Origin: Parasynechococcus marenigrum WH 8102
GTDB taxonomy: Bacteria; Cyanobacteriota; Cyanobacteriia; PCC-6307; Cyanobiaceae
NCBI RefSeq assembly: GCF_000195975.1
Contig: NC_005070.1
Coordinates: forward strand, 840,001 to 872,000
Reading direction: 5' to 3'
DNA length: 32,000 nucleotides
Shown here: positions 1 to 32,000 of the stretch, in pieces
How positions within the stretch are numbered: position 1 is the stretch's first letter
How the letters are laid out: the number at the start of each line of letters is the position of its first letter
The notes under the pieces: generated by a model
What the model was told of the DNA's origin: nothing
Seen by the model: the letters and a program-made list of their open reading frames with translations, nothing else
Databases searched by the model: none
Position numbers and translations under genes: made by a program

Positions 1-237
1 CACCTGAGGTTGATGATTGAACTCTGCGATTTTGCTGCTGCGGCCATCCGTATACAGCTCCAATTGATCCGCTCCGTTCCAGCCGCGGAACACCAGCGTT
101 CTCACCCTGGGGGTGCCATCAGAGGCCACGGTGGCGAGTTGCAGCCAGCGGGCACTCACCTGGCGGCCTTCGCGCTTGAGGGCACCGCGAAGTCGTTGCC
201 GCCAGGGGGGCAGGGCTCCATCCGTCGCTGCTGTCAT
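1..237 (-). CDS. Pyridoxamine 5'-phosphate oxidase-like FMN-binding protein, N-terminal 79 codons (continues beyond window start)
   Basis: ATG at 237-235 (minus), frame open to base 1. My translation is MTAATDGALPPWRQRLRGALKREGRQVSARWLQLATVASDGTPRVRTLVFRGWNGADQLELYTDGRSSK. It shows the PWR...RW.QLATV...G.P..RT.VFRG pattern of PNPOx-like proteins. It is absent from the ORF track because there is no stop inside the window. Confidence 0.65.
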   Translation of the reverse strand, partial: MTAATDGALPPWRQRLRGALKREGRQVSARWLQLATVASDGTPRVRTLVFRGWNGADQLELYTDGRSSKIAEFNHQPQV

Positions 238-281
238 GGTCTGAAATAGCTCCTCAGAACAGAAAACATGGGCTGGCAGGG

Positions 282-551
282 TTGATCAAAGAGTTGATCA
301 TCACCGTGGCGAGTGACTTGAAAGAGCGTGTGCTCAGTGCCCTGCGCGCTTGCCGAAGCTCGGACGATTTGGTGGCCTTGGATGAGCAATTGGCCATTGA
401 TTGTCGCGACGCCCCCTTGCACCAAGTGATCTGCGATGCCCTTCGGGATCGCAGTGTGGCCCCGGTGGAAGCCGCCAATTGGTTGACGACGCTGATGGAG
501 CACCGTAACCAGCAGCTCACGGCTTGTTTGAACCTGTCCTGCCAGGTCTGA
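282..551 (+). CDS. Hypothetical protein (89 aa)
   Basis: Track ORF with a TTG start. Composition matches the flanking core genes and it fills the gap between two minus-strand genes. No motif recognised. Confidence 0.4.
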   Translation: MIKELIITVASDLKERVLSALRACRSSDDLVALDEQLAIDCRDAPLHQVICDALRDRSVAPVEAANWLTTLMEHRNQQLTACLNLSCQV

Positions 552-553
552 GG

Positions 554-1525
554 TCAGGACAGTCCAAACAGCCTGGCCTGCTCTACAGCGGCTCGGATCA
601 CGATGGCGTGCCGCCTCACCAGGGGCATCAGTTCGTCGTAACCCCCTCCGATCACCGTGGCGATGGGGATGCTGCGGCGCAGGGCCGCATCCAGGACGAG
701 TCGATCGCGTCGTAACAGACCCTCGTCGCTCAGCTCCAGTCGTCCAAGCCGGTCATCCCGATGGGGGTCCACACCGGCGTTGAACAACACCAGATCCGGT
801 TGTTGGTCATCCAGCACCTGCGGGAGTCGGTCCCCGATGGCGGCCAGGTAGTCGTCATCTCCAGTTGCGTCTTCAAGAGGAATGTCGATGTCGCTGGCCA
901 CCTTGCGCAGCGGAAAATTGCTGGCGGCATGGACGGACAAGGTGGTGATGCGCGGCTCATCGGCAAAGCAGGCCGCAGTGCCATCGCCTTGATGCACATC
1001 CAGGTCCACCACCAGCAACCGTTGCACCTCGCCGTTGTCCAGCAGCACGCGCGCTGTTGTGGCCACGTCATTGAAGATGCAGAACCCGCTACCAAAGCCG
1101 GGATGGGCGTGATGGGTTCCCCCTGCCAGGTGACAGGCGATTCCATGCTGAAGCGCCAGGCGAGCCGTCAGCAAGGTTCCCCCGACGGATAGCCAGGTGC
1201 GCTGCACCAGGGGCCGGGTGGCAGGAAGCCCGATGCGGCGCTGTTCCGAGCGGCTGAGTTGATCACGGCTGAAGGCCTGGTGGTAGCTGCGCCGGTGGAT
1301 GCGCTCCAGATCCCGTCGGGGGATACTGAGGGGGCGGCGGATCTGGTTGGCCTGCAACACCTGTTCGTCAAGCAGCAAACGACGCAGCAGCCTGAATTTG
1401 GCCATCGGGAAGCGGTGCGTCGAGGGCAATGGAGCGGAGTACAGCTCGTGATAGACCGCGTGCAGTGTCAAGGGTCCAGCCGCAGTTGGCAGGCTGCAGT
1501 CTTCGTGTTTGGTGCGCTGAGCCAT
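554..1525 (-). CDS. Histone deacetylase / acetoin-utilisation (AcuC-like) family deacetylase
   Basis: 323-aa ORF with the HDAC-family motifs HLAGGTHHAHPGFGSGFCIFNDVA, VVDLDVHQGDG and FNAGVDPH. A TTG at 1471 (MTLHAVYHELYSAPLP...) is an alternative start. Confidence 0.9.
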   Translation of the reverse strand: MAQRTKHEDCSLPTAAGPLTLHAVYHELYSAPLPSTHRFPMAKFRLLRRLLLDEQVLQANQIRRPLSIPRRDLERIHRRSYHQAFSRDQLSRSEQRRIGLPATRPLVQRTWLSVGGTLLTARLALQHGIACHLAGGTHHAHPGFGSGFCIFNDVATTARVLLDNGEVQRLLVVDLDVHQGDGTAACFADEPRITTLSVHAASNFPLRKVASDIDIPLEDATGDDDYLAAIGDRLPQVLDDQQPDLVLFNAGVDPHRDDRLGRLELSDEGLLRRDRLVLDAALRRSIPIATVIGGGYDELMPLVRRHAIVIRAAVEQARLFGLS

Positions 1526-1680
1526 TGGGCGATGCCTCCATCGCGCAGCAAGCGACAGATCACGGCTCCTCCTCTGGATCCGAGTCCGTCAAAAAACCAT
1601 TCGGAATCCAGGTTCAGGGATTGAGCCTGAAGCGGGGACGCTGTGATCAGCGCCAACGTAAAGATGACGAGGGAACGCAC
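1468..1680 (-). CDS. Small putative secreted protein (70 aa)
   Basis: N-terminus MRSLVIFTLALITASPLQAQS looks like a signal peptide. Its TGA (1470-1468) overlaps the alternative TTG start (1471-1469) of the HDAC gene. It overlaps the longer HDAC start by 58 nt, so only one of the two models can hold. Confidence 0.35.
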   Translation of the reverse strand: MRSLVIFTLALITASPLQAQSLNLDSEWFFDGLGSRGGAVICRLLRDGGIAQWLSAPNTKTAACQLRLDP

Positions 1681-1709
1681 GGGCCTGGCTGAATGGCCCT
1701 ATTCAAAGG

Positions 1710-1961
1710 TCAGGCCAGCTGGCGTTCCATGAGCCAGGAATTGAAGCCACTGCGTTCCATTTCTGCGATGCAGTCCTGTTGTTTGCGCAGATGGCTCTGG
1801 CGGACACGCGTCAGCCGTTGTCCCTCCTGGCTGGACAGGCCGGCGGCCAGGCGCTGCTGTTGAAGCAGGTCCAGCTCATGGTCGAGATGGTCCATCAGTT
1901 TCAGCAACGAATATCCCTGCTTGATCTGCTGCTGGCTGAGCTCAGTGACGAACCGACGCAT
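1710..1961 (-). CDS. Hypothetical protein (83 aa), helical and Q/L-rich
   Basis: Track ORF with an ATG start and core-like composition. No recognised motif. Confidence 0.45.
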   Translation of the reverse strand: MRRFVTELSQQQIKQGYSLLKLMDHLDHELDLLQQQRLAAGLSSQEGQRLTRVRQSHLRKQQDCIAEMERSGFNSWLMERQLA

Positions 1962-2212
1962 CGCATTCTCTTAAGGATCTTTTAACTCTTGCATGCTGCG
2001 TCTCGCGGGACTCAGGTGTCGTGCGCCTGAGGGAACGGCCCGACGTGTTGTCGGGCCAGGCCTCCGTGTGTGAGGGGTGTCTCAAGCCCCACCAGCAGCT
2101 TCCCGCTCTTGGCCAGTCAATGGGTGACCAAGGCTGCGAGCAGATGTGTCTCGGTGTGACTGGGCCGATTCCCGGTGCGATCACCCAGGCGTCCACCCCA
2201 GATCTGGGGCAC

Positions 2213-2239
2213 AAAAAAGCCCCATGCGAAGCACGGGGC
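2213..2239 (-). terminator. Rho-independent terminator (minus strand)
   Basis: Minus strand reads GCCCCGTG-cttcg-CATGGGGC (one G.U pair) followed by TTTTTT. Confidence 0.5.
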
Positions 2240-2352
2240 CGGGTGATGGGGACAATTCCATTTTGCATGCTCTCGTCAACACCAGATCTGGTGGTTGTCA
2301 CGCTGCGGACACCATGCTGGCTCTGAACGGGTGCCCAAGAACCAGTACACAC

Positions 2353-2377
2353 AAAAAAGCCGCCCGTTTCGGGCGGC
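2353..2377 (-). terminator. Rho-independent terminator (minus strand), probably the native tRNA-Pro terminator
   Basis: Minus strand reads GCCGCCCG-aaa-CGGGCGGC followed by TTTTTT. It starts 32 nt downstream (minus sense) of the displaced tRNA-Pro 3' fragment. Confidence 0.7.
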
Positions 2378-2409
2378 TGCACTGCCAGTTGGGATCTGGC
2401 GTCTCTTGG

Positions 2410-2457
2410 CAGTCGGGGAGACAGGATTCGAACCTGCGGCATCTTGCTCCCAAAGCA
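2410..2457 (-). repeat. Island boundary repeat (att-like): displaced 3' portion of tRNA-Pro
   Basis: The 48 bp cagtcggggagacaggattcgaacctgcggcatcttgctcccaaagca are identical, base for base, to 18429-18476. That stretch is tRNA-Pro nt 30-74 plus 3 flanking nt. Confidence 0.9.
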
Positions 2458-2610
2458 GCCTGGCTCTTTCGTGGTGCACTGGGCTTATCCAGTCGGTGAC
2501 TCAGCTTTGCCAGCCTTTCTGCGTCATCAGGTATCAGCAAGTATCAGCAGAAGCTTGACAGTTTTCGCACGCCTTTCGCACAATTGGCATAGCAACATGC
2601 CTCTGCTGAA

Positions 2611-3783
2611 TTGCCACGAGTTTCCGAGACAGAAGCCTGGATCAAGCCCTTTAGGCGTCAGATCGCAGAGACCTGCGGTGAGAGTTGGTACGTCCGCAAC
2701 AATCGCGGTCGAATCCGTTTGGAGGTCCGTGATGCTGGGACCGTTTCACTTCCGTTCGAGTGGACTGCGCGTGGATCAGCGCTTGCCTTGCCCCGCATTC
2801 AACAGATCTTCAAGCGTTGGAACGGTGGACAGATCACCCTTGCCGCTGCAGCACAAAACGCTGACACCAGCAGCGCCCATCAGAAGCTGGATTTCAGCCA
2901 GTTGATCGAGAAATATCGGGCCTTCGTTCCTAACGCTGGCGACACCACCTGGCAGACCTTCTATCTGCCAGTCCTGCGCAACTGCGCCAAGGCATTCGAC
3001 GGCCGACCACCAGTGGACGGTGAAGCGCTGGCAATGGCTTGCCTCTCCCAGTGGGAACAGGGCTCACGGATGCGTCAGACCTCCCGTCAGAAGCTCTACG
3101 GCTTCTTGAACTGGGCGGTGCAACGTGGACACCTCAAGCCCATCTACAGCCCCCCTGCGGCGCTTCCTGAAGTGCTCAAGCCCAAGCGCATTGGCTATCC
3201 CCTCAGCGATGCGCAGATCCTGCAGCTGCTGGACAACCTCCCCGAGGGCGAGGCCCATGACCGTTGGCGATTCGCCATCCAGCTCTGTGCCGTTTACGGA
3301 TTGAGACCTGAGGAATTGCGCCATCTCCGCATCAAGGACGGGGCAAGCGGGGAAGAACTGTGGACGATTTATCAGAAATCCATGGGTGGCACCAAGGGAG
3401 CCAAGACAGAACCGCGGCGGTTGCACCCGCTGCTGCTGCGTGATGCCGATGGTTCCGCCATCGATTGGAAACTGCAGGCACGGTTGCAGGTTGGTGAACA
3501 GCTGCCGCCGTTGAACCGTGACGGTGATGGTGGCCAGGCTTTGAATCAGTACCTACGCAGACGCAAGGTCTGGATGGCGCTGCGGGGTGAAGCCGAGCAC
3601 CAGAGTGAACAGCTCACGCCCTATTCATTTAGGCACCGCTACGCAAAACAGGCTCACGCGGCACGGCTTGCCGTTGCAGAGATCAGCGAGGCCATGGGCC
3701 ACACCATCGAGGTGCATCTGAAGAGCTACGCGCGGTTCAAGCCCGATGCGACGGCTGCCAATTTCGCCGCAGTCAACGTCTGA
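2611..3783 (+). CDS. int: Tyrosine recombinase / phage-type integrase
   Basis: 390-aa ORF. It has box I GLRPEELRHL and box II TPYSFRHRYAKQA...AMGHTIEVHLKSYARF (R, H-x-x-R, H, Y catalytic set). It starts about 150 nt from the att-like repeat. The TTG start from the track is uncertain. Confidence 0.9.
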   Translation: MPRVSETEAWIKPFRRQIAETCGESWYVRNNRGRIRLEVRDAGTVSLPFEWTARGSALALPRIQQIFKRWNGGQITLAAAAQNADTSSAHQKLDFSQLIEKYRAFVPNAGDTTWQTFYLPVLRNCAKAFDGRPPVDGEALAMACLSQWEQGSRMRQTSRQKLYGFLNWAVQRGHLKPIYSPPAALPEVLKPKRIGYPLSDAQILQLLDNLPEGEAHDRWRFAIQLCAVYGLRPEELRHLRIKDGASGEELWTIYQKSMGGTKGAKTEPRRLHPLLLRDADGSAIDWKLQARLQVGEQLPPLNRDGDGGQALNQYLRRRKVWMALRGEAEHQSEQLTPYSFRHRYAKQAHAARLAVAEISEAMGHTIEVHLKSYARFKPDATAANFAAVNV

Positions 3784-3984
3784 TCACTTCTGCTCGTACA
3801 CCTTGCTTTCCAAGGCGTCTAAGCGCTTTAGAACGTCCTTCATCACCCCTTCGGTGCGGGGGGTAAGCGTTTGTTCAGACAGGGTTACCTCAAGTTTAAA
3901 ATTTATTTCAATTTGCTACCATTACAATCACTCCAATTTACTTCGGAAAAAACAAAGGATAATGATTTAGTTGATTCAAGCAAG

Positions 3985-6900
3985 ATGTCTCAATCATATT
4001 CTAGTGTGGGAAAATTAGATAGAAAAAGTTTCAAACCTTCCGGAAGTGATTATATATTATCGCCTCCGTCTTCGTATAGCAAAAGATTTGCGACCAAGTT
4101 CAAGAATTTCAATGCAAAATCGGACGTAATATCAATTGATCTTAGCGATTTTAATACGACATTGACGGGGATTTATATTGCCAGGTCAAAGAAAGAATTC
4201 AAAAAGGCACAGAAATCCGACAGTGCTTTTATCTATAATTGGAAAAATGGGAGATTATTTTTTAACGAAAATGGCAGTGCAAAAAAATACGGTGATGGTG
4301 GACTTATTGCACGTTTTGCAAAGAAGACACGTTTAAATGAAGAAAATATTATTTTCAATTTTGGCATTCATTCAACTTCAACGCCTGATCCAACACCAAC
4401 ACCAAGTTATTCAATAACAGCCGACAAGATTTCAGTCGATGAGGGAGATCGTGTTAATTGGACTATCACTACTAAAAATGTACGAAAAGGAACCAGGATA
4501 TTTGTGTCTGATGTTTTTGAAAGATCGAATAATATTTATGATAATTACAGTGATATGGATGGGTATGCTCTCGGTTCGGATGGATGGGAAAGTTACTATT
4601 TCAAGGTGAATTCAAAGGGTAAAGTTAAATTCTGGGATGAATGGAATGAGGATGGTATCACCGAGGGAGATGATTCTTATTATTATCAGTTTTACGAAGA
4701 TCCTGATTTTACAGAATTACTCGCGACATCTAAGACGGTTGAAATTATCGATACATCACAAGCACCTTCTGCAACTCCAACACCGGAACCAACTCCGGCA
4801 CCTTCTGCAACTCCAACACCAGAACCAACTCCAGAACCTTCTACAACTCCAACACCGGAACCAACTCCTGAACCCTCTACAGACCAGGGATTTCTAGATG
4901 ATTTCGCGAATAATTCATCTACCAGCGGTGTTATTTCTGTCGGGGATATTGTGAGTAGTGACTTGGAAACAACAGACGATGAAGATTGGTTCCAAATTTC
5001 TTTGACGGAAGAAAGAGTTTATCAATTTGATCTTGAGGGGATACAGTTGACTGACCCTCGAATGAGTCTGCATGGGCCTAGTTTAGAGGAATTAATTTAT
5101 GATGACGATGGAGGATCTGGATATAATTCTAAAATTGAATTTATAGCAACGTCGAGTGACAACTATTTTATTAGTGCAAAAAGTTGGGGGGAAACTGGTA
5201 CTTATACTTTGAAGGCAATAGATATCACTCCAACACCGGAACCAACTCCTGAACCCTCTACAGGCCAGGGACTTTTAGATGATTTCGCGAATAATTTATC
5301 TACCAGCGGTGTTATTTCTGTCGGGGTTATTGTGAGTGGTGACTTGGAAACAACAGACGATGAAGATTGGTTCCAAGTTTCTTTGAAGGAAGGAAGAGTT
5401 TATCAATTTGATCTTGAGGGGATACAGTTGACTGACCCTCAAATGAGTCTGCATGGGCCTAGTTCAGAGGAATTAATTTATGATGACGATGGAGGATCTG
5501 GATATAATTCTAAAATTGAATTTATAGCAACGTCGAGTGACAACTACTTTATTAGTGCAAAGAGTTGGTGGGAAACTGGTACTTATACTTTGAAGGCAAT
5601 AGATATCACTCCAACACCGGAACCAACTCCAGCACCTTCTACAACTCCAACACCAGAACCAACTCCAGAACCTTCTACAACTCCAACACCAGAACCAACT
5701 CCAGCACCTGCTACAACTCCAACACCGGAACCAACTCCAGCACCTTCCGCAACTCCAACACCGGAACCAACTCCAGCACCTTCCGCAACTCCAACACCAG
5801 AACCAACTCCAGCACCTGCTACAACTCCAACACCGGAACCAATACCAGTCCCCACACCTGAGCAGGATTCATCACCTACACCAACTGGTAATCCAACAAA
5901 TACAACCGATGGCGTCTTTTTGTATGGACCACGTCCGATGCAATCTGCTATTAAGACATTCTCAGGCACTGTTGGTGTAGGTGGGGAAGTAGATCGCTTT
6001 GAGATTTCATTTTTGGCTGGAGATGTGGTGAGCTTGTCGGTAGAAGCCGCTGACAATACCTGGCCGTTGCTGCGTCTGGTGGATGCAGAAGGACGCATTT
6101 TGGATCCAGTTAGCGCATACAACAACAATTCCGCCTCCACATCTGGTTATCGCGTTGATGTGGATGCAATGTTGTTCGCCGAGGTTTATGCCCAAAACTC
6201 ATTCACTGGCTCCTACAAACTGTATGTAGAGCGTTTTATTAATGAATCCCCACTTCGACCGATACCGAATGAACTATTAATATTGGTAGAACAGGACGCA
6301 ACGAACAGCGCAGATCAATACTCATCACGTTATCTATACTCTGATTCGGGATTGATTTACATCTCATTTGACTCGAGCCTGTCGGACGAACTTAAAAGTT
6401 GGTGGGAAGACGTATTTGCTGCGACGGATGCTGTGATTGAGCCGGAATTCGTGGTAGTTCCACAAAGTCACCCCAAATCACAGTTAGTAGTCAATCAGAC
6501 GTCATCATACTATGTTAGTGGTGATCATGCTGGGATTTATCAGTCTCCTAGTTATACCTATTCAGAGCTAAGCGATGAAAGCGCTTACAATTTTCAGAGA
6601 AAGAATAATCAAGGTGAAATTCTTCTCGCCGAAGCGGCTTTTTCTCATTCGACGCGTTTTGGTGGATCCCGAGAAGCTGGTTGGAAAAGCGTTGCGTTTC
6701 ATGAATTAGGGCATGCCCTAGGCCTAGAGCATCCTCACGACAGCTCTGATGGCGATGTTGATCGAATTATCGATACAAATGGAACAGTAATGTCCTATGA
6801 GAAAACACAGGATTCGGATGGTGATCCTGGCTTCACTGATCTGGATGTAAATGCGCTTCAGTTTGTATATGGCACAGAGACCGGTGTACTAACACCTTCG

Positions 6901-7350
6901 CCTTTAGAAGGGATTCCGCTCTTAATTGAGAGTCGCACATTTGATCTTTCAAAGCGATGGAAGTCGCCAATATTGTCAGCAGAATGGATTGGCGGTTACA
7001 CAATCCAGGAGCCCAGTTCGGGACTGTCAACCAAAGTCCTACAATTAACACGTTCGGAAGGTTATCTAGAAAACGAATCCAAAATTTGGCTGGATTTTGA
7101 TTTGGGAGACGGCCTGAAAAACTGGAATTCCCTTAATGGTTATTCCGAAGGATTTCACGATGTACTAATCCTTGGCAATTCTGTCACGTTTGAACCCGGC
7201 GAGGCCACAGCTTTGTTTGATCTTCCCATTGTTGCTGGAAGTCATGCAGAGAGCGATGAATGGGTGGATGTGACTGTGCGTCCGGAATACCCGGATCTCT
7301 ACAAAGCAGTTCCTGATTCGGCACTGCGGCTGACCATCGTCGATGCCTGA
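3985..7350 (+). CDS. Large multidomain serralysin-type (M10-like) zinc metalloprotease with PT-rich linkers, three PPC-like domains and a Calx-beta-like C-terminus
   Basis: Frame is open from 3871 and the first ATG is at 3985 (MSQSYSS). Zinc motif VAFHELGHALGLEHPHD lies at nt 6700-6735, with Met-turn TVMSY and DLDVNALQFVYG. Two near-identical domains plus one divergent domain have the pre-peptidase C-terminal pattern (DDEDWFQISL...YQFDL...GTYTLKAI). TPTPEPTPAPS linkers are present. The C-terminal VTFEPGEATALFDLPIVAGSHAESDEWVDVTV is Calx-beta-like. GC is very low. There is no N-terminal signal peptide. Confidence 0.85.
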   Translation: MSQSYSSVGKLDRKSFKPSGSDYILSPPSSYSKRFATKFKNFNAKSDVISIDLSDFNTTLTGIYIARSKKEFKKAQKSDSAFIYNWKNGRLFFNENGSAKKYGDGGLIARFAKKTRLNEENIIFNFGIHSTSTPDPTPTPSYSITADKISVDEGDRVNWTITTKNVRKGTRIFVSDVFERSNNIYDNYSDMDGYALGSDGWESYYFKVNSKGKVKFWDEWNEDGITEGDDSYYYQFYEDPDFTELLATSKTVEIIDTSQAPSATPTPEPTPAPSATPTPEPTPEPSTTPTPEPTPEPSTDQGFLDDFANNSSTSGVISVGDIVSSDLETTDDEDWFQISLTEERVYQFDLEGIQLTDPRMSLHGPSLEELIYDDDGGSGYNSKIEFIATSSDNYFISAKSWGETGTYTLKAIDITPTPEPTPEPSTGQGLLDDFANNLSTSGVISVGVIVSGDLETTDDEDWFQVSLKEGRVYQFDLEGIQLTDPQMSLHGPSSEELIYDDDGGSGYNSKIEFIATSSDNYFISAKSWWETGTYTLKAIDITPTPEPTPAPSTTPTPEPTPEPSTTPTPEPTPAPATTPTPEPTPAPSATPTPEPTPAPSATPTPEPTPAPATTPTPEPIPVPTPEQDSSPTPTGNPTNTTDGVFLYGPRPMQSAIKTFSGTVGVGGEVDRFEISFLAGDVVSLSVEAADNTWPLLRLVDAEGRILDPVSAYNNNSASTSGYRVDVDAMLFAEVYAQNSFTGSYKLYVERFINESPLRPIPNELLILVEQDATNSADQYSSRYLYSDSGLIYISFDSSLSDELKSWWEDVFAATDAVIEPEFVVVPQSHPKSQLVVNQTSSYYVSGDHAGIYQSPSYTYSELSDESAYNFQRKNNQGEILLAEAAFSHSTRFGGSREAGWKSVAFHELGHALGLEHPHDSSDGDVDRIIDTNGTVMSYEKTQDSDGDPGFTDLDVNALQFVYGTETGVLTPSPLEGIPLLIESRTFDLSKRWKSPILSAEWIGGYTIQEPSSGLSTKVLQLTRSEGYLENESKIWLDFDLGDGLKNWNSLNGYSEGFHDVLILGNSVTFEPGEATALFDLPIVAGSHAESDEWVDVTVRPEYPDLYKAVPDSALRLTIVDA
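4762..4881 (+). repeat. 36-bp tandem repeat (about 3.3 units) encoding a (A/E)PS(A/T)TPTPEPTP linker
   Basis: Units begin at 4762, 4798 and 4834 with 1-4 substitutions each. They are in frame within the protease gene. Confidence 0.85.
4861..5622 (+). repeat. 2 x 381-bp in-frame tandem duplication (PPC-like domain plus linker)
   Basis: ccaactcctgaaccctctaca recurs at 4861 and 5242, and the next unit boundary falls at 5623. By eye the two 127-codon units differ at about 15 nt. Confidence 0.9.
5608..5859 (+). repeat. 36-bp tandem repeat (7 units) encoding a TPTPEPTPAPS(A/T) linker
   Basis: Units of actccaacaccRgaaccaactccagcaccttcYRca begin at 5608, 5644, 5680, 5716, 5752, 5788 and 5824. The last unit is degenerate. 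Confidence 0.85.
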
Positions 7351-7604
7351 GCGGCACTATCTGAAGGGAATGCTTGTGTGGAGATCTTCAGAATTGCATC
7401 CTGTAAGAATCTAAGAATTACATTCTGTCTTCAATTCAATAGTGAGCCTCAATACTTACGGTACTTTGATGGCTAGGATCTCGAAATCCTGAAACAGACA
7501 TATTGAGTTCCTGTCAAGGTCATAATCATACTTGGCGTTGCAATCAAAATGGACAGGCCTGTAAATCCTCCGTACCTTCAACGTCGAACGCAAATTCCTT
7601 TGCT

Positions 7605-8834
7605 ATGACTGAACTCTCGCCCCTGGTCTCAACCACCACGGGCTTTCTGGTGTTGTTCGTGGGCAAACGCTTGAACCGCGAACTTAAGGCATTGCGAAAC
7701 TTTTCGATTCCAGAACCTGTATCGCGAGGACTTCTCGTAGCCGTCCTTTTGACACTGATACACGTATTGGGTGGGCCCGAACTCAATTTTAACCTGGATT
7801 CTCGGGACTTCCTTCTGGTTTATTTCTTCACCACGGTGGGGATGAATGCCCGTTTCAGTGATTTAAGGCGCGGCGGCCCGGCACTGTTCATTCTTCTGGG
7901 CCTGACCATCGGCTACATGACGTTGCAGAACATCATTGGCGTCACGATGGCGGGTTTGCTGGGGCTTCATCCCGCCACGGGATTGCTCGTTGGCACGGTG
8001 TCACTGATTGGTGGACACGGCACAACGATTGCCTGGGCTCCCACATTTACAGAGAACTTCCAGATTGACAGCGCCCTTGAAATCGGTATTACTGCTGCCA
8101 CCTTTGGACTTGTTCTTGCCAGTGCCAGCGGCGGCCCAATTGCCCAGTTCCTATTACGTCGTTTTAAGATTCCCTGCCCAAGTACAACGCCAGAAGATCA
8201 AACCCTGAAGCACCCAGTCAATGACGTGCAAGATCATGTATCTGGAAAAAGGAATATCGACATGACCTCCTTCCTGGCAGCGCTCTTGGCCATCAATATC
8301 TGCATCATCTCCGGCATGGTGCTGAACGGTGGCATCGCGGCTATCGGCCTGAAGCTGCCTTTGTTTGTGCCCTGTCTGCTGGTCGGCATTCTCTATTCGA
8401 ATCTGCTCCCAGAGAGACGTTCTGAGCGGGCCGTCTTCCATTGGCCAAAACAGTCCACTTCGCTGGATTTAATCAGCGAACTTTCATTGGGAATCTTCTT
8501 AGCCATGTCCCTAATGAGCTTGCAACTTTGGACCTTGGTCGGCCTTGCCTTGCCTTTGCTGGCCATCCTCCTGACCCAGTTCATCATTGCTCTGGCCATC
8601 AATCTGCTGCTCGTATTCCGACTGATGGGAAGGTCGTATGACGCAGCTGTCATCTGCGCAGGCTTTGGTGGGATCGCTCTGGGTTCCACACCAACGGCCA
8701 TGGCAAACATGACCGCCGTTACGCAGCAGTATGGAGCCTCGACGCGAGCGTTTCTAATTGTTCCCTTGGTGTCCGCTTTTTTCCTCGATCTCGTCAATGC
8801 AATTCTGATACCTGGTTTTATTGGGCAGCTCTAG
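7605..8834 (+). CDS. gltS: Sodium/glutamate symporter (GltS family)
   Basis: About 410-aa polytopic membrane protein. FFTTVGMNARFSDLRRGGPALFILLGLT...LQNIIGV...GSVSLIGGHGT-like VGTVSLIGGHGTTIAWAP...ATFGLVLASASGGPIAQFLL matches my memory of E. coli GltS. The track ORF starts at 7503, but the ATG at 7605 (MTELSPLV) removes a non-membrane leader. Confidence 0.8.
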   Translation: MTELSPLVSTTTGFLVLFVGKRLNRELKALRNFSIPEPVSRGLLVAVLLTLIHVLGGPELNFNLDSRDFLLVYFFTTVGMNARFSDLRRGGPALFILLGLTIGYMTLQNIIGVTMAGLLGLHPATGLLVGTVSLIGGHGTTIAWAPTFTENFQIDSALEIGITAATFGLVLASASGGPIAQFLLRRFKIPCPSTTPEDQTLKHPVNDVQDHVSGKRNIDMTSFLAALLAINICIISGMVLNGGIAAIGLKLPLFVPCLLVGILYSNLLPERRSERAVFHWPKQSTSLDLISELSLGIFLAMSLMSLQLWTLVGLALPLLAILLTQFIIALAINLLLVFRLMGRSYDAAVICAGFGGIALGSTPTAMANMTAVTQQYGASTRAFLIVPLVSAFFLDLVNAILIPGFIGQL

Positions 8835-8966
8835 GAAGACAATCATTAATTCCCAATGTAAACCCACGGTGACGTCACGGCAAAGCAAAGGCTAGTGATT
8901 GTAGTTAGTTTCTATAATTTACAAATATCTGGCAAGCAATGCCTCTGTAAATACAGGGGCTTCACA

Positions 8967-9515
8967 CTATCTAAAATGTCCTTTGGGCCAAATTGAAATT
9001 CTCAACATCGGCCCATCACTGGTTATTGGATCATCACCAGCTGGAATCAAACTTGTGGACCAGTCGTAGATGTCTTCATCAGGGTTGAAACTGTGGAAGA
9101 CGACATTGGCTTGCTTCCCTGGTTCAATCGCTGGATTGAAGCGAATACTTAGCTTGTCGCCGCTTTCCGACAAAATAGTCTGTACGAGCCCAGGCTCGCC
9201 GCGACGTCGTAGGCCATATTGACCGAAATACATCTCGGGTTCGCTTCGACCCCAATCCCAGTGATGGTTATTGGTGAGCTGTGAAAGAATCAAGAATTCC
9301 AGTTCCGCCCCAGCATCCTCTGGGACACGAATACTGATGGTGGTTCGGTTGCGGAGTCCTTCGGTTTTCTCAGGATTGTGAATGCTGACTTCCGTCGGTG
9401 CTTTCGTGAAAACGGTTTGTCCAGAAGCTAGGTCGCTGCTCAGCAGAAGAGCGAAACCACTCAGCAGATGAAGGGTGAATCTGATCAAAGGATGTTTTGT
9501 CGGTGATGAGGTCAC
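8967..9515 (-). CDS. Exported protein, DUF2808-like (182 aa)
   Basis: Has a signal-like N-terminus (LLSGFALLLSSDLASGQ). The layout TVFTKAP...ISIRVPEDAGAELEFLILSQ...RRRGEPG...LSIRFNPAIEPGK...IPAGDDP...LRISI resembles the cyanobacterial DUF2808 family as I recall it, not database-checked. Its ATG overlaps the upstream stop (ATGA at 9515-9512). Confidence 0.6.
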   Translation of the reverse strand: MTSSPTKHPLIRFTLHLLSGFALLLSSDLASGQTVFTKAPTEVSIHNPEKTEGLRNRTTISIRVPEDAGAELEFLILSQLTNNHHWDWGRSEPEMYFGQYGLRRRGEPGLVQTILSESGDKLSIRFNPAIEPGKQANVVFHSFNPDEDIYDWSTSLIPAGDDPITSDGPMLRISIWPKGHFR

Positions 9516-9757
9516 TGCTGCTCTGTTCGGTATGGGCTCTCTTGATCGTTGATGACCTTGATGGAGCAGGTCACACCACCATCGGAATTTCCTTGACTGT
9601 CGTGGCTGCCATCACAGTCGACAAGCTCTAAGCGGGTTCCAGGTCCAACTTCCACTCGTCCCTTCTTCCGGAAGAACACCTCACCATCACGAGCAAGGCC
9701 TGGCGCAGCAAATGAAACAAGCGCCAGAGCAGTGAATAGTGCTTTCAATCCAAACAA
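9512..9757 (-). CDS. Small secreted protein (81 aa, 2 Cys)
   Basis: TTG start. Signal peptide MFGLKALFTALALVSFAAPGLA. The stop overlaps the start of the downstream gene. Confidence 0.5.
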   Translation of the reverse strand: MFGLKALFTALALVSFAAPGLARDGEVFFRKKGRVEVGPGTRLELVDCDGSHDSQGNSDGGVTCSIKVINDQESPYRTEQQ

Positions 9758-9766
9758 AGTCGTTGA

Positions 9767-10018
9767 TCAGAGGATACCGAGAGGACCTTTCTTCTTCTTG
9801 CAATAGCCCATGCCGATGTTCATCCACCCCGATTGACAGGCCTCACCGTTGGTAGGAGCCACCTCGTAGTAAATGGGGGAAACGCAAGTAGTGCCAAAGG
9901 TGTTGACGTATCCCAGTGGGCACTCGTCATGACCTTCAGCCTTGGGGATTTCCTTCTGGGCTAGAGCAGGCGTAGCAGAAGCCAATACCAGGGAGGCTGT
10001 GAGCAGAGCTTTGAGCAT
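9767..10018 (-). CDS. Small secreted cysteine-rich protein (83 aa, 4 Cys in the mature part, C-terminal KKKKGPLGIL)
   Basis: Signal peptide MLKALLTASLVLASATPALAQ. Its ATG (10018-10016) overlaps the TGA of the upstream 53-aa ORF (TGATG). Confidence 0.6.
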   Translation of the reverse strand: MLKALLTASLVLASATPALAQKEIPKAEGHDECPLGYVNTFGTTCVSPIYYEVAPTNGEACQSGWMNIGMGYCKKKKGPLGIL

Positions 10019-10179
10019 CAGAAAAGGAAGTAAGCCAGAAGGAAGCCAATGATCAGGCCTTTGACCCAGACGAGGGCAGCCATCCCATATTCAGTCAGAC
10101 CGAGCTTCTTCCTGATCCAAAGGAAGGCCTGCTCATCAGCGAAGAGAACAGCTCGGATAGGGCGAACAATCCAGTCCAT
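10018..10179 (-). CDS. Unannotated 53-aa tail-anchored membrane protein
   Basis: Below the ORF-track size cutoff. My translation is MDWIVRPIRAVLFADEQAFLWIRKKLGLTEYGMAALVWVKGLIIGFLLAYFLF. Both its start (10179-10177) and its stop (10020-10018) sit in TGATG overlaps with the neighbouring genes. Confidence 0.55.
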   Translation of the reverse strand: MDWIVRPIRAVLFADEQAFLWIRKKLGLTEYGMAALVWVKGLIIGFLLAYFLF

Positions 10180-10430
10180 CACTGCCCAACCAGTTGCAGG
10201 TATTTCGCCACGTCACCACCGTTGCAGTAGTGGACAGCGACTGGGCGCTCAATGAATCCACCCTTGCCCTCTACATCGGTGAACTCGACGCCAGCCAGGT
10301 TGATGATCCCCGTCTCAGCGTTCTTGACGCAGTTCACAAACTCCTTTGATTGCTTAGCCACCGGGAGTAGGAGGACCAGCCCAGCAAGAACAGCAGCTCC
10401 GACCAGACCCTTCTCAACGTTGGGATTCAT
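10179..10430 (-). CDS. Small membrane-anchored or exported protein (83 aa, 2 Cys)
   Basis: ATG start. Hydrophobic N-terminal segment GLVGAAVLAGLVLLLPVA. It is the first gene of a tightly overlapped minus-strand gene string. Confidence 0.55.
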   Translation of the reverse strand: MNPNVEKGLVGAAVLAGLVLLLPVAKQSKEFVNCVKNAETGIINLAGVEFTDVEGKGGFIERPVAVHYCNGGDVAKYLQLVGQ

Positions 10431-10809
10431 TCGGTGTGGATTGTTACCAGACAGGTTTTAGGCGTGAGCCTGACTCTTGTCCACGTGAACGGGGTCAAAT
10501 CCAGCAAAACAGAACTATCACTCACCATTGAGGGCGGATAAACACCACATCAACAGAGCACCTGATTCACCGGTACCAGCTCCACTCCTTACGAAAGACG
10601 CCTTTACCAACTGGATATTCCAACAGTTGGCCGTTGAGTAGTGGACAACTACGCAGAAGCGACGAAGCTATGAGTACATGCAAGTTCAAGGCAGCCGATC
10701 TAGGTCACCGATCCACTGCCACCAGCCAAAGAGAAGAAGCGTCGAGGCAGCCATCAGCGCAAGCCTGAAAAGAACGGGTTCTGCAAACCACAACTGAGGA
10801 TCAACAACC

Positions 10810-11433
10810 ATGGAAACCAAGACACGAAAAGCAGCCACAGCTCACAAGATCATCGAGGCAGGAGAAGGTGTTCTGAATCTGGTCTGGGGCAAAGCCGATG
10901 AAAGGAGAGCAGCTTCGCTTGAGATCATTGCTCGCACTGCTTACACAGCAGAGGAGAGTGCCTGCCACTACCTAGAGACCATTGGTCTCGATAAAGAAGG
11001 CACGATCAGGGACACATTGGAACTGGCTCGTTACCAGGACACCAATGAGCAGACCCACGAGGACATTTTCGCCAGGGATCTAGATGGATTGAAGAACTGG
11101 GGTGACCGCTTCTTAGCCAGACACATCGCCGTGGTCATCTATTGGGTGTTCGCCATCACAACCCTTATTGACCATGAGATGGCTGCCTTGCTGGGTGAGG
11201 CCGTTGAGGTCGAGGCAGTCAAGACGTACAGGCGGATGCTGAAGGAGCAACCAGAGGAGTGGCTAGACCAGCCAGCAGCACCAACCGCAACTCACTACTG
11301 GGAGAAGCCCAACAGCATGTGGCGAGTAAGAGGTGACCATATGCCTGGCTCTATGCGTGACGTAGTGGAAGCGATCGTTAGAGACGAAGCAGACCACGTC
11401 AAAGCCAATAGCAAGAAAGCAACAGCTTTTTAA
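10810..11433 (+). CDS. ptox: Plastoquinol terminal oxidase (PTOX, alternative-oxidase family di-iron protein)
   Basis: All four AOX/PTOX iron-ligand motifs occur in order: LEIIARTAY, NEQTHE (E-x-x-H), EVEAVKTY and RDEADH (E-x-x-H). The length of 207 aa is in the range of cyanobacterial and cyanophage PTOX. Confidence 0.85.
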   Translation: METKTRKAATAHKIIEAGEGVLNLVWGKADERRAASLEIIARTAYTAEESACHYLETIGLDKEGTIRDTLELARYQDTNEQTHEDIFARDLDGLKNWGDRFLARHIAVVIYWVFAITTLIDHEMAALLGEAVEVEAVKTYRRMLKEQPEEWLDQPAAPTATHYWEKPNSMWRVRGDHMPGSMRDVVEAIVRDEADHVKANSKKATAF

Positions 11434-11490
11434 TCGGAGACTGAAATGCTTGCGATTGATTACCTGGTGTAATCCGTTGTTGCGCCACTG

Positions 11491-11644
11491 CCCGATGAGA
11501 TCGACCTACAGCACTGCGAGGAGTGCAGTATCAGTGGGTTTGCGGGTCTCCCTGACGGTGGGTTGACCGTTAGGTCGGCTGAGGCGTAACAGCGGGGAAT
11601 ATCTCAGGCAGTCACGTCTGACCAATGCCTCAAGACACCTGCAT
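11491..11644 (+). repeat. Copy A of a conserved GC-rich non-coding element (about 154 nt)
   Basis: Aligns block-wise with 13473-13639. Shared blocks are CCCGATGAGAT, CAGCACTGCGAGGAG, CCCTGACGGTG, CGTTAGGTC, GCAGCGGGGAA and an identical GGCAGTCACGTCTGACCAATGCCTCAA. Contains the hairpin CCTGACGG-8nt-CCGTTAGG. Confidence 0.7.
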
Positions 11645-11843
11645 CTCCCTGTTCCTACTGGCTGAACTGTTTGCAGCACTGCAAGCCAATGCCTCTGACC
11701 TGTTCAAGCGGTGGCTGTATGGGGGTATCCAAGACCTAGGTGAAGCTGCCGTGACGGAGCTACTGCTGGATTGGATTGACCCGTTCATCACCCGAGTCGA
11801 GAGGGACAGGATTGTGACGTGGCACCTGGGAGTGAGCCTCTAA
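11625..11843 (+). CDS. Hypothetical protein (72 aa), possibly the 5' part of a frameshifted gene
   Basis: Its ATG lies inside the conserved end of repeat copy A. The next frame is open from 11836 and overlaps this stop. Confidence 0.35.
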   Translation: MPQDTCISLFLLAELFAALQANASDLFKRWLYGGIQDLGEAAVTELLLDWIDPFITRVERDRIVTWHLGVSL

Positions 11844-11874
11844 CCAGAACGGCATCAAGCCCAGCATCAGGACA

Positions 11875-12099
11875 GTGGCAGAAGGGCTGCCTCAGCACTC
11901 TGCTGAAGCGATCAGGTCCAGCATCAAGCGGCTGAGAGGCAAGGAGTGGCTGCTGGGAGAGGGCAGATCCAAAGGACCTGAGATCGTGCCTGATGGAAGT
12001 GGTGCCAAAGTTTCTTTTAGACACCCACTCCCTTTGAAAAAGGCCATGGCCCATAAAAAATGGCCCATAAATTTTGGATGTGGGCCATTCGGGTCATGA
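11875..12099 (+). CDS. Hypothetical protein (74 aa), weak HTH-like segment
   Basis: GTG start. AEGLPQHSAEAIRSSIKRLRGKEWLL looks HTH-like. The 3' end is made of the ATGGCCCA repeats, which argues against normal coding there. Confidence 0.25.
   Translation: MAEGLPQHSAEAIRSSIKRLRGKEWLLGEGRSKGPEIVPDGSGAKVSFRHPLPLKKAMAHKKWPINFGCGPFGS
12042..12088. promoter_or_regulatory. Operator-like cluster: ATGGCCCA x2 direct repeats plus one inverted TGGGCCAT
   Basis: ATGGCCCATAAA occurs at 12046 and 12060 (14-nt spacing). The reverse complement TGGGCCAT is at 12081-12088. The palindrome GGCCATGGCC is at 12042-12051. Confidence 0.4.
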
Positions 12100-12391
12100 G
12101 ATATGTGCCGCGCATAATTGCAGTCAGTGACTGGTGTTTCCCTTGATATGGGCTGTGTGTAGTGGTGTGTGTGTTGGGAGGAGAGAGTGTTATTCCACTT
12201 CTGCTGTCATCTGATCAGCAGCAAGCACCGGTTCACCAGAGGCTGACGACTAAAAAGCTCTATCTACGGCATTTCAAGCGCTCTTGGTGGTCTGCTGATG
12301 TGATGACTTCTTGGAACTCCCTTCTCTAGGTGTGGCTATCCGCAGTGCTTGAAGCCATGGCTTCTATCTCTCGGCAGTCAGGATTTGTGGT

Positions 12392-12652
12392 ATGGAAAGA
12401 AAGATTCGCCAGACCTACAGACCACGTGGCCACAGATGGCTGGTGAATGTTGACCAGCACAAGGTTGTTGAGTTCCAGCCCGAAGAGCCAACAGCAGATG
12501 GTCAGTGGGTGACACTGCGCACCTTTCACTGGCGCCCGCCTGATTGCCCGATTCCTGAGACGCGTCGACGGATGGCTAGACACAAGGCCATTGAGGCTTG
12601 GGAGACAATGGTTAGTACCGGATGGCGGCGATGTTCACCACCAGTGAGATGA
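12392..12652 (+). CDS. Small basic Trp-rich protein (86 aa), possibly DUF1651-like
   Basis: ATG start, no overlapping alternative apart from the 3' end. The C-terminal ARHKAIEAWETMVSTGWRR resembles small marine-picocyanobacterial families, from memory only. Confidence 0.45.
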   Translation: MERKIRQTYRPRGHRWLVNVDQHKVVEFQPEEPTADGQWVTLRTFHWRPPDCPIPETRRRMARHKAIEAWETMVSTGWRRCSPPVR

Positions 12653-12744
12653 TCCTGGCGTCATAGGGAATGCCAGCATCTTCGGGATGCGCCTCAGCCC
12701 ACCGGCAACGTATGCCTCCCAGCAATCGCCCACGTCGCCGACGA

Positions 12745-12963
12745 TCAGGATCGGAGCGATAGACGTCCTCCAGAAATTGAATTGTGCAAAAGGTCGGATG
12801 CGTACCTGCGTCCAGCTTTGTTCGCATCGGTGATTGACTTAAAGTTTCCTACAAAGTCATATTCACGCCCATCAATCGTGGCAGAAACGGCGTATAGATT
12901 CTGATTCACCTTTTGGACGCTCCAGCGCAAAACGCAGGCCGGAGTTTTCTTTGAAGCATTCAT
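12745..12963 (-). CDS. Hypothetical protein (72 aa), possibly frameshifted with 12612-12827
   Basis: Track ORF that overlaps a second minus-strand ORF in another frame. No motif recognised. Confidence 0.25.
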   Translation of the reverse strand: MNASKKTPACVLRWSVQKVNQNLYAVSATIDGREYDFVGNFKSITDANKAGRRYASDLLHNSISGGRLSLRS

Positions 12964-13140
12964 TCTTCTCTCCTGATCGGACGAAGAACATAAGCCGCAG
13001 GGAACCAGAGACTCGCTAAAGATTATTATTTCGCAAATAAGTATTTATTTTCTGTTCATATTCTACTCAAGAAGTTCTGTGAAGATATCTATTGAATGAC
13101 GCTTTTTTGCGCAAGCTACCAGAAAAGGGAGGAATGCCCC

Positions 13141-13374
13141 ATGAAATTGTTTGCATATTCCGTCTCGGTCCTTTTGATATCAGCAGCACCTGCGCACTCT
13201 TCCAGCGACAAGCAAGTCTTCCTGTCAATGAAGAAGTTTGAGCAGTTGGCTGACAGGGCACATGCCTTTTGCGCGAGCGTTGACCTTGAGTTCTCTCAAA
13301 AGTTCTATGACTGCATGGACCAGAAGATGCATGGAATTTATATCGACAGCAGCACGGTTAGATCACGTAATTAA
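13141..13374 (+). CDS. Small secreted protein (77 aa)
   Basis: The ATG at 13141 is preceded by AAAAGGGAGGAA (a Shine-Dalgarno-like site). Signal peptide MKLFAYSVSVLLISAAPAHS. Low GC, like the adjacent protease cassette. Confidence 0.6.
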   Translation: MKLFAYSVSVLLISAAPAHSSSDKQVFLSMKKFEQLADRAHAFCASVDLEFSQKFYDCMDQKMHGIYIDSSTVRSRN

Positions 13375-13472
13375 TATGAATACGGGTCCTTCCTGTGTAG
13401 TACAGCGTAGGTCAATTCGGACCTCCTTCATCATTTAGTGCCCGATAAGTTTGGCCTAAATGGGGCCATCAA

Positions 13473-13639
13473 CCCGATGAGATTGCCCGGCAGCACTGCG
13501 AGGAGATGCATCAGCGATGGGTGGTGTGTGACTGCCCTGACGGTGTGCTGGGGAGGCTTTGGTGGTGGGTTAGTCGTTAGGTCTGCAGCGGGGAACACTT
13601 CTGGCAGTCACGTCTGACCAATGCCTCAAAATACCGCAT
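13473..13639 (+). repeat. Copy B of the conserved GC-rich non-coding element (about 167 nt)
   Basis: Has the same blocks as copy A. The hairpin is kept as CCTGACGG-~30nt-TCGTTAGG (C to U gives G.U). It is GC-rich yet embedded in low-GC DNA on both sides, and it ends about 97 nt upstream of the second metzincin ATG. Confidence 0.7.
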
Positions 13640-13735
13640 TGTAATGTTCCTTTAGGAGGGGTAATATCAAGAAATAGTGACATTAATTGACTCAGCGCAA
13701 GTCAATTCTAATATTGTATATATCGCAAATTATCA

Positions 13736-15001
13736 ATGAAACCGATTGAGGCAATTGAGCTAATTATGTCTCAAGCCCATATTGACGACATGAAGACTAT
13801 TGTCGGCAGCGACTTAATCTTAGACATATACATATCACCAGGAGGAGAACCTCACATAGCGTGGGATGATAGAGCGCAAGAGGACGTGGAAACTATAACT
13901 AAAAAGCCGGCCGAATGGCAATATAAAGTAATGCGTGAAGCCATGGAGAGAGTCAACAGGGAATTTGATATTACCATTGACGAGGTTGAATATGAACAGC
14001 TTTCAGACACACAAATAAAGCTAACGACCGTTCCTAATTCGGATGCCGTGAATGGTGAATGGATAAGAAGTTGGGATAACAGCGGGGTTGCGGATATTTA
14101 TCTATCGATGACATATCAGAGTGGCCTGGAGGGTAGTAAATATCCAGATGCCCATGAAAATCCTGACAAATATACTCATGACGAATGGGAAAAATCCGAG
14201 TGGAAAAAGATTTTTATTCATGAACTTGGCCATTTGCTTGGCCTCGAACATCCTTGGGACAAAGATGATGGAGACTGGGCAGTTGATGGTCCAGACGTAG
14301 AAACAGAGAAAACGATCATGGGATATGAAAGTAGGGATGCCAGCGGCAAAGTAATGGACTGGTTCCAGGATGTAGATCAGCGCGCTTTGAAACAAATATG
14401 GGGTGCATCAACAGCTAATCCCGAACCAACTCCTGAACCGGTTCCAACCCCTACTCCAGAACCAACGCCTGCAACTGTTCTTACACCCACGCCAGAACCA
14501 CCGCCAACGCCATCTCTAGAACTACCACCATCGCCATTATCACCACCAATTGATGGTGACTTCTCATCTCTACCACCCGACTTATGGCTGTCGCAAACTC
14601 ACGACGTCATCATTCAATCAGTTCGTGGTAAGGGTAAATTAAAGGGTAAGAAAGGTGCAGATGCCTTCTATTTTAATTCCTTTGAGGCATTTACTAAAAA
14701 GTCTGCTGACAAGATCATTGGATTTAAAGCATCGCAAGACACAATTGCCGTAAGTCCCGATGCGTTTCCTGCATTGGAAGGTGTCTCCGCTATCAGGTTT
14801 GCATCGACCAAGAGCAAAAATGAATTAAAGCAATTATCCAAGGAGGATTACGATTTTGTCTATTTTGAGAAAAAAGGTCGGCTCTACTTCGATGGAAATG
14901 GCGCAGAGAAGAACTGGGGAAACAGTGATGAAGGAGGTCTTGTGGCAATCCTGAAAGGAAAGCCTGAGCTAACTGTTGAAGACATCACACTGCTTGCTTG
15001 A
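13736..15001 (+). CDS. Serralysin-type (M10-like) zinc metalloprotease with a PT-rich linker and a C-terminal post-RTX-like module
   Basis: Zinc motif IFIHELGHLLGLEHPWD at nt 14219-14254, Met-turn TIMGY and QDVDQRALKQIWG. The linker is NPEPTPEPVPTPTPEPTPA. The C-terminus is GKKGADAFYF...DKIIGF...DTIAV...FVYFEKKGRLYFDGNG...GGLVAILKG...LTVEDITLL. Low GC and no signal peptide. Confidence 0.85.
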   Translation: MKPIEAIELIMSQAHIDDMKTIVGSDLILDIYISPGGEPHIAWDDRAQEDVETITKKPAEWQYKVMREAMERVNREFDITIDEVEYEQLSDTQIKLTTVPNSDAVNGEWIRSWDNSGVADIYLSMTYQSGLEGSKYPDAHENPDKYTHDEWEKSEWKKIFIHELGHLLGLEHPWDKDDGDWAVDGPDVETEKTIMGYESRDASGKVMDWFQDVDQRALKQIWGASTANPEPTPEPVPTPTPEPTPATVLTPTPEPPPTPSLELPPSPLSPPIDGDFSSLPPDLWLSQTHDVIIQSVRGKGKLKGKKGADAFYFNSFEAFTKKSADKIIGFKASQDTIAVSPDAFPALEGVSAIRFASTKSKNELKQLSKEDYDFVYFEKKGRLYFDGNGAEKNWGNSDEGGLVAILKGKPELTVEDITLLA

Positions 15002-15025
15002 TAAAGCTTCAACTGCAAACCCATA

Positions 15026-15051
15026 GCCCCGTTAGCAATGGCGGGGTTTTT
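15026..15051 (+). terminator. Rho-independent terminator
   Basis: CCCCG-ttagcaatgg-CGGGG followed by TTTTT, 25 nt after the protease stop. It lies between convergent genes. Confidence 0.6.
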
Positions 15052-15060
15052 GATGGGTAC

Positions 15061-15411
15061 CTAGCTGCCCTCCAGCAATCTGGTTGGCTGTGCCTGGAGC
15101 TTGAGGGCACCAACGGCGTTGCTGTGTTGCTTGCAGCGGATACTGGCTTCGATAATTTCGTCTAGCAGGGCAAGACGCGTTCTGAGGAAGTCAGAGCGTT
15201 CAACGCTGTAGTCAGCCCGGATGATCTCTCTTGCTTTGGCGAGATAGCGCTCAGCGGTTCTGCGATCAACCCCCCATTCGTCCGATGCGTATTGACAGAC
15301 GTAGCTAGTTGTCTTTGCCGACGACAGAAGTTTGACGACGGTATGAATCCGCCGATCAATTTCTGCTTTGTCTGACTTCTTCGCCATTGACTCATTCTGC
15401 CATGAAGTCAC
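15061..15411 (-). CDS. HTH-like island protein (116 aa), regulator or small-terminase-like
   Basis: YASDEWGVDRRTAERYLAKAREIIRADY resembles the HTH N-termini of phage regulators and small terminases. MAKKSDK at 15387 is an alternative start. The function is not established. Confidence 0.55.
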   Translation of the reverse strand: MTSWQNESMAKKSDKAEIDRRIHTVVKLLSSAKTTSYVCQYASDEWGVDRRTAERYLAKAREIIRADYSVERSDFLRTRLALLDEIIEASIRCKQHSNAVGALKLQAQPTRLLEGS

Positions 15412-15572
15412 TAAACGGCACGATTTACCTCAATTGGATGGGTTTTTCTGTCGCTCGCGCGTATTTCATAAAGCTCCAAAACTCAGTAGTGTTTCAGAGA
15501 GAGACGTGGAGAGAGAGTTGTTAGAGAGAAGGATTAGGGAGAATGGAGGTTTTGGAACATTCAGCCTGTTTT

Positions 15573-15607
15573 GACATGTCGAAACTGCATTAGACATTCC
15601 GAAACTG
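15573..15607. promoter_or_regulatory. Iteron-like direct repeats (candidate origin or operator)
   Basis: GACATGTCGAAACTG (15573-15587) and GACATTCCGAAACTG (15593-15607) have 20-nt periodicity. A GAGAGAGA-rich tract lies just upstream (about 15493-15545). The repeats sit in the 320-nt gap next to the ATPase gene. Confidence 0.4.
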
Positions 15608-15731
15608 GTTTGGGAACTCGGTGAGTGGGACAAAGGCTCCGATACTGAATCCAGTGCAGGACTGAGGTTTTTGCCGATTTAGCGAATGTTTTGGATTTTG
15701 GATCCCCCCACGCTAAGAATTGCAAAACGGG

Positions 15732-16988
15732 TCAGAACATCCAGAGCCATGGCGGGCGACCACCTCCCGCTGTTGATTGCCCCTTCACGCGTTGGATCTG
15801 CAGTGCGTTGCCGCTTGAGTAGTAATCACGAAGCTCCTTGGCGACGGTCTTCTCGTGAGCACCAATGCCCGCTGCAATCGTCTCTACGGCCTGCGGCTGC
15901 CCTTTCCGCTGTCGTAGGTATTCGAGCGTCTTGGCGATGACTGAGCACCGTTCTGATGGGGTCTCTCCACCGCCTTGAACACCAACAAAGGTGAGGGAGA
16001 AATCATCTGTGGATCCCTGGAGGTCCCAAGTGGTTCCCGCCTCGCAATTCCGCTTGCCGAGGCAGCGCAGCATGAACTGATAGGGGAAGGCATCTTCTGC
16101 TTTGTTGGCCCAGTAGCCAAAGACGTCAGAGCAGGCAGCGGTGAGCATCCCGGTGCCAAGAAAATCGTCTAGCCCTACCGCTGTGCGTCCTTTGGCGGTG
16201 TCGGCTTTGCGGAGGTGAATCAGCAGAAAGATGACAACCCCAAGTTCAGCGGCCAGGTGGTTCAGCTGATAAAGGAACAGGGCGTATTCCGGATCGGTTG
16301 ATTTAATGCCGCGACCACCAGCAACGGTGGTGATCGAGTCAATGCCGATGAGCTTGGCTCCGGTCTTCTGGATCTTGCGCTTCAGTTCAGGAACCATGGC
16401 GGGGTTAAAGCCCCACATCCAATGAATGGGCAGATCAGCGTCAGCGCCCATTGCCAGGAATTTCTTTTTGGCGTTGAGGTCTGATTCATCGCATTGCACG
16501 ATGATTGCGGGACCACGTTGAACGGTGAGTTCATTGAAGAGCGGGGCACCAGATGCAACTGCGATAGCGGCTTGATACATGAGGGTTGTCTTTCCCTCGC
16601 CCTTATCTCCATCAATGCAGACCAGGGCACCTTTGGCACCGAATTGATCAATGCCCCATGTGGCGTCGTGTTGACGCTCCATGAGTTCAGCAAGCGTGCA
16701 ATCTTGGTCGTTGCGTTGCTCATCGATGAGCGTTGCAACGGCTTGATCGAAGGCCTTGCCGTTGGTGAGCCCTGTTTGCTCTCTGAGGTTCTGGAGGGCA
16801 ATGAACCGCTCAGTGGGGGATTCGATGTCTTCGAGCACCTCCAGGCCGAGCTTCAGGGTGTCGAGGGCAACAGCACCTGTGATGACTTCCAGCAGTGCAG
16901 CCTTCTGCTGTTCACGATTGGCGTGCCCGTTTTTGCTGGGCAGTTCAAACACGTCTGCAAGTTGTGGTGGGTCAGAGACGAAAGTCAT
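15732..16988 (-). CDS. RecA/RepA-like AAA ATPase (AAA_25-type, putative replicative helicase) with a C-terminal winged-helix-like domain
   Basis: Walker A is IDGDKGEGKTTL and Walker B is AKLIGIDSITTV. Also present are IVQCDES and VVIFLLIHLRK, as in RepA/DnaB-like island proteins. The C-terminal end is LEYLRQRKGQPQAVETIAAGIG...TVAKELR. Confidence 0.8.
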   Translation of the reverse strand: MTFVSDPPQLADVFELPSKNGHANREQQKAALLEVITGAVALDTLKLGLEVLEDIESPTERFIALQNLREQTGLTNGKAFDQAVATLIDEQRNDQDCTLAELMERQHDATWGIDQFGAKGALVCIDGDKGEGKTTLMYQAAIAVASGAPLFNELTVQRGPAIIVQCDESDLNAKKKFLAMGADADLPIHWMWGFNPAMVPELKRKIQKTGAKLIGIDSITTVAGGRGIKSTDPEYALFLYQLNHLAAELGVVIFLLIHLRKADTAKGRTAVGLDDFLGTGMLTAACSDVFGYWANKAEDAFPYQFMLRCLGKRNCEAGTTWDLQGSTDDFSLTFVGVQGGGETPSERCSVIAKTLEYLRQRKGQPQAVETIAAGIGAHEKTVAKELRDYYSSGNALQIQRVKGQSTAGGGRPPWLWMF

Positions 16989-17606
16989 TTAGAGCCCCTC
17001 CGCCATTGCACGAGCTGCCACGGAGCAAGGGTTACCAAGTTCGTTTTGTTTGAACTGGCGGGCGTCTTCTGCCATGTGTGCAACGGCCTTGAGGTTGTTT
17101 TCAACGCGCAGGCGGTGGAGTTGCTTTAGGTCTGGGTGTTCATGCCAAATGGCTGGTAGGTGCGTTGCCAGGGCTGCTGCTTTGGCTTGCGCATCATCAA
17201 TGGCGGCAAATGAGTATTTGAGTTGGTCTGGGGTGGCCGAATAGAAGTCAGGGACGTTCCATGCGGCGTCAAACGCGGCGAAAAATTGGTCAAGAACGTC
17301 TGACCACTGCCTGCGCTTTTGTTGAATTGCCAGCAGTTGCTCGGGGCTGTTTGGTGTGGGCCGTCGAAGGTCCCATTTCCATTCCTCCCGGTTGCGATCA
17401 CTGTGCGGCTTGAAGACGGCTGCCATGCCGCTGAACCCACCTTTGTGATGGATGAATGCCCATTTCTGACCGGCGATGGTGAGGGTGTTGCCTGGTCGTA
17501 GATCGGTGCCTGTATGGCAAAGGATCGTGTCGTCATTCCATCGACAGTCGGTATCCTTCGTCCTGCCACAAACGGGGCAGGGATTGTTTCTTCCCGAGGA
17601 ACGCAT
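16989..17606 (-). CDS. Zinc-ribbon protein (primase-type Zn finger), replication-module partner
   Basis: N-terminal CPVCGRTKDTDCRWNDDTILCH (CxxC...C...C/H). Its stop directly abuts the start of the ATPase gene with no intergenic base. No recognisable primase catalytic motif. Confidence 0.65.
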   Translation of the reverse strand: MRSSGRNNPCPVCGRTKDTDCRWNDDTILCHTGTDLRPGNTLTIAGQKWAFIHHKGGFSGMAAVFKPHSDRNREEWKWDLRRPTPNSPEQLLAIQQKRRQWSDVLDQFFAAFDAAWNVPDFYSATPDQLKYSFAAIDDAQAKAAALATHLPAIWHEHPDLKQLHRLRVENNLKAVAHMAEDARQFKQNELGNPCSVAARAMAEGL

Positions 17607-17609
17607 GAC

Positions 17610-17915
17610 TCATTCCCCCTCTTTTTTAAGGTGGTCTTCGTCGCCATAGGTTTCGATCAGTCCTAGGCGTTTCTCCAGATCAGCTTTCCGGCGAGAGCCC
17701 TTTTCTTGCACTGCAGCGATGGTTCGCTCGGCAAGTGTTTTTCTGATGGCGTCGATGTCATAGACCACAGGGCCACCAGGGGTGCCAGTGACAAAGATGT
17801 AATGATCGCCAGGCGTCAGCCTGCCGTCACGACGCATTGATCTGAGGGTGTTGTGCTTGATCGCCAGGAGCTTTGCAGCCTCTGGCTCATGCACCCACTG
17901 CGGGGTGGAATCCAT
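17610..17915 (-). CDS. xis: Excisionase / AlpA-like HTH DNA-binding protein
   Basis: EAAKLLAIKHNTLRSMRRDGRLTPGDHYIF matches the excisionase-family HTH pattern. It is 101 aa and only 3 nt upstream of the next gene. Confidence 0.7.
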   Translation of the reverse strand: MDSTPQWVHEPEAAKLLAIKHNTLRSMRRDGRLTPGDHYIFVTGTPGGPVVYDIDAIRKTLAERTIAAVQEKGSRRKADLEKRLGLIETYGDEDHLKKEGE

Positions 17916-17924
17916 CGATAGGGG

Positions 17925-18212
17925 TCAGTTAGATCCCTTCGCCTTGGCTGCTACTTCGTCGAGCAACGCAACTGCTTCCTTTGAATAGAGCAGCACACCC
18001 AATGGGGTGCAGTCTTCCTCCAACGCTTGATCCTGAAGATTCTGCGGAATACGGATAGTTACTCCGTTCCACCGAATGGTTGTTCTGGATACCTGGTGAT
18101 GGCGAGCAGGGCGAGGCAAGTTCTGAGCTTCCAGTGAAGGGGGGAACAGAACCGCCTGTCGGGCAACGCCTAAAACGGCGTCCGCGTCACCTCCAACGCG
18201 CCGACGCCACAT
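17925..18212 (-). CDS. Hypothetical island protein (95 aa)
   Basis: First ORF of the right-end operon, 9 nt from the next gene. NGVTIRIPQNLQDQ is faintly AbrB/SpoVT-like. Confidence 0.4.
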   Translation of the reverse strand: MWRRRVGGDADAVLGVARQAVLFPPSLEAQNLPRPARHHQVSRTTIRWNGVTIRIPQNLQDQALEEDCTPLGVLLYSKEAVALLDEVAAKAKGSN

Positions 18213-18368
18213 GGGGTGATGTCAGGTAGGGACCAGGGAAACCCTGGCAGGAGAACGGCAAGGCAGAACCCTGTGCGCTCATCTCTCGGTGAATCCATGC
18301 TGATACGCAGGCGTAATCGCGTCAACAGGTGTGAGCAGGTGTCGGGGAAAGTCGTGCGAAAGGCCAAT

Positions 18369-18394
18369 AAAAAACCCGATGCTTTCGCACCGGG
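18369..18394 (-). terminator. Rho-independent terminator supplied by the island for the reconstituted tRNA-Pro
   Basis: Minus strand reads CCCGGTGC-gaaa-GCATCGGG (one G.U) followed by TTTTTT. It starts 37 nt downstream of the tRNA 3' end. Confidence 0.65.
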
Positions 18395-18431
18395 TTCGCG
18401 CAAGCGGTTTGGGGAATCGCTGAGATGTCAG

Positions 18432-18505
18432 TCGGGGAGACAGGATTCGAACCTGCGGCATCTTGCTCCCAAAGCAAGCGCGCTACCAAACTGCGCCACT
18501 CCCCG
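18432..18505 (-). tRNA. tRNA-Pro: tRNA-Pro (anticodon UGG)
   Basis: A 74-nt cloverleaf folded by hand: CGGGGAG-UG-GCGC-AGUUUGGUA-GCGC-G-CUUGC-UUUGGGA-GCAAG-AUGCC-GCAGG-UUCGAAU-CCUGU-CUCCCCG-A. CCA is not encoded. Confidence 0.93.
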
Positions 18506-18523
18506 GACGCTCAAGACTAGCGT

Positions 18524-18919
18524 TTAGCCCATATCCAGCAGGTAGTGGACCACGGCAGCCCGGTGGTCCGCATGCACTCCATCGTCTTCGATCGGTCCGC
18601 ACACCTCATCAGGCACGCGGTGGATGCGGGAGAGCGGCTTCATTTCATAGGTCTCACCCTCAGACGGTCCGCAATCCTTGCTGCGGTCCCAGATCTGTCG
18701 TGCGTCGCCGCGGTAGAGGCCAACGATCTGTCCAAGGTGAGCAAATGTGTTGGATCCGATCCGGCAGACCACGATGGCCAGACAGGCATCGAACTCATCG
18801 GTGGAGAGATGGTTGCCGCCGTCCCGCACGGCCCGCTCCTCCATTCCCAGAACCATGTTCTCGAGGGCACAACTGCCCGCATAGAGCCAGCTGCGAACGG
18901 TGATTCCGATGAGGGTCAT
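18524..18919 (-). CDS. Conserved-looking hypothetical protein (131 aa)
   Basis: Its ATG overlaps the stop of the upstream oxidoreductase (ATGA at 18919-18916). Core-like composition and no motif recognised. Confidence 0.55.
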   Translation of the reverse strand: MTLIGITVRSWLYAGSCALENMVLGMEERAVRDGGNHLSTDEFDACLAIVVCRIGSNTFAHLGQIVGLYRGDARQIWDRSKDCGPSEGETYEMKPLSRIHRVPDEVCGPIEDDGVHADHRAAVVHYLLDMG

Positions 18920-20049
18920 GCGGCCTGGGTAACGAGAATCTGGGCCAGGTTCACTGCGCTGCGGAGCGCACCCTCAGCACGCCCGAACCCAGGACCCTCC
19001 ACATAATCTCCGCAGAAGCCCAGCGCACTGGCATCACACCACTGCATCGATTGCGGCAAGGGGTGATCGAGGGGTCTGGAGGCTCCCCAGCGCATGACCC
19101 CCAGAGATTCGGCGGCCTTGCAAGCGCCTTGCAGGTCCGGCCATGGCTGCAGCAGCTGTGGCAGTAGCTCTCGCAGCCGCGCCTCCTCCTGTTTCAGCAG
19201 CACCGGCTGCGTTTGGGGTGTGATGGGTTCGCCGGAATCCAGGCCGTGCATCACCAATCCGGTGCGGTTGTCGGCTTGCGGGTGCAGCACAAGGCGCTCC
19301 ACCCGCCAATGCTCCTGGGCTTCGGGGGTGAGCCAGATCTGACGCGGCAGTTGGTCGCCGTTCAGGGGCAGATCCAGCATCAGGTTCCAGCGCACGGCCG
19401 CGCGGCTCTGCGCCAGAGCGTCCAGGGCATGGTCCAGGTCCGGGTCCTGGCCCGCAGGAACCGCCTCCCGCAACGGCACCTGTCGCCAATCGAGCATGGC
19501 CAGAGAACGGGGATGGGCCAGCAGGCTGCCGCTGAGCACCAGGCGACTCGCCCGCAGCTGCCAGTCGCTGCCGTCCTCAGAGAGGCACCAGTGGTTGCCA
19601 TCCCGTTGCAAGGTGCGGATCCGCCGTCCGAAATGTTGCGTCGTCGCCCCCTCACCCATGGCCAGCAAGGCTTCACAGATGCTGGCCATGAACGGCTTAC
19701 CCTCCAGCCACTCCACATCAGCAGCTCCTTCAGCACGGCTGGCCGACCCATCCATCGCCAATGTGACGACGGTTCCTCCGGCTTGACGCAGGCAGCCGTT
19801 CTCACGCAACGGAGCAAGCAGGGCCTTGAGCCCTTCCGGTAAGGGATCGTCCAGATGAAAGCCTGGGGCTCCGTGATCGAGTCGCCATTGGGGACGATCC
19901 CGTCGCCGGCGTGTGGCCGTCCGACCGCCCGGCCCACGGCCGGCTTCAACAAGGGCGATCGTCCCGCTCCAGTTGAGCTGTCGGAGCCTGGCAATCAGGC
20001 TGCATCCAGCCAGCCCAGCGCCGATGACCGCCAGATCGGCATCAAGCAT
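18916..20049 (-). CDS. NAD/FAD-dependent oxidoreductase (renalase/amine-oxidase-like)
   Basis: N-terminal dinucleotide fold DLAVIGAGLAGCSLIARL...VEAGRGPGGR, 377 aa. The C-terminal GFCGDY..GPG is typical of flavin amine-oxidase-like proteins. Confidence 0.75.
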   Translation of the reverse strand: MLDADLAVIGAGLAGCSLIARLRQLNWSGTIALVEAGRGPGGRTATRRRRDRPQWRLDHGAPGFHLDDPLPEGLKALLAPLRENGCLRQAGGTVVTLAMDGSASRAEGAADVEWLEGKPFMASICEALLAMGEGATTQHFGRRIRTLQRDGNHWCLSEDGSDWQLRASRLVLSGSLLAHPRSLAMLDWRQVPLREAVPAGQDPDLDHALDALAQSRAAVRWNLMLDLPLNGDQLPRQIWLTPEAQEHWRVERLVLHPQADNRTGLVMHGLDSGEPITPQTQPVLLKQEEARLRELLPQLLQPWPDLQGACKAAESLGVMRWGASRPLDHPLPQSMQWCDASALGFCGDYVEGPGFGRAEGALRSAVNLAQILVTQAA

Positions 20050-20058
20050 CAGCCGCGA

Positions 20059-20151
20059 TTACATCCAATATTTCTCGGCGGCAACCCGGGAGAACAGCCC
20101 ACCGAGCAGCGCCAGCAGCAACGTCACGCCGAAGAACACGAAGTAAGCCAT
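20059..20151 (-). CDS. Possible 30-aa single-helix membrane peptide
   Basis: My translation is MAYFVFFGVTLLLALLGGLFSRVAAEKYWM. It is below the ORF-track cutoff and I recognise no family. Confidence 0.25.
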   Translation of the reverse strand: MAYFVFFGVTLLLALLGGLFSRVAAEKYWM

Positions 20152-20252
20152 CCGTCGCCTGTCGTCCGATCGATTGCGCCGTTTCTAACAGCAAGGGATC
20201 GCAACAGACTCCCCAGTCACGGGACGACATCAATTGATGTCAAGCATTGGAA

Positions 20253-20324
20253 TGGGTCGCCTGAGATTCGAACTCAGGACCAGCCGGTTAAAAGCCGGAT
20301 GCTCTACCGCTGAGCTAGCGACCC
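20253..20324 (-). tRNA. tRNA-Lys: tRNA-Lys (anticodon UUU)
   Basis: A 72-nt cloverleaf: GGGUCGC-UA-GCUC-AGCGGUA-GAGC-A-UCCGG-CUUUUAA-CCGGC-UGGUC-CUGAG-UUCGAAU-CUCAG-GCGACCC-A. Confidence 0.93.
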
Positions 20325-20407
20325 GCCCGCTTGGGCATGCCATTTCAGGCACCAATGGACATTATCACTCGGTCAGGCTGAGGATCAGCGGGCGTTGTGA
20401 ACCTGTG

Positions 20408-20926
20408 ATGGCTCCGTTGACCTCCGCCTCAGCGCCATGGCCGGCAGCTCAGATCCACCCCGGGGCTTGGGTGTCTACTTCGGCAGTGGTGATCGGAAAC
20501 GTGACCATGCAGGAGGGCAGCAGCCTCTGGCCGACGGCCGTGGCCCGGGGAGATTGCGCTGAGATCCGCATCGGAGCTCGCAGCAATGTTCAGGATGGTG
20601 CCGTGCTCCATGGCGATCCCGGTCAGCCGGTGCTGATCGGGGTTGATGTCACGGTCGGTCATCGAGCCGTGATTCACGGTGCGACCCTGTCGGACGGCTG
20701 CCTCGTCGGAATCGGCGCCATCGTTCTCAATGGCGTCACCGTGGGCGAGGGGGCTTTGGTGGCCGCCGGTGCTGTCGTCACCAAAGACGTTCCAGCCCGG
20801 AGTTTGGTGATGGGCGCACCCGCGCAGCTGAAGCGGGAGCTCAGTGCTGAAGCGGTGGAGGACCAACGCAGCCATGCCCACAGCTACGCCGAACTGGCCA
20901 GGCAGCACGCCCAGGCAGGCGGTTGA
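20408..20926 (+). CDS. Gamma-carbonic-anhydrase-like / hexapeptide-repeat (LbH) protein
   Basis: The ATG at 20408 avoids the tRNA overlap. It has left-handed beta-helix hexapeptide periodicity (IGNVTM, IGARSNV, IGVDVTV, VGIGAIV, VGEGALV) and the HGD...GH..V.HG pattern of the YrdA/PaaY-like family. Confidence 0.8.
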   Translation: MAPLTSASAPWPAAQIHPGAWVSTSAVVIGNVTMQEGSSLWPTAVARGDCAEIRIGARSNVQDGAVLHGDPGQPVLIGVDVTVGHRAVIHGATLSDGCLVGIGAIVLNGVTVGEGALVAAGAVVTKDVPARSLVMGAPAQLKRELSAEAVEDQRSHAHSYAELARQHAQAGG

Positions 20927-21011
20927 TTGCTGCATTTTTGATCAGCTTGACGTCTTGGTCGTGGGTTTCTCGCGGAAGTCCGTAAGATCGCCCGGAAGTC
21001 TTCCTACCCCC

Positions 21012-21230
21012 ATGAGCGTCGCCCGCGTTGCCATCGGCCTCATCGTCATCCTCGCGATCGTCGCCTACTCCGCTTACAGCGTGATCACCACGGGTCAGGT
21101 GCTGGGTATTGATGCTCGCCTGTTCCTCGTCGTGGCCCCAATCCTGGCCGCTGTGAGCTGGGCCGCCTTCAACATCGGCCGTGCCGCCGTCGGTCAGCTG
21201 CAGCTGCTGATCAAGCGCAGCCGCGCCTGA
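21012..21230 (+). CDS. psbY: Photosystem II protein PsbY (C-terminal 40 aa) with a possible extra N-terminal helix
   Basis: LFLVVAPILAAVSWAAFNIGRAAVGQLQLLIKR matches the PsbY core (..P.L.A..WA.(F/I)NIG.AA..QLQ). The in-frame ATG at 21012 adds MSVARVAIGLIVILAIVAYSAY. A short form would need the GTG at 21099. Confidence 0.7.
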   Translation: MSVARVAIGLIVILAIVAYSAYSVITTGQVLGIDARLFLVVAPILAAVSWAAFNIGRAAVGQLQLLIKRSRA

Positions 21231-21277
21231 TTTCAACGCACTCCCAACAACGCAGGCATCCGTAGGCTGAACGCTGC

Positions 21278-22663
21278 TTGCTTCAGCTTCTGTTGTCTGT
21301 TGAACGACCCGTCACAGTGCTGGGGGCAGGCCTCGCCGGTACCGAGGCGGCCTGGCAGGTGGCCCGAGCCGGCATTCCGGTGACCATCGTTGAGATGCGT
21401 CCGATGCGACGTTCCCCTGCCCATCACAGCAGTGATTTCGCTGAGTTGGTCTGCAGCAACAGTTTTGGTGCCCTGAGCAGCGATCGGGCTGCAGGCCTGC
21501 TGCAAGAAGAAATGCGGCGCCTGGGCTCCCTGGTGATTGAGACAGCGGACGCCCATGCCGTGCCCGCAGGAGGAGCCCTGGCCGTCGACCGCGGCCGCTA
21601 CAGCGCCGCTCTCACTGAAGCGCTGGATCAGCATCCTCTGGTGACCATCGAGCGGCGTGAACAGCAGGCTCTGCCAGGGGACGATCAGATCACCGTGCTG
21701 GCCACGGGGCCGCTGACCAGTGAACCGCTGGCCGAAGACCTCCGCGCCTTCACCGGACGGTCGGATTGTCATTTCTTTGATGCCGCCAGTCCGATCGTCC
21801 ATGGCGACAGCATTGATCTCAACGTTGCCTTCCGCGCCAGCCGTTACGACAAAGGCGATGCGGACTACATCAACTGCCCGATGGACAAGGAGCAGTACCT
21901 CGCCTTCCGTGAAGCCCTGCTGACGGCTGAACAGGCTGAGCTCAAGGATTTCGACAAAAACGACGCCACCTTCTTCGAGGGATGTCTGCCGATCGAAGAG
22001 CTTGCCCGTCGTGGCGAGGACACCATGCGCTATGGCCCGCTCAAACCCATCGGACTGTGGGACCCCCGCTGGGGAGATGTGAACGACCGTGATGTGCGTC
22101 GTGCCAAGCGGGCTTATGCCGTGGTGCAGCTGCGCCAGGAAGACAAGGACGGTCGGCTCTGGAATCTCGTTGGCTTTCAGACCAACTTGAAATGGGGTGA
22201 GCAGAAAAGGGTGCTGCAGATGATTCCAGGTCTGGCAGAGGCCGAATTCGTGCGTTTTGGGGTGATGCACCGCAACACCTTTTTGGAGTCTCCGCAATTG
22301 CTGGAGCCAACCCTGCAATTCCGCAGTCGTTCCTCACTGCTGGCAGCAGGCCAGATCACCGGCACTGAGGGCTATGCCGCCGCTGTAGCCGGTGGATGGC
22401 TTGCGGGCACTAATGCCGCTCGCCTCGCCAGAGGATTGGCGCCGATTGATCTGCCTGCTACCTGCATGAGCGGCGCCCTGACTCACTTCGTCAGTGAAGC
22501 TCCCACAGCCAAATTCCAGCCGATGCCCCCCAACTTCGGCCTGCTGCCGGAGCTGCCGGAGCGGATCCGCGACAAGCGCGCCCGCTACGGCGCCTACCGC
22601 GATCGGGCCCTGCGGGATCTTGAACGGATCAAGGCCCTGACGCCGAACGCCCTGGTGGCATGA
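21278..22663 (+). CDS. trmFO: Methylenetetrahydrofolate-tRNA-(uracil-5-)-methyltransferase TrmFO (Gid)
   Basis: [21 protein letters not shown] fold and VCSNSFG. About 450 aa with [22 protein letters not shown], as in the GidA-small family. The true start may be the TTG at 21293. Confidence 0.85.
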
Positions 22664-23628
22664 CTGCCGACACCGCAGCGTTCCGCCGGATCGAACAGCG
22701 TTCGTTGCGCTTCGGTATCGGGGCCAATGCCGTGATGACTCTGGCGGGTTTTGCCGCCCACGTGGCCACCGGCTCCTCGGCTCTGCTGTTGGATGGCCTC
22801 TACTCAGCGGTGCTGGTTGGCTCCTCGTTGATCGCCAGTCGGATCAGTCGCAATGTGGTTCGACCTCCCGACCGGGCCTGGCCCTATGGATACGAAGGGC
22901 AGGAGGCTCTGTATGTGCTGTTCCGATCTCTGGTGCTGCTTGGGGTGATCGGCTTTGGGATTGGCAGCGCGGCGTCGTCCCTGATCGGCTGGTGGAACGG
23001 GACGCCGCCACCTCCGCTGCATCTTGAGCCGGTGGCGTCTTACACCACAACCATCACAGCGCTCTGCGCTCTGCTGGCCTGGCGTCATCACCGGGACTGG
23101 ATTCGCACGCAGCGCATCTCGCTGTTGCTGCTGACGGAGGCCCGGAATGCCCGCATCGATGCCCTGATCACGATGGCCACCGGATTGGCCCTGCTGGCTT
23201 CGCCGTGGCTGCTGTTGACATCGTTCGCTGCGCTGGCGCCGATCACCGATGCCCTGTTGGTGCTGCTGGTCAGCCTTGCCCTGTTGCGCGAACCGTTGAT
23301 GGCGTTGCGAAACGCCATGGCTCAAGCGGCAGGCTGCGCAGCCGACCCGGAGATTCTTCAGCGCACCCGACGGGTTCTGATGCAGGAGTTGGTGGGCCTG
23401 CAGCTGCAGATGATGGATTTCACGGTGCAGCAGCTGGGACGAACCGCGTTTGTGGTGGTCTACATCAATCCTTTGCAAGCCCAGGACAGCGCGGTGATTG
23501 ACGGCCTGCGCCACCACATCGATGCCCGCTGCTCCGCTGATCTGGGCCGACCAGTGCACTCGGAGGTGATTCTCACCGCGAAACCACCGATTCATCAGGT
23601 TGATCCGCAGCAGCAGGCGGCCCCTTAG
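22660..23628 (+). CDS. Cation-diffusion-facilitator-like membrane protein (divergent)
   Basis: Six predicted TM segments plus a C-terminal cytoplasmic domain. [11 protein letters not shown] and [11 protein letters not shown] align with the CDF signatures S.AL.AD..HS and HP.GHGR.E, but the His residues are replaced. Its start overlaps the trmFO stop. Confidence 0.55.
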
Positions 23629-23653
23629 CGTCACCGCCAATGGATCCGACACC

Positions 23654-25210
23654 ATGAGCGATCAGCAGCACTGGGATGCCGTGGTGATCGGCTCCGGCAT
23701 CGGCGGGTTGGTCACCGCCAGCCAGCTGGCGGCCAAGGGAGCTCGCACCTTGGTGCTGGAGCGCTACCTGATCCCCGGCGGCAGTGGCGGTGCCTTCAAG
23801 CGCGAGGGCTATACCTTTGATGTGGGCGCCTCGATGATTTTCGGCTTCGGTGAGAAGGGCTACACCAACCTGCTCACCAGGGCTCTCGCTGATGTGGGCG
23901 AGCACTGCGAGACCATTCCGGATCAGGCCCAACTCGAGTACCACATGCCTGGGGGGCTCAACATCGCCGTTGACCGCGATTATGAGACGTTCATCGCTGA
24001 TCTGTCCGCCCGTTTCCCCCACGAGGCCACTGGCGTCCGCCGCTTCTACGACACCTGTTGGCAGGTGTTCAACTGTCTGGATGCGATGCCGTTGCTGTCG
24101 CTGGAAGATCCGGCATACCTCACCAAGGTGTTCTTCAAGGCACCACTGGCCTGTCTGGGGTTGGCCCGCTGGCTGCCCTTCAATGTGGGTGCGGTCGCCC
24201 GCCAGCACATCAATGATGAGCAGCTGCTGAAGTTCATCGACATCGAATGCTTCTGCTGGTCGGTGATGCCAGCCGATCGCACCCCGATGATCAATGCCGG
24301 CATGGTGTTTTCCGATCGCCATGCCGGTGGCATCAACTACCCCCGTGGTGGTGTGGGTGTGATCGCTGAAAAGCTGGTTCATGGTCTTGAACGCCATGGC
24401 GGCGCCATTCGCTACAAAGCGCGGGTCACCAAGGTGCTGCTCGAGAACGGTGAGGCGGTTGGTGTGAAGCTGGCCGATGGCGAGACCATCCGGGCCAAGC
24501 GGGTGATCTCCAATGCCACCCGCTGGGACACCTTTTCGGGGCAGGACGATGGCTCCACGCGGGCCGGGCAGGCGCTGGTGGATGAAGCCAACACTCCGAA
24601 GAAGGAGGCCTTCTGGCGTCGCCGCTATGTGCCGTCGCCCTCGTTTCTCTCCCTGCATCTGGGGGTTCGTGCCGATCTGATTCCAGCCGGTACCCACTGC
24701 CATCACCTGCTGCTCGAAGACTGGAACCGGATGGAGGACGAGCAGGGGGTGATCTTTGTGTCGATGCCGTCGTTGCTGGATCCTGATCTGGCACCGGCCG
24801 GGCATCACATTGTTCACACCTTCACACCGTCGTCGATGGAGGCATGGCAGGGGCTCTCCCCCACTGATTACCGGGCCAAGAAGGAGGCGGATGCGGCTCG
24901 CTTGATTCAGCGGCTTGAGGCGATCCTGCCTGGCCTCAGTGAAGCCATCACCCACAAGGAGATCGGCACCCCCCGCAGCCACCGGCGGTTCCTGGGTCGC
25001 TTCCAGGGCAGCTACGGCCCGATTCCGGCGATGCAACTCCCCGGCCTCCTGCCGATGCCGTTCAACCGCACCGGTGTACCCAACCTCTATTGCGTCGGCG
25101 ATTCCTGCTTCCCGGGTCAGGGGCTCAATGCCGTGGCCTTCAGTGGCTTTGCCTGTGCCCATCGGGTGGGTGCGGATTTGGGCCTCAACCCCTGGGCACT
25201 GCCGGCCTGA
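23654..25210 (+). CDS. crtH: CrtI-family FAD oxidoreductase, probably carotenoid cis-trans isomerase CrtH
   Basis: WDAVVIGSGIGGLVTASQLAAKGARTLVLERYLIPGGSGG dinucleotide fold, 518 aa. The C-terminal LYCVGDSCFPGQGLNAV is typical of the CrtI/CrtISO family. Assignment to CrtH specifically is by genomic context. Confidence 0.7.
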   Translation: MSDQQHWDAVVIGSGIGGLVTASQLAAKGARTLVLERYLIPGGSGGAFKREGYTFDVGASMIFGFGEKGYTNLLTRALADVGEHCETIPDQAQLEYHMPGGLNIAVDRDYETFIADLSARFPHEATGVRRFYDTCWQVFNCLDAMPLLSLEDPAYLTKVFFKAPLACLGLARWLPFNVGAVARQHINDEQLLKFIDIECFCWSVMPADRTPMINAGMVFSDRHAGGINYPRGGVGVIAEKLVHGLERHGGAIRYKARVTKVLLENGEAVGVKLADGETIRAKRVISNATRWDTFSGQDDGSTRAGQALVDEANTPKKEAFWRRRYVPSPSFLSLHLGVRADLIPAGTHCHHLLLEDWNRMEDEQGVIFVSMPSLLDPDLAPAGHHIVHTFTPSSMEAWQGLSPTDYRAKKEADAARLIQRLEAILPGLSEAITHKEIGTPRSHRRFLGRFQGSYGPIPAMQLPGLLPMPFNRTGVPNLYCVGDSCFPGQGLNAVAFSGFACAHRVGADLGLNPWALPA

Positions 25211-25245
25211 TTCCGTTTCTAAGGTTGCTCATCTGCTGAGGATCC

Positions 25246-25530
25246 ATGGCCTCCGATCCCCAACCCAGCTCTGAGCAGCTTGCCCGTTATCTGGAACAAC
25301 GCGGTGAGTTCACCAAGCCCTGGAACCTTCAGATGCTGCGTTTGCAAAAGCTGAAGGAGGCCAAGGACTCGATGGATCATGAGGAATACATCGCCACCAT
25401 TCAGGAGGCCCATGCCGATCTGATGCGGCTTGGCGCGTTTTGGAAGGGTCGGGAAGCGGAGGTGTTCGGTGGCGCCTATGTCCCGTCTGAACAACTTGAG
25501 CCCCGTCCGGGTTCAGCGGAGGATCGCTGA
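25246..25530 (+). CDS. Hypothetical protein (94 aa)
   Basis: ATG start. Its stop overlaps the start of the next gene (TGATG at 25528-25532). Confidence 0.55.
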   Translation: MASDPQPSSEQLARYLEQRGEFTKPWNLQMLRLQKLKEAKDSMDHEEYIATIQEAHADLMRLGAFWKGREAEVFGGAYVPSEQLEPRPGSAEDR

Positions 25531-26093
25531 TGGTTTCCAGTTCCGGTGTTGAACGCTTCGCTCTGTCGCCGCTGATTCGCACCACGTTACTCAGTTTGTA
25601 TGTGGCGCTGGTTCTACCCCTGCCGCTGTTGGCTCCACAGGAGTTGCGGTGGTGGATGGTAGCCGCACTGTTGTTTGGCCTGATCCTGGTGCTGGGGCTG
25701 CTCAGCGAGCAGGTGGAAACCGACGCCGCGGGTATTCAGGTGCGATATCCGGCCTGGATCCGTTGGCTGTTGCGCCGCGGTTGGTCCATGCCATGGCAGG
25801 ACATACGCGCACTGGTGCCCGTTGGCACCAGTCAAGGGGGCACGGTCTATTACCTGAAGGCAACGGATCTCCGCCACCAGCTTCTGCCCCAGCGCATCGA
25901 GCGCTTCGATCGTTTCCTGGCAGTGCTCAGCGAGCGCTCAACTGTGTCAACAGCCGGCATCGGCCGGTTGACACCGCCCTGGACCTATCAAGTTCTGCTT
26001 GGACTGGCGCTGTTAATGGTGCTGGCTGAACTGGCAGGTGCGATTGCTTTCAGTCAGCACTGGATCAACTTGCCGGCAGGGTATCCAGGCTGA
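25530..26093 (+). CDS. Membrane protein of unknown function (187 aa)
   Basis: Has three to four hydrophobic segments and is translationally coupled to the upstream ORF. Confidence 0.55.
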   Translation: MVSSSGVERFALSPLIRTTLLSLYVALVLPLPLLAPQELRWWMVAALLFGLILVLGLLSEQVETDAAGIQVRYPAWIRWLLRRGWSMPWQDIRALVPVGTSQGGTVYYLKATDLRHQLLPQRIERFDRFLAVLSERSTVSTAGIGRLTPPWTYQVLLGLALLMVLAELAGAIAFSQHWINLPAGYPG

Positions 26094-26844
26094 ATCGGTA
26101 GCCCCGCTGACGCACCGTGGTGATGCCGCCGCCTTCACCAAGCCCTGCCTGCTCAAGTTTGCGGCGCAGGGTCAGCACCTGTGTGTCGACTGAACGTGGG
26201 CCACCGCTGAAGGGCGGCCAGGCCATCCGAAGCAGTTCCTGGCGGCTGCGCACCAGGCCGGGCGGCATCAGCAGGGCACAGAGCAGGGCGAATTCCCTGG
26301 GGCTCAGTTCCACAGGCTGGTCTCGCAAGGTGACCTGCCGCAGAAGCAGGTGAACCTCCAGTGGTCCTACCGTGACTCGCTCCTGCAGGCCGTTGTGCCC
26401 CCGCTTGAGCAGGGTGCGGCAGCGGGCCGCCAGCTCTTCCAGCCCGAAAGGTTTGCGAAGCACGTCATCGGCACCGTCGTCCAGCAGTCCCACCACCGGA
26501 TCTGCTCCGCTTCGAGCAGTCAGCACGATGACGGGGCAGCGCAATTGATCGGCCAGGCGCAGGGCGGAACCCTGTTCAAGAATTTCGGCGCTGACCAGAA
26601 GATCAGGCGATTGATCCTGACAGACCTCGAGAGCTTCGGAGGCTCTGCCTACTGCGGCTGTGAGGTGCCCGTCCTGACGCAGGCGCTGCACCAGAACAGT
26701 CCGCAGAGTGGGGTGCGGCTCCACGACAAGAACGCGTGATGGCTCCTGTCCGGTGCCGGACTGGGGCAGGATCAGCGGATCAGCGCTGGGGGCGCTGGGT
26801 TCAACTGTCAGGTCGCGTGGTGTGGAGGTCACTGATTTGATCAA
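26065..26844 (-). CDS. OmpR-family winged-helix response regulator with an atypical receiver domain
   Basis: The receiver has VIVLTARS and LRKPF, and the C-terminal is LSPREFALLCALL...TVRQRGYRF. The acidic pocket reads VVEPHP and the phospho-acceptor position reads DLLVSAE, with no Asp. The TTG start is uncertain. Confidence 0.8.
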   Translation of the reverse strand: MIKSVTSTPRDLTVEPSAPSADPLILPQSGTGQEPSRVLVVEPHPTLRTVLVQRLRQDGHLTAAVGRASEALEVCQDQSPDLLVSAEILEQGSALRLADQLRCPVIVLTARSGADPVVGLLDDGADDVLRKPFGLEELAARCRTLLKRGHNGLQERVTVGPLEVHLLLRQVTLRDQPVELSPREFALLCALLMPPGLVRSRQELLRMAWPPFSGGPRSVDTQVLTLRRKLEQAGLGEGGGITTVRQRGYRFSLDTLPAS

Positions 26845-26909
26845 CGCGCCACTACGCTAAGCGGAAAATTCTGTACCGCTGGTAGCAGAGGCAGCTGTCT
26901 TCTCAACCG

Positions 26910-27182
26910 ATGACGTCTCTTGACGATCCGGAATCCATCCGCCATTTCCAGTCCCTGTGTGATGCCTGCCAGGAGCTGACAACCCGCTATCACTCACCGT
27001 CTGAGCTGAGGTTGTACGCCGACGGCTATCTTCATGCCCTGCGTCGCTGCGGCAGCCTGGATTCCAGCCAGCAGCACAGGTTGGAGCAATTGATCGACCG
27101 CTGGATCATGGATCCCTCCAGCTTCATTGGACCCGATGGGGACGTCAGCACCCTGTATCTGCGACGGCCACATAGTTATTGA
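26910..27182 (+). CDS. Hypothetical protein (90 aa)
   Basis: ATG start, core-like composition, no motif recognised. Confidence 0.5.
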   Translation: MTSLDDPESIRHFQSLCDACQELTTRYHSPSELRLYADGYLHALRRCGSLDSSQQHRLEQLIDRWIMDPSSFIGPDGDVSTLYLRRPHSY

Positions 27183-27506
27183 TCAGCTGGCGAGGGCAAT
27201 CTCGAGCTTTTCCTTCAATTCACCGGCGTTGTACATCTCGATCAAGATGTCGGAGCCGCCGATGAACTCTCCGTTGACATAAACCTGAGGAATCGTCGGC
27301 CAGCTGGAGAAGTCTTTGATGCCCTGACGGATTTCCATATCGGAGAGCACATCAAAGGTTTCGAAGCTGACGCCCAGGGAGTGGAGAATCTGAACCACGT
27401 TGTTCGAGAAGCCGCACTGGGGCATCAACTTGCTGCCCTTCATGAACACAAAGATGGTGCTTGAGCTGATCAGGGCCTCAATGCGGGAGCGGGTGGAGTC
27501 GTCCAT
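27183..27506 (-). CDS. grxD: Monothiol glutaredoxin (Grx4/GrxD, CGFS type)
   Basis: VFMKGSKLMPQCGFSNNVVQIL, WPTIPQVYVNGEFIGGSDI, 107 aa. Confidence 0.92.
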   Translation of the reverse strand: MDDSTRSRIEALISSSTIFVFMKGSKLMPQCGFSNNVVQILHSLGVSFETFDVLSDMEIRQGIKDFSSWPTIPQVYVNGEFIGGSDILIEMYNAGELKEKLEIALAS

Positions 27507-27514
27507 GGGAAATG

Positions 27515-27763
27515 TCAGGGGCTGGGGGAATCTGTCGGGGTGGCGGTGGTGAGGGCCAGGGCATGGATCGCTTCGCTGGCCAGTTCCTGTTGCAGTGCTC
27601 CGTAGACCAACTGATGCTGGCGGATCCTGGACAGACCCTGGAAGGCCACAGACACCACACTCACCTGAAGATGATCACCGCCTCCGGTGAGGTCCTCTAC
27701 GGTCACCTTGGCATCGGGGATGGAACGCTGAATGGCGGCTTCAACGGCGTCCGGCTGAACCAT
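27515..27763 (-). CDS. bolA: BolA-family protein
   Basis: [28 protein letters not shown]...IHAL matches the BolA fold signature. It lies immediately upstream of grxD, a known partner pairing. Confidence 0.8.
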
Positions 27764-27814
27764 GGGAATTGAAGACCTGAACGGAGCGATGCTGACAGAA
27801 GGGGTTCGCTGATG

Positions 27815-28345
27815 TCAGCTGCCGGCTGGAGCAGCTCCTTTGAATTCGGTGTCGACGAAGCCGAGTTCCAGCAGGCTCTGGTAAGCCTTGCGGCCCTGGG
27901 GCTGTGCTGGAGTCATCAGCTTGACGACCTCCACCAGCACAGGAACGGCAATTTCCGGCTGATTCTGACGACGGAACAGCGCGGCAAGGCGCAGATCCGC
28001 TTCCGCCAGCAGTCCGAGGGCCTCGCGACCCTTGGTGTCCATTTCGCGGGGGATGCGGGCATCGAGTCCGCGGAAGGCACCGCTCAGGTCTCGGTAGAAG
28101 GCCAGCAGCTGCTTGGACGCCTTGCGGGCATTGTCGTATTCCTGGCGCGCCTTGGTGAGATCTCCGGCTGCAGCGGCGGCATCACCCCGGTTGATCATCG
28201 CCTGCACAGCCGCTGGATTGAATCCATCCGCCTTCTGGGCCAGAACGCGATCGCTGGATGCTGCCTCTTGAGCCACCACCGGCAGGCCAGCCAGGCCCAG
28301 ACTCGCCACCAGGGCCATGGCGGAGAGCAAGGAACGACAACCCAT
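27815..28345 (-). CDS. Secreted helical protein of unknown function
   Basis: The ATG at 28345 (MGCRSLLSAMALVASLGLAGLPVVAQ) gives a signal peptide and removes the overlap with plsC. The track ORF extends to 28480. Confidence 0.55.
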   Translation of the reverse strand: MGCRSLLSAMALVASLGLAGLPVVAQEAASSDRVLAQKADGFNPAAVQAMINRGDAAAAAGDLTKARQEYDNARKASKQLLAFYRDLSGAFRGLDARIPREMDTKGREALGLLAEADLRLAALFRRQNQPEIAVPVLVEVVKLMTPAQPQGRKAYQSLLELGFVDTEFKGAAPAGS

Positions 28346-28373
28346 GGGGCAAAGAAGTTTGAAGATTCGGACT

Positions 28374-29090
28374 TTATAAGGAGTACAAAGGTCTGCCCAC
28401 TGCTGCACGGGCCGCTTGTTCAGCCGTATGCATTGCGTGGGCGAGGTCCTGATTGAACCGCAATCCGGACTCCCGTCCACCCGTTGTGGGAACGTTCATC
28501 GGTTCGCCGAAGCAGAGCGCTGCCCTGCTGAATGGCCGAGGTGGCCTCTGGCCGTAGCCGATGCCAACGGGGACCACGGGAACGCTCAGCCCCTGCCGCT
28601 CGGCCAGCTGCACCAGACGAACGAGCCCCTGATGCAGCCGGATCGGTCGATCCGTGCGTTGGATTTGTCCCTCCGGGAAAACCACGAGTTGCTGGCCAGC
28701 CGTCAGCAGATCAATGGCCAGCCGCAGGGTGGTCAGTGATGGGCGCCGCTGATTCACCGGAAAACAGCCGAGTCGCTGCAAGAACCAACCCTGCAGGCCG
28801 CGCATCTCGGTGGTCGTCACCATGAAGCGGCAATCCCGACCGGTGACCCGTCGTCCCGCTGCCATCGGCAGCATCAGGGCATCCCAGCGGGCCCGGTGGG
28901 TGGGGGCCAGCACCACAGGGCCGCTGTGGGGCAAATGTTGCGGATTCAGCACCAATCGCTCACGAAATTGCAGCTTCAGTGCGATGTCCTGAGTGACCAG
29001 CATCGCCAGGGGGGCCCAGCGAGGGTCGATGCCCACCTGCAGTGCGGATTCACGGTTCGCCAGGGCAGCTGACAACAGCTGAAAGCGCAT
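28374..29090 (-). CDS. plsC: 1-acyl-sn-glycerol-3-phosphate acyltransferase
   Basis: Acyltransferase motif [10 protein letters not shown] (H-x4-D), motif III VFPEG, 238 aa. Confidence 0.8.
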
Positions 29091-29153
29091 TTGAGCGCAG
29101 CGAACCTAAAGCCAAGTCCGCCCTGCATAGGATCGGCTCAGACAGACGTTGGT

Positions 29154-29903
29154 ATGGCCAGCCTCGGGGTCAACATCGACCACATCGCCAACATTCGGCA
29201 GGCACGCCGGACGGTGGAACCAGATCCTGTGCCCTTCGCCATGCTCGCCGAACTCGGTGGTGCCGATGGCATCACGGTTCATCTGCGGGAGGATCGCCGC
29301 CACATCCAGGACCGTGATGTGCAGCTGCTGCGTCAGACGGTGCGCTCCCGACTGAATCTGGAGATGGCAGCGACGCAGGAGATGGTGGAGATCGCCCTGG
29401 CCGTTGAGCCAGACATGGTCACCCTTGTGCCGGAAAAGCGGGAAGAGGTCACTACCGAGGGAGGGCTGGATGTAGCTGCGCAGTTAAGCGGGCTGACACC
29501 AATGGTGGAGCGGCTGCAGCAGCGAGGCATCCCCGTGAGCCTGTTCGTTGATGCTGAAACCACCCAACTGGAGGCCTGCCGCAACAGCGGGGCTCACTGG
29601 GTGGAACTGCACACCGGGACCTACGCCGATGCATCCTGGGCCGATCAGCCCGGTCAGCTGGCGCGCATCACGGAGGGGGCTGCCACAGCACGCCATCTCG
29701 GCCTTCGCGTCAACGCAGGCCATGGACTCACCTATCAGAACGTGGAACCGATTGCTGCGATTCCTGGGATGGAGGAATTGAACATCGGCCACACGATCGT
29801 GGCCCGTGCGGTTGCCGTCGGTCTGCAACAAGCGGTGCGCGAGATGAAGGCCTTGATCCAGAATCCCCGCCTGGATCCCCTGTTCGGACACGCGCTCGGA
29901 TGA
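29154..29903 (+). CDS. pdxJ: Pyridoxine 5'-phosphate synthase
   Basis: [50 protein letters not shown]. The ATG at 29154 gives the usual length of about 250 aa. Confidence 0.9.
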
Positions 29904-30223
29904 CTGATTATCACTTCGTTGCTGCCAGCGAGCGGTTTCTGACCGTTGAAGAACCGTTGGAAGAAGTGCTGCGGGAACGTCGGCGCAACTATGAGGAGAA
30001 CAGCAAAGCCATTGATTTCTGGTTGGTGCGTCAGCCCGCCTTTCTGGAAACCAACGAGCTGAGCGCCATCAACAGCCAGCTGCCCAAACCGGCTGCCGCC
30101 GTGGTGTCCACCGATCCCACCTTCATCACTTTCCTGAAGTTGCGATTGGAGTACGTCCTCGAGGGAAGCTTCGAGGCTCCTTCCGCAGCAATTCCCGATG
30201 CCCTGGCCAGCACCGCCGCATGA
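29900..30223 (+). CDS. ycf54: Ycf54-like protein (DUF2488, Mg-protoporphyrin monomethyl ester cyclase factor)
   Basis: [28 protein letters not shown]...IDFWLV.QPAFLE...[15 protein letters not shown] matches the Ycf54 family as I recall it. Its start overlaps the pdxJ stop. Confidence 0.8.
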
Positions 30224-30531
30224 ATCGGCGATCACTTCCGGTGAGTCAGAGGATTGCCCTGCTGGTGCAGGCCCTCGATGGTGCTGAAAAAACCAACAAA
30301 GCGCTTGCTACCTGTGCTGATGGGGAGGCGATGGTGGAAATTCTGCTGGGTGCCTCCGCCAAGCTCGGCCTTGGGCTGACCCGGCGCGATCTGATGGAAA
30401 CTCCGCCGATCCGGGACTGGATCTGGTTCAAGAGCAACGATCCCCTTGTGACGGTGGGGGATGCCAAACCCCGGTACCGCCAGGAATCCGTCGACGACAA
30501 ACCCCGTCGCAAATTTCTCGGTCTGTTCTGA
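30220..30531 (+). CDS. Hypothetical protein (103 aa), faint Nif11-like N-terminal region
   Basis: Its start overlaps the ycf54 stop. ALLVQALDGAEKTNKALATCADGEAMVEILLGASAKLGLGLTRRDL loosely resembles Nif11-type domains. Confidence 0.5.
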   Translation: MNRRSLPVSQRIALLVQALDGAEKTNKALATCADGEAMVEILLGASAKLGLGLTRRDLMETPPIRDWIWFKSNDPLVTVGDAKPRYRQESVDDKPRRKFLGLF

Positions 30532-30545
30532 CAGCACCAGAGCTG

Positions 30546-31217
30546 TTGATCAGACTTCCCACGACTCACGCTGATCTCGTGCAAGCCCCGCCTCTGCTCC
30601 ATTGGGTGATTGGTGACGTGCACGGATGCCATGCCTCCCTGCTTGCCCTATTGACGGTCCTGCCCTGCCAGGACCATCTGGTGTTCTGTGGAGATGTGGT
30701 TAGCCGTTGTGGTCGTATCGAGGCCAGCATGCATCTGGTCTGGGATCTGGTCTGTTGTGGACGGGCGACCTGGTTGAGGGGCAATCACGAACAGGCTCTG
30801 ATCGATGCTCTTTCGGAGGATGGCGAGGGCTCACAACCAGCCCTGACCCGACAGTGGGCGCATCGACTCAACCAACTGCCGCTGCTGTATCTCGCTGACG
30901 GTTGGTGCGCGACCCATGCCGGGTTCAACAGTGCCGGTGAACCGGATCTGTTCATACGCGAGCCGTTCTGGGAGACCTATGACGGTCGCCATGGCCGCGT
31001 TGTGATTGGCCACACGCCGCGCCCTGCGGTTGAACGCCATCAGCGCATTGTTCTGATCGATACCGGAGCGGTGTACGGCGGCCTGCTCTCGGCCTACTGC
31101 CCGGAAACCGATGCGGTGGTGCAGGTGCAGGGCCCGCGCAGCCAGGAGCCGTTCCCACGACCCGTCGATCTGGAACGGGTCCCAGCCGTGATGAGTGGAG
31201 ACCAGACCCGTTGCTGA
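30546..31217 (+). CDS. Metallophosphoesterase (PPP-family Ser/Thr phosphatase / ApaH-like)
   Basis: Ordered motifs GDVHGC, GDVVSRCG, GNHE and GHT. The TTG start is uncertain. Confidence 0.8.
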   Translation: MIRLPTTHADLVQAPPLLHWVIGDVHGCHASLLALLTVLPCQDHLVFCGDVVSRCGRIEASMHLVWDLVCCGRATWLRGNHEQALIDALSEDGEGSQPALTRQWAHRLNQLPLLYLADGWCATHAGFNSAGEPDLFIREPFWETYDGRHGRVVIGHTPRPAVERHQRIVLIDTGAVYGGLLSAYCPETDAVVQVQGPRSQEPFPRPVDLERVPAVMSGDQTRC

Positions 31218-32000
31218 CGCTTTACCGCAGCAATCGGGCTGAATTCCTGGCCACCTTGCTGGCCCGTCAGTTGCTGGAGGAGCGACCGGACCCCTTCGAG
31301 ACGGTGGAGGTGTTGGTGAACACCTGGCCCACCAGCCGCTGGCTTGGCGAGCAGCTCGCCACGGCTAATGGCATCAGTTCGCTGGTGCGCTTTCCCTTCC
31401 CCGGCAGTCGTTTGCGGCAGCTGGTGCGACGGGTGCTCGACCTCCCCGATCAGGAGCAGGACCCCTGGCGGGCCACCTCCCTGGTCTGGGCTGTGCTGGA
31501 GCAGATGCCGGCCCTGTTGGAGCAGCCCGTTGCCCGACCGCTGCAGCTCTGGTTGCAGCAACGAGATGGTGGTGATGCTTCGGGGCTGAGCCGGGATCGT
31601 TGGCAGCTGGCTCGCGCCATCGCCGATGCCTTCGACGACTACGCGCTGTATCGGCCCGAAACCTTGCACAGCTGGATTCAGAGCCAGGGCAGCCGTGCTG
31701 CATCCGCAGAAACGGACTGGCAACCGTGGCTGGCCAGGCAGCTGGCGGCGTCTCTGCATCGCCAACCGTTCGGCTTGCAGGTGCAGTCCGCTGTGGAGCG
31801 GCTGCGCTCCGGCGCCGTGGACCCCCAGGTGCTGCCAAAGGTGATCCGTCTGTTCGGGATCAGTGCCCTGGCGCCGGTGCAGGTGGAACTGATCCAGGCC
31901 CTCTCAGGCAGCACCGACGTTCAGGTGTATCTGCTCACCCCCTGCCGCGATCTCTGGCAGCGCTGCGGCAATCGCCGTGAGCAGCTGGGAGCAACCTGGA
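31211..32000 (+). CDS. recC: Exodeoxyribonuclease V gamma subunit RecC, N-terminal part (continues beyond window end)
   Basis: My translation from the TTG at 31211 is LLTLYRSNRAEFLATLLARQLLEERPDPFETVEVLVNTWPTSRWLGEQLATANGISSLVRFPFPGSRL. It parallels the E. coli RecC N-terminus (ML.VYHSNR...DPF....ILVQS.GM.QWL...L....GI.AN..FP.P). It overlaps the upstream stop by 7 nt. The frame is open to 32000, so it is absent from the track. Confidence 0.7.
   Translation, partial: MLTLYRSNRAEFLATLLARQLLEERPDPFETVEVLVNTWPTSRWLGEQLATANGISSLVRFPFPGSRLRQLVRRVLDLPDQEQDPWRATSLVWAVLEQMPALLEQPVARPLQLWLQQRDGGDASGLSRDRWQLARAIADAFDDYALYRPETLHSWIQSQGSRAASAETDWQPWLARQLAASLHRQPFGLQVQSAVERLRSGAVDPQVLPKVIRLFGISALAPVQVELIQALSGSTDVQVYLLTPCRDLWQRCGNRREQLGATW

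Follow-up and report, generated by a model that had tools for sequence, protein, structure and literature searches.

A 16-kb segment of the Synechococcus (Parasynechococcus marenigrum) WH8102 genome, comprising genes SYNW0880 to about SYNW0893, is probably a site-specific integrative element of the tycheposon type at tRNA-Pro(UGG), a reading to which we give a probability of roughly 0.7. The element is inserted in the 3′ part of this tRNA gene between identical 48-bp cores, and the genome of a close relative, CP047956.1, shows exactly this site without the insertion. The island had been flagged in the 2003 literature as a region of anomalous GC beside a phage integrase. The first-pass annotation had recognized the arrangement of integrase, replication module and cargo at a partial tRNA repeat as that of a tycheposon or phage-satellite-like element; our results support this interpretation, and none of the checks made overturned it. 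Coordinates are given in Table 1 and refer to the window, the whole 32-kb stretch of DNA analysed.

Table 1 Features of the tRNA-Pro(UGG) element and its predicted attachment sites.
Feature	Position	Strand	Evidence or remarks
Distal att copy, partial tRNA-Pro 3′ segment, 48 nt	2410–2457		Core shared with proximal copy
Left arm of predicted attP and integrase promoter region	2458–2610	+	Predicted function; GTATCAGCA ×2 (2531, 2541); TTGACA (2555–2560); [T/C]TTTCGCAC ×2 (2562, 2573); CACAAT (2579–2584)
Tyrosine integrase SYNW0880	2611–3783	+	PF00589 1.6e-7; phrog_1 1.6e-23; faces inward
1159-aa low-GC repeat-rich protein	3871–7350	+	PPC domain; weak Zn-metalloprotease match
GltS sodium/glutamate symporter	7503–8834	+	PF03616 2e-110; TIGR00210 417 bits, above cutoff
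DUF2808 protein and four small ORFs	8967–10430	−	3 of 4 small ORFs with hydrophobic N-termini, signal-peptide-like as judged by eye
Plastoquinol terminal oxidase PTOX, CAE07402.1	10810–11433	+	PF01786 8.6e-13; phrog_4235 1.6e-14
Metzincin-like protein, 421 aa	13736–15001	+	HELGHLLGLEH; Pro/Thr-rich linker
Small-terminase-like HTH protein CAE07405.1, 108 aa	15061–15387	−	phrog_34910 2.6e-10
Candidate replication origin (or pac/operator region)	15388–15731		Repeat-rich, GC 0.46; predicted function
AAA_25/RecA-fold SF4-like helicase SYNW0891	15732–16988	−	PF13481 2.9e-19
Zn-ribbon protein CAE07407.1, 205 aa	16989–17606	−	N-terminal CxxC...C...C ribbon; C-terminal helical bundle
Xis-like or regulator HTH protein, 101 aa	17610–17915	−	HTH_17 3.9e-4; phrog_66 ‘excisionase and transcriptional regulator’ 8e-4
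95-aa ORF, first gene of operon	17925–18212	−	Called as gene in metagenome annotations
Right arm of predicted attP	18213–18428		Motifs from sequence: GTATCAGCA (18298–18306, −); CTTTCGCAC (18354–18362, −; 18382–18390, +)
Intrinsic terminator, right arm	18397→18372	−	Just downstream of tRNA-Pro
Proximal att copy, within intact tRNA-Pro	18429–18476		Repeat match
tRNA-Pro(UGG), integration target	18431–18505	−	ARAGORN tRNA-Pro(tgg); Rfam places 18432–18505

The perfect direct repeat that had been attributed to tRNA-Pro is confirmed by ARAGORN, Rfam and repeat alignment. The two copies match over 51 nt with one mismatch (2407–2457 and 18426–18476), and within them the 48-nt core, identical in both, corresponds to nucleotides 30–74 of the tRNA plus 3 nt. 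Given the length of this core, we regard its origin by chance in 32 kb as impossible. Degenerate additional copies of the att repeat were looked for inside the element and none was found. The tRNA gene is left intact, its 3′ part being either contributed by the element or identical to sequence that the element carries. Between the repeats, GC is 0.42–0.60 per gene, falling to 0.38 in the lowest 1-kb sliding window, compared with 0.61–0.63 in the flanks, in agreement with the claim that the interior differs in composition from both sides. In CP047956.1, which provides the empty site that the first-pass annotation had proposed to look for, the left flank runs on through the 48-bp core into the 5′ half of an intact tRNA-Pro gene. 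This sequence matches the reconstituted attB exactly, and when it is aligned to the window the match ends precisely at the repeat, so that the ends of the insertion and the edges of the variable region coincide, as had been expected.

The presence of a tyrosine integrase at one end is likewise upheld by its Pfam and PHROG matches. The catalytic residues are intact: R232, K256/K265, R341, H364 and Y373 do not vary across 18 homologues. The family is spread over marine Synechococcus and Prochlorococcus MIT1227 (LLIV), whose integrase is 74% identical; the integrase has a partial tRNA-Pro copy beside it at each of the three related loci examined (MIT1227, CC9605 and a phage-like contig, L039), and an att copy ~150 nt upstream of the integrase recurs in other genera. 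MIT1227 belongs to the genome set of Hackl et al. (bioRxiv 10.1101/2020.12.28.424599), and the WH8102 integrase may fall in the tycheposon tRNA-Pro lineage (profile YR_IRVE-P), for which this 74% identity is indirect evidence. Motifs repeated on both predicted attP arms look like integrase arm sites. In the whole 32 kb, the exact 9-mers of the arms are confined to the vicinity of the two att ends. The arm motifs are conserved in MIT1227, in a separate lineage (L040) and in a phage-like contig that shares the attP, and a TTGACAG[C/T]TTTCGCACGCCTTTCGCACAAT block is conserved upstream of the MIT1227 integrase.

While the integrase reads inward from one end, a 3.3-kb module (15061–18212) occupies the other, giving the end-to-end layout of a tycheposon. 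Most of this module is a minus-strand operon of four genes that is as tightly packed as described in the first-pass annotation, with gaps of 9, 3 and 0 nt. A stretch 82% identical to its 95-aa ORF adjoins an att copy in CC9605, and the Xis-like protein has homologues (56–58% identity) at the equivalent position in L040, where the protein has a weak DUF1233 match, and in CC9605. The ribbon domain of the 205-aa protein, which itself has a weak PF08273 match, also forms the N-terminus of VapE-like, D5_N/DUF5906, DUF3987+Toprim_2 and AAA_25 proteins. SYNW0891 matches DnaB-like and primase-helicase families in PHROG and the profiles of RadA/Sms, T7 gp4 helicase and Twinkle in PDB; no catalytic domain of a primase or polymerase came to light in the element. 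Of the four exact TCCAAAAC copies in the 32 kb, three lie in a repeat-rich region adjoining the genes for this helicase-like ATPase and the Zn-ribbon protein, which also has a tandem 20-nt repeat with a palindrome, and a CT tract. This repeat architecture is also found conserved in L040, downstream of its ATPase gene, and the two proteins and the repeats are candidates for an initiator-helicase and iteron-type origin. These backbone genes are not ordinary chromosomal paralogues, a possibility that the first-pass annotation had raised against itself, as other picocyanobacteria also carry them at tRNA-Pro; in L040, for example, the xis/Zn-ribbon/ATPase module lies directly after this tRNA gene.

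The module also contains a separate gene, which had been described as encoding an HTH or small-terminase-like protein, and here the evidence exceeded expectation. The ORF was called at 15061–15411, but its true start is probably M9, giving a protein of 108 aa. In the Prochlorococcus siphoviruses P-HS2 and MED4-117, a homologous gene lies directly upstream of, and overlaps, the start of the terminase large subunit gene. Alignment of the 108-aa protein to the 107-aa P-HS2-family counterpart by hhalign indicates full-length homology (probability 97.8%, E 1e-12) at 26–28% identity; the phage gene is unannotated, and its assignment as TerS is positional. Matches in INPHARED were to Prochlorococcus siphoviruses only (26.5% identity). 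There was no match to the Pfam TerS families, and fold searches with a low-confidence model (pLDDT 64) gave no significant match. The 108-aa protein retains at least 78% identity over hundreds of metagenome variants, which points to purifying selection. Members of its family also adjoin a giant D5–PolA fusion gene in a different element.

About 11 kb of the element is cargo, including PTOX, GltS and secreted metalloprotease-like proteins, together with the DUF2808 protein and its four neighbouring small ORFs. PTOX, named ‘alternative oxidase’ in the source, is SYNW0887 by numbering. The 1159-aa protein varies in length among relatives (987 and 1201 aa). PADLOC found no defence systems in the element.

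No circular junction turned up, and the current mobility that the first-pass annotation had thought possible is therefore putative, as is phage-assisted transfer; a sequence of steps can be proposed for both. First, the integrase would recombine an attP of ~310 bp, consisting of the core and arms with TTCGCAC-type and GTATCAGCA motifs, with attB, and the Xis-like HTH protein would direct excision. Next, the excised circle could replicate from the repeat-rich region beside the helicase gene, with the Zn-ribbon protein and the SF4-like helicase driving replication by means of host primase and polymerase. Finally, with the 108-aa protein directing its packaging, the element could enter the capsids of an infecting siphovirus, which would then transfer PTOX, GltS and the secreted metalloprotease-like proteins between cells. 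That WH8102 harbours such a functional, cargo-carrying satellite, which on infection excises, replicates from its own origin and is packaged through its TerS homologue by the helper terminase of a putative P-HS2-type Synechococcus siphovirus, is a proposal we advance tentatively and consider rather unlikely. If it is correct, there are several implications. The satellite would carry genes for PTOX, GltS and proteases from cell to cell. It would join a packaging gene to a large metabolic cargo, a combination reported as not observed in the tycheposon paper. More generally, the 108-aa family would be a packaging handle common to picocyanobacterial islands.

In a different history, an old phage-derived element, either a defective prophage or a capsid-encoding satellite, would have shed its structural genes while retaining int, xis, rep and a TerS-like remnant. 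The island would now be a fixed, immobile relic passed on vertically like any ordinary genomic island, and the empty site in CP047956.1 either the ancestral state or the product of one old excision. Several observations fit this history. The element and its flanks are equally diverged between WH8102 and both WH8103 and RS9915, so vertical inheritance suffices within the clade. The variants of the element at tRNA-Pro in WH8103 and RS9915 are partly decayed, and A18-46.1 has a rearranged island with an integrase remnant at this site; the RS9915 integrase is truncated, as is the Zn-ribbon protein in WH8103 and A18-46.1, and the L040 ATPase is frameshifted. In CC9605, relatives whose integrase belongs to the same family (86% identity) retain terminase-large-subunit-like genes, suggesting a fuller ancestor. 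Moreover, the attP junction was not found in viral or metagenome contigs; assemblies break at the 48-bp repeat. A search of IMG/VR returned neither the element nor relatives. By contrast, the backbone genes of WH8102 are all full length and its repeat is perfect, whereas the distal att copy has 1–2 mismatches in the sister strains. The arm motifs and origin-like intergenic region are conserved across lineages, and selection on the 108-aa protein also runs counter to inert decay. On balance, we judge a relic to be unlikely.

Two other explanations fare far worse. An ordinary replacement island, brought in by homologous recombination of the flanks with an incidental tRNA repeat and a ‘backbone’ of host paralogues, could draw on the unequal flank identities to CP047956.1 (99.2% left, 96.2% right), which hint at recombination near the site, but is very improbable and in effect refuted by the exact attB in that genome, by an insertion that stops exactly at the repeat, by the recurrence of the integrase and its upstream att copy in other genera, and by backbone genes whose recurrence is confined to islands of this kind. 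An integrative conjugative or mobilizable element would account for an integrase together with an AAA_25 ATPase whose family also occurs on plasmids, but is equally improbable, as scans of the larger ORFs with Pfam, PHROG and NCBIfam revealed no relaxase, coupling protein or type IV secretion genes.

By its organization, the element is probably a further tycheposon, in Synechococcus. As in the tycheposons described by Hackl et al. (bioRxiv 10.1101/2020.12.28.424599), which integrate at one of seven island tRNAs and leave partial repeats, the target is tRNA-Pro(tgg) with flanking partial tRNA repeats and an empty site in a relative, and an inward-facing tyrosine recombinase at one end stands opposite a small replication module. 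By functional class, the HTH_17-type xis or regulator and the SF4 DnaB/RecA-like helicase are candidate members of the tycheposon hallmark set, which includes xis_IRVE, reg_IRVE, hel_IRVE-DnaB and pri_IRVE. Both have cargo of ecological relevance, with PTOX, GltS and the metalloprotease-like proteins answering to the local adaptation or phage interference expected of tycheposon cargo, and both have a patchy distribution and show decay among closely related strains. There are also differences. The host is Synechococcus clade III; the integrase is distal to the tRNA, whereas that of Prochlorococcus tycheposons is mostly tRNA-proximal; and a TerS-like gene is combined with ~11 kb of cargo, whereas PICI-like tycheposons were reported without extra cargo (bioRxiv 10.1101/2020.12.28.424599).

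Parallels with PICIs, SaPIs and other phage satellites include a length of ~16 kb, in the 10–20 kb range, an integrase with att repeats, an Xis-like gene, a helicase-type replication gene beside a repeat-rich candidate origin, and a small-terminase-like gene unaccompanied by one for the terminase large subunit; no capsid, tail or lysis genes were detected when the larger ORFs were scanned with PHROG, Pfam and NCBIfam. In contrast to PICIs, there is no Stl/Str-like divergent regulator pair beside the integrase, which is followed directly by cargo, and capsid-remodelling genes, a recognized helper phage and homology to the hallmark families of PICIs at the sequence level are all absent. The TerS role is putative, and the metabolic and secreted-protein cargo is large. 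Marine Synechococcus also has tycheposon-like insertions at a tRNA-Phe(GAA) gene that lies upstream of its phycobilisome rod region (Grebert et al. 2022, PMC8995045). These resemble the WH8102 element in their distal tyrosine recombinase beside a tRNA remnant and their strain-variable content, but they use another tRNA target and integrase and are described with no replication module or TerS-like gene. The 70-kb tRNA-Pro to tRNA-Arg island of WH8016, described with a ‘relic prophage’ (Flores-Uribe et al., bioRxiv 10.1101/325100), is also by its description an integrase-bearing, phage-related, tRNA-Pro-bounded island of a marine Synechococcus, although it is much larger, with a split DNA polymerase and another gene set.

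The island at tRNA-Pro(UGG), proposed in the first-pass annotation to be an integrative element with a tycheposon-like backbone, holds up as such: a relative carries the exact empty site, the repeat coincides with the insertion edges and the backbone genes are present. By exact look-ups, the window belongs to Parasynechococcus marenigrum (Synechococcus sp.) WH 8102. Flanking proteins were used to retrieve four complete relatives (CP047956.1, WH8103, RS9915 and A18-46.1). In CP047956.1, genes for an oxidoreductase and a 131-aa protein, together with tRNA-Pro, lie directly beside genes for an 83-aa protein and a deacetylase-family protein, and the anticipated empty tRNA-Pro site is there as a reconstituted attB (window 2390-2457 joined to 18477-18500) with 0 mismatches. 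By blastn, this genome aligns to window 1-2457 at 99.2% identity and to 18426-27975 at 96.2%, and the two alignments overlap in the repeat only. The unequal identity of the flanks (99.2% versus 96.2%) is suggestive of a homologous-recombination breakpoint at the tRNA-Pro hotspot or close to it.

The perfect 48-bp repeat (2410-2457 = 18429-18476) was found as described, running from nt 30 of the tRNA, in the anticodon stem, to its 3' end plus 3 nt; a repeat finder returned 51 nt with one mismatch (2407-2457 = 18426-18476). The composition of the enclosed DNA is likewise unlike that of its surroundings, with GC of 0.42-0.60 in the genes inside and 0.61-0.63 in the flanks. Because no additional degenerate att copy was found in the interior, the element is a single bounded unit. 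An Rfam scan of the window gave no match beyond tRNA-Pro and tRNA-Lys. Logan assemblies break at the repeat, which was rejected as a sign of site heterogeneity, as any 48-bp repeat breaks a k=31 graph. Just 3' of tRNA-Pro, the element supplies an intrinsic terminator on the minus strand (18397 to 18372), which stands where the empty site has the host terminator. This element-borne terminator should keep tRNA-Pro expression intact and insulate the element operon.

Features of the element, its target and tRNA-Lys, with positions in the window
Feature	Position	Strand	Locus or accession	Remarks
Tyrosine integrase	2611-3783	plus	SYNW0880 (CAE07395.1)	PF00589 and phrog_1 matches
PTOX (oxidase)			CAE07402.1; SYNW0887 by numbering	
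108-aa TerS-like protein			CAE07405.1	phrog_34910 match
AAA_25 ATPase			SYNW0891	418 aa
Zn-ribbon protein	16989-17200 (ribbon)		CAE07407.1	205 aa; ribbon is N-terminal ~70 aa
tRNA-Pro(tgg)	18431-18505	minus		ARAGORN, confirmed with Rfam
tRNA-Lys	20253-20324			ARAGORN, confirmed with Rfam

WH8103 and RS9915 have the same element (97.8-98.9% identity); element and flanks have diverged to an equal degree, and vertical inheritance explains its distribution within the clade. Signs of decay differ among the carriers. RS9915 has an integrase shortened to 331 aa, WH8103 has a Zn-ribbon protein shortened to 145 aa, and the distal att copy has 1-2 mismatches in these two strains. The A18-46.1 site (CP047955.1) keeps a partial tRNA copy and ~310 nt of a more divergent integrase (68% amino-acid identity across 97 residues; locus L033, 1-9552). 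Next come genes for a VapE-like/DUF5906 protein, a small serine resolvase, a cNMP-binding acetyltransferase-like protein and a methyltransferase, and the ATPase is retained on the tRNA side. This arrangement suggests successive insertions and rearrangement at the tRNA-Pro hotspot. Compared with WH8103, RS9915 and A18-46.1, only WH8102 combines full-length backbone genes with a perfect repeat. Present-day mobility of its element is plausible in view of the intact genes, the perfect repeat, the conservation of the arm sites and the exact empty site of a relative. A search for the attP/attL junction pattern gave none in viral contigs and one TARA contig, which ends inside the repeat.

The integrase belongs to a family of >500 members across marine Synechococcus, including CC9605 (twice), CC9902, A15-62, UW69, MIT S1220 and MIT S9509, and 18 aligned homologues all share its R232, K256/K265, R341, H364 and Y373. 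KORDI-49 also encodes an integrase with >=90% identity. Prochlorococcus MIT1227 encodes a member with 74% identity, and both MIT1227 and CC9605 carry, as WH8102 does, a partial tRNA-Pro copy ~150 nt 5' of the integrase gene. A PDB profile search with the integrase gave no significant match, cultured phages had no tblastn match to the integrase or the Zn-ribbon protein, and viral-contig scans with the single integrase, the single ATPase, the ATPase alignment or the 108-aa alignment detected no relatives. The scan with the integrase alignment detected one locus, in a 40%-GC contig (L039, IMG/VR UViG_3300020421_000124) that also carries Erf, SSB, RusA, exonuclease and minor tail genes. Its integrase (9830-11167) is 40% identical, has phage genes on both sides and is directly preceded on the 5' side by a 48-nt 3' segment of tRNA-Pro(UGG), with GTGCGAA repeats in the nearby arm. 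This segment constitutes a tRNA-Pro attP within a temperate-phage-like, apparently free phage genome. In CC9605 (CP000110.1; locus L047, 1-21173), two elements with this integrase family apparently lie in tandem with a partial tRNA-Pro copy (9801-9848) between them, so arranged that the integrase of one lies immediately beside the 95-aa and xis-like genes of the other. Both encode a terminase-large-subunit-like protein (524 aa in one, 476 aa in the other, with 87.5% identity), after which come large unannotated ORFs, and the two elements could be capsid-encoding satellites or defective prophages. One integrase-attP module is common to three kinds of element, namely a temperate-phage-like contig, the terminase-bearing elements of CC9605 and the cargo island of WH8102, illustrating a continuum of phages, satellites and genomic islands in picocyanobacteria.

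Short motifs cluster around the att core. CTTTCGCAC has exact copies at 2573, 18354 and 18382 and nowhere else, besides a copy at 2562 that differs by one mismatch, and exact GTATCAGCA is confined to 2531, 2541 and 18298; all copies of both lie within ~180 nt of the core, in both arms. The block TTGACAG[C/T]TTTCGCACGCCTTTCGCACAAT is kept 5' of the MIT1227 integrase, and TTCGCAC repeats are also present in the matching arm of Synechococcus CP138940.1 and of the phage-like contig. From these patterns we infer that the arm motifs are putative arm-type binding sites overlapping the integrase promoter.

At the tRNA end, the tightly packed operon predicted earlier consists of four genes with gaps of 9, 3 and 0 nt, encoding a 95-aa ORF, a 101-aa Xis-like protein (HTH_17 and phrog_66 matches), a 205-aa Zn-ribbon protein and a 418-aa AAA_25 ATPase. 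The ATPase is a RecA-fold, SF4-like helicase, as its profile matches the solved structures of RadA/Sms, Twinkle and the helicase domain of T7 gp4; its close homologues include fusions of 660-724 aa that have additional sequence at the N-terminus. The Zn-ribbon domain, weakly matched by Pfam Zn_Ribbon_Prim, has 239 representative-level homologues and is found at the N-terminus of proteins of four helicase/primase families (VapE-like, D5_N/DUF5906, DUF3987+Toprim_2 and AAA_25), a recurrence that ties it to replication initiation. The C-terminus of the 205-aa protein forms a helical bundle in a low-confidence AlphaFold model, and neither Foldseek nor a PDB profile search gave a significant match; with such a model and no Foldseek match, we do not claim a primase-adaptor fold. 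In CP138940.1, an xis/Zn-ribbon/ATPase module directly follows tRNA-Pro (56%, 59% and 79% identity, respectively), with the ATPase frameshifted. Three of the four TCCAAAAC copies in the window fall within the 344 bp that separate the ATPase gene from the 108-aa gene, as do a CT tract and a palindrome-containing tandem 20-nt repeat, a layout kept in CP138940.1. This intergenic gap is a candidate origin.

The 108-aa protein resembles a terminase small subunit (TerS). Among cultured phages, tblastn matched it only to the Prochlorococcus siphoviruses P-HS2, MED4-184 and MED4-117, and profile comparison with the phage gene gave 97.8% probability across 97 of 107 columns. The phage homologue overlaps the start of the terminase large subunit by 4 nt and is followed by portal and head morphogenesis genes, which is the standard small-terminase position. 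The family is large and strongly conserved, with 353 matches, the best 120 of the 353 at >=78% identity, and a 33%-identical copy adjoins the integrase in MIT1227. On ENA contig k141_7240 (ERZ27250978; 2104-10327), an 83%-identical copy lies beside a 1417-aa fusion of D5_N, DUF5906, PolA exonuclease and PolA polymerase domains, and a 28%-identical integrase is also present; this contig pairs a different replication module with the same small TerS-like gene. The AlphaFold model of the 108-aa protein has an HTH-like N-terminus and is weak (pLDDT 64), and neither Foldseek searches nor a PDB profile search gave a significant match. On this account we do not claim a TerS fold, and a small-terminase role is a well-founded lead rather than a result.

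The cargo encodes GltS, whose score exceeds the NCBIfam cutoff, along with PTOX, a DUF2808 protein and two metalloprotease-like proteins with Pro/Thr-rich tandem repeats. It also has four small ORFs, and inspection by eye suggests a signal-peptide-like hydrophobic N-terminus in three of them. A 1159-aa ORF contains 36-nt Pro/Thr/Glu-rich and 381-nt tandem repeats (4718-5902), whose copy number differs from that in a metagenome scaffold otherwise 99.96-100% identical; WH8103 has a 987-aa version of the ORF and RS9915 a 1201-aa version. The second metalloprotease-like gene contains a related 36-nt repeat (14391-14525). Another repeat, of ~170 nt, occurs at 11488-11645 and 13470-13640, 2 kb apart, sharing blocks of 33-50 nt that are 88% identical. 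Of the two copies, one is ~100 nt 5' of the 421-aa metalloprotease gene, and a 290-nt stretch overlapping the first (11552-11839) has 90% identity in the A18-46.1 island; the repeat has neither an Rfam match nor a significant RNA fold. When the larger ORFs were scanned with Pfam, PHROG and NCBIfam, there were no capsid, tail, lysis or conjugation matches, and an ICE/IME reading was rejected because these scans turned up no transfer genes. A defence island was likewise rejected, since PADLOC found no defence genes on the element. PTOX, an alternative electron sink, is considered to matter for photosynthesis where oligotrophic waters are poor in iron. Its placement on a potentially mobile element would, if the element is mobile, provide a mechanism for the patchy distribution of PTOX among Synechococcus strains.

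More broadly, WH8102 is a genetically tractable model marine Synechococcus, and its element offers defined att sites together with a candidate origin, candidate arm sites and a TerS-like gene. Direct tests of excision, replication and phage-assisted transfer are therefore feasible, and such tests are more difficult in Prochlorococcus. Of most interest, the TerS-like gene may make the element a cargo-carrying satellite. The element and PICIs have in common their size, their int/att organization, a TerS-like gene, a helicase beside a candidate origin and a lack of structural genes; the element has no regulator pair and no hallmark homology to PICI families. The island as such is not new, because a 2003 report on WH8102, as cited in PMC3744912, described 14 regions of anomalous GC, 10 of them beside putative phage integrases; in the literature searched, no paper naming these island genes was found. 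Related insertions include Synechococcus tycheposon-like elements at tRNA-Phe with a distal integrase (PMC8995045) and a tRNA-Pro-bounded 'relic prophage' island in WH8016 (bioRxiv 10.1101/325100). Four traits define tycheposons: a lineage-specific site-specific integrase, shared hallmark genes, an integrase that reads inward while a replication module may be present at one end or the other, and cargo. Their seven targets include tRNA-Pro(tgg), and among their tabulated hallmarks are xis and regulator genes of the HTH_17/DUF1233 type as well as a helicase of the SF4 DnaB/RecA type (10.1101/2020.12.28.424599). The WH8102 element shares the organization, the target and the presence of cargo, and a place in the tycheposon integrase clade and profiles is supported only indirectly, via MIT1227. 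It is a new, well-preserved tycheposon-type element in a model strain.

What the first reader, a model, noticed from the sequence alone, without database searches (positions are those of the whole stretch)
3985..15001. Two low-GC serralysin-type metzincins lacking RTX repeats, with the post-RTX-like module at opposite ends of the protein
Both ORFs have HExxHxxGxxHP (nt 6700-6735 and 14219-14254), a Met-turn and the D.D..AL..(Y/W)G segment. This is the serralysin flavour, with Pro after the third His. Neither has an N-terminal signal peptide, and I see no GGxGxD nonapeptide repeats. A module of about 100 aa is shared: D.I..(I/F)...D.I...F(I/V)Y....G.L(F/Y)F(N/D).NG....GGL(I/V)A...L..E(N/D)I. 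It looks like the segment that follows the RTX repeats at the extreme C-terminus of type-I-secreted proteins. In the 421-aa protein it is C-terminal (about nt 14633-14998). In the large protein it is N-terminal (about nt 4048-4390). An N-terminal copy cannot serve as a classical C-terminal T1SS signal. No T1SS genes are in the window. The domain shuffling, the absent export signals and the foreign composition make this an unusual protease pair.
Basis: partly seen in the sequence, partly recalled or inferred. Interest (0 to 1): 0.8.

Follow-up and report, generated by a model that had tools for sequence, protein, structure and literature searches.

The report
Portable serralysin tail on two exported proteases
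Two low-GC zinc proteases on a mobile island of the marine cyanobacterium Synechococcus WH8102 share a roughly 110-residue domain derived from the secretion tail of serralysin proteases; it sits at the C-terminus of one (the usual place) and at the N-terminus of the other, where it cannot be an ordinary secretion signal.

Summary
Both ORFs carry HExxHxxGxxHP at the stated coordinates and a Met-turn followed by Tyr. Neither has a GGxGxD repeat or a signal peptide. The shared module aligns at E=5e-12.

The ORFs are SYNW0881 and SYNW0889 of Synechococcus sp. WH8102. They lie on a 16-kb island at tRNA-Pro that resembles a tycheposon.

The module is homologous to the end of serralysins, meaning the last degenerate RTX repeat plus the cap. 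It is a large portable family: 2023 protein clusters, nearly all from marine Synechococcus. In 248 of 288 proteins examined it ends at the last residue, usually with an acidic-then-hydrophobic tail, on many different cargo enzymes.

The N-terminal copy is not an accident. Thirty-five proteins share that layout, including the WH8102 paralogue SYNW2352. Their modules form a separate, strongly basic subgroup (net charge about +14).

Published exoproteomics found SYNW0881 and SYNW2352 outside the cell, induced by a heterotroph.

Most likely reading: both are proteases exported without the Sec pathway. The C-terminal module is a minimal type-I-style secretion domain. The N-terminal variant has been repurposed, probably for retention at the cell surface.

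This is a new variant of a known kind. Its function is untested.

The parts
2407..2457 (.). attL: 51-nt copy of the 3' half of tRNA-Pro, marking the left boundary of the island
   Evidence: Direct repeat D3, 98% identical to 18426-18476
2611..3783 (+). Tyrosine recombinase (integrase), facing into the island
   Evidence: Pfam Phage_integrase E=1.6e-7
3985..7350 (+). Large metalloprotease SYNW0881 (1121 aa from the ATG; the alternative TTG at 3871 gives 1159 aa)
   Evidence: ORF list; exact match to WP_197525354.1 / CAE07396.1; detected in the exoproteome
4048..4365 (+). N-terminal copy of the module (N-type, basic; aa 22-127)
   Evidence: BLASTP to the small protein's module E=5e-12; module HMM; net charge +12, pI 10.0
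4405..4758 (+). Unassigned domain (aa 141-258) after the N-terminal module
   Evidence: No Pfam hit; conserved in P0122 and P0123
4846..5607 (+). Two tandem PPC (pre-peptidase C-terminal) domains, a 381-nt duplication, flanked by Pro/Thr-rich linkers (4759-4881 and 5608-5904)
   Evidence: Pfam PPC E=9.8e-9, two stretches; repeat D2 96% identical and D1 linker repeats
5938..6246 (+). Third, divergent domain preceding the protease (aa 652-754); no fold assigned
   Evidence: Conserved across the family alignment A2; no significant Pfam hit
6247..6885 (+). Metzincin catalytic domain; HELGHALGLEHP at 6700-6735, Met-turn VMSY at 6787-6798
   Evidence: Motifs; Pfam Peptidase_M10 25.0 bits on this segment; PDB profile hit to serralysins E=2.4e-5; Foldseek hits to MMPs and alkaline protease E about 2e-5
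6970..7347 (+). C-terminal Calx-beta-like domain ending in the conserved tail ALRLTIVDA
   Evidence: AF2 model pLDDT 89; Foldseek NCX1 CBD1 2dpk E=1.7e-7; tail conserved across homologues
13736..15001 (+). Small metalloprotease SYNW0889 (421 aa; RefSeq starts at the second ATG, 13766, giving 411 aa)
   Evidence: ORF list; cluster members; homologues conserve the first 10 residues
13736..14413 (+). Metzincin catalytic domain; HELGHLLGLEHP at 14219-14254, Met-turn IMGY at 14315-14326
   Evidence: Motifs; Pfam Reprolysin_4 25.6 bits, Peptidase_M10 23.1 bits; PDB profile hit to serralysins E=6e-7
14414..14605 (+). Pro/Thr/Glu-rich linker
   Evidence: Sequence
14606..14998 (+). C-terminal copy of the module (C-type): degenerate RTX-like repeat (14624-14674), ADKIIGF..DTIAV element, cap, and the extreme tail EDITLLA
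   Evidence: NCBIfam Zn_serralysin aa 291-341 to profile 347-397; Pfam Peptidase_M10_C E=0.008; alignment to 6ixx residues about 345-402; AF2 model and Foldseek hits to serralysins
15732..16988 (-). AAA_25 ATPase, a probable replication or mobility gene of the island
   Evidence: Pfam AAA_25 E=2.9e-19
18426..18505 (-). tRNA-Pro(tgg) and attR, the integration site and right boundary of the island
   Evidence: ARAGORN; Rfam; repeat D3

Best explanation
The two genes are SYNW0881 and SYNW0889 of Synechococcus sp. WH8102. They are cargo of a 16-kb low-GC integrative island at tRNA-Pro. Both encode zinc endopeptidases of the serralysin branch of the metzincins that leave the cell without a Sec signal peptide.

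The shared module, about 105-130 aa, descends from the C-terminal end of serralysins: the last RTX repeat, the 'AD-x-I-x-F...D-x-I' strand, and the capping sandwich with an acidic-then-hydrophobic extreme C-terminus. The calcium-binding repeat body has been lost.

In marine Synechococcus this remnant has become a portable cassette. It is joined, often through Pro/Thr linkers, to the extreme C-terminus of many unrelated enzymes. Inferred: there it acts as the uncleaved secretion signal and folding cap for an unlinked ABC-type (type I) exporter. SYNW0889 is an ordinary member of this class.

In the SYNW0881/SYNW2352 family an old, diverged and strongly basic version of the module sits at residue 1 onward. 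It cannot lead the chain into a channel that takes the C-terminus first. Inferred, with less confidence: export of these proteins depends on their own conserved Calx-beta C-terminus (...LRLTIVDA). The basic N-terminal module would then be the last part to emerge and would hold the acidic protease on the anionic cell surface or at the exporter.
For: Shown by tool results:
- Catalytic motifs and Met-turn-Tyr.
- Closest solved relatives are serralysins, and the large protein's catalytic part has a metzincin fold plus a Calx-beta domain.
- Module homology between the two proteins.
- Module to serralysin C-terminus: NCBIfam Zn_serralysin hit on aa 291-341. The profile alignment runs from the zinc helix, skips the beta-roll, and resumes at the last RTX repeats plus 'AADTLMDFQTGLDKIDLT' of 6ixx. 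hhalign against the tails of RTX-bearing paralogues gives E=4e-5. The AF2 model's top 18 PDB matches are all serralysins or CylK.
- Family size: 2023 cluster representatives.
- Position: 248 of 288 module proteins end within 5 residues of the C-terminus, and 228 of those 248 have an acidic residue followed by a hydrophobic tail such as DITLLA, NLEFI or DFTIV.
- Orthologous protease domains carry, in place of the module, true RTX repeats or DUF4214.
- Cargo includes SGNH esterase, PPC arrays and propeller-like repeats, all without signal peptides.
- The N-type architecture occurs in 35 proteins. N-type modules are each other's nearest neighbours in 33 of 36 cases and have lost the 'AILKGxPxLT' motif. 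Their net charge is +13.6 against +0.5 for C-type, and the rest of both proteins has pI about 4.

From the literature:
- SYNW0881 rose 5.1-fold and SYNW2352 4.3-fold in the WH8102 exoproteome when co-cultured with Ruegeria. The authors' tools predicted no signal peptide and 'non-classical' secretion for both (PMC4949707).
- T1SS substrates travel C-terminus first, and a folded N-terminal domain stalls the substrate with its C-terminal part exposed on the cell surface (PMC4648471).
Against: - No exporter has been identified. No ABC, MFP or OMP gene lies in the window or beside 23 related loci.
- The module's fold match to serralysins is weak by E-value (best 0.04, none at or below 0.001; model pLDDT 73). 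The module profile alone finds nothing significant in the PDB by sequence.
- The module lacks acidic Ca-binding repeats, so the calcium-ratchet logic of RTX secretion may not apply.
- Tandem double modules and module-only proteins exist (P0029, P0127, P0128). These fit a binding domain better than a signal.
- Exoproteome detection was at low abundance, in samples that also contained lysis products. SYNW0889 was seen in only one replicate.
- The retention role of the N-type module is inference from charge and position only.
Confidence: 0.55

Rival explanations
1. The module is a non-covalent anchoring domain in both positions, binding the cell surface, the S-layer or LPS (functionally like SLH or dockerin modules). 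It is not a secretion signal. Export uses some other route, such as an unrecognised signal, vesicles or lysis.
For: The module works at either end of a protein, occurs in tandem pairs and in module-only proteins. It is joined by Pro/Thr linkers typical of binding modules. C-type copies on different cargo average 79% identity, which suggests one common partner. The N-type is highly basic. PSORTb placed SYNW0881 and SYNW2352 in the outer membrane.
Against: A pure binding domain would not need to end exactly at the last residue in 248 of 288 cases, with an acidic-hydrophobic tail. It would also not need to alternate with genuine RTX tails on orthologous proteases. Its homology is to the secretion end of serralysins. 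The cargo proteins have no other recognisable export signal.
Confidence: 0.25
2. The module is a position-independent recognition tag for a dedicated exporter, so the N-terminal copy is itself a working, non-classical N-terminal secretion signal.
For: N-module proteins without signal peptides reach the exoproteome: SYNW0881, SYNW2352 and SYNW1556. Among relatives of the large protease, some carry a Sec-type signal peptide in place of the N-module (P0338-P0348), which hints that the two features are interchangeable.
Against: Other family members have neither an N-module nor a signal peptide, yet keep the conserved C-terminal tail (P0281, P0311). Known T1SS translocation is C-terminus first (PMC4648471). 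The N-type has lost the C-type terminal motif and differs sharply in charge.
Confidence: 0.12
3. The N-terminal module is an artefact: an assembly chimera through the Pro/Thr repeats, a recent in-frame gene fusion, or a mis-called start that hides a signal peptide.
For: The gene contains long near-identical repeats. A MAG scaffold of the same locus has N-gaps there, and another assembly has one PPC copy fewer. An upstream TTG start exists.
Against: The identical 1121-aa protein occurs in the finished WH8102 chromosome and in several independent assemblies. Thirty-five diverged proteins (down to about 35-50% identity) share the layout, with the module starting at residues 1-15. Peptides spanning the PPC, protease and Calx-beta parts of the one annotated protein were seen by mass spectrometry.
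Confidence: 0.02

Closest known systems
Serralysins (MEROPS M10B: Serratia serralysin, P. aeruginosa AprA, Dickeya PrtC)
   Same: HExxHxxGxxHP zinc site, a Met-turn followed by Tyr, and the 'D..A.Q..YG' segment. They are the best solved-structure matches by sequence for both families. The end of the small protein aligns with the last RTX repeats and post-RTX strand. There is no Sec signal.
   Different: No canonical GGxGxD beta-roll. Scores are far below the curated family threshold (36 against 500 bits). A Pro/Thr linker separates protease from tail. The large protein adds PPC and Calx-beta domains and carries the tail homologue at its N-terminus.
C-terminal secretion domains of type I secretion substrates (HlyA, PrtG, lipase TliA/LARD)
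   Same: An uncleaved domain at the extreme C-terminus of otherwise signal-less extracellular enzymes. It ends in an acidic residue plus hydrophobic residues, as I recall for the protease/lipase class (Ghigo and Wandersman 1994, cited in PMC4648471; from memory, not tested). It is transferable between cargo proteins.
   Different: Only one degenerate repeat instead of a Ca-binding RTX block. No linked ABC/MFP genes. A homologous copy exists at the N-terminus, which has no precedent I know of among classical substrates.
Caulobacter RsaA N-terminal anchoring region and the Sap protease
   Same: In a T1SS-secreted surface protein system, a surface-anchoring region lies at the N-terminus of RsaA, with a secretion signal at its C-terminus. 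The C-terminal half of a metalloprotease (Sap) resembles that N-terminal region of RsaA (PMC3034196). This is the closest analogue for one module appearing at opposite ends.
   Different: No sequence relationship was tested or expected. In Caulobacter the relocated piece resembles the anchoring region, not a homologue of the secretion domain.
N-terminal retention modules of T1SS adhesins (LapA, MpIBP)
   Same: An N-terminal domain of a C-terminus-first substrate that keeps the protein at the cell surface. This is the proposed working model for the N-type module.
   Different: No homology is known. There is no LapG-type di-alanine site in the first 300 residues. This comparison rests on my own knowledge of those systems.
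Tycheposons (cargo-carrying integrative elements of marine picocyanobacteria)
   Same: Integration next to tRNA-Pro(tgg) with a partial tRNA repeat, an inward-facing tyrosine recombinase at one end, a small replication-type module near the other, and niche-related cargo (bioRxiv 10.1101/2020.12.28.424599).
   Different: Tycheposons were defined in Prochlorococcus. Integrase lineage and hallmark gene profiles were not tested here.

Membership tests
Serralysin family (M10B; NCBIfam NF035945) | Extended zinc motif HExxHxxGxxHP | tested here: met
   Present in both proteins at aa 906-917 and 162-173
Serralysin family (M10B; NCBIfam NF035945) | Met-turn followed by the zinc-ligand Tyr (MxY) | tested here: met
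   VMSY and IMGY, aligned to serralysin 'MSY'
Serralysin family (M10B; NCBIfam NF035945) | Metzincin catalytic fold | tested here: met
   Large protein: AF2 pLDDT 89, Foldseek hits to MMPs and alkaline protease 1g9k at E about 2e-5. Small protein: sequence profile only, not modelled
Serralysin family (M10B; NCBIfam NF035945) | C-terminal Ca-binding beta-roll of GGxGxD nonapeptide repeats (PF00353) | tested here: not met
   No GGxGxD and no PF00353 hit; only one degenerate repeat, GKKGADAFYF
Serralysin family (M10B; NCBIfam NF035945) | Score above the curated family threshold | tested here: not met
   NF035945: 36.3 bits against a cut-off of 500. Pfam PF00413 is borderline: 21.9 and 23.1 bits for the whole proteins, 25.0 for the large protein's catalytic segment, against a cut-off of 24
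Type I secretion substrates | No cleavable N-terminal signal peptide | tested here: met
   No clear hydrophobic N-terminal stretch in the large protein; the small protein's peak lies at aa 22-33 and includes Asp residues. Homologue N-termini show none. Published SignalP and LipoP calls are negative for SYNW0881
Type I secretion substrates | Secretion domain at the extreme C-terminus | tested here: inconclusive
   Met for SYNW0889 (module ends at the last residue, tail EDITLLA). In SYNW0881 the module is N-terminal; its own tail LRLTIVDA is conserved but of unknown function
Type I secretion substrates | Dependence on an ABC transporter, membrane fusion protein and outer-membrane channel | not testable with these tools
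   No such genes in the window or in 23 related loci. They could be unlinked; the whole genome could not be scanned
Type I secretion substrates | Protein found outside the cell | tested here: met
   Literature, not my own experiment. SYNW0881 was in all three co-culture exoproteome replicates and rose 5.1-fold. SYNW0889 was in one replicate (PMC4949707)
Tycheposon-like integrative island | tRNA-adjacent integration with a partial tRNA direct repeat and an inward-facing tyrosine recombinase | tested here: met
   tRNA-Pro(tgg) at 18431-18505; 51-nt repeat at 2407-2457 and 18426-18476; integrase at 2611-3783
Tycheposon-like integrative island | Tycheposon-specific integrase lineage and hallmark gene profiles | not tested
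   Only a Pfam AAA_25 hit for a possible replication gene

The most novel reading that the evidence does not exclude
A homologue of a type I secretion tail has been moved to the N-terminus and turned into a basic 'last-out' tether. On this reading, SYNW0881-type proteases are threaded out C-terminus first and remain displayed on the Synechococcus surface by a copy of the very domain that other substrates use to get out. Alternatively, the exporter recognises the module at either end. Either case would be a previously undescribed mode of type I substrate architecture, used by an abundant ocean phototroph for heterotroph-induced surface proteolysis.
Probability: 0.2. Interest if true: 0.75.

Novelty: new variant of a known kind. 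Interest (0 to 1): 0.52.

Why it matters
- Marine Synechococcus releases many enzymes that lack signal peptides, and the route is unexplained. A single portable tail of about 110 residues, present in some 2000 protein clusters, would give a sequence rule for predicting that 'non-classical' exoproteome. It would also be a compact tag for engineering secretion in picocyanobacteria.
- The N-terminal variant offers a natural experiment on what such a tail does when it cannot be a C-terminal signal.
- These proteases are induced by a heterotrophic bacterium and travel on a mobile island alongside a glutamate symporter. That links horizontal transfer to phototroph-heterotroph interaction and organic nitrogen acquisition.
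- WH8102 is a cultured model strain with existing insertional mutants (for example swmA), so the predictions should be directly testable.

Tried and rejected
- The module profile against PDB sequences gave nothing significant (best E=0.06, an antibody).
- Pfam on 25 module sequences gave only a weak PF08548 hit on one member.
- A scan of viral contigs for the module found no relatives.
- A search for exporter genes next to module genes found no recurrent neighbour family and no ABC motifs.
- Rfam on the window found only the two tRNAs.
- No LapG-type cleavage site was found.
- I considered and rejected an assembly or fusion artefact, and a hidden signal peptide from the TTG start (see the fourth rival explanation).
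- I considered the N-module as a protease pro-domain and rejected it. It is separated from the catalytic domain by several domains and long linkers, and it also occurs in proteins with no protease domain (P0125, SYNW1556).
- Full-text searches for SYNW0881, SYNW0889 and SYNW2352 found no paper discussing the module.


Full report
**1. What is there**

The window has a GC content of about 0.61-0.63, except for a stretch of roughly 16 kb at about 0.50. A 51-nt direct repeat bounds that stretch: 2407-2457 and 18426-18476, 98% identical. The repeat is the 3' half of tRNA-Pro(tgg), which lies at 18431-18505 on the minus strand. A tyrosine recombinase gene (2611-3783) faces inward at the left end. 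An AAA_25 ATPase gene (15732-16988) lies near the tRNA end. This is the layout described for cargo-carrying tycheposons, which use tRNA-Pro(tgg) among their sites (bioRxiv 10.1101/2020.12.28.424599).

The island's cargo includes:
- the two protease genes;
- a Na+/glutamate symporter;
- a DUF2808 protein;
- a plastoquinol-oxidase-like AOX protein;
- several small ORFs.

No gene in the window resembles an ABC exporter, a membrane-fusion protein or a TolC-like channel.

**2. Identity of the genes**

An exact-sequence look-up shows that the large ORF is WP_197525354.1 / CAE07396.1, that is SYNW0881 of Synechococcus sp. WH 8102 (Parasynechococcus marenigrum). The small ORF contains SYNW0889 (sequences also printed). 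GenBank starts SYNW0881 at the TTG at 3871 (1159 aa), whereas RefSeq and metagenome gene callers start it at the ATG at 3985. RefSeq starts SYNW0889 at the second ATG (411 aa). Homologues conserve the ten residues upstream of that start, and L9 is invariant in alignment A3. The start at 13736 is therefore more likely.

**3. Checking the observation**

Both proteins have a Met-turn followed by Tyr (VMSY and IMGY). Neither has a GGxGxD match.

BLASTP between the two proteins gives two independent significant segments:
- the catalytic cores, at E=7e-13;
- the module, at E=5e-12, N-terminal in the large protein and C-terminal in the small one.

The protease genes have GC of 0.43-0.44, and the N-terminal module 0.34.

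**4. The catalytic domains**

Whole-protein Pfam hits are sub-threshold or marginal: Peptidase_M10 scores 21.9 and 23.1 bits against a cut-off of 24, and Reprolysin_4 scores 25.6. The isolated catalytic segment of the large protein reaches 25.0 bits.

Family profiles are clearer. An alignment of 55 relatives of the large protein's C-terminal part (A2) finds serralysins as its best PDB matches. The top hit is Serratia protease 1af0 at E=2.4e-5, and the alignment covers the zinc helix, the Met-turn and the 'DI.A.Q..YG' segment. An alignment of 31 relatives of the small protein (A3) does the same, with alkaline metalloprotease 6ixx at E=6e-7.

An AlphaFold2 model of large-protein residues 741-1121 is confident (pLDDT 89.0, pTM 0.86). 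Foldseek matches it to two things:
- metzincin catalytic domains (MMPs, and the psychrophilic alkaline protease 1g9k at E about 2e-5);
- Calx-beta domains for the last roughly 125 residues (NCX1 CBD1 2dpk, E=1.7e-7).

The proteins fail the curated serralysin threshold (36 against 500 bits) and lack the beta-roll. They belong to the serralysin branch by similarity, but they are not members of that family as curated.

**5. The module and its origin**

Several independent lines tie the module to the very end of serralysins:
- NCBIfam's serralysin model hits small-protein residues 291-341 against model positions 347-397 of 462.
- Pfam Peptidase_M10_C hits the start of the module weakly (E=0.008).
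- In the A3-to-6ixx alignment, HMMER runs from the zinc site, skips the beta-roll body, and resumes where 'gdiiksvrgkgklkgtkvada..ksadkiigf..Gdtievd' pairs with 'NDIIYGGGGADKLWGGSGSDTF...AADTLMDFQTGLDKIDLT'.
- A profile-profile comparison with the tails of RTX-bearing paralogues aligns the same 37 columns (E=4e-5, probability 69%).
- The AF2 model of the module (pLDDT 72.8, pTM 0.74) has 18 top PDB matches that are all serralysin-family proteases or CylK. TM-scores on the query are 0.46-0.53 and probabilities reach 0.95.

That last line is weak on its own. The Foldseek E-values are only 0.04-0.3, and the module profile alone finds nothing significant in PDB sequences. Taken together, the evidence shows that the module is a reduced serralysin tail: one degenerate RTX repeat, the post-RTX strand and the cap.

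**6. How common the module is, and where it sits**

An exhaustive profile search of 1.84 billion cluster representatives finds 2023 proteins at E<=1e-3, 922 at E<=1e-10 and 168 at E<=1e-30.

Among the 288 module-bearing proteins I held, 248 end within five residues of the module's end. Of those 248, 228 have an acidic residue followed by a hydrophobic tail such as DITLLA, NLEFI or DFTIV.

The cargo joined to the module is varied: SGNH esterase, PPC arrays, propeller-like repeats, other hydrolases and the small-protease family. None has a signal peptide.

The small-protease catalytic domain also occurs with other tails: a second flavour of the module, genuine RTX repeats (PF00353), or DUF4214. 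This is the pattern expected of interchangeable export or surface modules.

A genome scan found the module only in marine Synechococcus and Cyanobium genomes, apart from two contigs in MAGs labelled as other taxa, which may be mis-binned. Several copies occur per genome, always at ORF C-termini. Another carrier, P0104, also lies in a low-GC island next to an integrase. Tandem double modules and apparently module-only proteins exist as well.

**7. The N-terminal copy is a conserved architecture**

Searching with the protease plus Calx-beta part of the large protein returned a family in which about 30 cluster representatives of 590-670 aa share one layout:
- the module at residues 1 to about 110, starting essentially at the initiator Met;
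- a linker;
- a conserved domain of unassigned fold;
- the protease;
- a Calx-beta domain ending in a strongly conserved '...LRLTI(V/I)DA'.

Close relatives of the window's own N-terminal region show the same thing, sometimes with different downstream domains. Adding these gives 35 N-type proteins.

Some family members have neither the module nor a signal peptide (P0281, P0311). A more distant branch (P0338-P0348) has a typical Sec-type signal peptide and no module.

N-type modules differ from C-type modules in several ways:
- They cluster together. In 33 of 36 cases the nearest neighbour is another N-type module.
- They are more diverged, with mean identity 43%, against 68-79% within the C-types.
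- They lack the leading degenerate RTX repeat.
- They have replaced the C-type 'AILKGxPxLT' motif.
- They are strongly basic. Mean net charge is +13.6 and pI 10.2, against +0.5 and pI 7.1 for C-type modules. The rest of both window proteins has pI about 4.

An assembly or fusion artefact is excluded. The identical protein occurs in the finished WH8102 chromosome and in several independent assemblies. Copy number of the 381-nt PPC repeat does vary: P0240 has only one copy.

**8. Experimental evidence from the literature**

Christie-Oleza et al. 2015 (PMC4949707) analysed WH8102 exoproteomes. NP_896974.1 (SYNW0881) was detected in all three replicates of a co-culture with Ruegeria pomeroyi and was 5.1-fold up relative to axenic culture. 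NP_898441.1 (SYNW2352) was 4.3-fold up. Both were described as hypothetical proteins with protease and adhesion domains, part of a 'predator-type response'. The authors' tools gave no SignalP or LipoP signal, 'NC' (which I read as non-classical) from SecretomeP, and 'OuterMembrane' from PSORTb.

I confirmed that SYNW2352 carries an N-type module at residues 6-110 (E=1e-28). I also confirmed that SYNW1556, a roughly 205-aa protein with no protease domain seen once in the same data, carries one. SYNW0889 was detected in only one replicate.

These samples also contained abundant cytoplasmic proteins. The detection therefore supports export but does not prove it. The four SYNW0881 peptides visible in the stored part of the table come from the PPC, pre-protease, protease and Calx-beta regions, not from the N-module. 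At about 7.6% sequence coverage that absence is uninformative.

**9. Mechanism**

Established knowledge: T1SS substrates carry an uncleaved C-terminal signal and are threaded C-terminus first. A folded N-terminal domain stalls the substrate, leaving the C-terminal part exposed on the cell surface (PMC3034196; PMC4648471). WH8102 makes the RTX S-layer protein SwmA.

The best-supported reading is therefore as follows. The C-type module is a minimal T1SS-style secretion and cap domain, and SYNW0889 is a routine carrier of it.

For SYNW0881 the module cannot act that way. The conserved Calx-beta C-terminus is the candidate leading end. The basic N-type module would emerge last, where it could hold the very acidic enzyme on the anionic envelope or at the exporter.

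Every step after 'homologous to the serralysin tail', 'located at the extreme C-terminus' and 'found extracellularly' is inference. The main rival is that the module is a surface-binding domain at both ends. The N-terminal copies, tandem copies and module-only proteins support that rival. The strict terminal position and the terminal motif argue against it.

**10. Comparison with known systems, and novelty**

The closest known systems are:
- serralysins, which share the catalytic signature and the origin of the tail, but these proteins have no beta-roll and fall below family thresholds;
- classical T1SS signals;
- the Caulobacter RsaA anchor and Sap protease precedent for one region appearing at opposite ends;
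- the N-terminal retention modules of T1SS adhesins, an analogy only, since there is no LapG site.

The genes themselves are annotated and one is in a published exoproteome. Source annotations such as 'serralysin-like metalloprotease' on module carriers suggest that the module's resemblance to the serralysin C-terminus has already been picked up. I found no description in the searchable literature of three things: the module as a portable terminal cassette of this size, its basic N-terminal subfamily, or the contrast between the two.

I rate this a new variant of a known kind, of moderate interest. It is directly testable in a cultured model strain.

Noticed in passing
window 2407-18505: The low-GC region is a discrete 16-kb integrative island: 51-nt tRNA-Pro(tgg) half-site repeats, an inward-facing tyrosine recombinase and an AAA_25 gene. 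It fits the published description of cargo-carrying tycheposons. WH8102 is reported to have ten GC-anomalous regions next to phage-type integrases (PMC3744912).
   Followed up: partly
window 4846-5607: A 381-nt tandem duplication (96% identical) encodes two PPC domains. Another assembly of the same gene (P0240, 994 aa) has a single copy, and a MAG scaffold (L001) has N-gaps here. Copy number is therefore either variable or collapsed during assembly.
   Followed up: partly
window 11488-11650 and 13470-13650: An intergenic element of about 160-200 nt is repeated downstream of the AOX gene and just upstream of the small protease gene (cores 88% identical). It has no Rfam match and its function is unknown. 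It could be a cassette junction or a shared regulatory element.
   Followed up: partly
window 7503-8834: A Na+/glutamate symporter (GltS, Pfam E=2e-110) lies immediately downstream of the large protease on the same strand. This suggests a cargo theme of acquiring amino acids and peptides.
   Followed up: no
window 13736 vs 13766; 3871 vs 3985: Public annotations disagree on both start codons. For SYNW0889 the upstream ATG (13736) is supported by conservation of the first ten residues in homologues. For SYNW0881 the ATG at 3985 is favoured over the TTG at 3871.
   Followed up: yes
window 9512-10430 (- strand) and 13096-13374 (+): Four small ORFs (81-92 aa) have hydrophobic, signal-peptide-like N-termini and no Pfam match. 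They lie among the island cargo.
   Followed up: no
outside the window: SYNW2352, SYNW1556 (WH8102); loci L006, L012, L015: WH8102 has at least two more proteins with N-type modules: SYNW2352, a paralogous protease, and SYNW1556, a 205-aa protein with no protease domain. Both were seen in the exoproteome. In other Synechococcus genomes, module-bearing genes often sit two to a locus.
   Followed up: partly

What the first reader, a model, noticed from the sequence alone, without database searches (positions are those of the whole stretch)
8967..10430. Five-gene translationally coupled operon encoding only small exported or membrane proteins, including an unannotated 53-aa gene
On the minus strand, five ORFs (83, 53, 83, 81 and 182 aa) follow one another. 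The junctions are TGATG overlaps at 10179 and 10018, a 9-nt gap, and an ATGA overlap at 9515-9512. Every product has a signal peptide or a single hydrophobic anchor. Three carry paired cysteines, one ends in KKKKGPLGIL, and the last looks DUF2808-like. The overlaps imply fixed stoichiometry, consistent with a periplasmic or envelope complex. I recognise no described function for this set. It is island cargo, divergent from ptox and convergent with gltS.
Basis: partly seen in the sequence, partly recalled or inferred. Interest (0 to 1): 0.65.

Follow-up and report, generated by a model that had tools for sequence, protein, structure and literature searches.

The report
Modular island cassette of small exported proteins
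Five tightly packed genes for small membrane or exported proteins in a marine Synechococcus genomic island are all real and conserved, but they are one lineage's version of a mix-and-match cassette rather than a fixed five-part machine, and their function is still unknown.

Summary
The five minus-strand ORFs exist as described (A 83 aa, B 53 aa, C 83 aa, D 81 or 78 aa, E 182 aa). All five are conserved under purifying selection, so they are real genes, including the 53-aa one.

- The D/E junction is GTGA (GTG start), not ATGA.
- D more likely starts at TTG 9748, which gives 78 aa and an 18-nt gap.
- The exact 53-aa protein is already in NCBI nr and UniRef.

The window is Synechococcus WH8102. 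The genes are cargo of a 16-kb island integrated at tRNA-Pro. E is a DUF2808 protein. A-D match no Pfam, NCBIfam, PADLOC, PHROG or PDB entry.

The five-gene set occurs only in near-identical clade-III contigs. Elsewhere the units recombine:
- A-B is an invariant pair with a TGATG overlap.
- A-B is followed by C, or by other small secreted cysteine proteins (X, Y).
- C stands alone in 63 of 97 loci.
- E is a relaxed island paralogue of a core gene.
- Close relatives carry disrupted alleles of A, D and E.

This argues against an obligate five-subunit complex. My best reading is a co-transcribed, modular envelope cassette of unknown function. Interest is modest.

The parts
10179..10430 (-). Gene A (83 aa). 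It has an N-terminal hydrophobic anchor or signal sequence (residues 5-28) and a ~55-aa exported domain with two conserved Cys (C34, C69). It is the head of the cassette.
   Evidence: ORF. Hydrophobicity. 309 homologues, the 120 listed all at 80% identity or more. dN/dS 0.03-0.09. Always followed by B through a TGATG overlap. No Pfam, NCBIfam, PADLOC or PDB match.
10018..10179 (-). Gene B (53 aa). It has a conserved N-terminal ~30 aa (FADEQAFLWIKKKLGLTEYQMAAL) and a C-terminal hydrophobic segment (31-53), so it looks like a tail-anchored membrane protein.
   Evidence: ORF and TGATG overlaps at both ends. 19 distinct homologous sequences aligned. dN/dS 0.04-0.13 at dS of about 1 or more. The ATG is the start, because the upstream GTG is CTG in L099. 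The exact sequence is in NCBI nr and UniRef on 547 contigs.
9767..10018 (-). Gene C (83 aa). It has a variable Sec-type signal peptide (...ALA|QKE) and a very conserved 63-aa mature peptide. The peptide contains two 13-residue Cys-closed loops (CPLGYVNTxGTTC and CxxGWMNIGxGYC) and a KKKKGPLGIL tail. It is the most widespread and most mobile unit.
   Evidence: 389 homologues. Sequences and alignment, with C33, C45, C61 and C73 invariant. dN/dS 0.02-0.09. Alone in 63 of 97 loci. At least 23 upstream and 30 downstream flank classes. Only 113 clusters at 50% identity among 1.84 billion proteins. AF2 pLDDT 73, small beta fold, no PDB analogue.
9512..9757 (-). Gene D. It is 81 aa from TTG 9757, or more likely 78 aa from TTG 9748. 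It has a signal peptide (...GLA|RDGE) and a ~59-aa mature peptide with two conserved Cys and an Asp/Gly/Ser-rich loop (DCDGSHDSxGNSDGG).
   Evidence: ORF. Start-codon comparison. RS9915 annotation of 78 aa. Homologues after C in L024, L025 and L031, dN/dS 0.07-0.09. Stop allele in L007.
8967..9515 (-). Gene E (182 aa, GTG start overlapping D's stop as GTGA). It has an N-terminal helix (anchor or signal) and a DUF2808 Ig-like beta-sandwich. It is an island paralogue of a core DUF2808 gene.
   Evidence: Pfam PF10989, 39.4 bits. AF2 pLDDT 78 with helix 9-29 and beta strands. Weak fold matches at TM about 0.4. A core paralogue at 62% identity lies next to TerC and mfd, and both copies are present in SAG AG-670-A05. 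dN/dS 0.24-0.5. K38-stop alleles.
10455..10460 (-). -10-like hexamer TAAAAC, 24 nt upstream of A's ATG. This is the probable promoter of the cassette (inferred).
   Evidence: A TAnAAc-type hexamer lies in the same place in the 10 aligned sequences, which come from about 8 distinct lineages. T, A and A at hexamer positions 1, 2 and 4 are invariant. The rest of the upstream DNA is not conserved. The generic sigma-70 scan did not call it.
8864..8880 (-). Weak terminator-like hairpin, 87 nt downstream of E's stop, between the convergent E and gltS genes.
   Evidence: The number of such sites in the region does not exceed the shuffled expectation, so this is only a candidate.
10810..11433 (+). Divergent neighbour: an alternative-oxidase family gene (PTOX).
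   Evidence: Pfam AOX, E = 8.6e-13. It is also adjacent to an A-B-X-C cassette in a different arrangement in L107.
7503..8834 (+). Convergent neighbour: the sodium/glutamate symporter gltS. The coordinates give the longest ORF; relatives are called at 409 aa.
   Evidence: Pfam Glt_symporter, E = 2e-110. Gene calls in relatives.
2407..18476 (.). 16-kb low-GC integrative island that carries the cassette. It is bounded by a 51-nt direct repeat (2407-2457 and 18426-18476), which is the 3' part of tRNA-Pro(tgg) at 18431-18505. A tyrosine integrase (2611-3783) sits at one end. AAA_25 (15732-16988) and HTH_17-like (17610-17915) genes sit at the other end.
   Evidence: Repeat. tRNA. GC 38-55% inside against 59-66% outside (mostly 61-63%). 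Pfam hits.

Best explanation
This is a real cluster of five small genes, probably co-transcribed and translationally coupled. It is carried as cargo on a tRNA-Pro-integrated island of Synechococcus WH8102. It is not a fixed five-part unit. It is the clade-III version of a modular cassette.

Shown:
- The head of the cassette is a membrane pair. A has an N-terminal anchor and a ~55-aa exported, disulfide-capable domain. B is a 53-aa tail-anchored protein.
- The A and B genes always overlap as TGATG.
- Downstream lie interchangeable genes for small exported cysteine proteins with Sec-type signal peptides. C is the most common. X, Y or D occur in other lineages.
- In WH8102 the array ends with E, a redundant island copy of a core DUF2808 beta-sandwich protein.

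Inferred:
- Transcription starts at a conserved -10-like box about 25 nt upstream of A.
- Coupling gives roughly equimolar A and B.
- The soluble products are exported by Sec and oxidised in the periplasm (or thylakoid lumen). They act at the cell envelope.
- C is the autonomous functional core. A-B is an accessory membrane module that docks or modulates it.

The biochemical function is unknown.
For: Real genes: ORFs. dN/dS is 0.02-0.1 for A-D at saturated dS, and 0.24-0.5 for E. Hundreds of homologues exist.

Export and membrane features: one hydrophobic segment per protein, -3/-1 cleavage motifs in C and D, conserved Cys pairs. The AF2 model of E has an N-terminal helix.

Coupling: the A-to-B TGATG is invariant in 6 distinct junction sequences. 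The B-to-C spacing is -4 to +7 nt in 11 of 17 distinct junction sequences. D-to-E is GTGA in both distinct junction sequences recovered.

Modularity:
- Full set only in 13 near-identical loci.
- A-B-C or A-B-C-D in other genomic contexts.
- B-C in 13 loci.
- C alone in 63 of 97 loci.
- Evidence so far.
- A-B-X-C, A-B-Y, B-C-Y and B-C-D-Y also occur.
- C sits in at least 23 upstream flank classes.

Dispensability: A is frameshifted in RS9915, D has a stop in L007, and E has K38-stop in L005, L007 and L021. B and C are intact in all 13 clade-III loci.

E is a paralogue of a core gene.

Promoter-like box conserved in 10 aligned sequences from about 8 distinct lineages.

Island.
Against: - I found no transcript, ribosome-profiling or peptide evidence. 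SYNW0883-0886 are absent from the WH8102 proteome, exoproteome and Zur supplements that I could search. One of those files was truncated, and small secreted proteins are hard to detect.
- The locus-tag numbering for these genes is inferred, so a different tag format or numbering would also give no hits.
- Signal peptides were judged by heuristics only.
- The idea that A-B docks C is pure inference. No multimer model could be run.
- C lacks A-B in most loci, and one lineage (L101, L108) has A-B without C.
- The metagenome survey was anchored on C. The frequency of A-B without C is therefore poorly sampled.
- Periplasm and thylakoid lumen cannot be told apart from sequence.
Confidence: 0.6

Rival explanations
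1. One reading: the five products assemble into one periplasmic or envelope complex, with stoichiometry fixed by translational coupling.
For: Overlapping or near-overlapping stop and start codons run along the whole array. All products are exported or membrane-anchored. The set is perfectly syntenic in 13 clade-III loci.
Against: - Those 13 loci are nearly identical in sequence, so their synteny carries little weight.
- Outside them the set is never complete.
- C is alone in 63 of 97 loci.
- E is a relaxed paralogue with a recurrent K38-stop allele.
- D and A also have disrupted alleles in close relatives.
Confidence: 0.1
2. Bacteriocin-immunity-like module. C (and X, Y, D) would be secreted disulfide-bonded antimicrobial peptides. 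The small membrane protein B (with or without A) would be the cognate immunity factor.
For: The layout resembles class II microcin and bacteriocin operons: a small membrane-protein gene translationally coupled to a gene for a small secreted disulfide peptide (general knowledge of cvi-cvaC-type loci). The secreted partner downstream of B varies. The genes lie on a mobile island.
Against: - C has a Sec-type signal peptide, not a double-glycine leader.
- No ABC or PCAT exporter appears among the window ORFs whose Pfam domains I scanned.
- C lacks B in most loci. That would leave a toxin without immunity.
- Mature C is extremely conserved (dN/dS about 0.03-0.05), unlike arms-race toxins.
- No PADLOC or PHROG match.
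Confidence: 0.08
3. There is no joint function. The array is an accretion of unrelated small 'hypothetical' island genes that share a promoter because islands are compact. Each product acts, or drifts, on its own.
For: Composition varies widely between lineages. Pseudogene alleles exist. The five proteins share no detectable sequence similarity apart from the signal peptides of C and D.
Against: - The A-B TGATG overlap is invariant.
- B never occurs without a coupled small secreted protein directly downstream.
- A to D are under strong purifying selection.
- Four of the five A-B contexts sampled through A itself (L099, L107, L110-115, and this window) have C within two genes downstream. The fifth (L101/L108) does not.
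Confidence: 0.2
4. The cassette is functionally tied to its neighbours PTOX and/or gltS, for example as lumenal or envelope accessories to photoprotective electron flow.
For: PTOX and gltS flank the cassette here. They also sit next to an A-B-X-C cassette in a second arrangement in a lineage whose PTOX is 84% identical.
Against: Other A-B-C loci lie in unrelated contexts: between DUF2227 and SulP in L099, near a Rieske oxygenase in L101 and L108, and elsewhere in L110-115. C occurs in many contexts without PTOX. Co-travel as island cargo is enough to explain the linkage.
Confidence: 0.04

Closest known systems
DUF2808 (Pfam PF10989), a cyanobacteria-restricted family of unknown function (e.g. 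Sll0470, All7597)
   Same: E scores above the Pfam gathering threshold over nearly the whole domain. Like Sll0470, it has an N-terminal hydrophobic helix followed by the domain (PMC6560206). A DUF2808 protein has been found in an Anabaena exoproteome (PMC10957091), which fits export.
   Different: E is an island-borne paralogue, 62% identical to the core copy that sits next to TerC and mfd. It is under relaxed constraint and carries nonsense alleles. The family itself has no known function.
Class II microcin/bacteriocin plus immunity operons (e.g. colicin V cvi-cvaC)
   Same: A small membrane-protein gene is translationally coupled to a gene for a small secreted disulfide-bonded peptide, on mobile DNA (comparison from general knowledge).
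   Different: C has a Sec signal peptide instead of a double-glycine leader. No dedicated exporter is present. The peptide is usually found without the membrane protein. The mature sequence is highly conserved. Evidence.
Cargo of tRNA-targeting integrative islands and tycheposons of marine picocyanobacteria (Hackl et al., bioRxiv 10.1101/2020.12.28.424599)
   Same: The island abuts tRNA-Pro(tgg), one of the tRNAs named as island hotspots in that preprint. It has a partial-tRNA direct repeat, a tyrosine recombinase, and helicase-like (AAA_25) and excisionase-like (HTH_17) genes.
   Different: The preprint describes Prochlorococcus elements. Membership of this Synechococcus island in the tycheposon family was not tested phylogenetically. 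The cargo here has no assigned ecological function.
Ig-like beta-sandwich surface domains (MSCRAMM adhesin domains, Thermus TTHA1873, copper-binding YcnI/DUF1775)
   Same: The AF2 model of E is a membrane-tethered beta-sandwich. Its best Foldseek matches are these proteins (E = 1e-4 to 5e-3).
   Different: TM-scores are only about 0.4 and sequence identity is 8-18%. E has no N-terminal His-brace like YcnI. This is a generic fold resemblance, not homology.

Membership tests
DUF2808 (PF10989) | Match to the Pfam HMM above the gathering score over most of the domain | tested here: met
   E scores 39.4 bits against a cut-off of 25.3, covering residues 34-167 and profile positions 2-138 of 146. Homologues are pre-annotated PF10989.
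DUF2808 (PF10989) | Restricted to cyanobacteria, with an N-terminal hydrophobic segment before the domain | tested here: met
   All named homologues are from Synechococcus. The AF2 model has a helix at residues 9-29. The same architecture is described for Sll0470 in PMC6560206.
   The full set is found only in 13 near-identical clade-III loci. C is alone in 63 of 97 loci. Other combinations are B-C, A-B-C, A-B-X-C, A-B-Y and D-E.
   E has K38-stop in three relatives, D has a stop in L007, and A is frameshifted in RS9915. E has dN/dS of 0.24-0.5.
Translationally coupled gene pair (A-B) | Stop/start overlap conserved across divergent lineages, and the two genes always adjacent | tested here: met
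   TGATG in all 6 distinct junction sequences despite dS of about 1 or more. A is never found without B in any locus.
Single transcription unit (operon) | One promoter, no internal terminator, one transcript | not testable with these tools
   Only indirect evidence is available: a conserved -10-like box upstream of A, no terminator-like sites above chance inside the array, and short junctions. Transcript data are needed.
Class II microcin/bacteriocin-immunity module | Double-glycine-type leader on the peptide and a dedicated ABC/PCAT exporter nearby | tested here: not met
   C has a Sec-type leader ending ALA|Q. No exporter appears among the window ORFs scanned with Pfam.
Class II microcin/bacteriocin-immunity module | The peptide gene is always linked to its immunity gene | tested here: not met
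   C is found without B in 63 of 97 loci.
Known anti-phage defence or phage protein families | Match to PADLOC or PHROG profiles, or presence in phage genomes | tested here: not met
   No significant PADLOC or PHROG hits. C is absent from IMG/VR contigs and from GenBank phages.
Tycheposon-like tRNA-integrated island (context) | Full tRNA plus a partial-tRNA direct repeat flanking the element, and a tyrosine recombinase | tested here: met
   A 51-nt repeat lies at 2407-2457 and 18426-18476 (98% identical) and overlaps tRNA-Pro(tgg). The integrase hits Pfam PF00589 at 31.7 bits.
Tycheposon-like tRNA-integrated island (context) | Family-specific hallmark replication and excision genes, and integrase phylogeny | tested here: inconclusive
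   The AAA_25 hit is significant. The HTH_17 hit is below the gathering score. No phylogeny was run against tycheposon hallmark profiles.

The most novel reading that the evidence does not exclude
A-B is a previously undescribed minimal membrane module of marine Synechococcus. In this reading a signal-anchored periplasmic domain and a tail-anchored partner are made 1:1. The module docks or controls interchangeable, horizontally shuffled small disulfide-bonded envelope proteins (C, X, Y, D). The double-Cys-loop protein C would be a widespread, highly constrained ligand for a conserved envelope target. The whole would be a modular surface or periplasm system that travels on tRNA-targeting islands, sometimes together with PTOX.
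Probability: 0.15. Interest if true: 0.6.

Novelty: new member of a known kind. Interest (0 to 1): 0.3.

Why it matters
Marine Synechococcus islands are full of small 'hypothetical' genes that are thought to tune niche adaptation.

This analysis gives three usable results:
- It shows that a 53-aa gene and three other family-less small genes are under strong selection.
- It defines the real evolutionary units: the A-B pair, the autonomous C peptide, and the swappable X, Y and D.
- It separates them from a decaying DUF2808 paralogue.

That gives experimenters clear targets. A-B and C are the ones to knock out, and WH8102 is genetically tractable. It also gives annotators corrected gene models.

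It does not resolve a long-standing question. If the products turn out to be ordinary periplasmic proteins, the result is of local interest only.

Tried and rejected
- Profile and structure searches for A-D gave nothing significant. I tried Pfam, NCBIfam, PADLOC, PHROGs, PDB sequence search, and Foldseek on the AF2 model of C.
- Weak hits were treated as chance: CPW_WPC (E = 0.033), Trp_syntA, a PHROG 'transcriptional regulator' hit on B (E = 0.3), and an Rfam snoR117 hit below threshold inside B.
- My first genome-contig scan used a single protein (E).
- Viral contigs and GenBank phages contain no C homologue, so I dropped a phage origin.
- Literature searches found no mention of the genes. 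I searched SYNW088x tags, DUF2808, and WH8102 transcriptome and proteome supplements. Only SYNW0881 peptides turned up, and these fixed the identity of the window.
- I considered an HTH-like reading of B's 'KKLGLTEYQMAAL' segment and rejected it. The segment is too short, and the would-be recognition helix is the membrane segment.
- I considered a His-brace or YcnI-like copper site in E and rejected it, because E has no N-terminal histidine after the signal sequence.
- The six-frame neighbour clustering was dominated by shadow ORFs in alternative frames. I replaced it with clustering of the flanking DNA.
Full report
**Observation**

The minus strand between 8967 and 10430 carries five consecutive ORFs:
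- A: 10430-10179, ATG start, 83 aa.
- B: 10179-10018, ATG start, 53 aa.
- C: 10018-9767, ATG start, 83 aa.
- D: 9757-9512, TTG start, 81 aa.
- E: 9515-8967, GTG start, 182 aa.

The A/B and B/C junctions are TGATG overlaps, exactly as reported. Two details need correcting.
- The D/E junction is GTGA with a GTG start, not ATGA.
- D more likely starts at the second TTG (9748), giving 78 aa and an 18-nt gap. The first TTG is CTG in strain RS9915. In three other lineages an ATG or GTG aligns with 9748. RS9915 annotates a 78-aa product.

Each protein has a single hydrophobic segment. It is N-terminal in A, C, D and E and C-terminal in B. A has 2 conserved cysteines, C has 4 and D has 2. C ends in KKKKGPLGIL. 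E matches DUF2808 above threshold.

**Are they genes?**

Yes. All five exact sequences are in public protein collections, on a longest contig of 2,434,428 bp. Two peptides reported for SYNW0881 in a WH8102 proteome supplement (PMC3865332) map to the ORF at 3871-7350. The window is therefore Synechococcus sp. WH8102.

Against divergent homologues, A to D show dN/dS of 0.02-0.1 with dS at or above 1. E shows 0.24-0.5 among close relatives.

The 53-aa ORF has 19 distinct homologous sequences with a conserved N-terminal region and hydrophobic tail. Its ATG must be the start, because the upstream GTG is CTG in one lineage.

'Unannotated' cannot be checked for the source record. The exact protein is in NCBI nr and UniRef, and a homologue is annotated as QNJ13628.1. 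By tag arithmetic, one of the five may lack a tag in the original annotation. This rests on SYNW0881 being verified here and on PTOX being SYNW0887, which I recall from memory. It is inference only.

**Context**

The cluster lies in a low-GC block (38-55% against 59-66% in the flanks, mostly 61-63%). The block is bounded by a 51-nt direct repeat at 2407-2457 and 18426-18476. That repeat is the 3' part of tRNA-Pro(tgg) at 18431-18505. A tyrosine integrase (2611-3783) sits at one end. AAA_25 and HTH_17-like genes sit at the other end.

It is therefore cargo of a 16-kb tRNA-integrated island. The island is of the kind described for picocyanobacteria, where tRNA-Pro(tgg) is a named hotspot (bioRxiv 10.1101/2020.12.28.424599). 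An AOX-family gene (PTOX) is divergent from the cluster, and gltS is convergent with it.

**Known families**

E is DUF2808. A to D have no significant match in Pfam, NCBIfam, PADLOC, PHROGs or PDB sequences.

AF2 models:
- C (pLDDT 73) is a small beta structure with no PDB analogue.
- E (pLDDT 78) has an N-terminal helix and an Ig-like beta-sandwich. Its fold matches are weak and generic, with TM about 0.4 (TTHA1873, MSCRAMM domains, YcnI).

DUF2808 itself has no known function (PMC6560206, PMC10957091).

**Synteny survey**

I collected 115 related loci, anchored on B, C, A and E in turn. I scanned them with tblastn and iterated HMMs.

Results:
- The complete A-B-C-D-E set, with PTOX and gltS, occurs only in 13 contigs that are nearly identical to the window. 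These are clade-III genomes such as WH8103 and RS9915, plus metagenome contigs.
- A-B-C or A-B-C-D occurs in other genomic contexts, for example between DUF2227 and SulP genes in L099.
- B-C occurs in 13 loci.
- C occurs alone in 63 of 97 C-anchored loci. It sits in at least 23 upstream and 30 downstream flank classes.
- In A-anchored loci, A is always followed by B. The third gene varies. It can be C. It can be X, a 102-104-aa secreted 2-Cys protein, followed by C (L107, L114). It can be Y, a 72-87-aa secreted Cys protein, without C (L101, L108).
- Y also follows C (L027), or follows D with a GTGA-type overlap (L024, L025).
- L107 has PTOX and gltS next to A-B-X-C, in a different order.
- L001 keeps only the 3' remnant of D plus E, next to integrase fragments.

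Junction spacing:
- A to B is TGATG in all 6 distinct junction sequences.
- B to C is -4 to +7 nt in 11 of 17 distinct junction sequences, and about 70 nt in the other six.
- C to D is 9-22 nt.

**Family C**

The mature 63-aa peptide is about 85-95% identical across lineages, while the signal peptide varies freely. It has two Cys-closed 13-residue loops, CPxGYVNTxGTTC and CxxGWMNIGxGYC.

An exhaustive profile search of 1.84 billion representatives found only 113 clusters. Distant members keep the two loops (CPxGYVDTxxGxC ... CPxGWxNVGGGYCRK) but lack the GPLGIL tail. One protein carries three tandem copies of the loop.

All loci have Synechococcus-like GC content. No phage or viral contig encodes C.

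**E and the loss-of-function alleles**

The nearest non-island relatives of E are 62% identical. They sit in a core context (TldD-fmt-...-TerC-Slr1353_N-DUF2808-mfd). The same single-cell genome (AG-670-A05) has both copies. E is therefore an island paralogue.

Three relatives, including a complete genome, carry K38-stop in E. One contig has a stop in D. RS9915 has a frameshift in A. B and C are intact in all 13 clade-III loci.

**Interpretation**

Shown:
- These are real genes, tightly packed on one strand.
- Their products have export or anchor features.
- A-B coupling is invariant.
- The composition of the array is modular.
- C is autonomous and mobile.
- E is a dispensable paralogue.
- The genes are island cargo.

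Inferred:
- A single promoter. A TAnAAc-type box lies about 25 nt upstream of A in the 10 aligned sequences, from about 8 distinct lineages, at 10460-10455 in the window.
- Sec export and disulfide formation in the periplasm or lumen.
- A and B form a 1:1 membrane pair that works with whichever small secreted protein follows.

A bacteriocin-immunity reading is disfavoured for three reasons:
- C has a Sec-type leader and no dedicated exporter.
- C usually lacks B.
- Mature C is very conserved.

A functional tie to PTOX is weakly suggested by two independent adjacencies. Most cassette loci lack PTOX, so co-travel as cargo explains the linkage.

I found no expression or proteomic evidence for SYNW0883-0886 in the supplements I could search. 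The tag numbers for these genes are inferred, which limits what that absence means.

**Verdict**

This is a genuine, correctly spotted cluster. It is one lineage's variant of a modular cassette of uncharacterised small envelope proteins, not a fixed machine. Novelty lies in the unnamed A-D families and in the pattern of an A-B head with swappable secreted partners. Function remains unknown. Interest is modest at 0.3.

Noticed in passing
window 2407-2457 and 18426-18476; tRNA-Pro 18431-18505 (-): A 51-nt direct repeat (98% identical) duplicates the 3' part of tRNA-Pro(tgg). It delimits a 16-kb low-GC integrative island. An integrase (2611-3783) lies at one end. AAA_25 (15732-16988) and HTH_17-like (17610-17915) genes lie at the other. 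The layout is tycheposon-like.
   Followed up: partly
window 3871-7350 (+): SYNW0881 is a 1159-aa protein with a PPC domain and a sub-threshold matrixin-like hit. It is full of internal repeats: units of 18 and 36 nt at 4718-5902, and two 300-nt copies at 4846-5526. It is the only gene of this neighbourhood with peptides in the WH8102 proteome supplement. Relatives L005 and L006 lack it, and there gltS abuts the integrase.
   Followed up: partly
window 11491-11639 and 13473-13635: Two stretches (33 and 50 nt aligned, 88% identical) form an imperfect direct repeat of about 150 nt. The copies flank a 2-kb segment of small ORFs between PTOX and a metallopeptidase-like gene. This could be a nested insertion or duplication scar.
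   Followed up: no
window 13736-15001 (+): A second secreted metallopeptidase-like protein (421 aa; Reprolysin_4 and M10 hits) with a Pro/Thr/Glu-rich linker. The linker DNA is distantly repeated in SYNW0881 (repeat family D1, copy at 14391-14525).
   Followed up: no
L005 6665-7192, L007 6665-7213 and 6423-6668, L021 2683-3105, L004 5750-6001: Natural loss-of-function alleles in close relatives. E has K38-stop in three contigs, and L005 also has a 7-aa deletion in E's signal peptide. D has G38-stop in L007. A is frameshifted in RS9915. B and C stay intact.
   Followed up: yes
L107 2985-3299; L110 1691-1999; L114 1196-1510: Family X is a 102-104-aa secreted protein with two Cys (LPPLDDFEIELRGEAQGWLN...SPGCRAVWPE). 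It is inserted between B and C, with a TGATG overlap to B. It has no Pfam match.
   Followed up: partly
L108 3398-3631; L024 955-1176; L025 2309-2527; L027 2926-3189: Family Y is a 72-87-aa secreted protein (YDNYTxFEACHDFLDGDQxIEDERWDIDFSKCLDxWPEL). It follows B, C or D in different lineages. After D it takes the position that E occupies in WH8102, with a similar 4-nt overlap.
   Followed up: partly
L069 4965-5216: A C homologue is interrupted by an in-frame stop after the first Cys loop. It is a probable pseudogene in one metagenome contig.
   Followed up: no
L103-L105, about 3232-4546: The core DUF2808 paralogue sits directly downstream of a Slr1353_N-like gene, between TerC and mfd. This is a conserved core context, and it may be the better place to study DUF2808 function.
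   Followed up: no
L015-L018, L030, L043 and others (15 loci), upstream of C: In one lineage, C sits just downstream of a ~195-aa multi-pass membrane protein (...LLKYLPGGIWHQVDRVRF...). DJ-1/PfpI, OsmC, Coq4 and SMR genes are nearby, giving a stress-gene neighbourhood.
   Followed up: no

Follow-up and report, generated by a model that had tools for sequence, protein, structure and literature searches.

The two-copy repeat that we analysed in a 32,000-nt window of the Parasynechococcus marenigrum WH 8102 genome is a composite, in which about 110 nt of non-coding flank are followed by a leader of about 35 nt and by the 5' end of a gene encoding a 72-aa protein. Copies A and B are probably paralogous copies of one segment rather than free-standing structured RNAs, and we assign a probability of about 0.72 to the reading that they represent a duplicated gene 5' region, a dispersed gene repeat that serves as a passive recombination anchor and carries a conserved leader. 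Judging by their sequences, copy A heads an intact gene and copy B is a relic, its gene having been lost after about 32 nt to a low-GC metalloprotease cassette.

Both copies lie on the + strand, copy A at 11478-11624 and copy B at 13460-13620, with ATGCCTCAA next in each. Their MAFFT alignment, over about 190-210 nt, showed 79% column identity, and a repeat search returned two common blocks, one of 33 nt (11491-11523 and 13473-13505) and one of 50 nt (11590-11639 and 13586-13635), each 88% identical. The 27-mer GGCAGTCACGTCTGACCAATGCCTCAA does not differ between the copies, and its 17-nt core has exactly two matches in the whole window, against an expectation of 0.12 even with three mismatches allowed. 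These results bear out the two-copy repeat described in an earlier, sequence-only reading of this DNA, together with the identical 27-mer, the internal arms (CCTGACGG and CCGTTAGG in copy A, TCGTTAGG in copy B), the GC-rich character of copy B (52% versus 40-45% in its flanks) and the distances from the preceding stop codons (58 nt from 11433 to 11491 and 99 nt from 13374 to 13473). The copies lie where that reading placed them, and homology extends slightly beyond at either end, from about 11478 in copy A and 13460 in copy B to 11656 and 13652, and so reaches into the ORF.

It is at this 3' end that the repeat belongs to a gene. The ATG at 11625 is the conserved Met1 of a family of 847 homologous clusters in which the length of 72 aa is also conserved, and the intact member, MPQDTCISLFLLAEL...WHLGVSL, occupies 11625..11843 on the + strand; the 27-mer and the sequence following it have the properties of the 5' end of a gene. 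The proposal that the element is non-coding therefore stands for the distal part, in which no frame is preferred and 1-nt indels occur, but fails for the 27-mer, which is leader plus start codon, and a duplicated gene fragment with a conserved frame accounts for the similarity in part, at the 3' end only. The exact protein is WP_042503235.1 of Parasynechococcus marenigrum. AlphaFold produced a four-helix model (pLDDT 77) for which Foldseek found no PDB match at E<=0.001, and the protein matched nothing in Pfam, NCBIfam or PHROG, nor was the family found in a protein-based scan of IMG/VR. From leader to stop codon the family unit measures about 254 bp and is scattered through marine Synechococcus genomic islands.

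The leader occupies 11590..11624 in copy A (CAGCGGGGAATATCTCAGGCAGTCACGTCTGACCA), directly 5' of the start codon, and 13586..13620 in copy B (CAGCGGGGAACACTTCTGGCAGTCACGTCTGACCA), where it was delimited by repeat search and alignments; both are on the + strand. Its consensus over the last ~35 nt before the ATG is AGCGGGGAACACTyMAGGCAGTCACnnCTGACCn. Genes of the 72-aa family are preceded by it, with constant spacing to the ATG, in 15 or more upstream contexts that are unrelated to one another, and when upstream regions were aligned at the ATG only about -36..-1 was common to these contexts. Mean pairwise identity was 0.853 for the leader, 0.661 for third codon positions and 0.91 for codon positions 1 and 2, and the leader was recognisable even in homologues with about 50% amino-acid identity. 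The same sequence thus recurs in unrelated contexts and is more conserved than neutral sites, as is expected of a conserved 5' leader of a gene family. Its conservation is, on these alignments, comparable to that of non-synonymous sites, and within the non-coding part the leader alone appears to be under purifying selection. Most likely its role is a cis one, in which it would serve the 72-aa gene as 5' UTR or translation-initiation region. We found neither a Shine-Dalgarno sequence nor a TAnnnT box in the leader, and its alignment showed no covariation and no covarying helices or pseudoknot. An ECF-type or sigma-70 promoter, judged by eye, was rejected on its misfitting spacing and position relative to the ATG and on the missing TAnnnT box. 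The outer stem GGCA/TGCC of the hairpin that had been proposed within the 27-mer was also abandoned, because many homologues begin ATGACC, and where the second codon is ACC this stem fails with no compensating change. Nor did long-range pairing between GGGGAACA and UGUUCC hold, both sides being invariant in close relatives and the pairing missing in divergent homologues. In several loci the leader lies only about 25-30 nt past a terminator-like hairpin, an observation that, with the missing Shine-Dalgarno sequence and TAnnnT box, counts against our main reading.

The distal non-coding segment behaves very differently from the leader. In copy A it spans 11478..11589 (+ strand; MAFFT alignments and nhmmer) in a short form with the ordered blocks TTGCGCCACTG CCCGATGAGAT...CAGCACTGCGAGGAG...CCCTGACGG...CCGTTAGGTCGGCTGAGGCGTAA, and in copy B alignments place it at 13460..13585 (+ strand) in a long form that shares 92-94% identity with L046 and with the second copy in L026, and 87% with L071:1901-2025. 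The two forms differ in the length of the supposed loop, as had been noticed, but the loop did not grow: it is short in copy A because 22 nt (TGCTGGGAAGGCTCTGACGGTG) are gone between two 9-nt direct repeats of CTGACGGTG, one of which survives at 11552..11560 (+ strand). The closest relatives of copy A (L045, L050, L026, L027, L042 and L080) carry the long form, with both repeats and the intervening 22 nt, and this form aligns with copy B. Among about 60 loci, nhmmer found the distal segment in no more than three or four related island contexts, namely PTOX-linked (A-type), secreted-ORF-linked (B-type), L071 and L048, and 15 or more further contexts upstream of the 72-aa gene lack it. Distal identity between copies A and B was 0.82 with 14 nt of indels, compared with a third-codon-position identity of 0.76-0.82 in the linked genes, and copy A was 0.75-0.82 identical to B-type sequences, about equal to third codon positions. 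Alignments also revealed 1-nt indels and in-frame stops, and in tblastx all six frames were about equally similar. Because its divergence matches the synonymous rate, the distal ~110 nt looks like neutral DNA copied along in a segmental duplication in this island lineage. The idea of a discrete structured RNA module of about 155 nt does not survive these comparisons, the distal part being no more conserved than synonymous sites and missing from those 15 or more contexts. MAFFT also showed short similarities between the distal segment and the common hairpin-and-spacer described below, which were too weak for a claim of homology.

The genes around the two copies are those of a mobile island. Copy A follows a PTOX/alternative oxidase gene (10810..11433, + strand; Pfam PF01786), as do all A-type copies in other loci, and copy B follows a small secreted ORF of 77 aa counted from the ATG at 13141 (13141..13374, + strand), as do the B-type copies in L026 and L046. 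Copies of the tRNA-Pro sequence mark the two boundaries of the island, namely a 51-nt copy of its 3' part at 2407..2457 (- strand; 98% identity in the repeat search) and the intact tRNA-Pro(tgg) gene at 18431-18505 (- strand). Between them lie a tyrosine-recombinase integrase (2611..3783, + strand), an AAA_25 primase/helicase-like gene (15732-16988, - strand) and an excisionase-like ORF (17610-17915, - strand). With a tRNA and its partial repeat, a recombinase, a replication module and cargo all present, the setting is, on predicted gene content, a tRNA-Pro-integrated, tycheposon-like island.

Copy B and its counterparts in related islands illustrate how cargo has turned over at the repeat. 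The relic of the gene in copy B covers 13621..13652 on the + strand (by BLAST, unit positions 1-67 correspond to 13586-13652) and consists of the ATG and six codons, a TAA at 13642-13644 and degenerate homology as far as TGTTCCT; low-GC cargo DNA starts at 13653. The same B-type copy leads into a longer or complete 72-aa homologue in L026 and in L046, and L026 diverges at 13652, just past copy B. The gene that has taken this place behind copy B encodes an M10/reprolysin-like metallopeptidase of 421 aa (13736..15001, + strand; Pfam) and has a GC content of 0.40-0.44. A consensus match to a sigma-70-like promoter (TTGACT-16/17-TAATAT; 13687..13715, + strand) precedes it, and given this predicted promoter copy B should not be needed for expression of the metalloprotease. 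Closing the cassette is a conserved terminator-like GNRA-loop hairpin, CCCCGTTAGCAATGGCGGGG plus a T run (15027..15051, + strand), of the type CCCCGTyAGCAATGGCGGGG-T5-6, and the same 20-mer was found in at least 22 distinct contexts of related island loci, six of which have it 25-32 nt upstream of a unit of leader and 72-aa gene. A cassette carrying its own promoter-like site and terminator hairpin would thus have been joined behind copy B about 32 nt into the gene.

In the sister strain BOUM118 (CP047947.1) the copy A flank is joined directly to a B-type copy, and the 1,982-bp interval between the copies is missing. The junction lies at the extreme 5' edge of the repeat, outside the long identical tracts, and has only 4-8 nt of similarity, which is unusual for plain homologous recombination and counts against the main reading. 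In L027/28/32/80 divergence begins at unit position ~145 and leads into a giant-protein gene; in L027/28/32 it was placed about 100 nt into the 72-aa ORF. Fragments of the unit are common, anchored at the 5' or the 3' end and ending at many positions: among the 146 representatives listed at 50% identity, 36 were full length, 60 5'-anchored, 38 3'-anchored and 12 internal, and 49 of the 60 5'-anchored ones carried an unrelated tail of at least 8 aa. From the observed anatomy, distribution, conservation pattern and variant junctions we infer the recombination route, in which direct repeats about 2 kb apart and present in many copies across islands would provide a passive homology anchor for deletion, insertion and replacement of cargo; the copies would sit at cassette boundaries because the unit acts in this way. 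The suggestion that the repeat marks a cargo-exchange junction was in this respect well founded, since the copies sit where related islands differ (BOUM118, L027/28/32 and L026), but exchange there is not site-specific, the breakpoints being scattered.

Among the alternatives to a duplicated gene 5' region, we weighed whether the entire segment of about 150 nt could serve the 72-aa gene as a structured, cis-regulatory 5' UTR, similar to a riboswitch or attenuator, with distal hairpins and an anti-leader sequence controlling access to the start region. We consider this improbable, but it draws on observations that count against the main reading. Two distal hairpins, P1 (GCACU-GCGAGG-AGUGC) and S1 (CUGACGGU / ACCGUUAG), are pairing-compatible in all copies, with standard pairs in 97% of cells; one shows a compensatory exchange of A-U to G-C, and in the other, five transitions between A- and B-type leave all pairs intact by way of G.U, though solely on the + strand. 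A perfect 9-nt complement of the leader sequence GGCAGTCAC, namely GTGACTGCC, is present in copy B, complements to the leader GGCAGU(CAC) occur in both copies, and the distal segment always lies directly upstream of the 72-aa gene or its relic. Against this, minimum-free-energy z-scores were not significant (-0.7 and -0.3 on the + strand, -1.05 and +0.35 on the - strand), and the RNAalifold covariation term was only -0.68 in what is effectively a comparison of about two lineages, where a single pair is compensatory and five changes are compatible with wobble pairing. There are also two alternative 5' arms of equally good fit, and the distal part, which has diverged as fast as synonymous sites and has indels, is missing in most family members. 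Rfam 15, whose models include Downstream-peptide, glnA, Cyano-1/Yfr2, Cyano-2 and Yfr1, at the gathering threshold recovered only two tRNAs in the whole window; at E<=10 the region 11300-13800 gave only two spurious viral matches, both outside the copies, and 17 related loci gave nothing at the element (Cyano-2 is present in locus L069, elsewhere than the element), in agreement with the earlier failure to assign the repeat to an RNA family. Support for RNA structure at the element is thus, on the available alignments, weak. That each copy could instead be an independent small RNA gene seems hardly credible. The segment is intergenic, relatively GC-rich and repeated, and island-encoded sRNAs are known in picocyanobacteria, but no promoter-like or terminator-like site was seen in or flanking either copy, the Rfam and folding results offer no help, and the 3' end passes without a break into a start codon and ORF that are conserved.

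A site dedicated to the site-specific recombination of cargo cassettes, attC- or att-like, would explain why copies occur at cassette boundaries, why the BOUM118 junction coincides exactly with the 5' edge of the element, why the unit has a sharp 5' boundary in its different contexts and why a conserved hairpin closes cassettes. We nevertheless hold it to be very unlikely, because breakpoints inside the unit are scattered, relics ending at positions 58, 67, 77, 80, 115, 134-136, 145, 200-203 and 223-241 and starting at 55-216. No integron integrase or second recombinase is encoded nearby, the only integrase adjoining the tRNA-Pro att repeat; attC-like paired inverted cores are lacking, the inverted repeats being 9-nt arms that differ between copies; and selection on the leader explains the sharp 5' boundary equally well. 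A MITE or IS remnant was rejected, as neither copy has terminal inverted repeats and no transposase is nearby. There is similarly little chance that the distal part derives, by decay, from the 3' end of an upstream coding gene with which the 72-aa gene was once paired in a two-gene unit. In L035-L041 a 123-aa ORF ends in ..VDEIPDG*, with its TGA directly before CAGCGGGGAAC, another ORF in L049 and L061 ends at that spot, and both copies contain a frame, PDEI..QHCEE..PDG, that corresponds to a 39-aa gene call in BOUM118. This call was the sole match of the frame among 5.8 billion proteins, however, and the frame lacks a start codon, is broken by stops or 1-nt indels in the long A form and in the second L026 copy, is not preferred in tblastx and resembles the C-terminus of the 123-aa protein over only 3+3 residues. 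We therefore rejected it as a coding frame, and the distal segment does not have the properties of protein-coding sequence.

Compared with known systems, the duplicated gene 5' region resembles dispersed repeats or gene fragments that serve in genomic islands as anchors for homologous or homology-facilitated illegitimate recombination, being multi-copy, in one orientation, with many truncated relics fused to unrelated DNA and a sister-strain deletion that spans exactly the interval between two direct copies; the present case differs in that the route is read from sequence and one junction has only 4-8 nt of similarity. Integron cassettes and attC sites likewise have a repeat in one orientation at the boundaries of exchangeable single-gene cargo units, but here there is no IntI, no attC architecture and no fixed junction, and the repeat is a gene with its leader rather than a recombination hairpin. 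Tycheposons are integrative elements of Prochlorococcus that target tRNA genes and carry cargo (Hackl et al., bioRxiv 10.1101/2020.12.28.424599). The surrounding island resembles them in its partial tRNA repeat, intact tRNA, tyrosine recombinase and primase/helicase-type replication module and in niche-type cargo that includes a glutamate symporter, PTOX and a protease, but the repeat that we analysed is distinct from the att site. A term search of the preprint met neither 'direct repeat' nor 'intergenic' and brought up no repeated gene or leader unit within the elements at the junctions of cargo. The leader itself recalls conserved motifs that precede small ORFs in marine picocyanobacteria, such as the Downstream-peptide/glutamine-II riboswitch motif (RF01704) and glnA RNA, in being a short conserved sequence directly 5' of a small function-unassigned ORF that occurs mainly in marine Synechococcus and metagenomes. 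It differs from them in having no Rfam match at E<=10, only ~35 conserved nt, no covarying helices or pseudoknot and no ligand logic that could be proposed.

We came across no mention of the unit in the tycheposon preprint or in the genome paper of Dore et al. 2020, and our literature search found no papers citing SYNW0886-0889. Searches for copy A in phage records with distant-mode blastn found no match, and scanning IMG/VR for exact 17-mer matches produced a single chance match, inside a phage ORF. The same short query had 18 exact matches in GTDB genomes; the one inspected (L006) was a chance match, and the others came from unrelated phyla, with no Parasynechococcus record among them.

The recurrence of the hairpin beside the unit raises a further idea, which we regard as tentative and rather unlikely: the 72-aa unit, its invariant leader and the GNRA-loop hairpin, which is as strongly conserved and closes neighbouring genes, could be a standard 'handle' system that frames cargo in tRNA-integrated (tycheposon-like) islands of marine Synechococcus. 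Cargo could then be swapped between islands and strains by recombination at the handles, such swaps would have left hundreds of truncated units as scars in metagenomes, and the leader could also bind a dedicated factor.

If the main reading holds, the repeat is mostly explained as a duplicated gene 5' region, one copy of which has lost all but the start of its gene, and one candidate for a new structured RNA is removed. What it offers instead are base-resolved examples of cargo turnover inside a tRNA-Pro island of a model Synechococcus lineage, among them a sister-strain deletion of the exact inter-repeat interval and replacements that begin within the repeat, and hints of a recurring unit-plus-hairpin architecture around cargo genes. 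It also brings to light a leader motif of ~35 nt, undescribed in Rfam, that fronts a small function-unassigned gene abundant in marine metagenomes.

The GC-rich element is a true repeat: copies A (11478-11624) and B (13460-13620), both on the plus strand, aligned with 79% column identity in MAFFT (11470-11660 versus 13450-13660). A repeat search returned two blocks, 11491-11523/13473-13505 and 11590-11639/13586-13635, each at 88%, and the 17-nt core of the common 27-mer occurred exactly twice in the window, with 0.12 occurrences expected even at 3 mismatches. Copy B was likewise confirmed as a patch of 52% GC between flanks of 40-45% GC. We conclude that the element represents the duplicated 5' region of a 72-aa gene and that its conserved core is a leader motif not described before. 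The sequence-only reading had raised a structured RNA as one possibility, and a new module of this kind was not borne out: the copies matched no Rfam family, either with gathering thresholds or with the cut-off relaxed to E<=10, folding was no better than for shuffled sequence on either strand (z-scores -0.7, -0.3, -1.05, and +0.35), and the distal part, the ~110 nt upstream of the leader, appears to be neutral.

The gene behind copy A (11625-11843) encodes exactly WP_042503235.1 of Parasynechococcus marenigrum (WH8102/WH8103) and has 847 homologous clusters, with constant length, a common Met1, and the N-terminus M[PTL][QR]DT[RC]I. Its product is a predicted four-helix bundle (pLDDT 77) with no fold match in the PDB and no family assigned from Pfam, NCBIfam, or PHROG. 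When the upstream regions of 39 metagenomic loci with relatives, and of loci from exact-protein look-ups, were aligned at the ATG, only the last ~35 nt were common to them, AG[CA]GGGGAACACT[TC][CA]AGGCAGTCAC[nn]CTGACCn, and the sequences preceding this motif were of at least 15 unrelated kinds, among them different ORFs, AT-rich DNA, and a terminator-like hairpin. Because the shared upstream sequence is this stretch before the family ATG, the identical 27-mer, although indeed present in both copies, is leader plus start codon. Across 18 representative units, mean pairwise identity was 0.853 in the leader core versus 0.661 at third codon positions, with a consensus identity of ~0.91 at codon positions 1 and 2, and the leader was recognisable even where homologues shared ~50% amino-acid identity (e.g. 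AAGCGGGGAATGCTTTAAGCAG in L087, a related locus).

The outer stem GGCA/TGCC previously drawn for the 27-mer is not maintained, since many homologues start ATGACC and nothing compensates for this. The inner GTCA-N4-TGAC has invariant arms around a centre that varies; it showed no covariation in the leader alignment and is compatible with a small hairpin as well as with a palindromic site in the DNA. We infer that the leader serves as the 5' UTR or translation-initiation region of the gene. Neither a Shine-Dalgarno sequence nor a TAnnnT box was found in it, and several loci have a conserved terminator hairpin with a GNRA loop only 25-32 nt before it, which together suggest an overlapping non-canonical promoter or expression by read-through. 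The leader's GGCAGT(CAC) also has a short complement in each copy at non-homologous positions, a perfect 9-mer GTGACTGCC in copy B (13528-13536/13603-13611) and ACTGCCCGA at the 5' edge of copy A (11487-11495/11604-11612).

Across all fetched loci, BLAST and an nhmmer profile recovered the distal part in four settings only: behind the PTOX gene (A-type), behind a small secreted ORF (B-type; L046 and the second copy of L026), as one mosaic copy in L071, and as one truncated, diverged copy in L048. Its non-coding nature was upheld by 1-nt indels among A-type variants and an in-frame stop in one B-type copy; tblastx of copy B against L071 gave 71-74% identity in five frames. The best candidate frame, PDEI..QHCEE..PDG, was rejected as a gene, its sole match among 5.8 billion proteins being a 39-aa gene call in Synechococcus sp. 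BOUM118. Between A-type and B-type units with a full gene, distal identity was 0.82 plus 14 nt of indels, and third-position identity of the linked genes in the same units was 0.76-0.82. This equal divergence argues for a flank carried in a segmental duplication, and we read the distal part as a lineage-restricted, probably neutral flank that was copied along.

Against this neutral rate the wobble-compensated, length-variable hairpin must be weighed. Two hairpins are compatible with all copies: P1 (GCACU-GCGAGG-AGUGC), with one A-U/G-C exchange between the types, and S1 (CUGACGGU/ACCGUUAG in A; UUGGUGGU/GUCGUUAG in B), with five A-to-B transitions, all tolerated as G.U on the plus strand only; the pairing originally proposed fits about equally well. 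The covariation term was -0.68 kcal/mol in a comparison covering only about two lineages, and the support, although suggestive, does not outweigh the rate of neutral divergence. The loops do differ in length, but not by growth in copy B: those sequences most closely related to copy A (L045, L050, L026, L027, L042, and L080) carry 22 extra nt, CCCTGACGGTG[TGCTGGGAAGGCTCTGACGGTG]GGTTGACC, which align with copy B and were lost from the window's copy A between two CTGACGGTG repeats.

Judged from its alignment, copy B is a relic of the ~254-bp unit that runs from leader start to stop codon. Its homology ends at unit position 67 (13652), and what remains of the gene up to that point is an ATG with six further codons, then a TAA stop and degenerate sequence ending ...TGTTCCT. 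Low-GC DNA follows from 13653, with a promoter-like site of its own (13687-13715), a metalloprotease gene (13736-15001), and 3' of it a conserved terminator hairpin (15027-15051, plus strand). Behind the same B-type copy, L026 and L046 have a 72-aa homologue that is longer or complete; at L026:7179 and L046:344, ACG replaces the expected ATG of this intact or largely intact ORF. The BOUM118 metalloprotease (L025 5096-6109) has 337 aa versus 421 aa in the window, and their alignment breaks at 14464-14598, within Pro/Thr/Glu-rich linker repeats.

The terminator-like hairpin, CCCCGTyAGCAATGGCGGGG-T5-6, combines a GCAA tetraloop with a T-run, is absent from Rfam, and is kept in sequence in at least 22 distinct related-island contexts (besides the window, L024:8218, L025:6135, L034:917, L035:3204, L044:398 and 1812, L053:3659, L071:200 and 4605, L078:119 and 837, L079:1260, and others). 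It shares the strand of the 72-aa unit in every case, often comes after CATCTCCCGACAAAACAyTCA, and in six cases is followed 25-32 nt downstream by leader and unit. Directly past the stop of full units in other islands is a conserved motif, CCAGATGGGGGATA...AAATCCCTCAGnTGGGGGAGGTG, with an ATCCC/GGGAT inverted repeat (L051:3220-3270, L052, L054:~300, L057, L060, L044:2115-2165, and L034:4220-4270), which is absent from the window. Cyano-2 RNA (RF01702, 188.8 bits) occurs at L069:196-396 (+), in a related island locus with three unit relics. An exact 17-mer scan of species-representative genomes returned no Parasynechococcus/WH8102 record, though the 72-aa protein lies on a 2,434,428-bp NCBI contig.

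Both copies lie in a ~16-kb island enclosed by a 51-nt direct repeat of the tRNA-Pro(tgg) 3' part (2407-2457 and 18426-18476, 98% identical). A tyrosine-recombinase integrase (2611-3783) adjoins the partial tRNA copy, and a replication/excision module, consisting of an AAA_25 primase/helicase-like gene (15732-16988, minus strand) and an excisionase-like ORF, adjoins the intact tRNA (18431-18505, minus strand). Between them are cargo-type genes for a glutamate symporter, a DUF2808 protein, PTOX, DUF1651, and an M10/reprolysin-like protease, a layout matching the architecture described for tycheposons (bioRxiv 10.1101/2020.12.28.424599). A 1159-aa ORF (3871-7350, plus strand) is packed with 18/36-nt tandem repeats, in which a 135-nt register recurs 13 times, and has a 300-nt duplication as well (4846-5145/5227-5526, 96%); the repeat family weakly matches the metalloprotease proline-rich linker (14391-14525).

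The suggestion that the copies mark cassette boundaries was well founded, as island variants with identical PTOX protein differ exactly at the repeats. L027, L028, L032, and L080 match the window through copy A and ~100 nt into the ORF and then run into a giant-protein gene, L026 equals the window through 13652 and differs beyond, and BOUM118 (CP047947.1, L025) joins the copy A flank ..TTGCGCCA straight to a B-type copy TCAACCCGATGAG.., without the 1,982-bp interval separating copies A and B. The unit is multi-copy within islands (three in L044, three in L071, two in L035) and is also found as many truncated relics: 5'-anchored fragments end at unit positions 58, 67, 77, 80, 115, 134-136, 145, 200-203, and 223-241, and 3'-anchored ones start anywhere from 55 to 216. 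An exhaustive profile search of the family bore this out on a larger scale, with 517 representatives at 50% identity; the 146 listed comprised 36 full-length, 60 5'-anchored, 38 3'-anchored, and 12 internal ones, with an unrelated tail of at least 8 aa in 49 of the 5'-anchored. At L062:3683-3760, L077:1791-1860, and L077:2974-3040, hairpin and spacer are fused directly to the unit 3' end (..ERDRMVAWHLGVS), consistent with internal deletions from the leader start AGCGGGGAAC to similar coding GAGCGGGACAGG near unit position ~205.

As to a recombination site, the other role suggested for the element, the scatter of the relic end-points over the unit argues against a site-specific mechanism and for a passive homology anchor. 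Recombination at this anchor would be homologous or homology-facilitated illegitimate; a caveat on the homologous reading is the BOUM118 junction, where similarity spans just 4-8 nt at the extreme repeat edge. The location of the copies at cargo junctions would reflect recombination at a dispersed island repeat.
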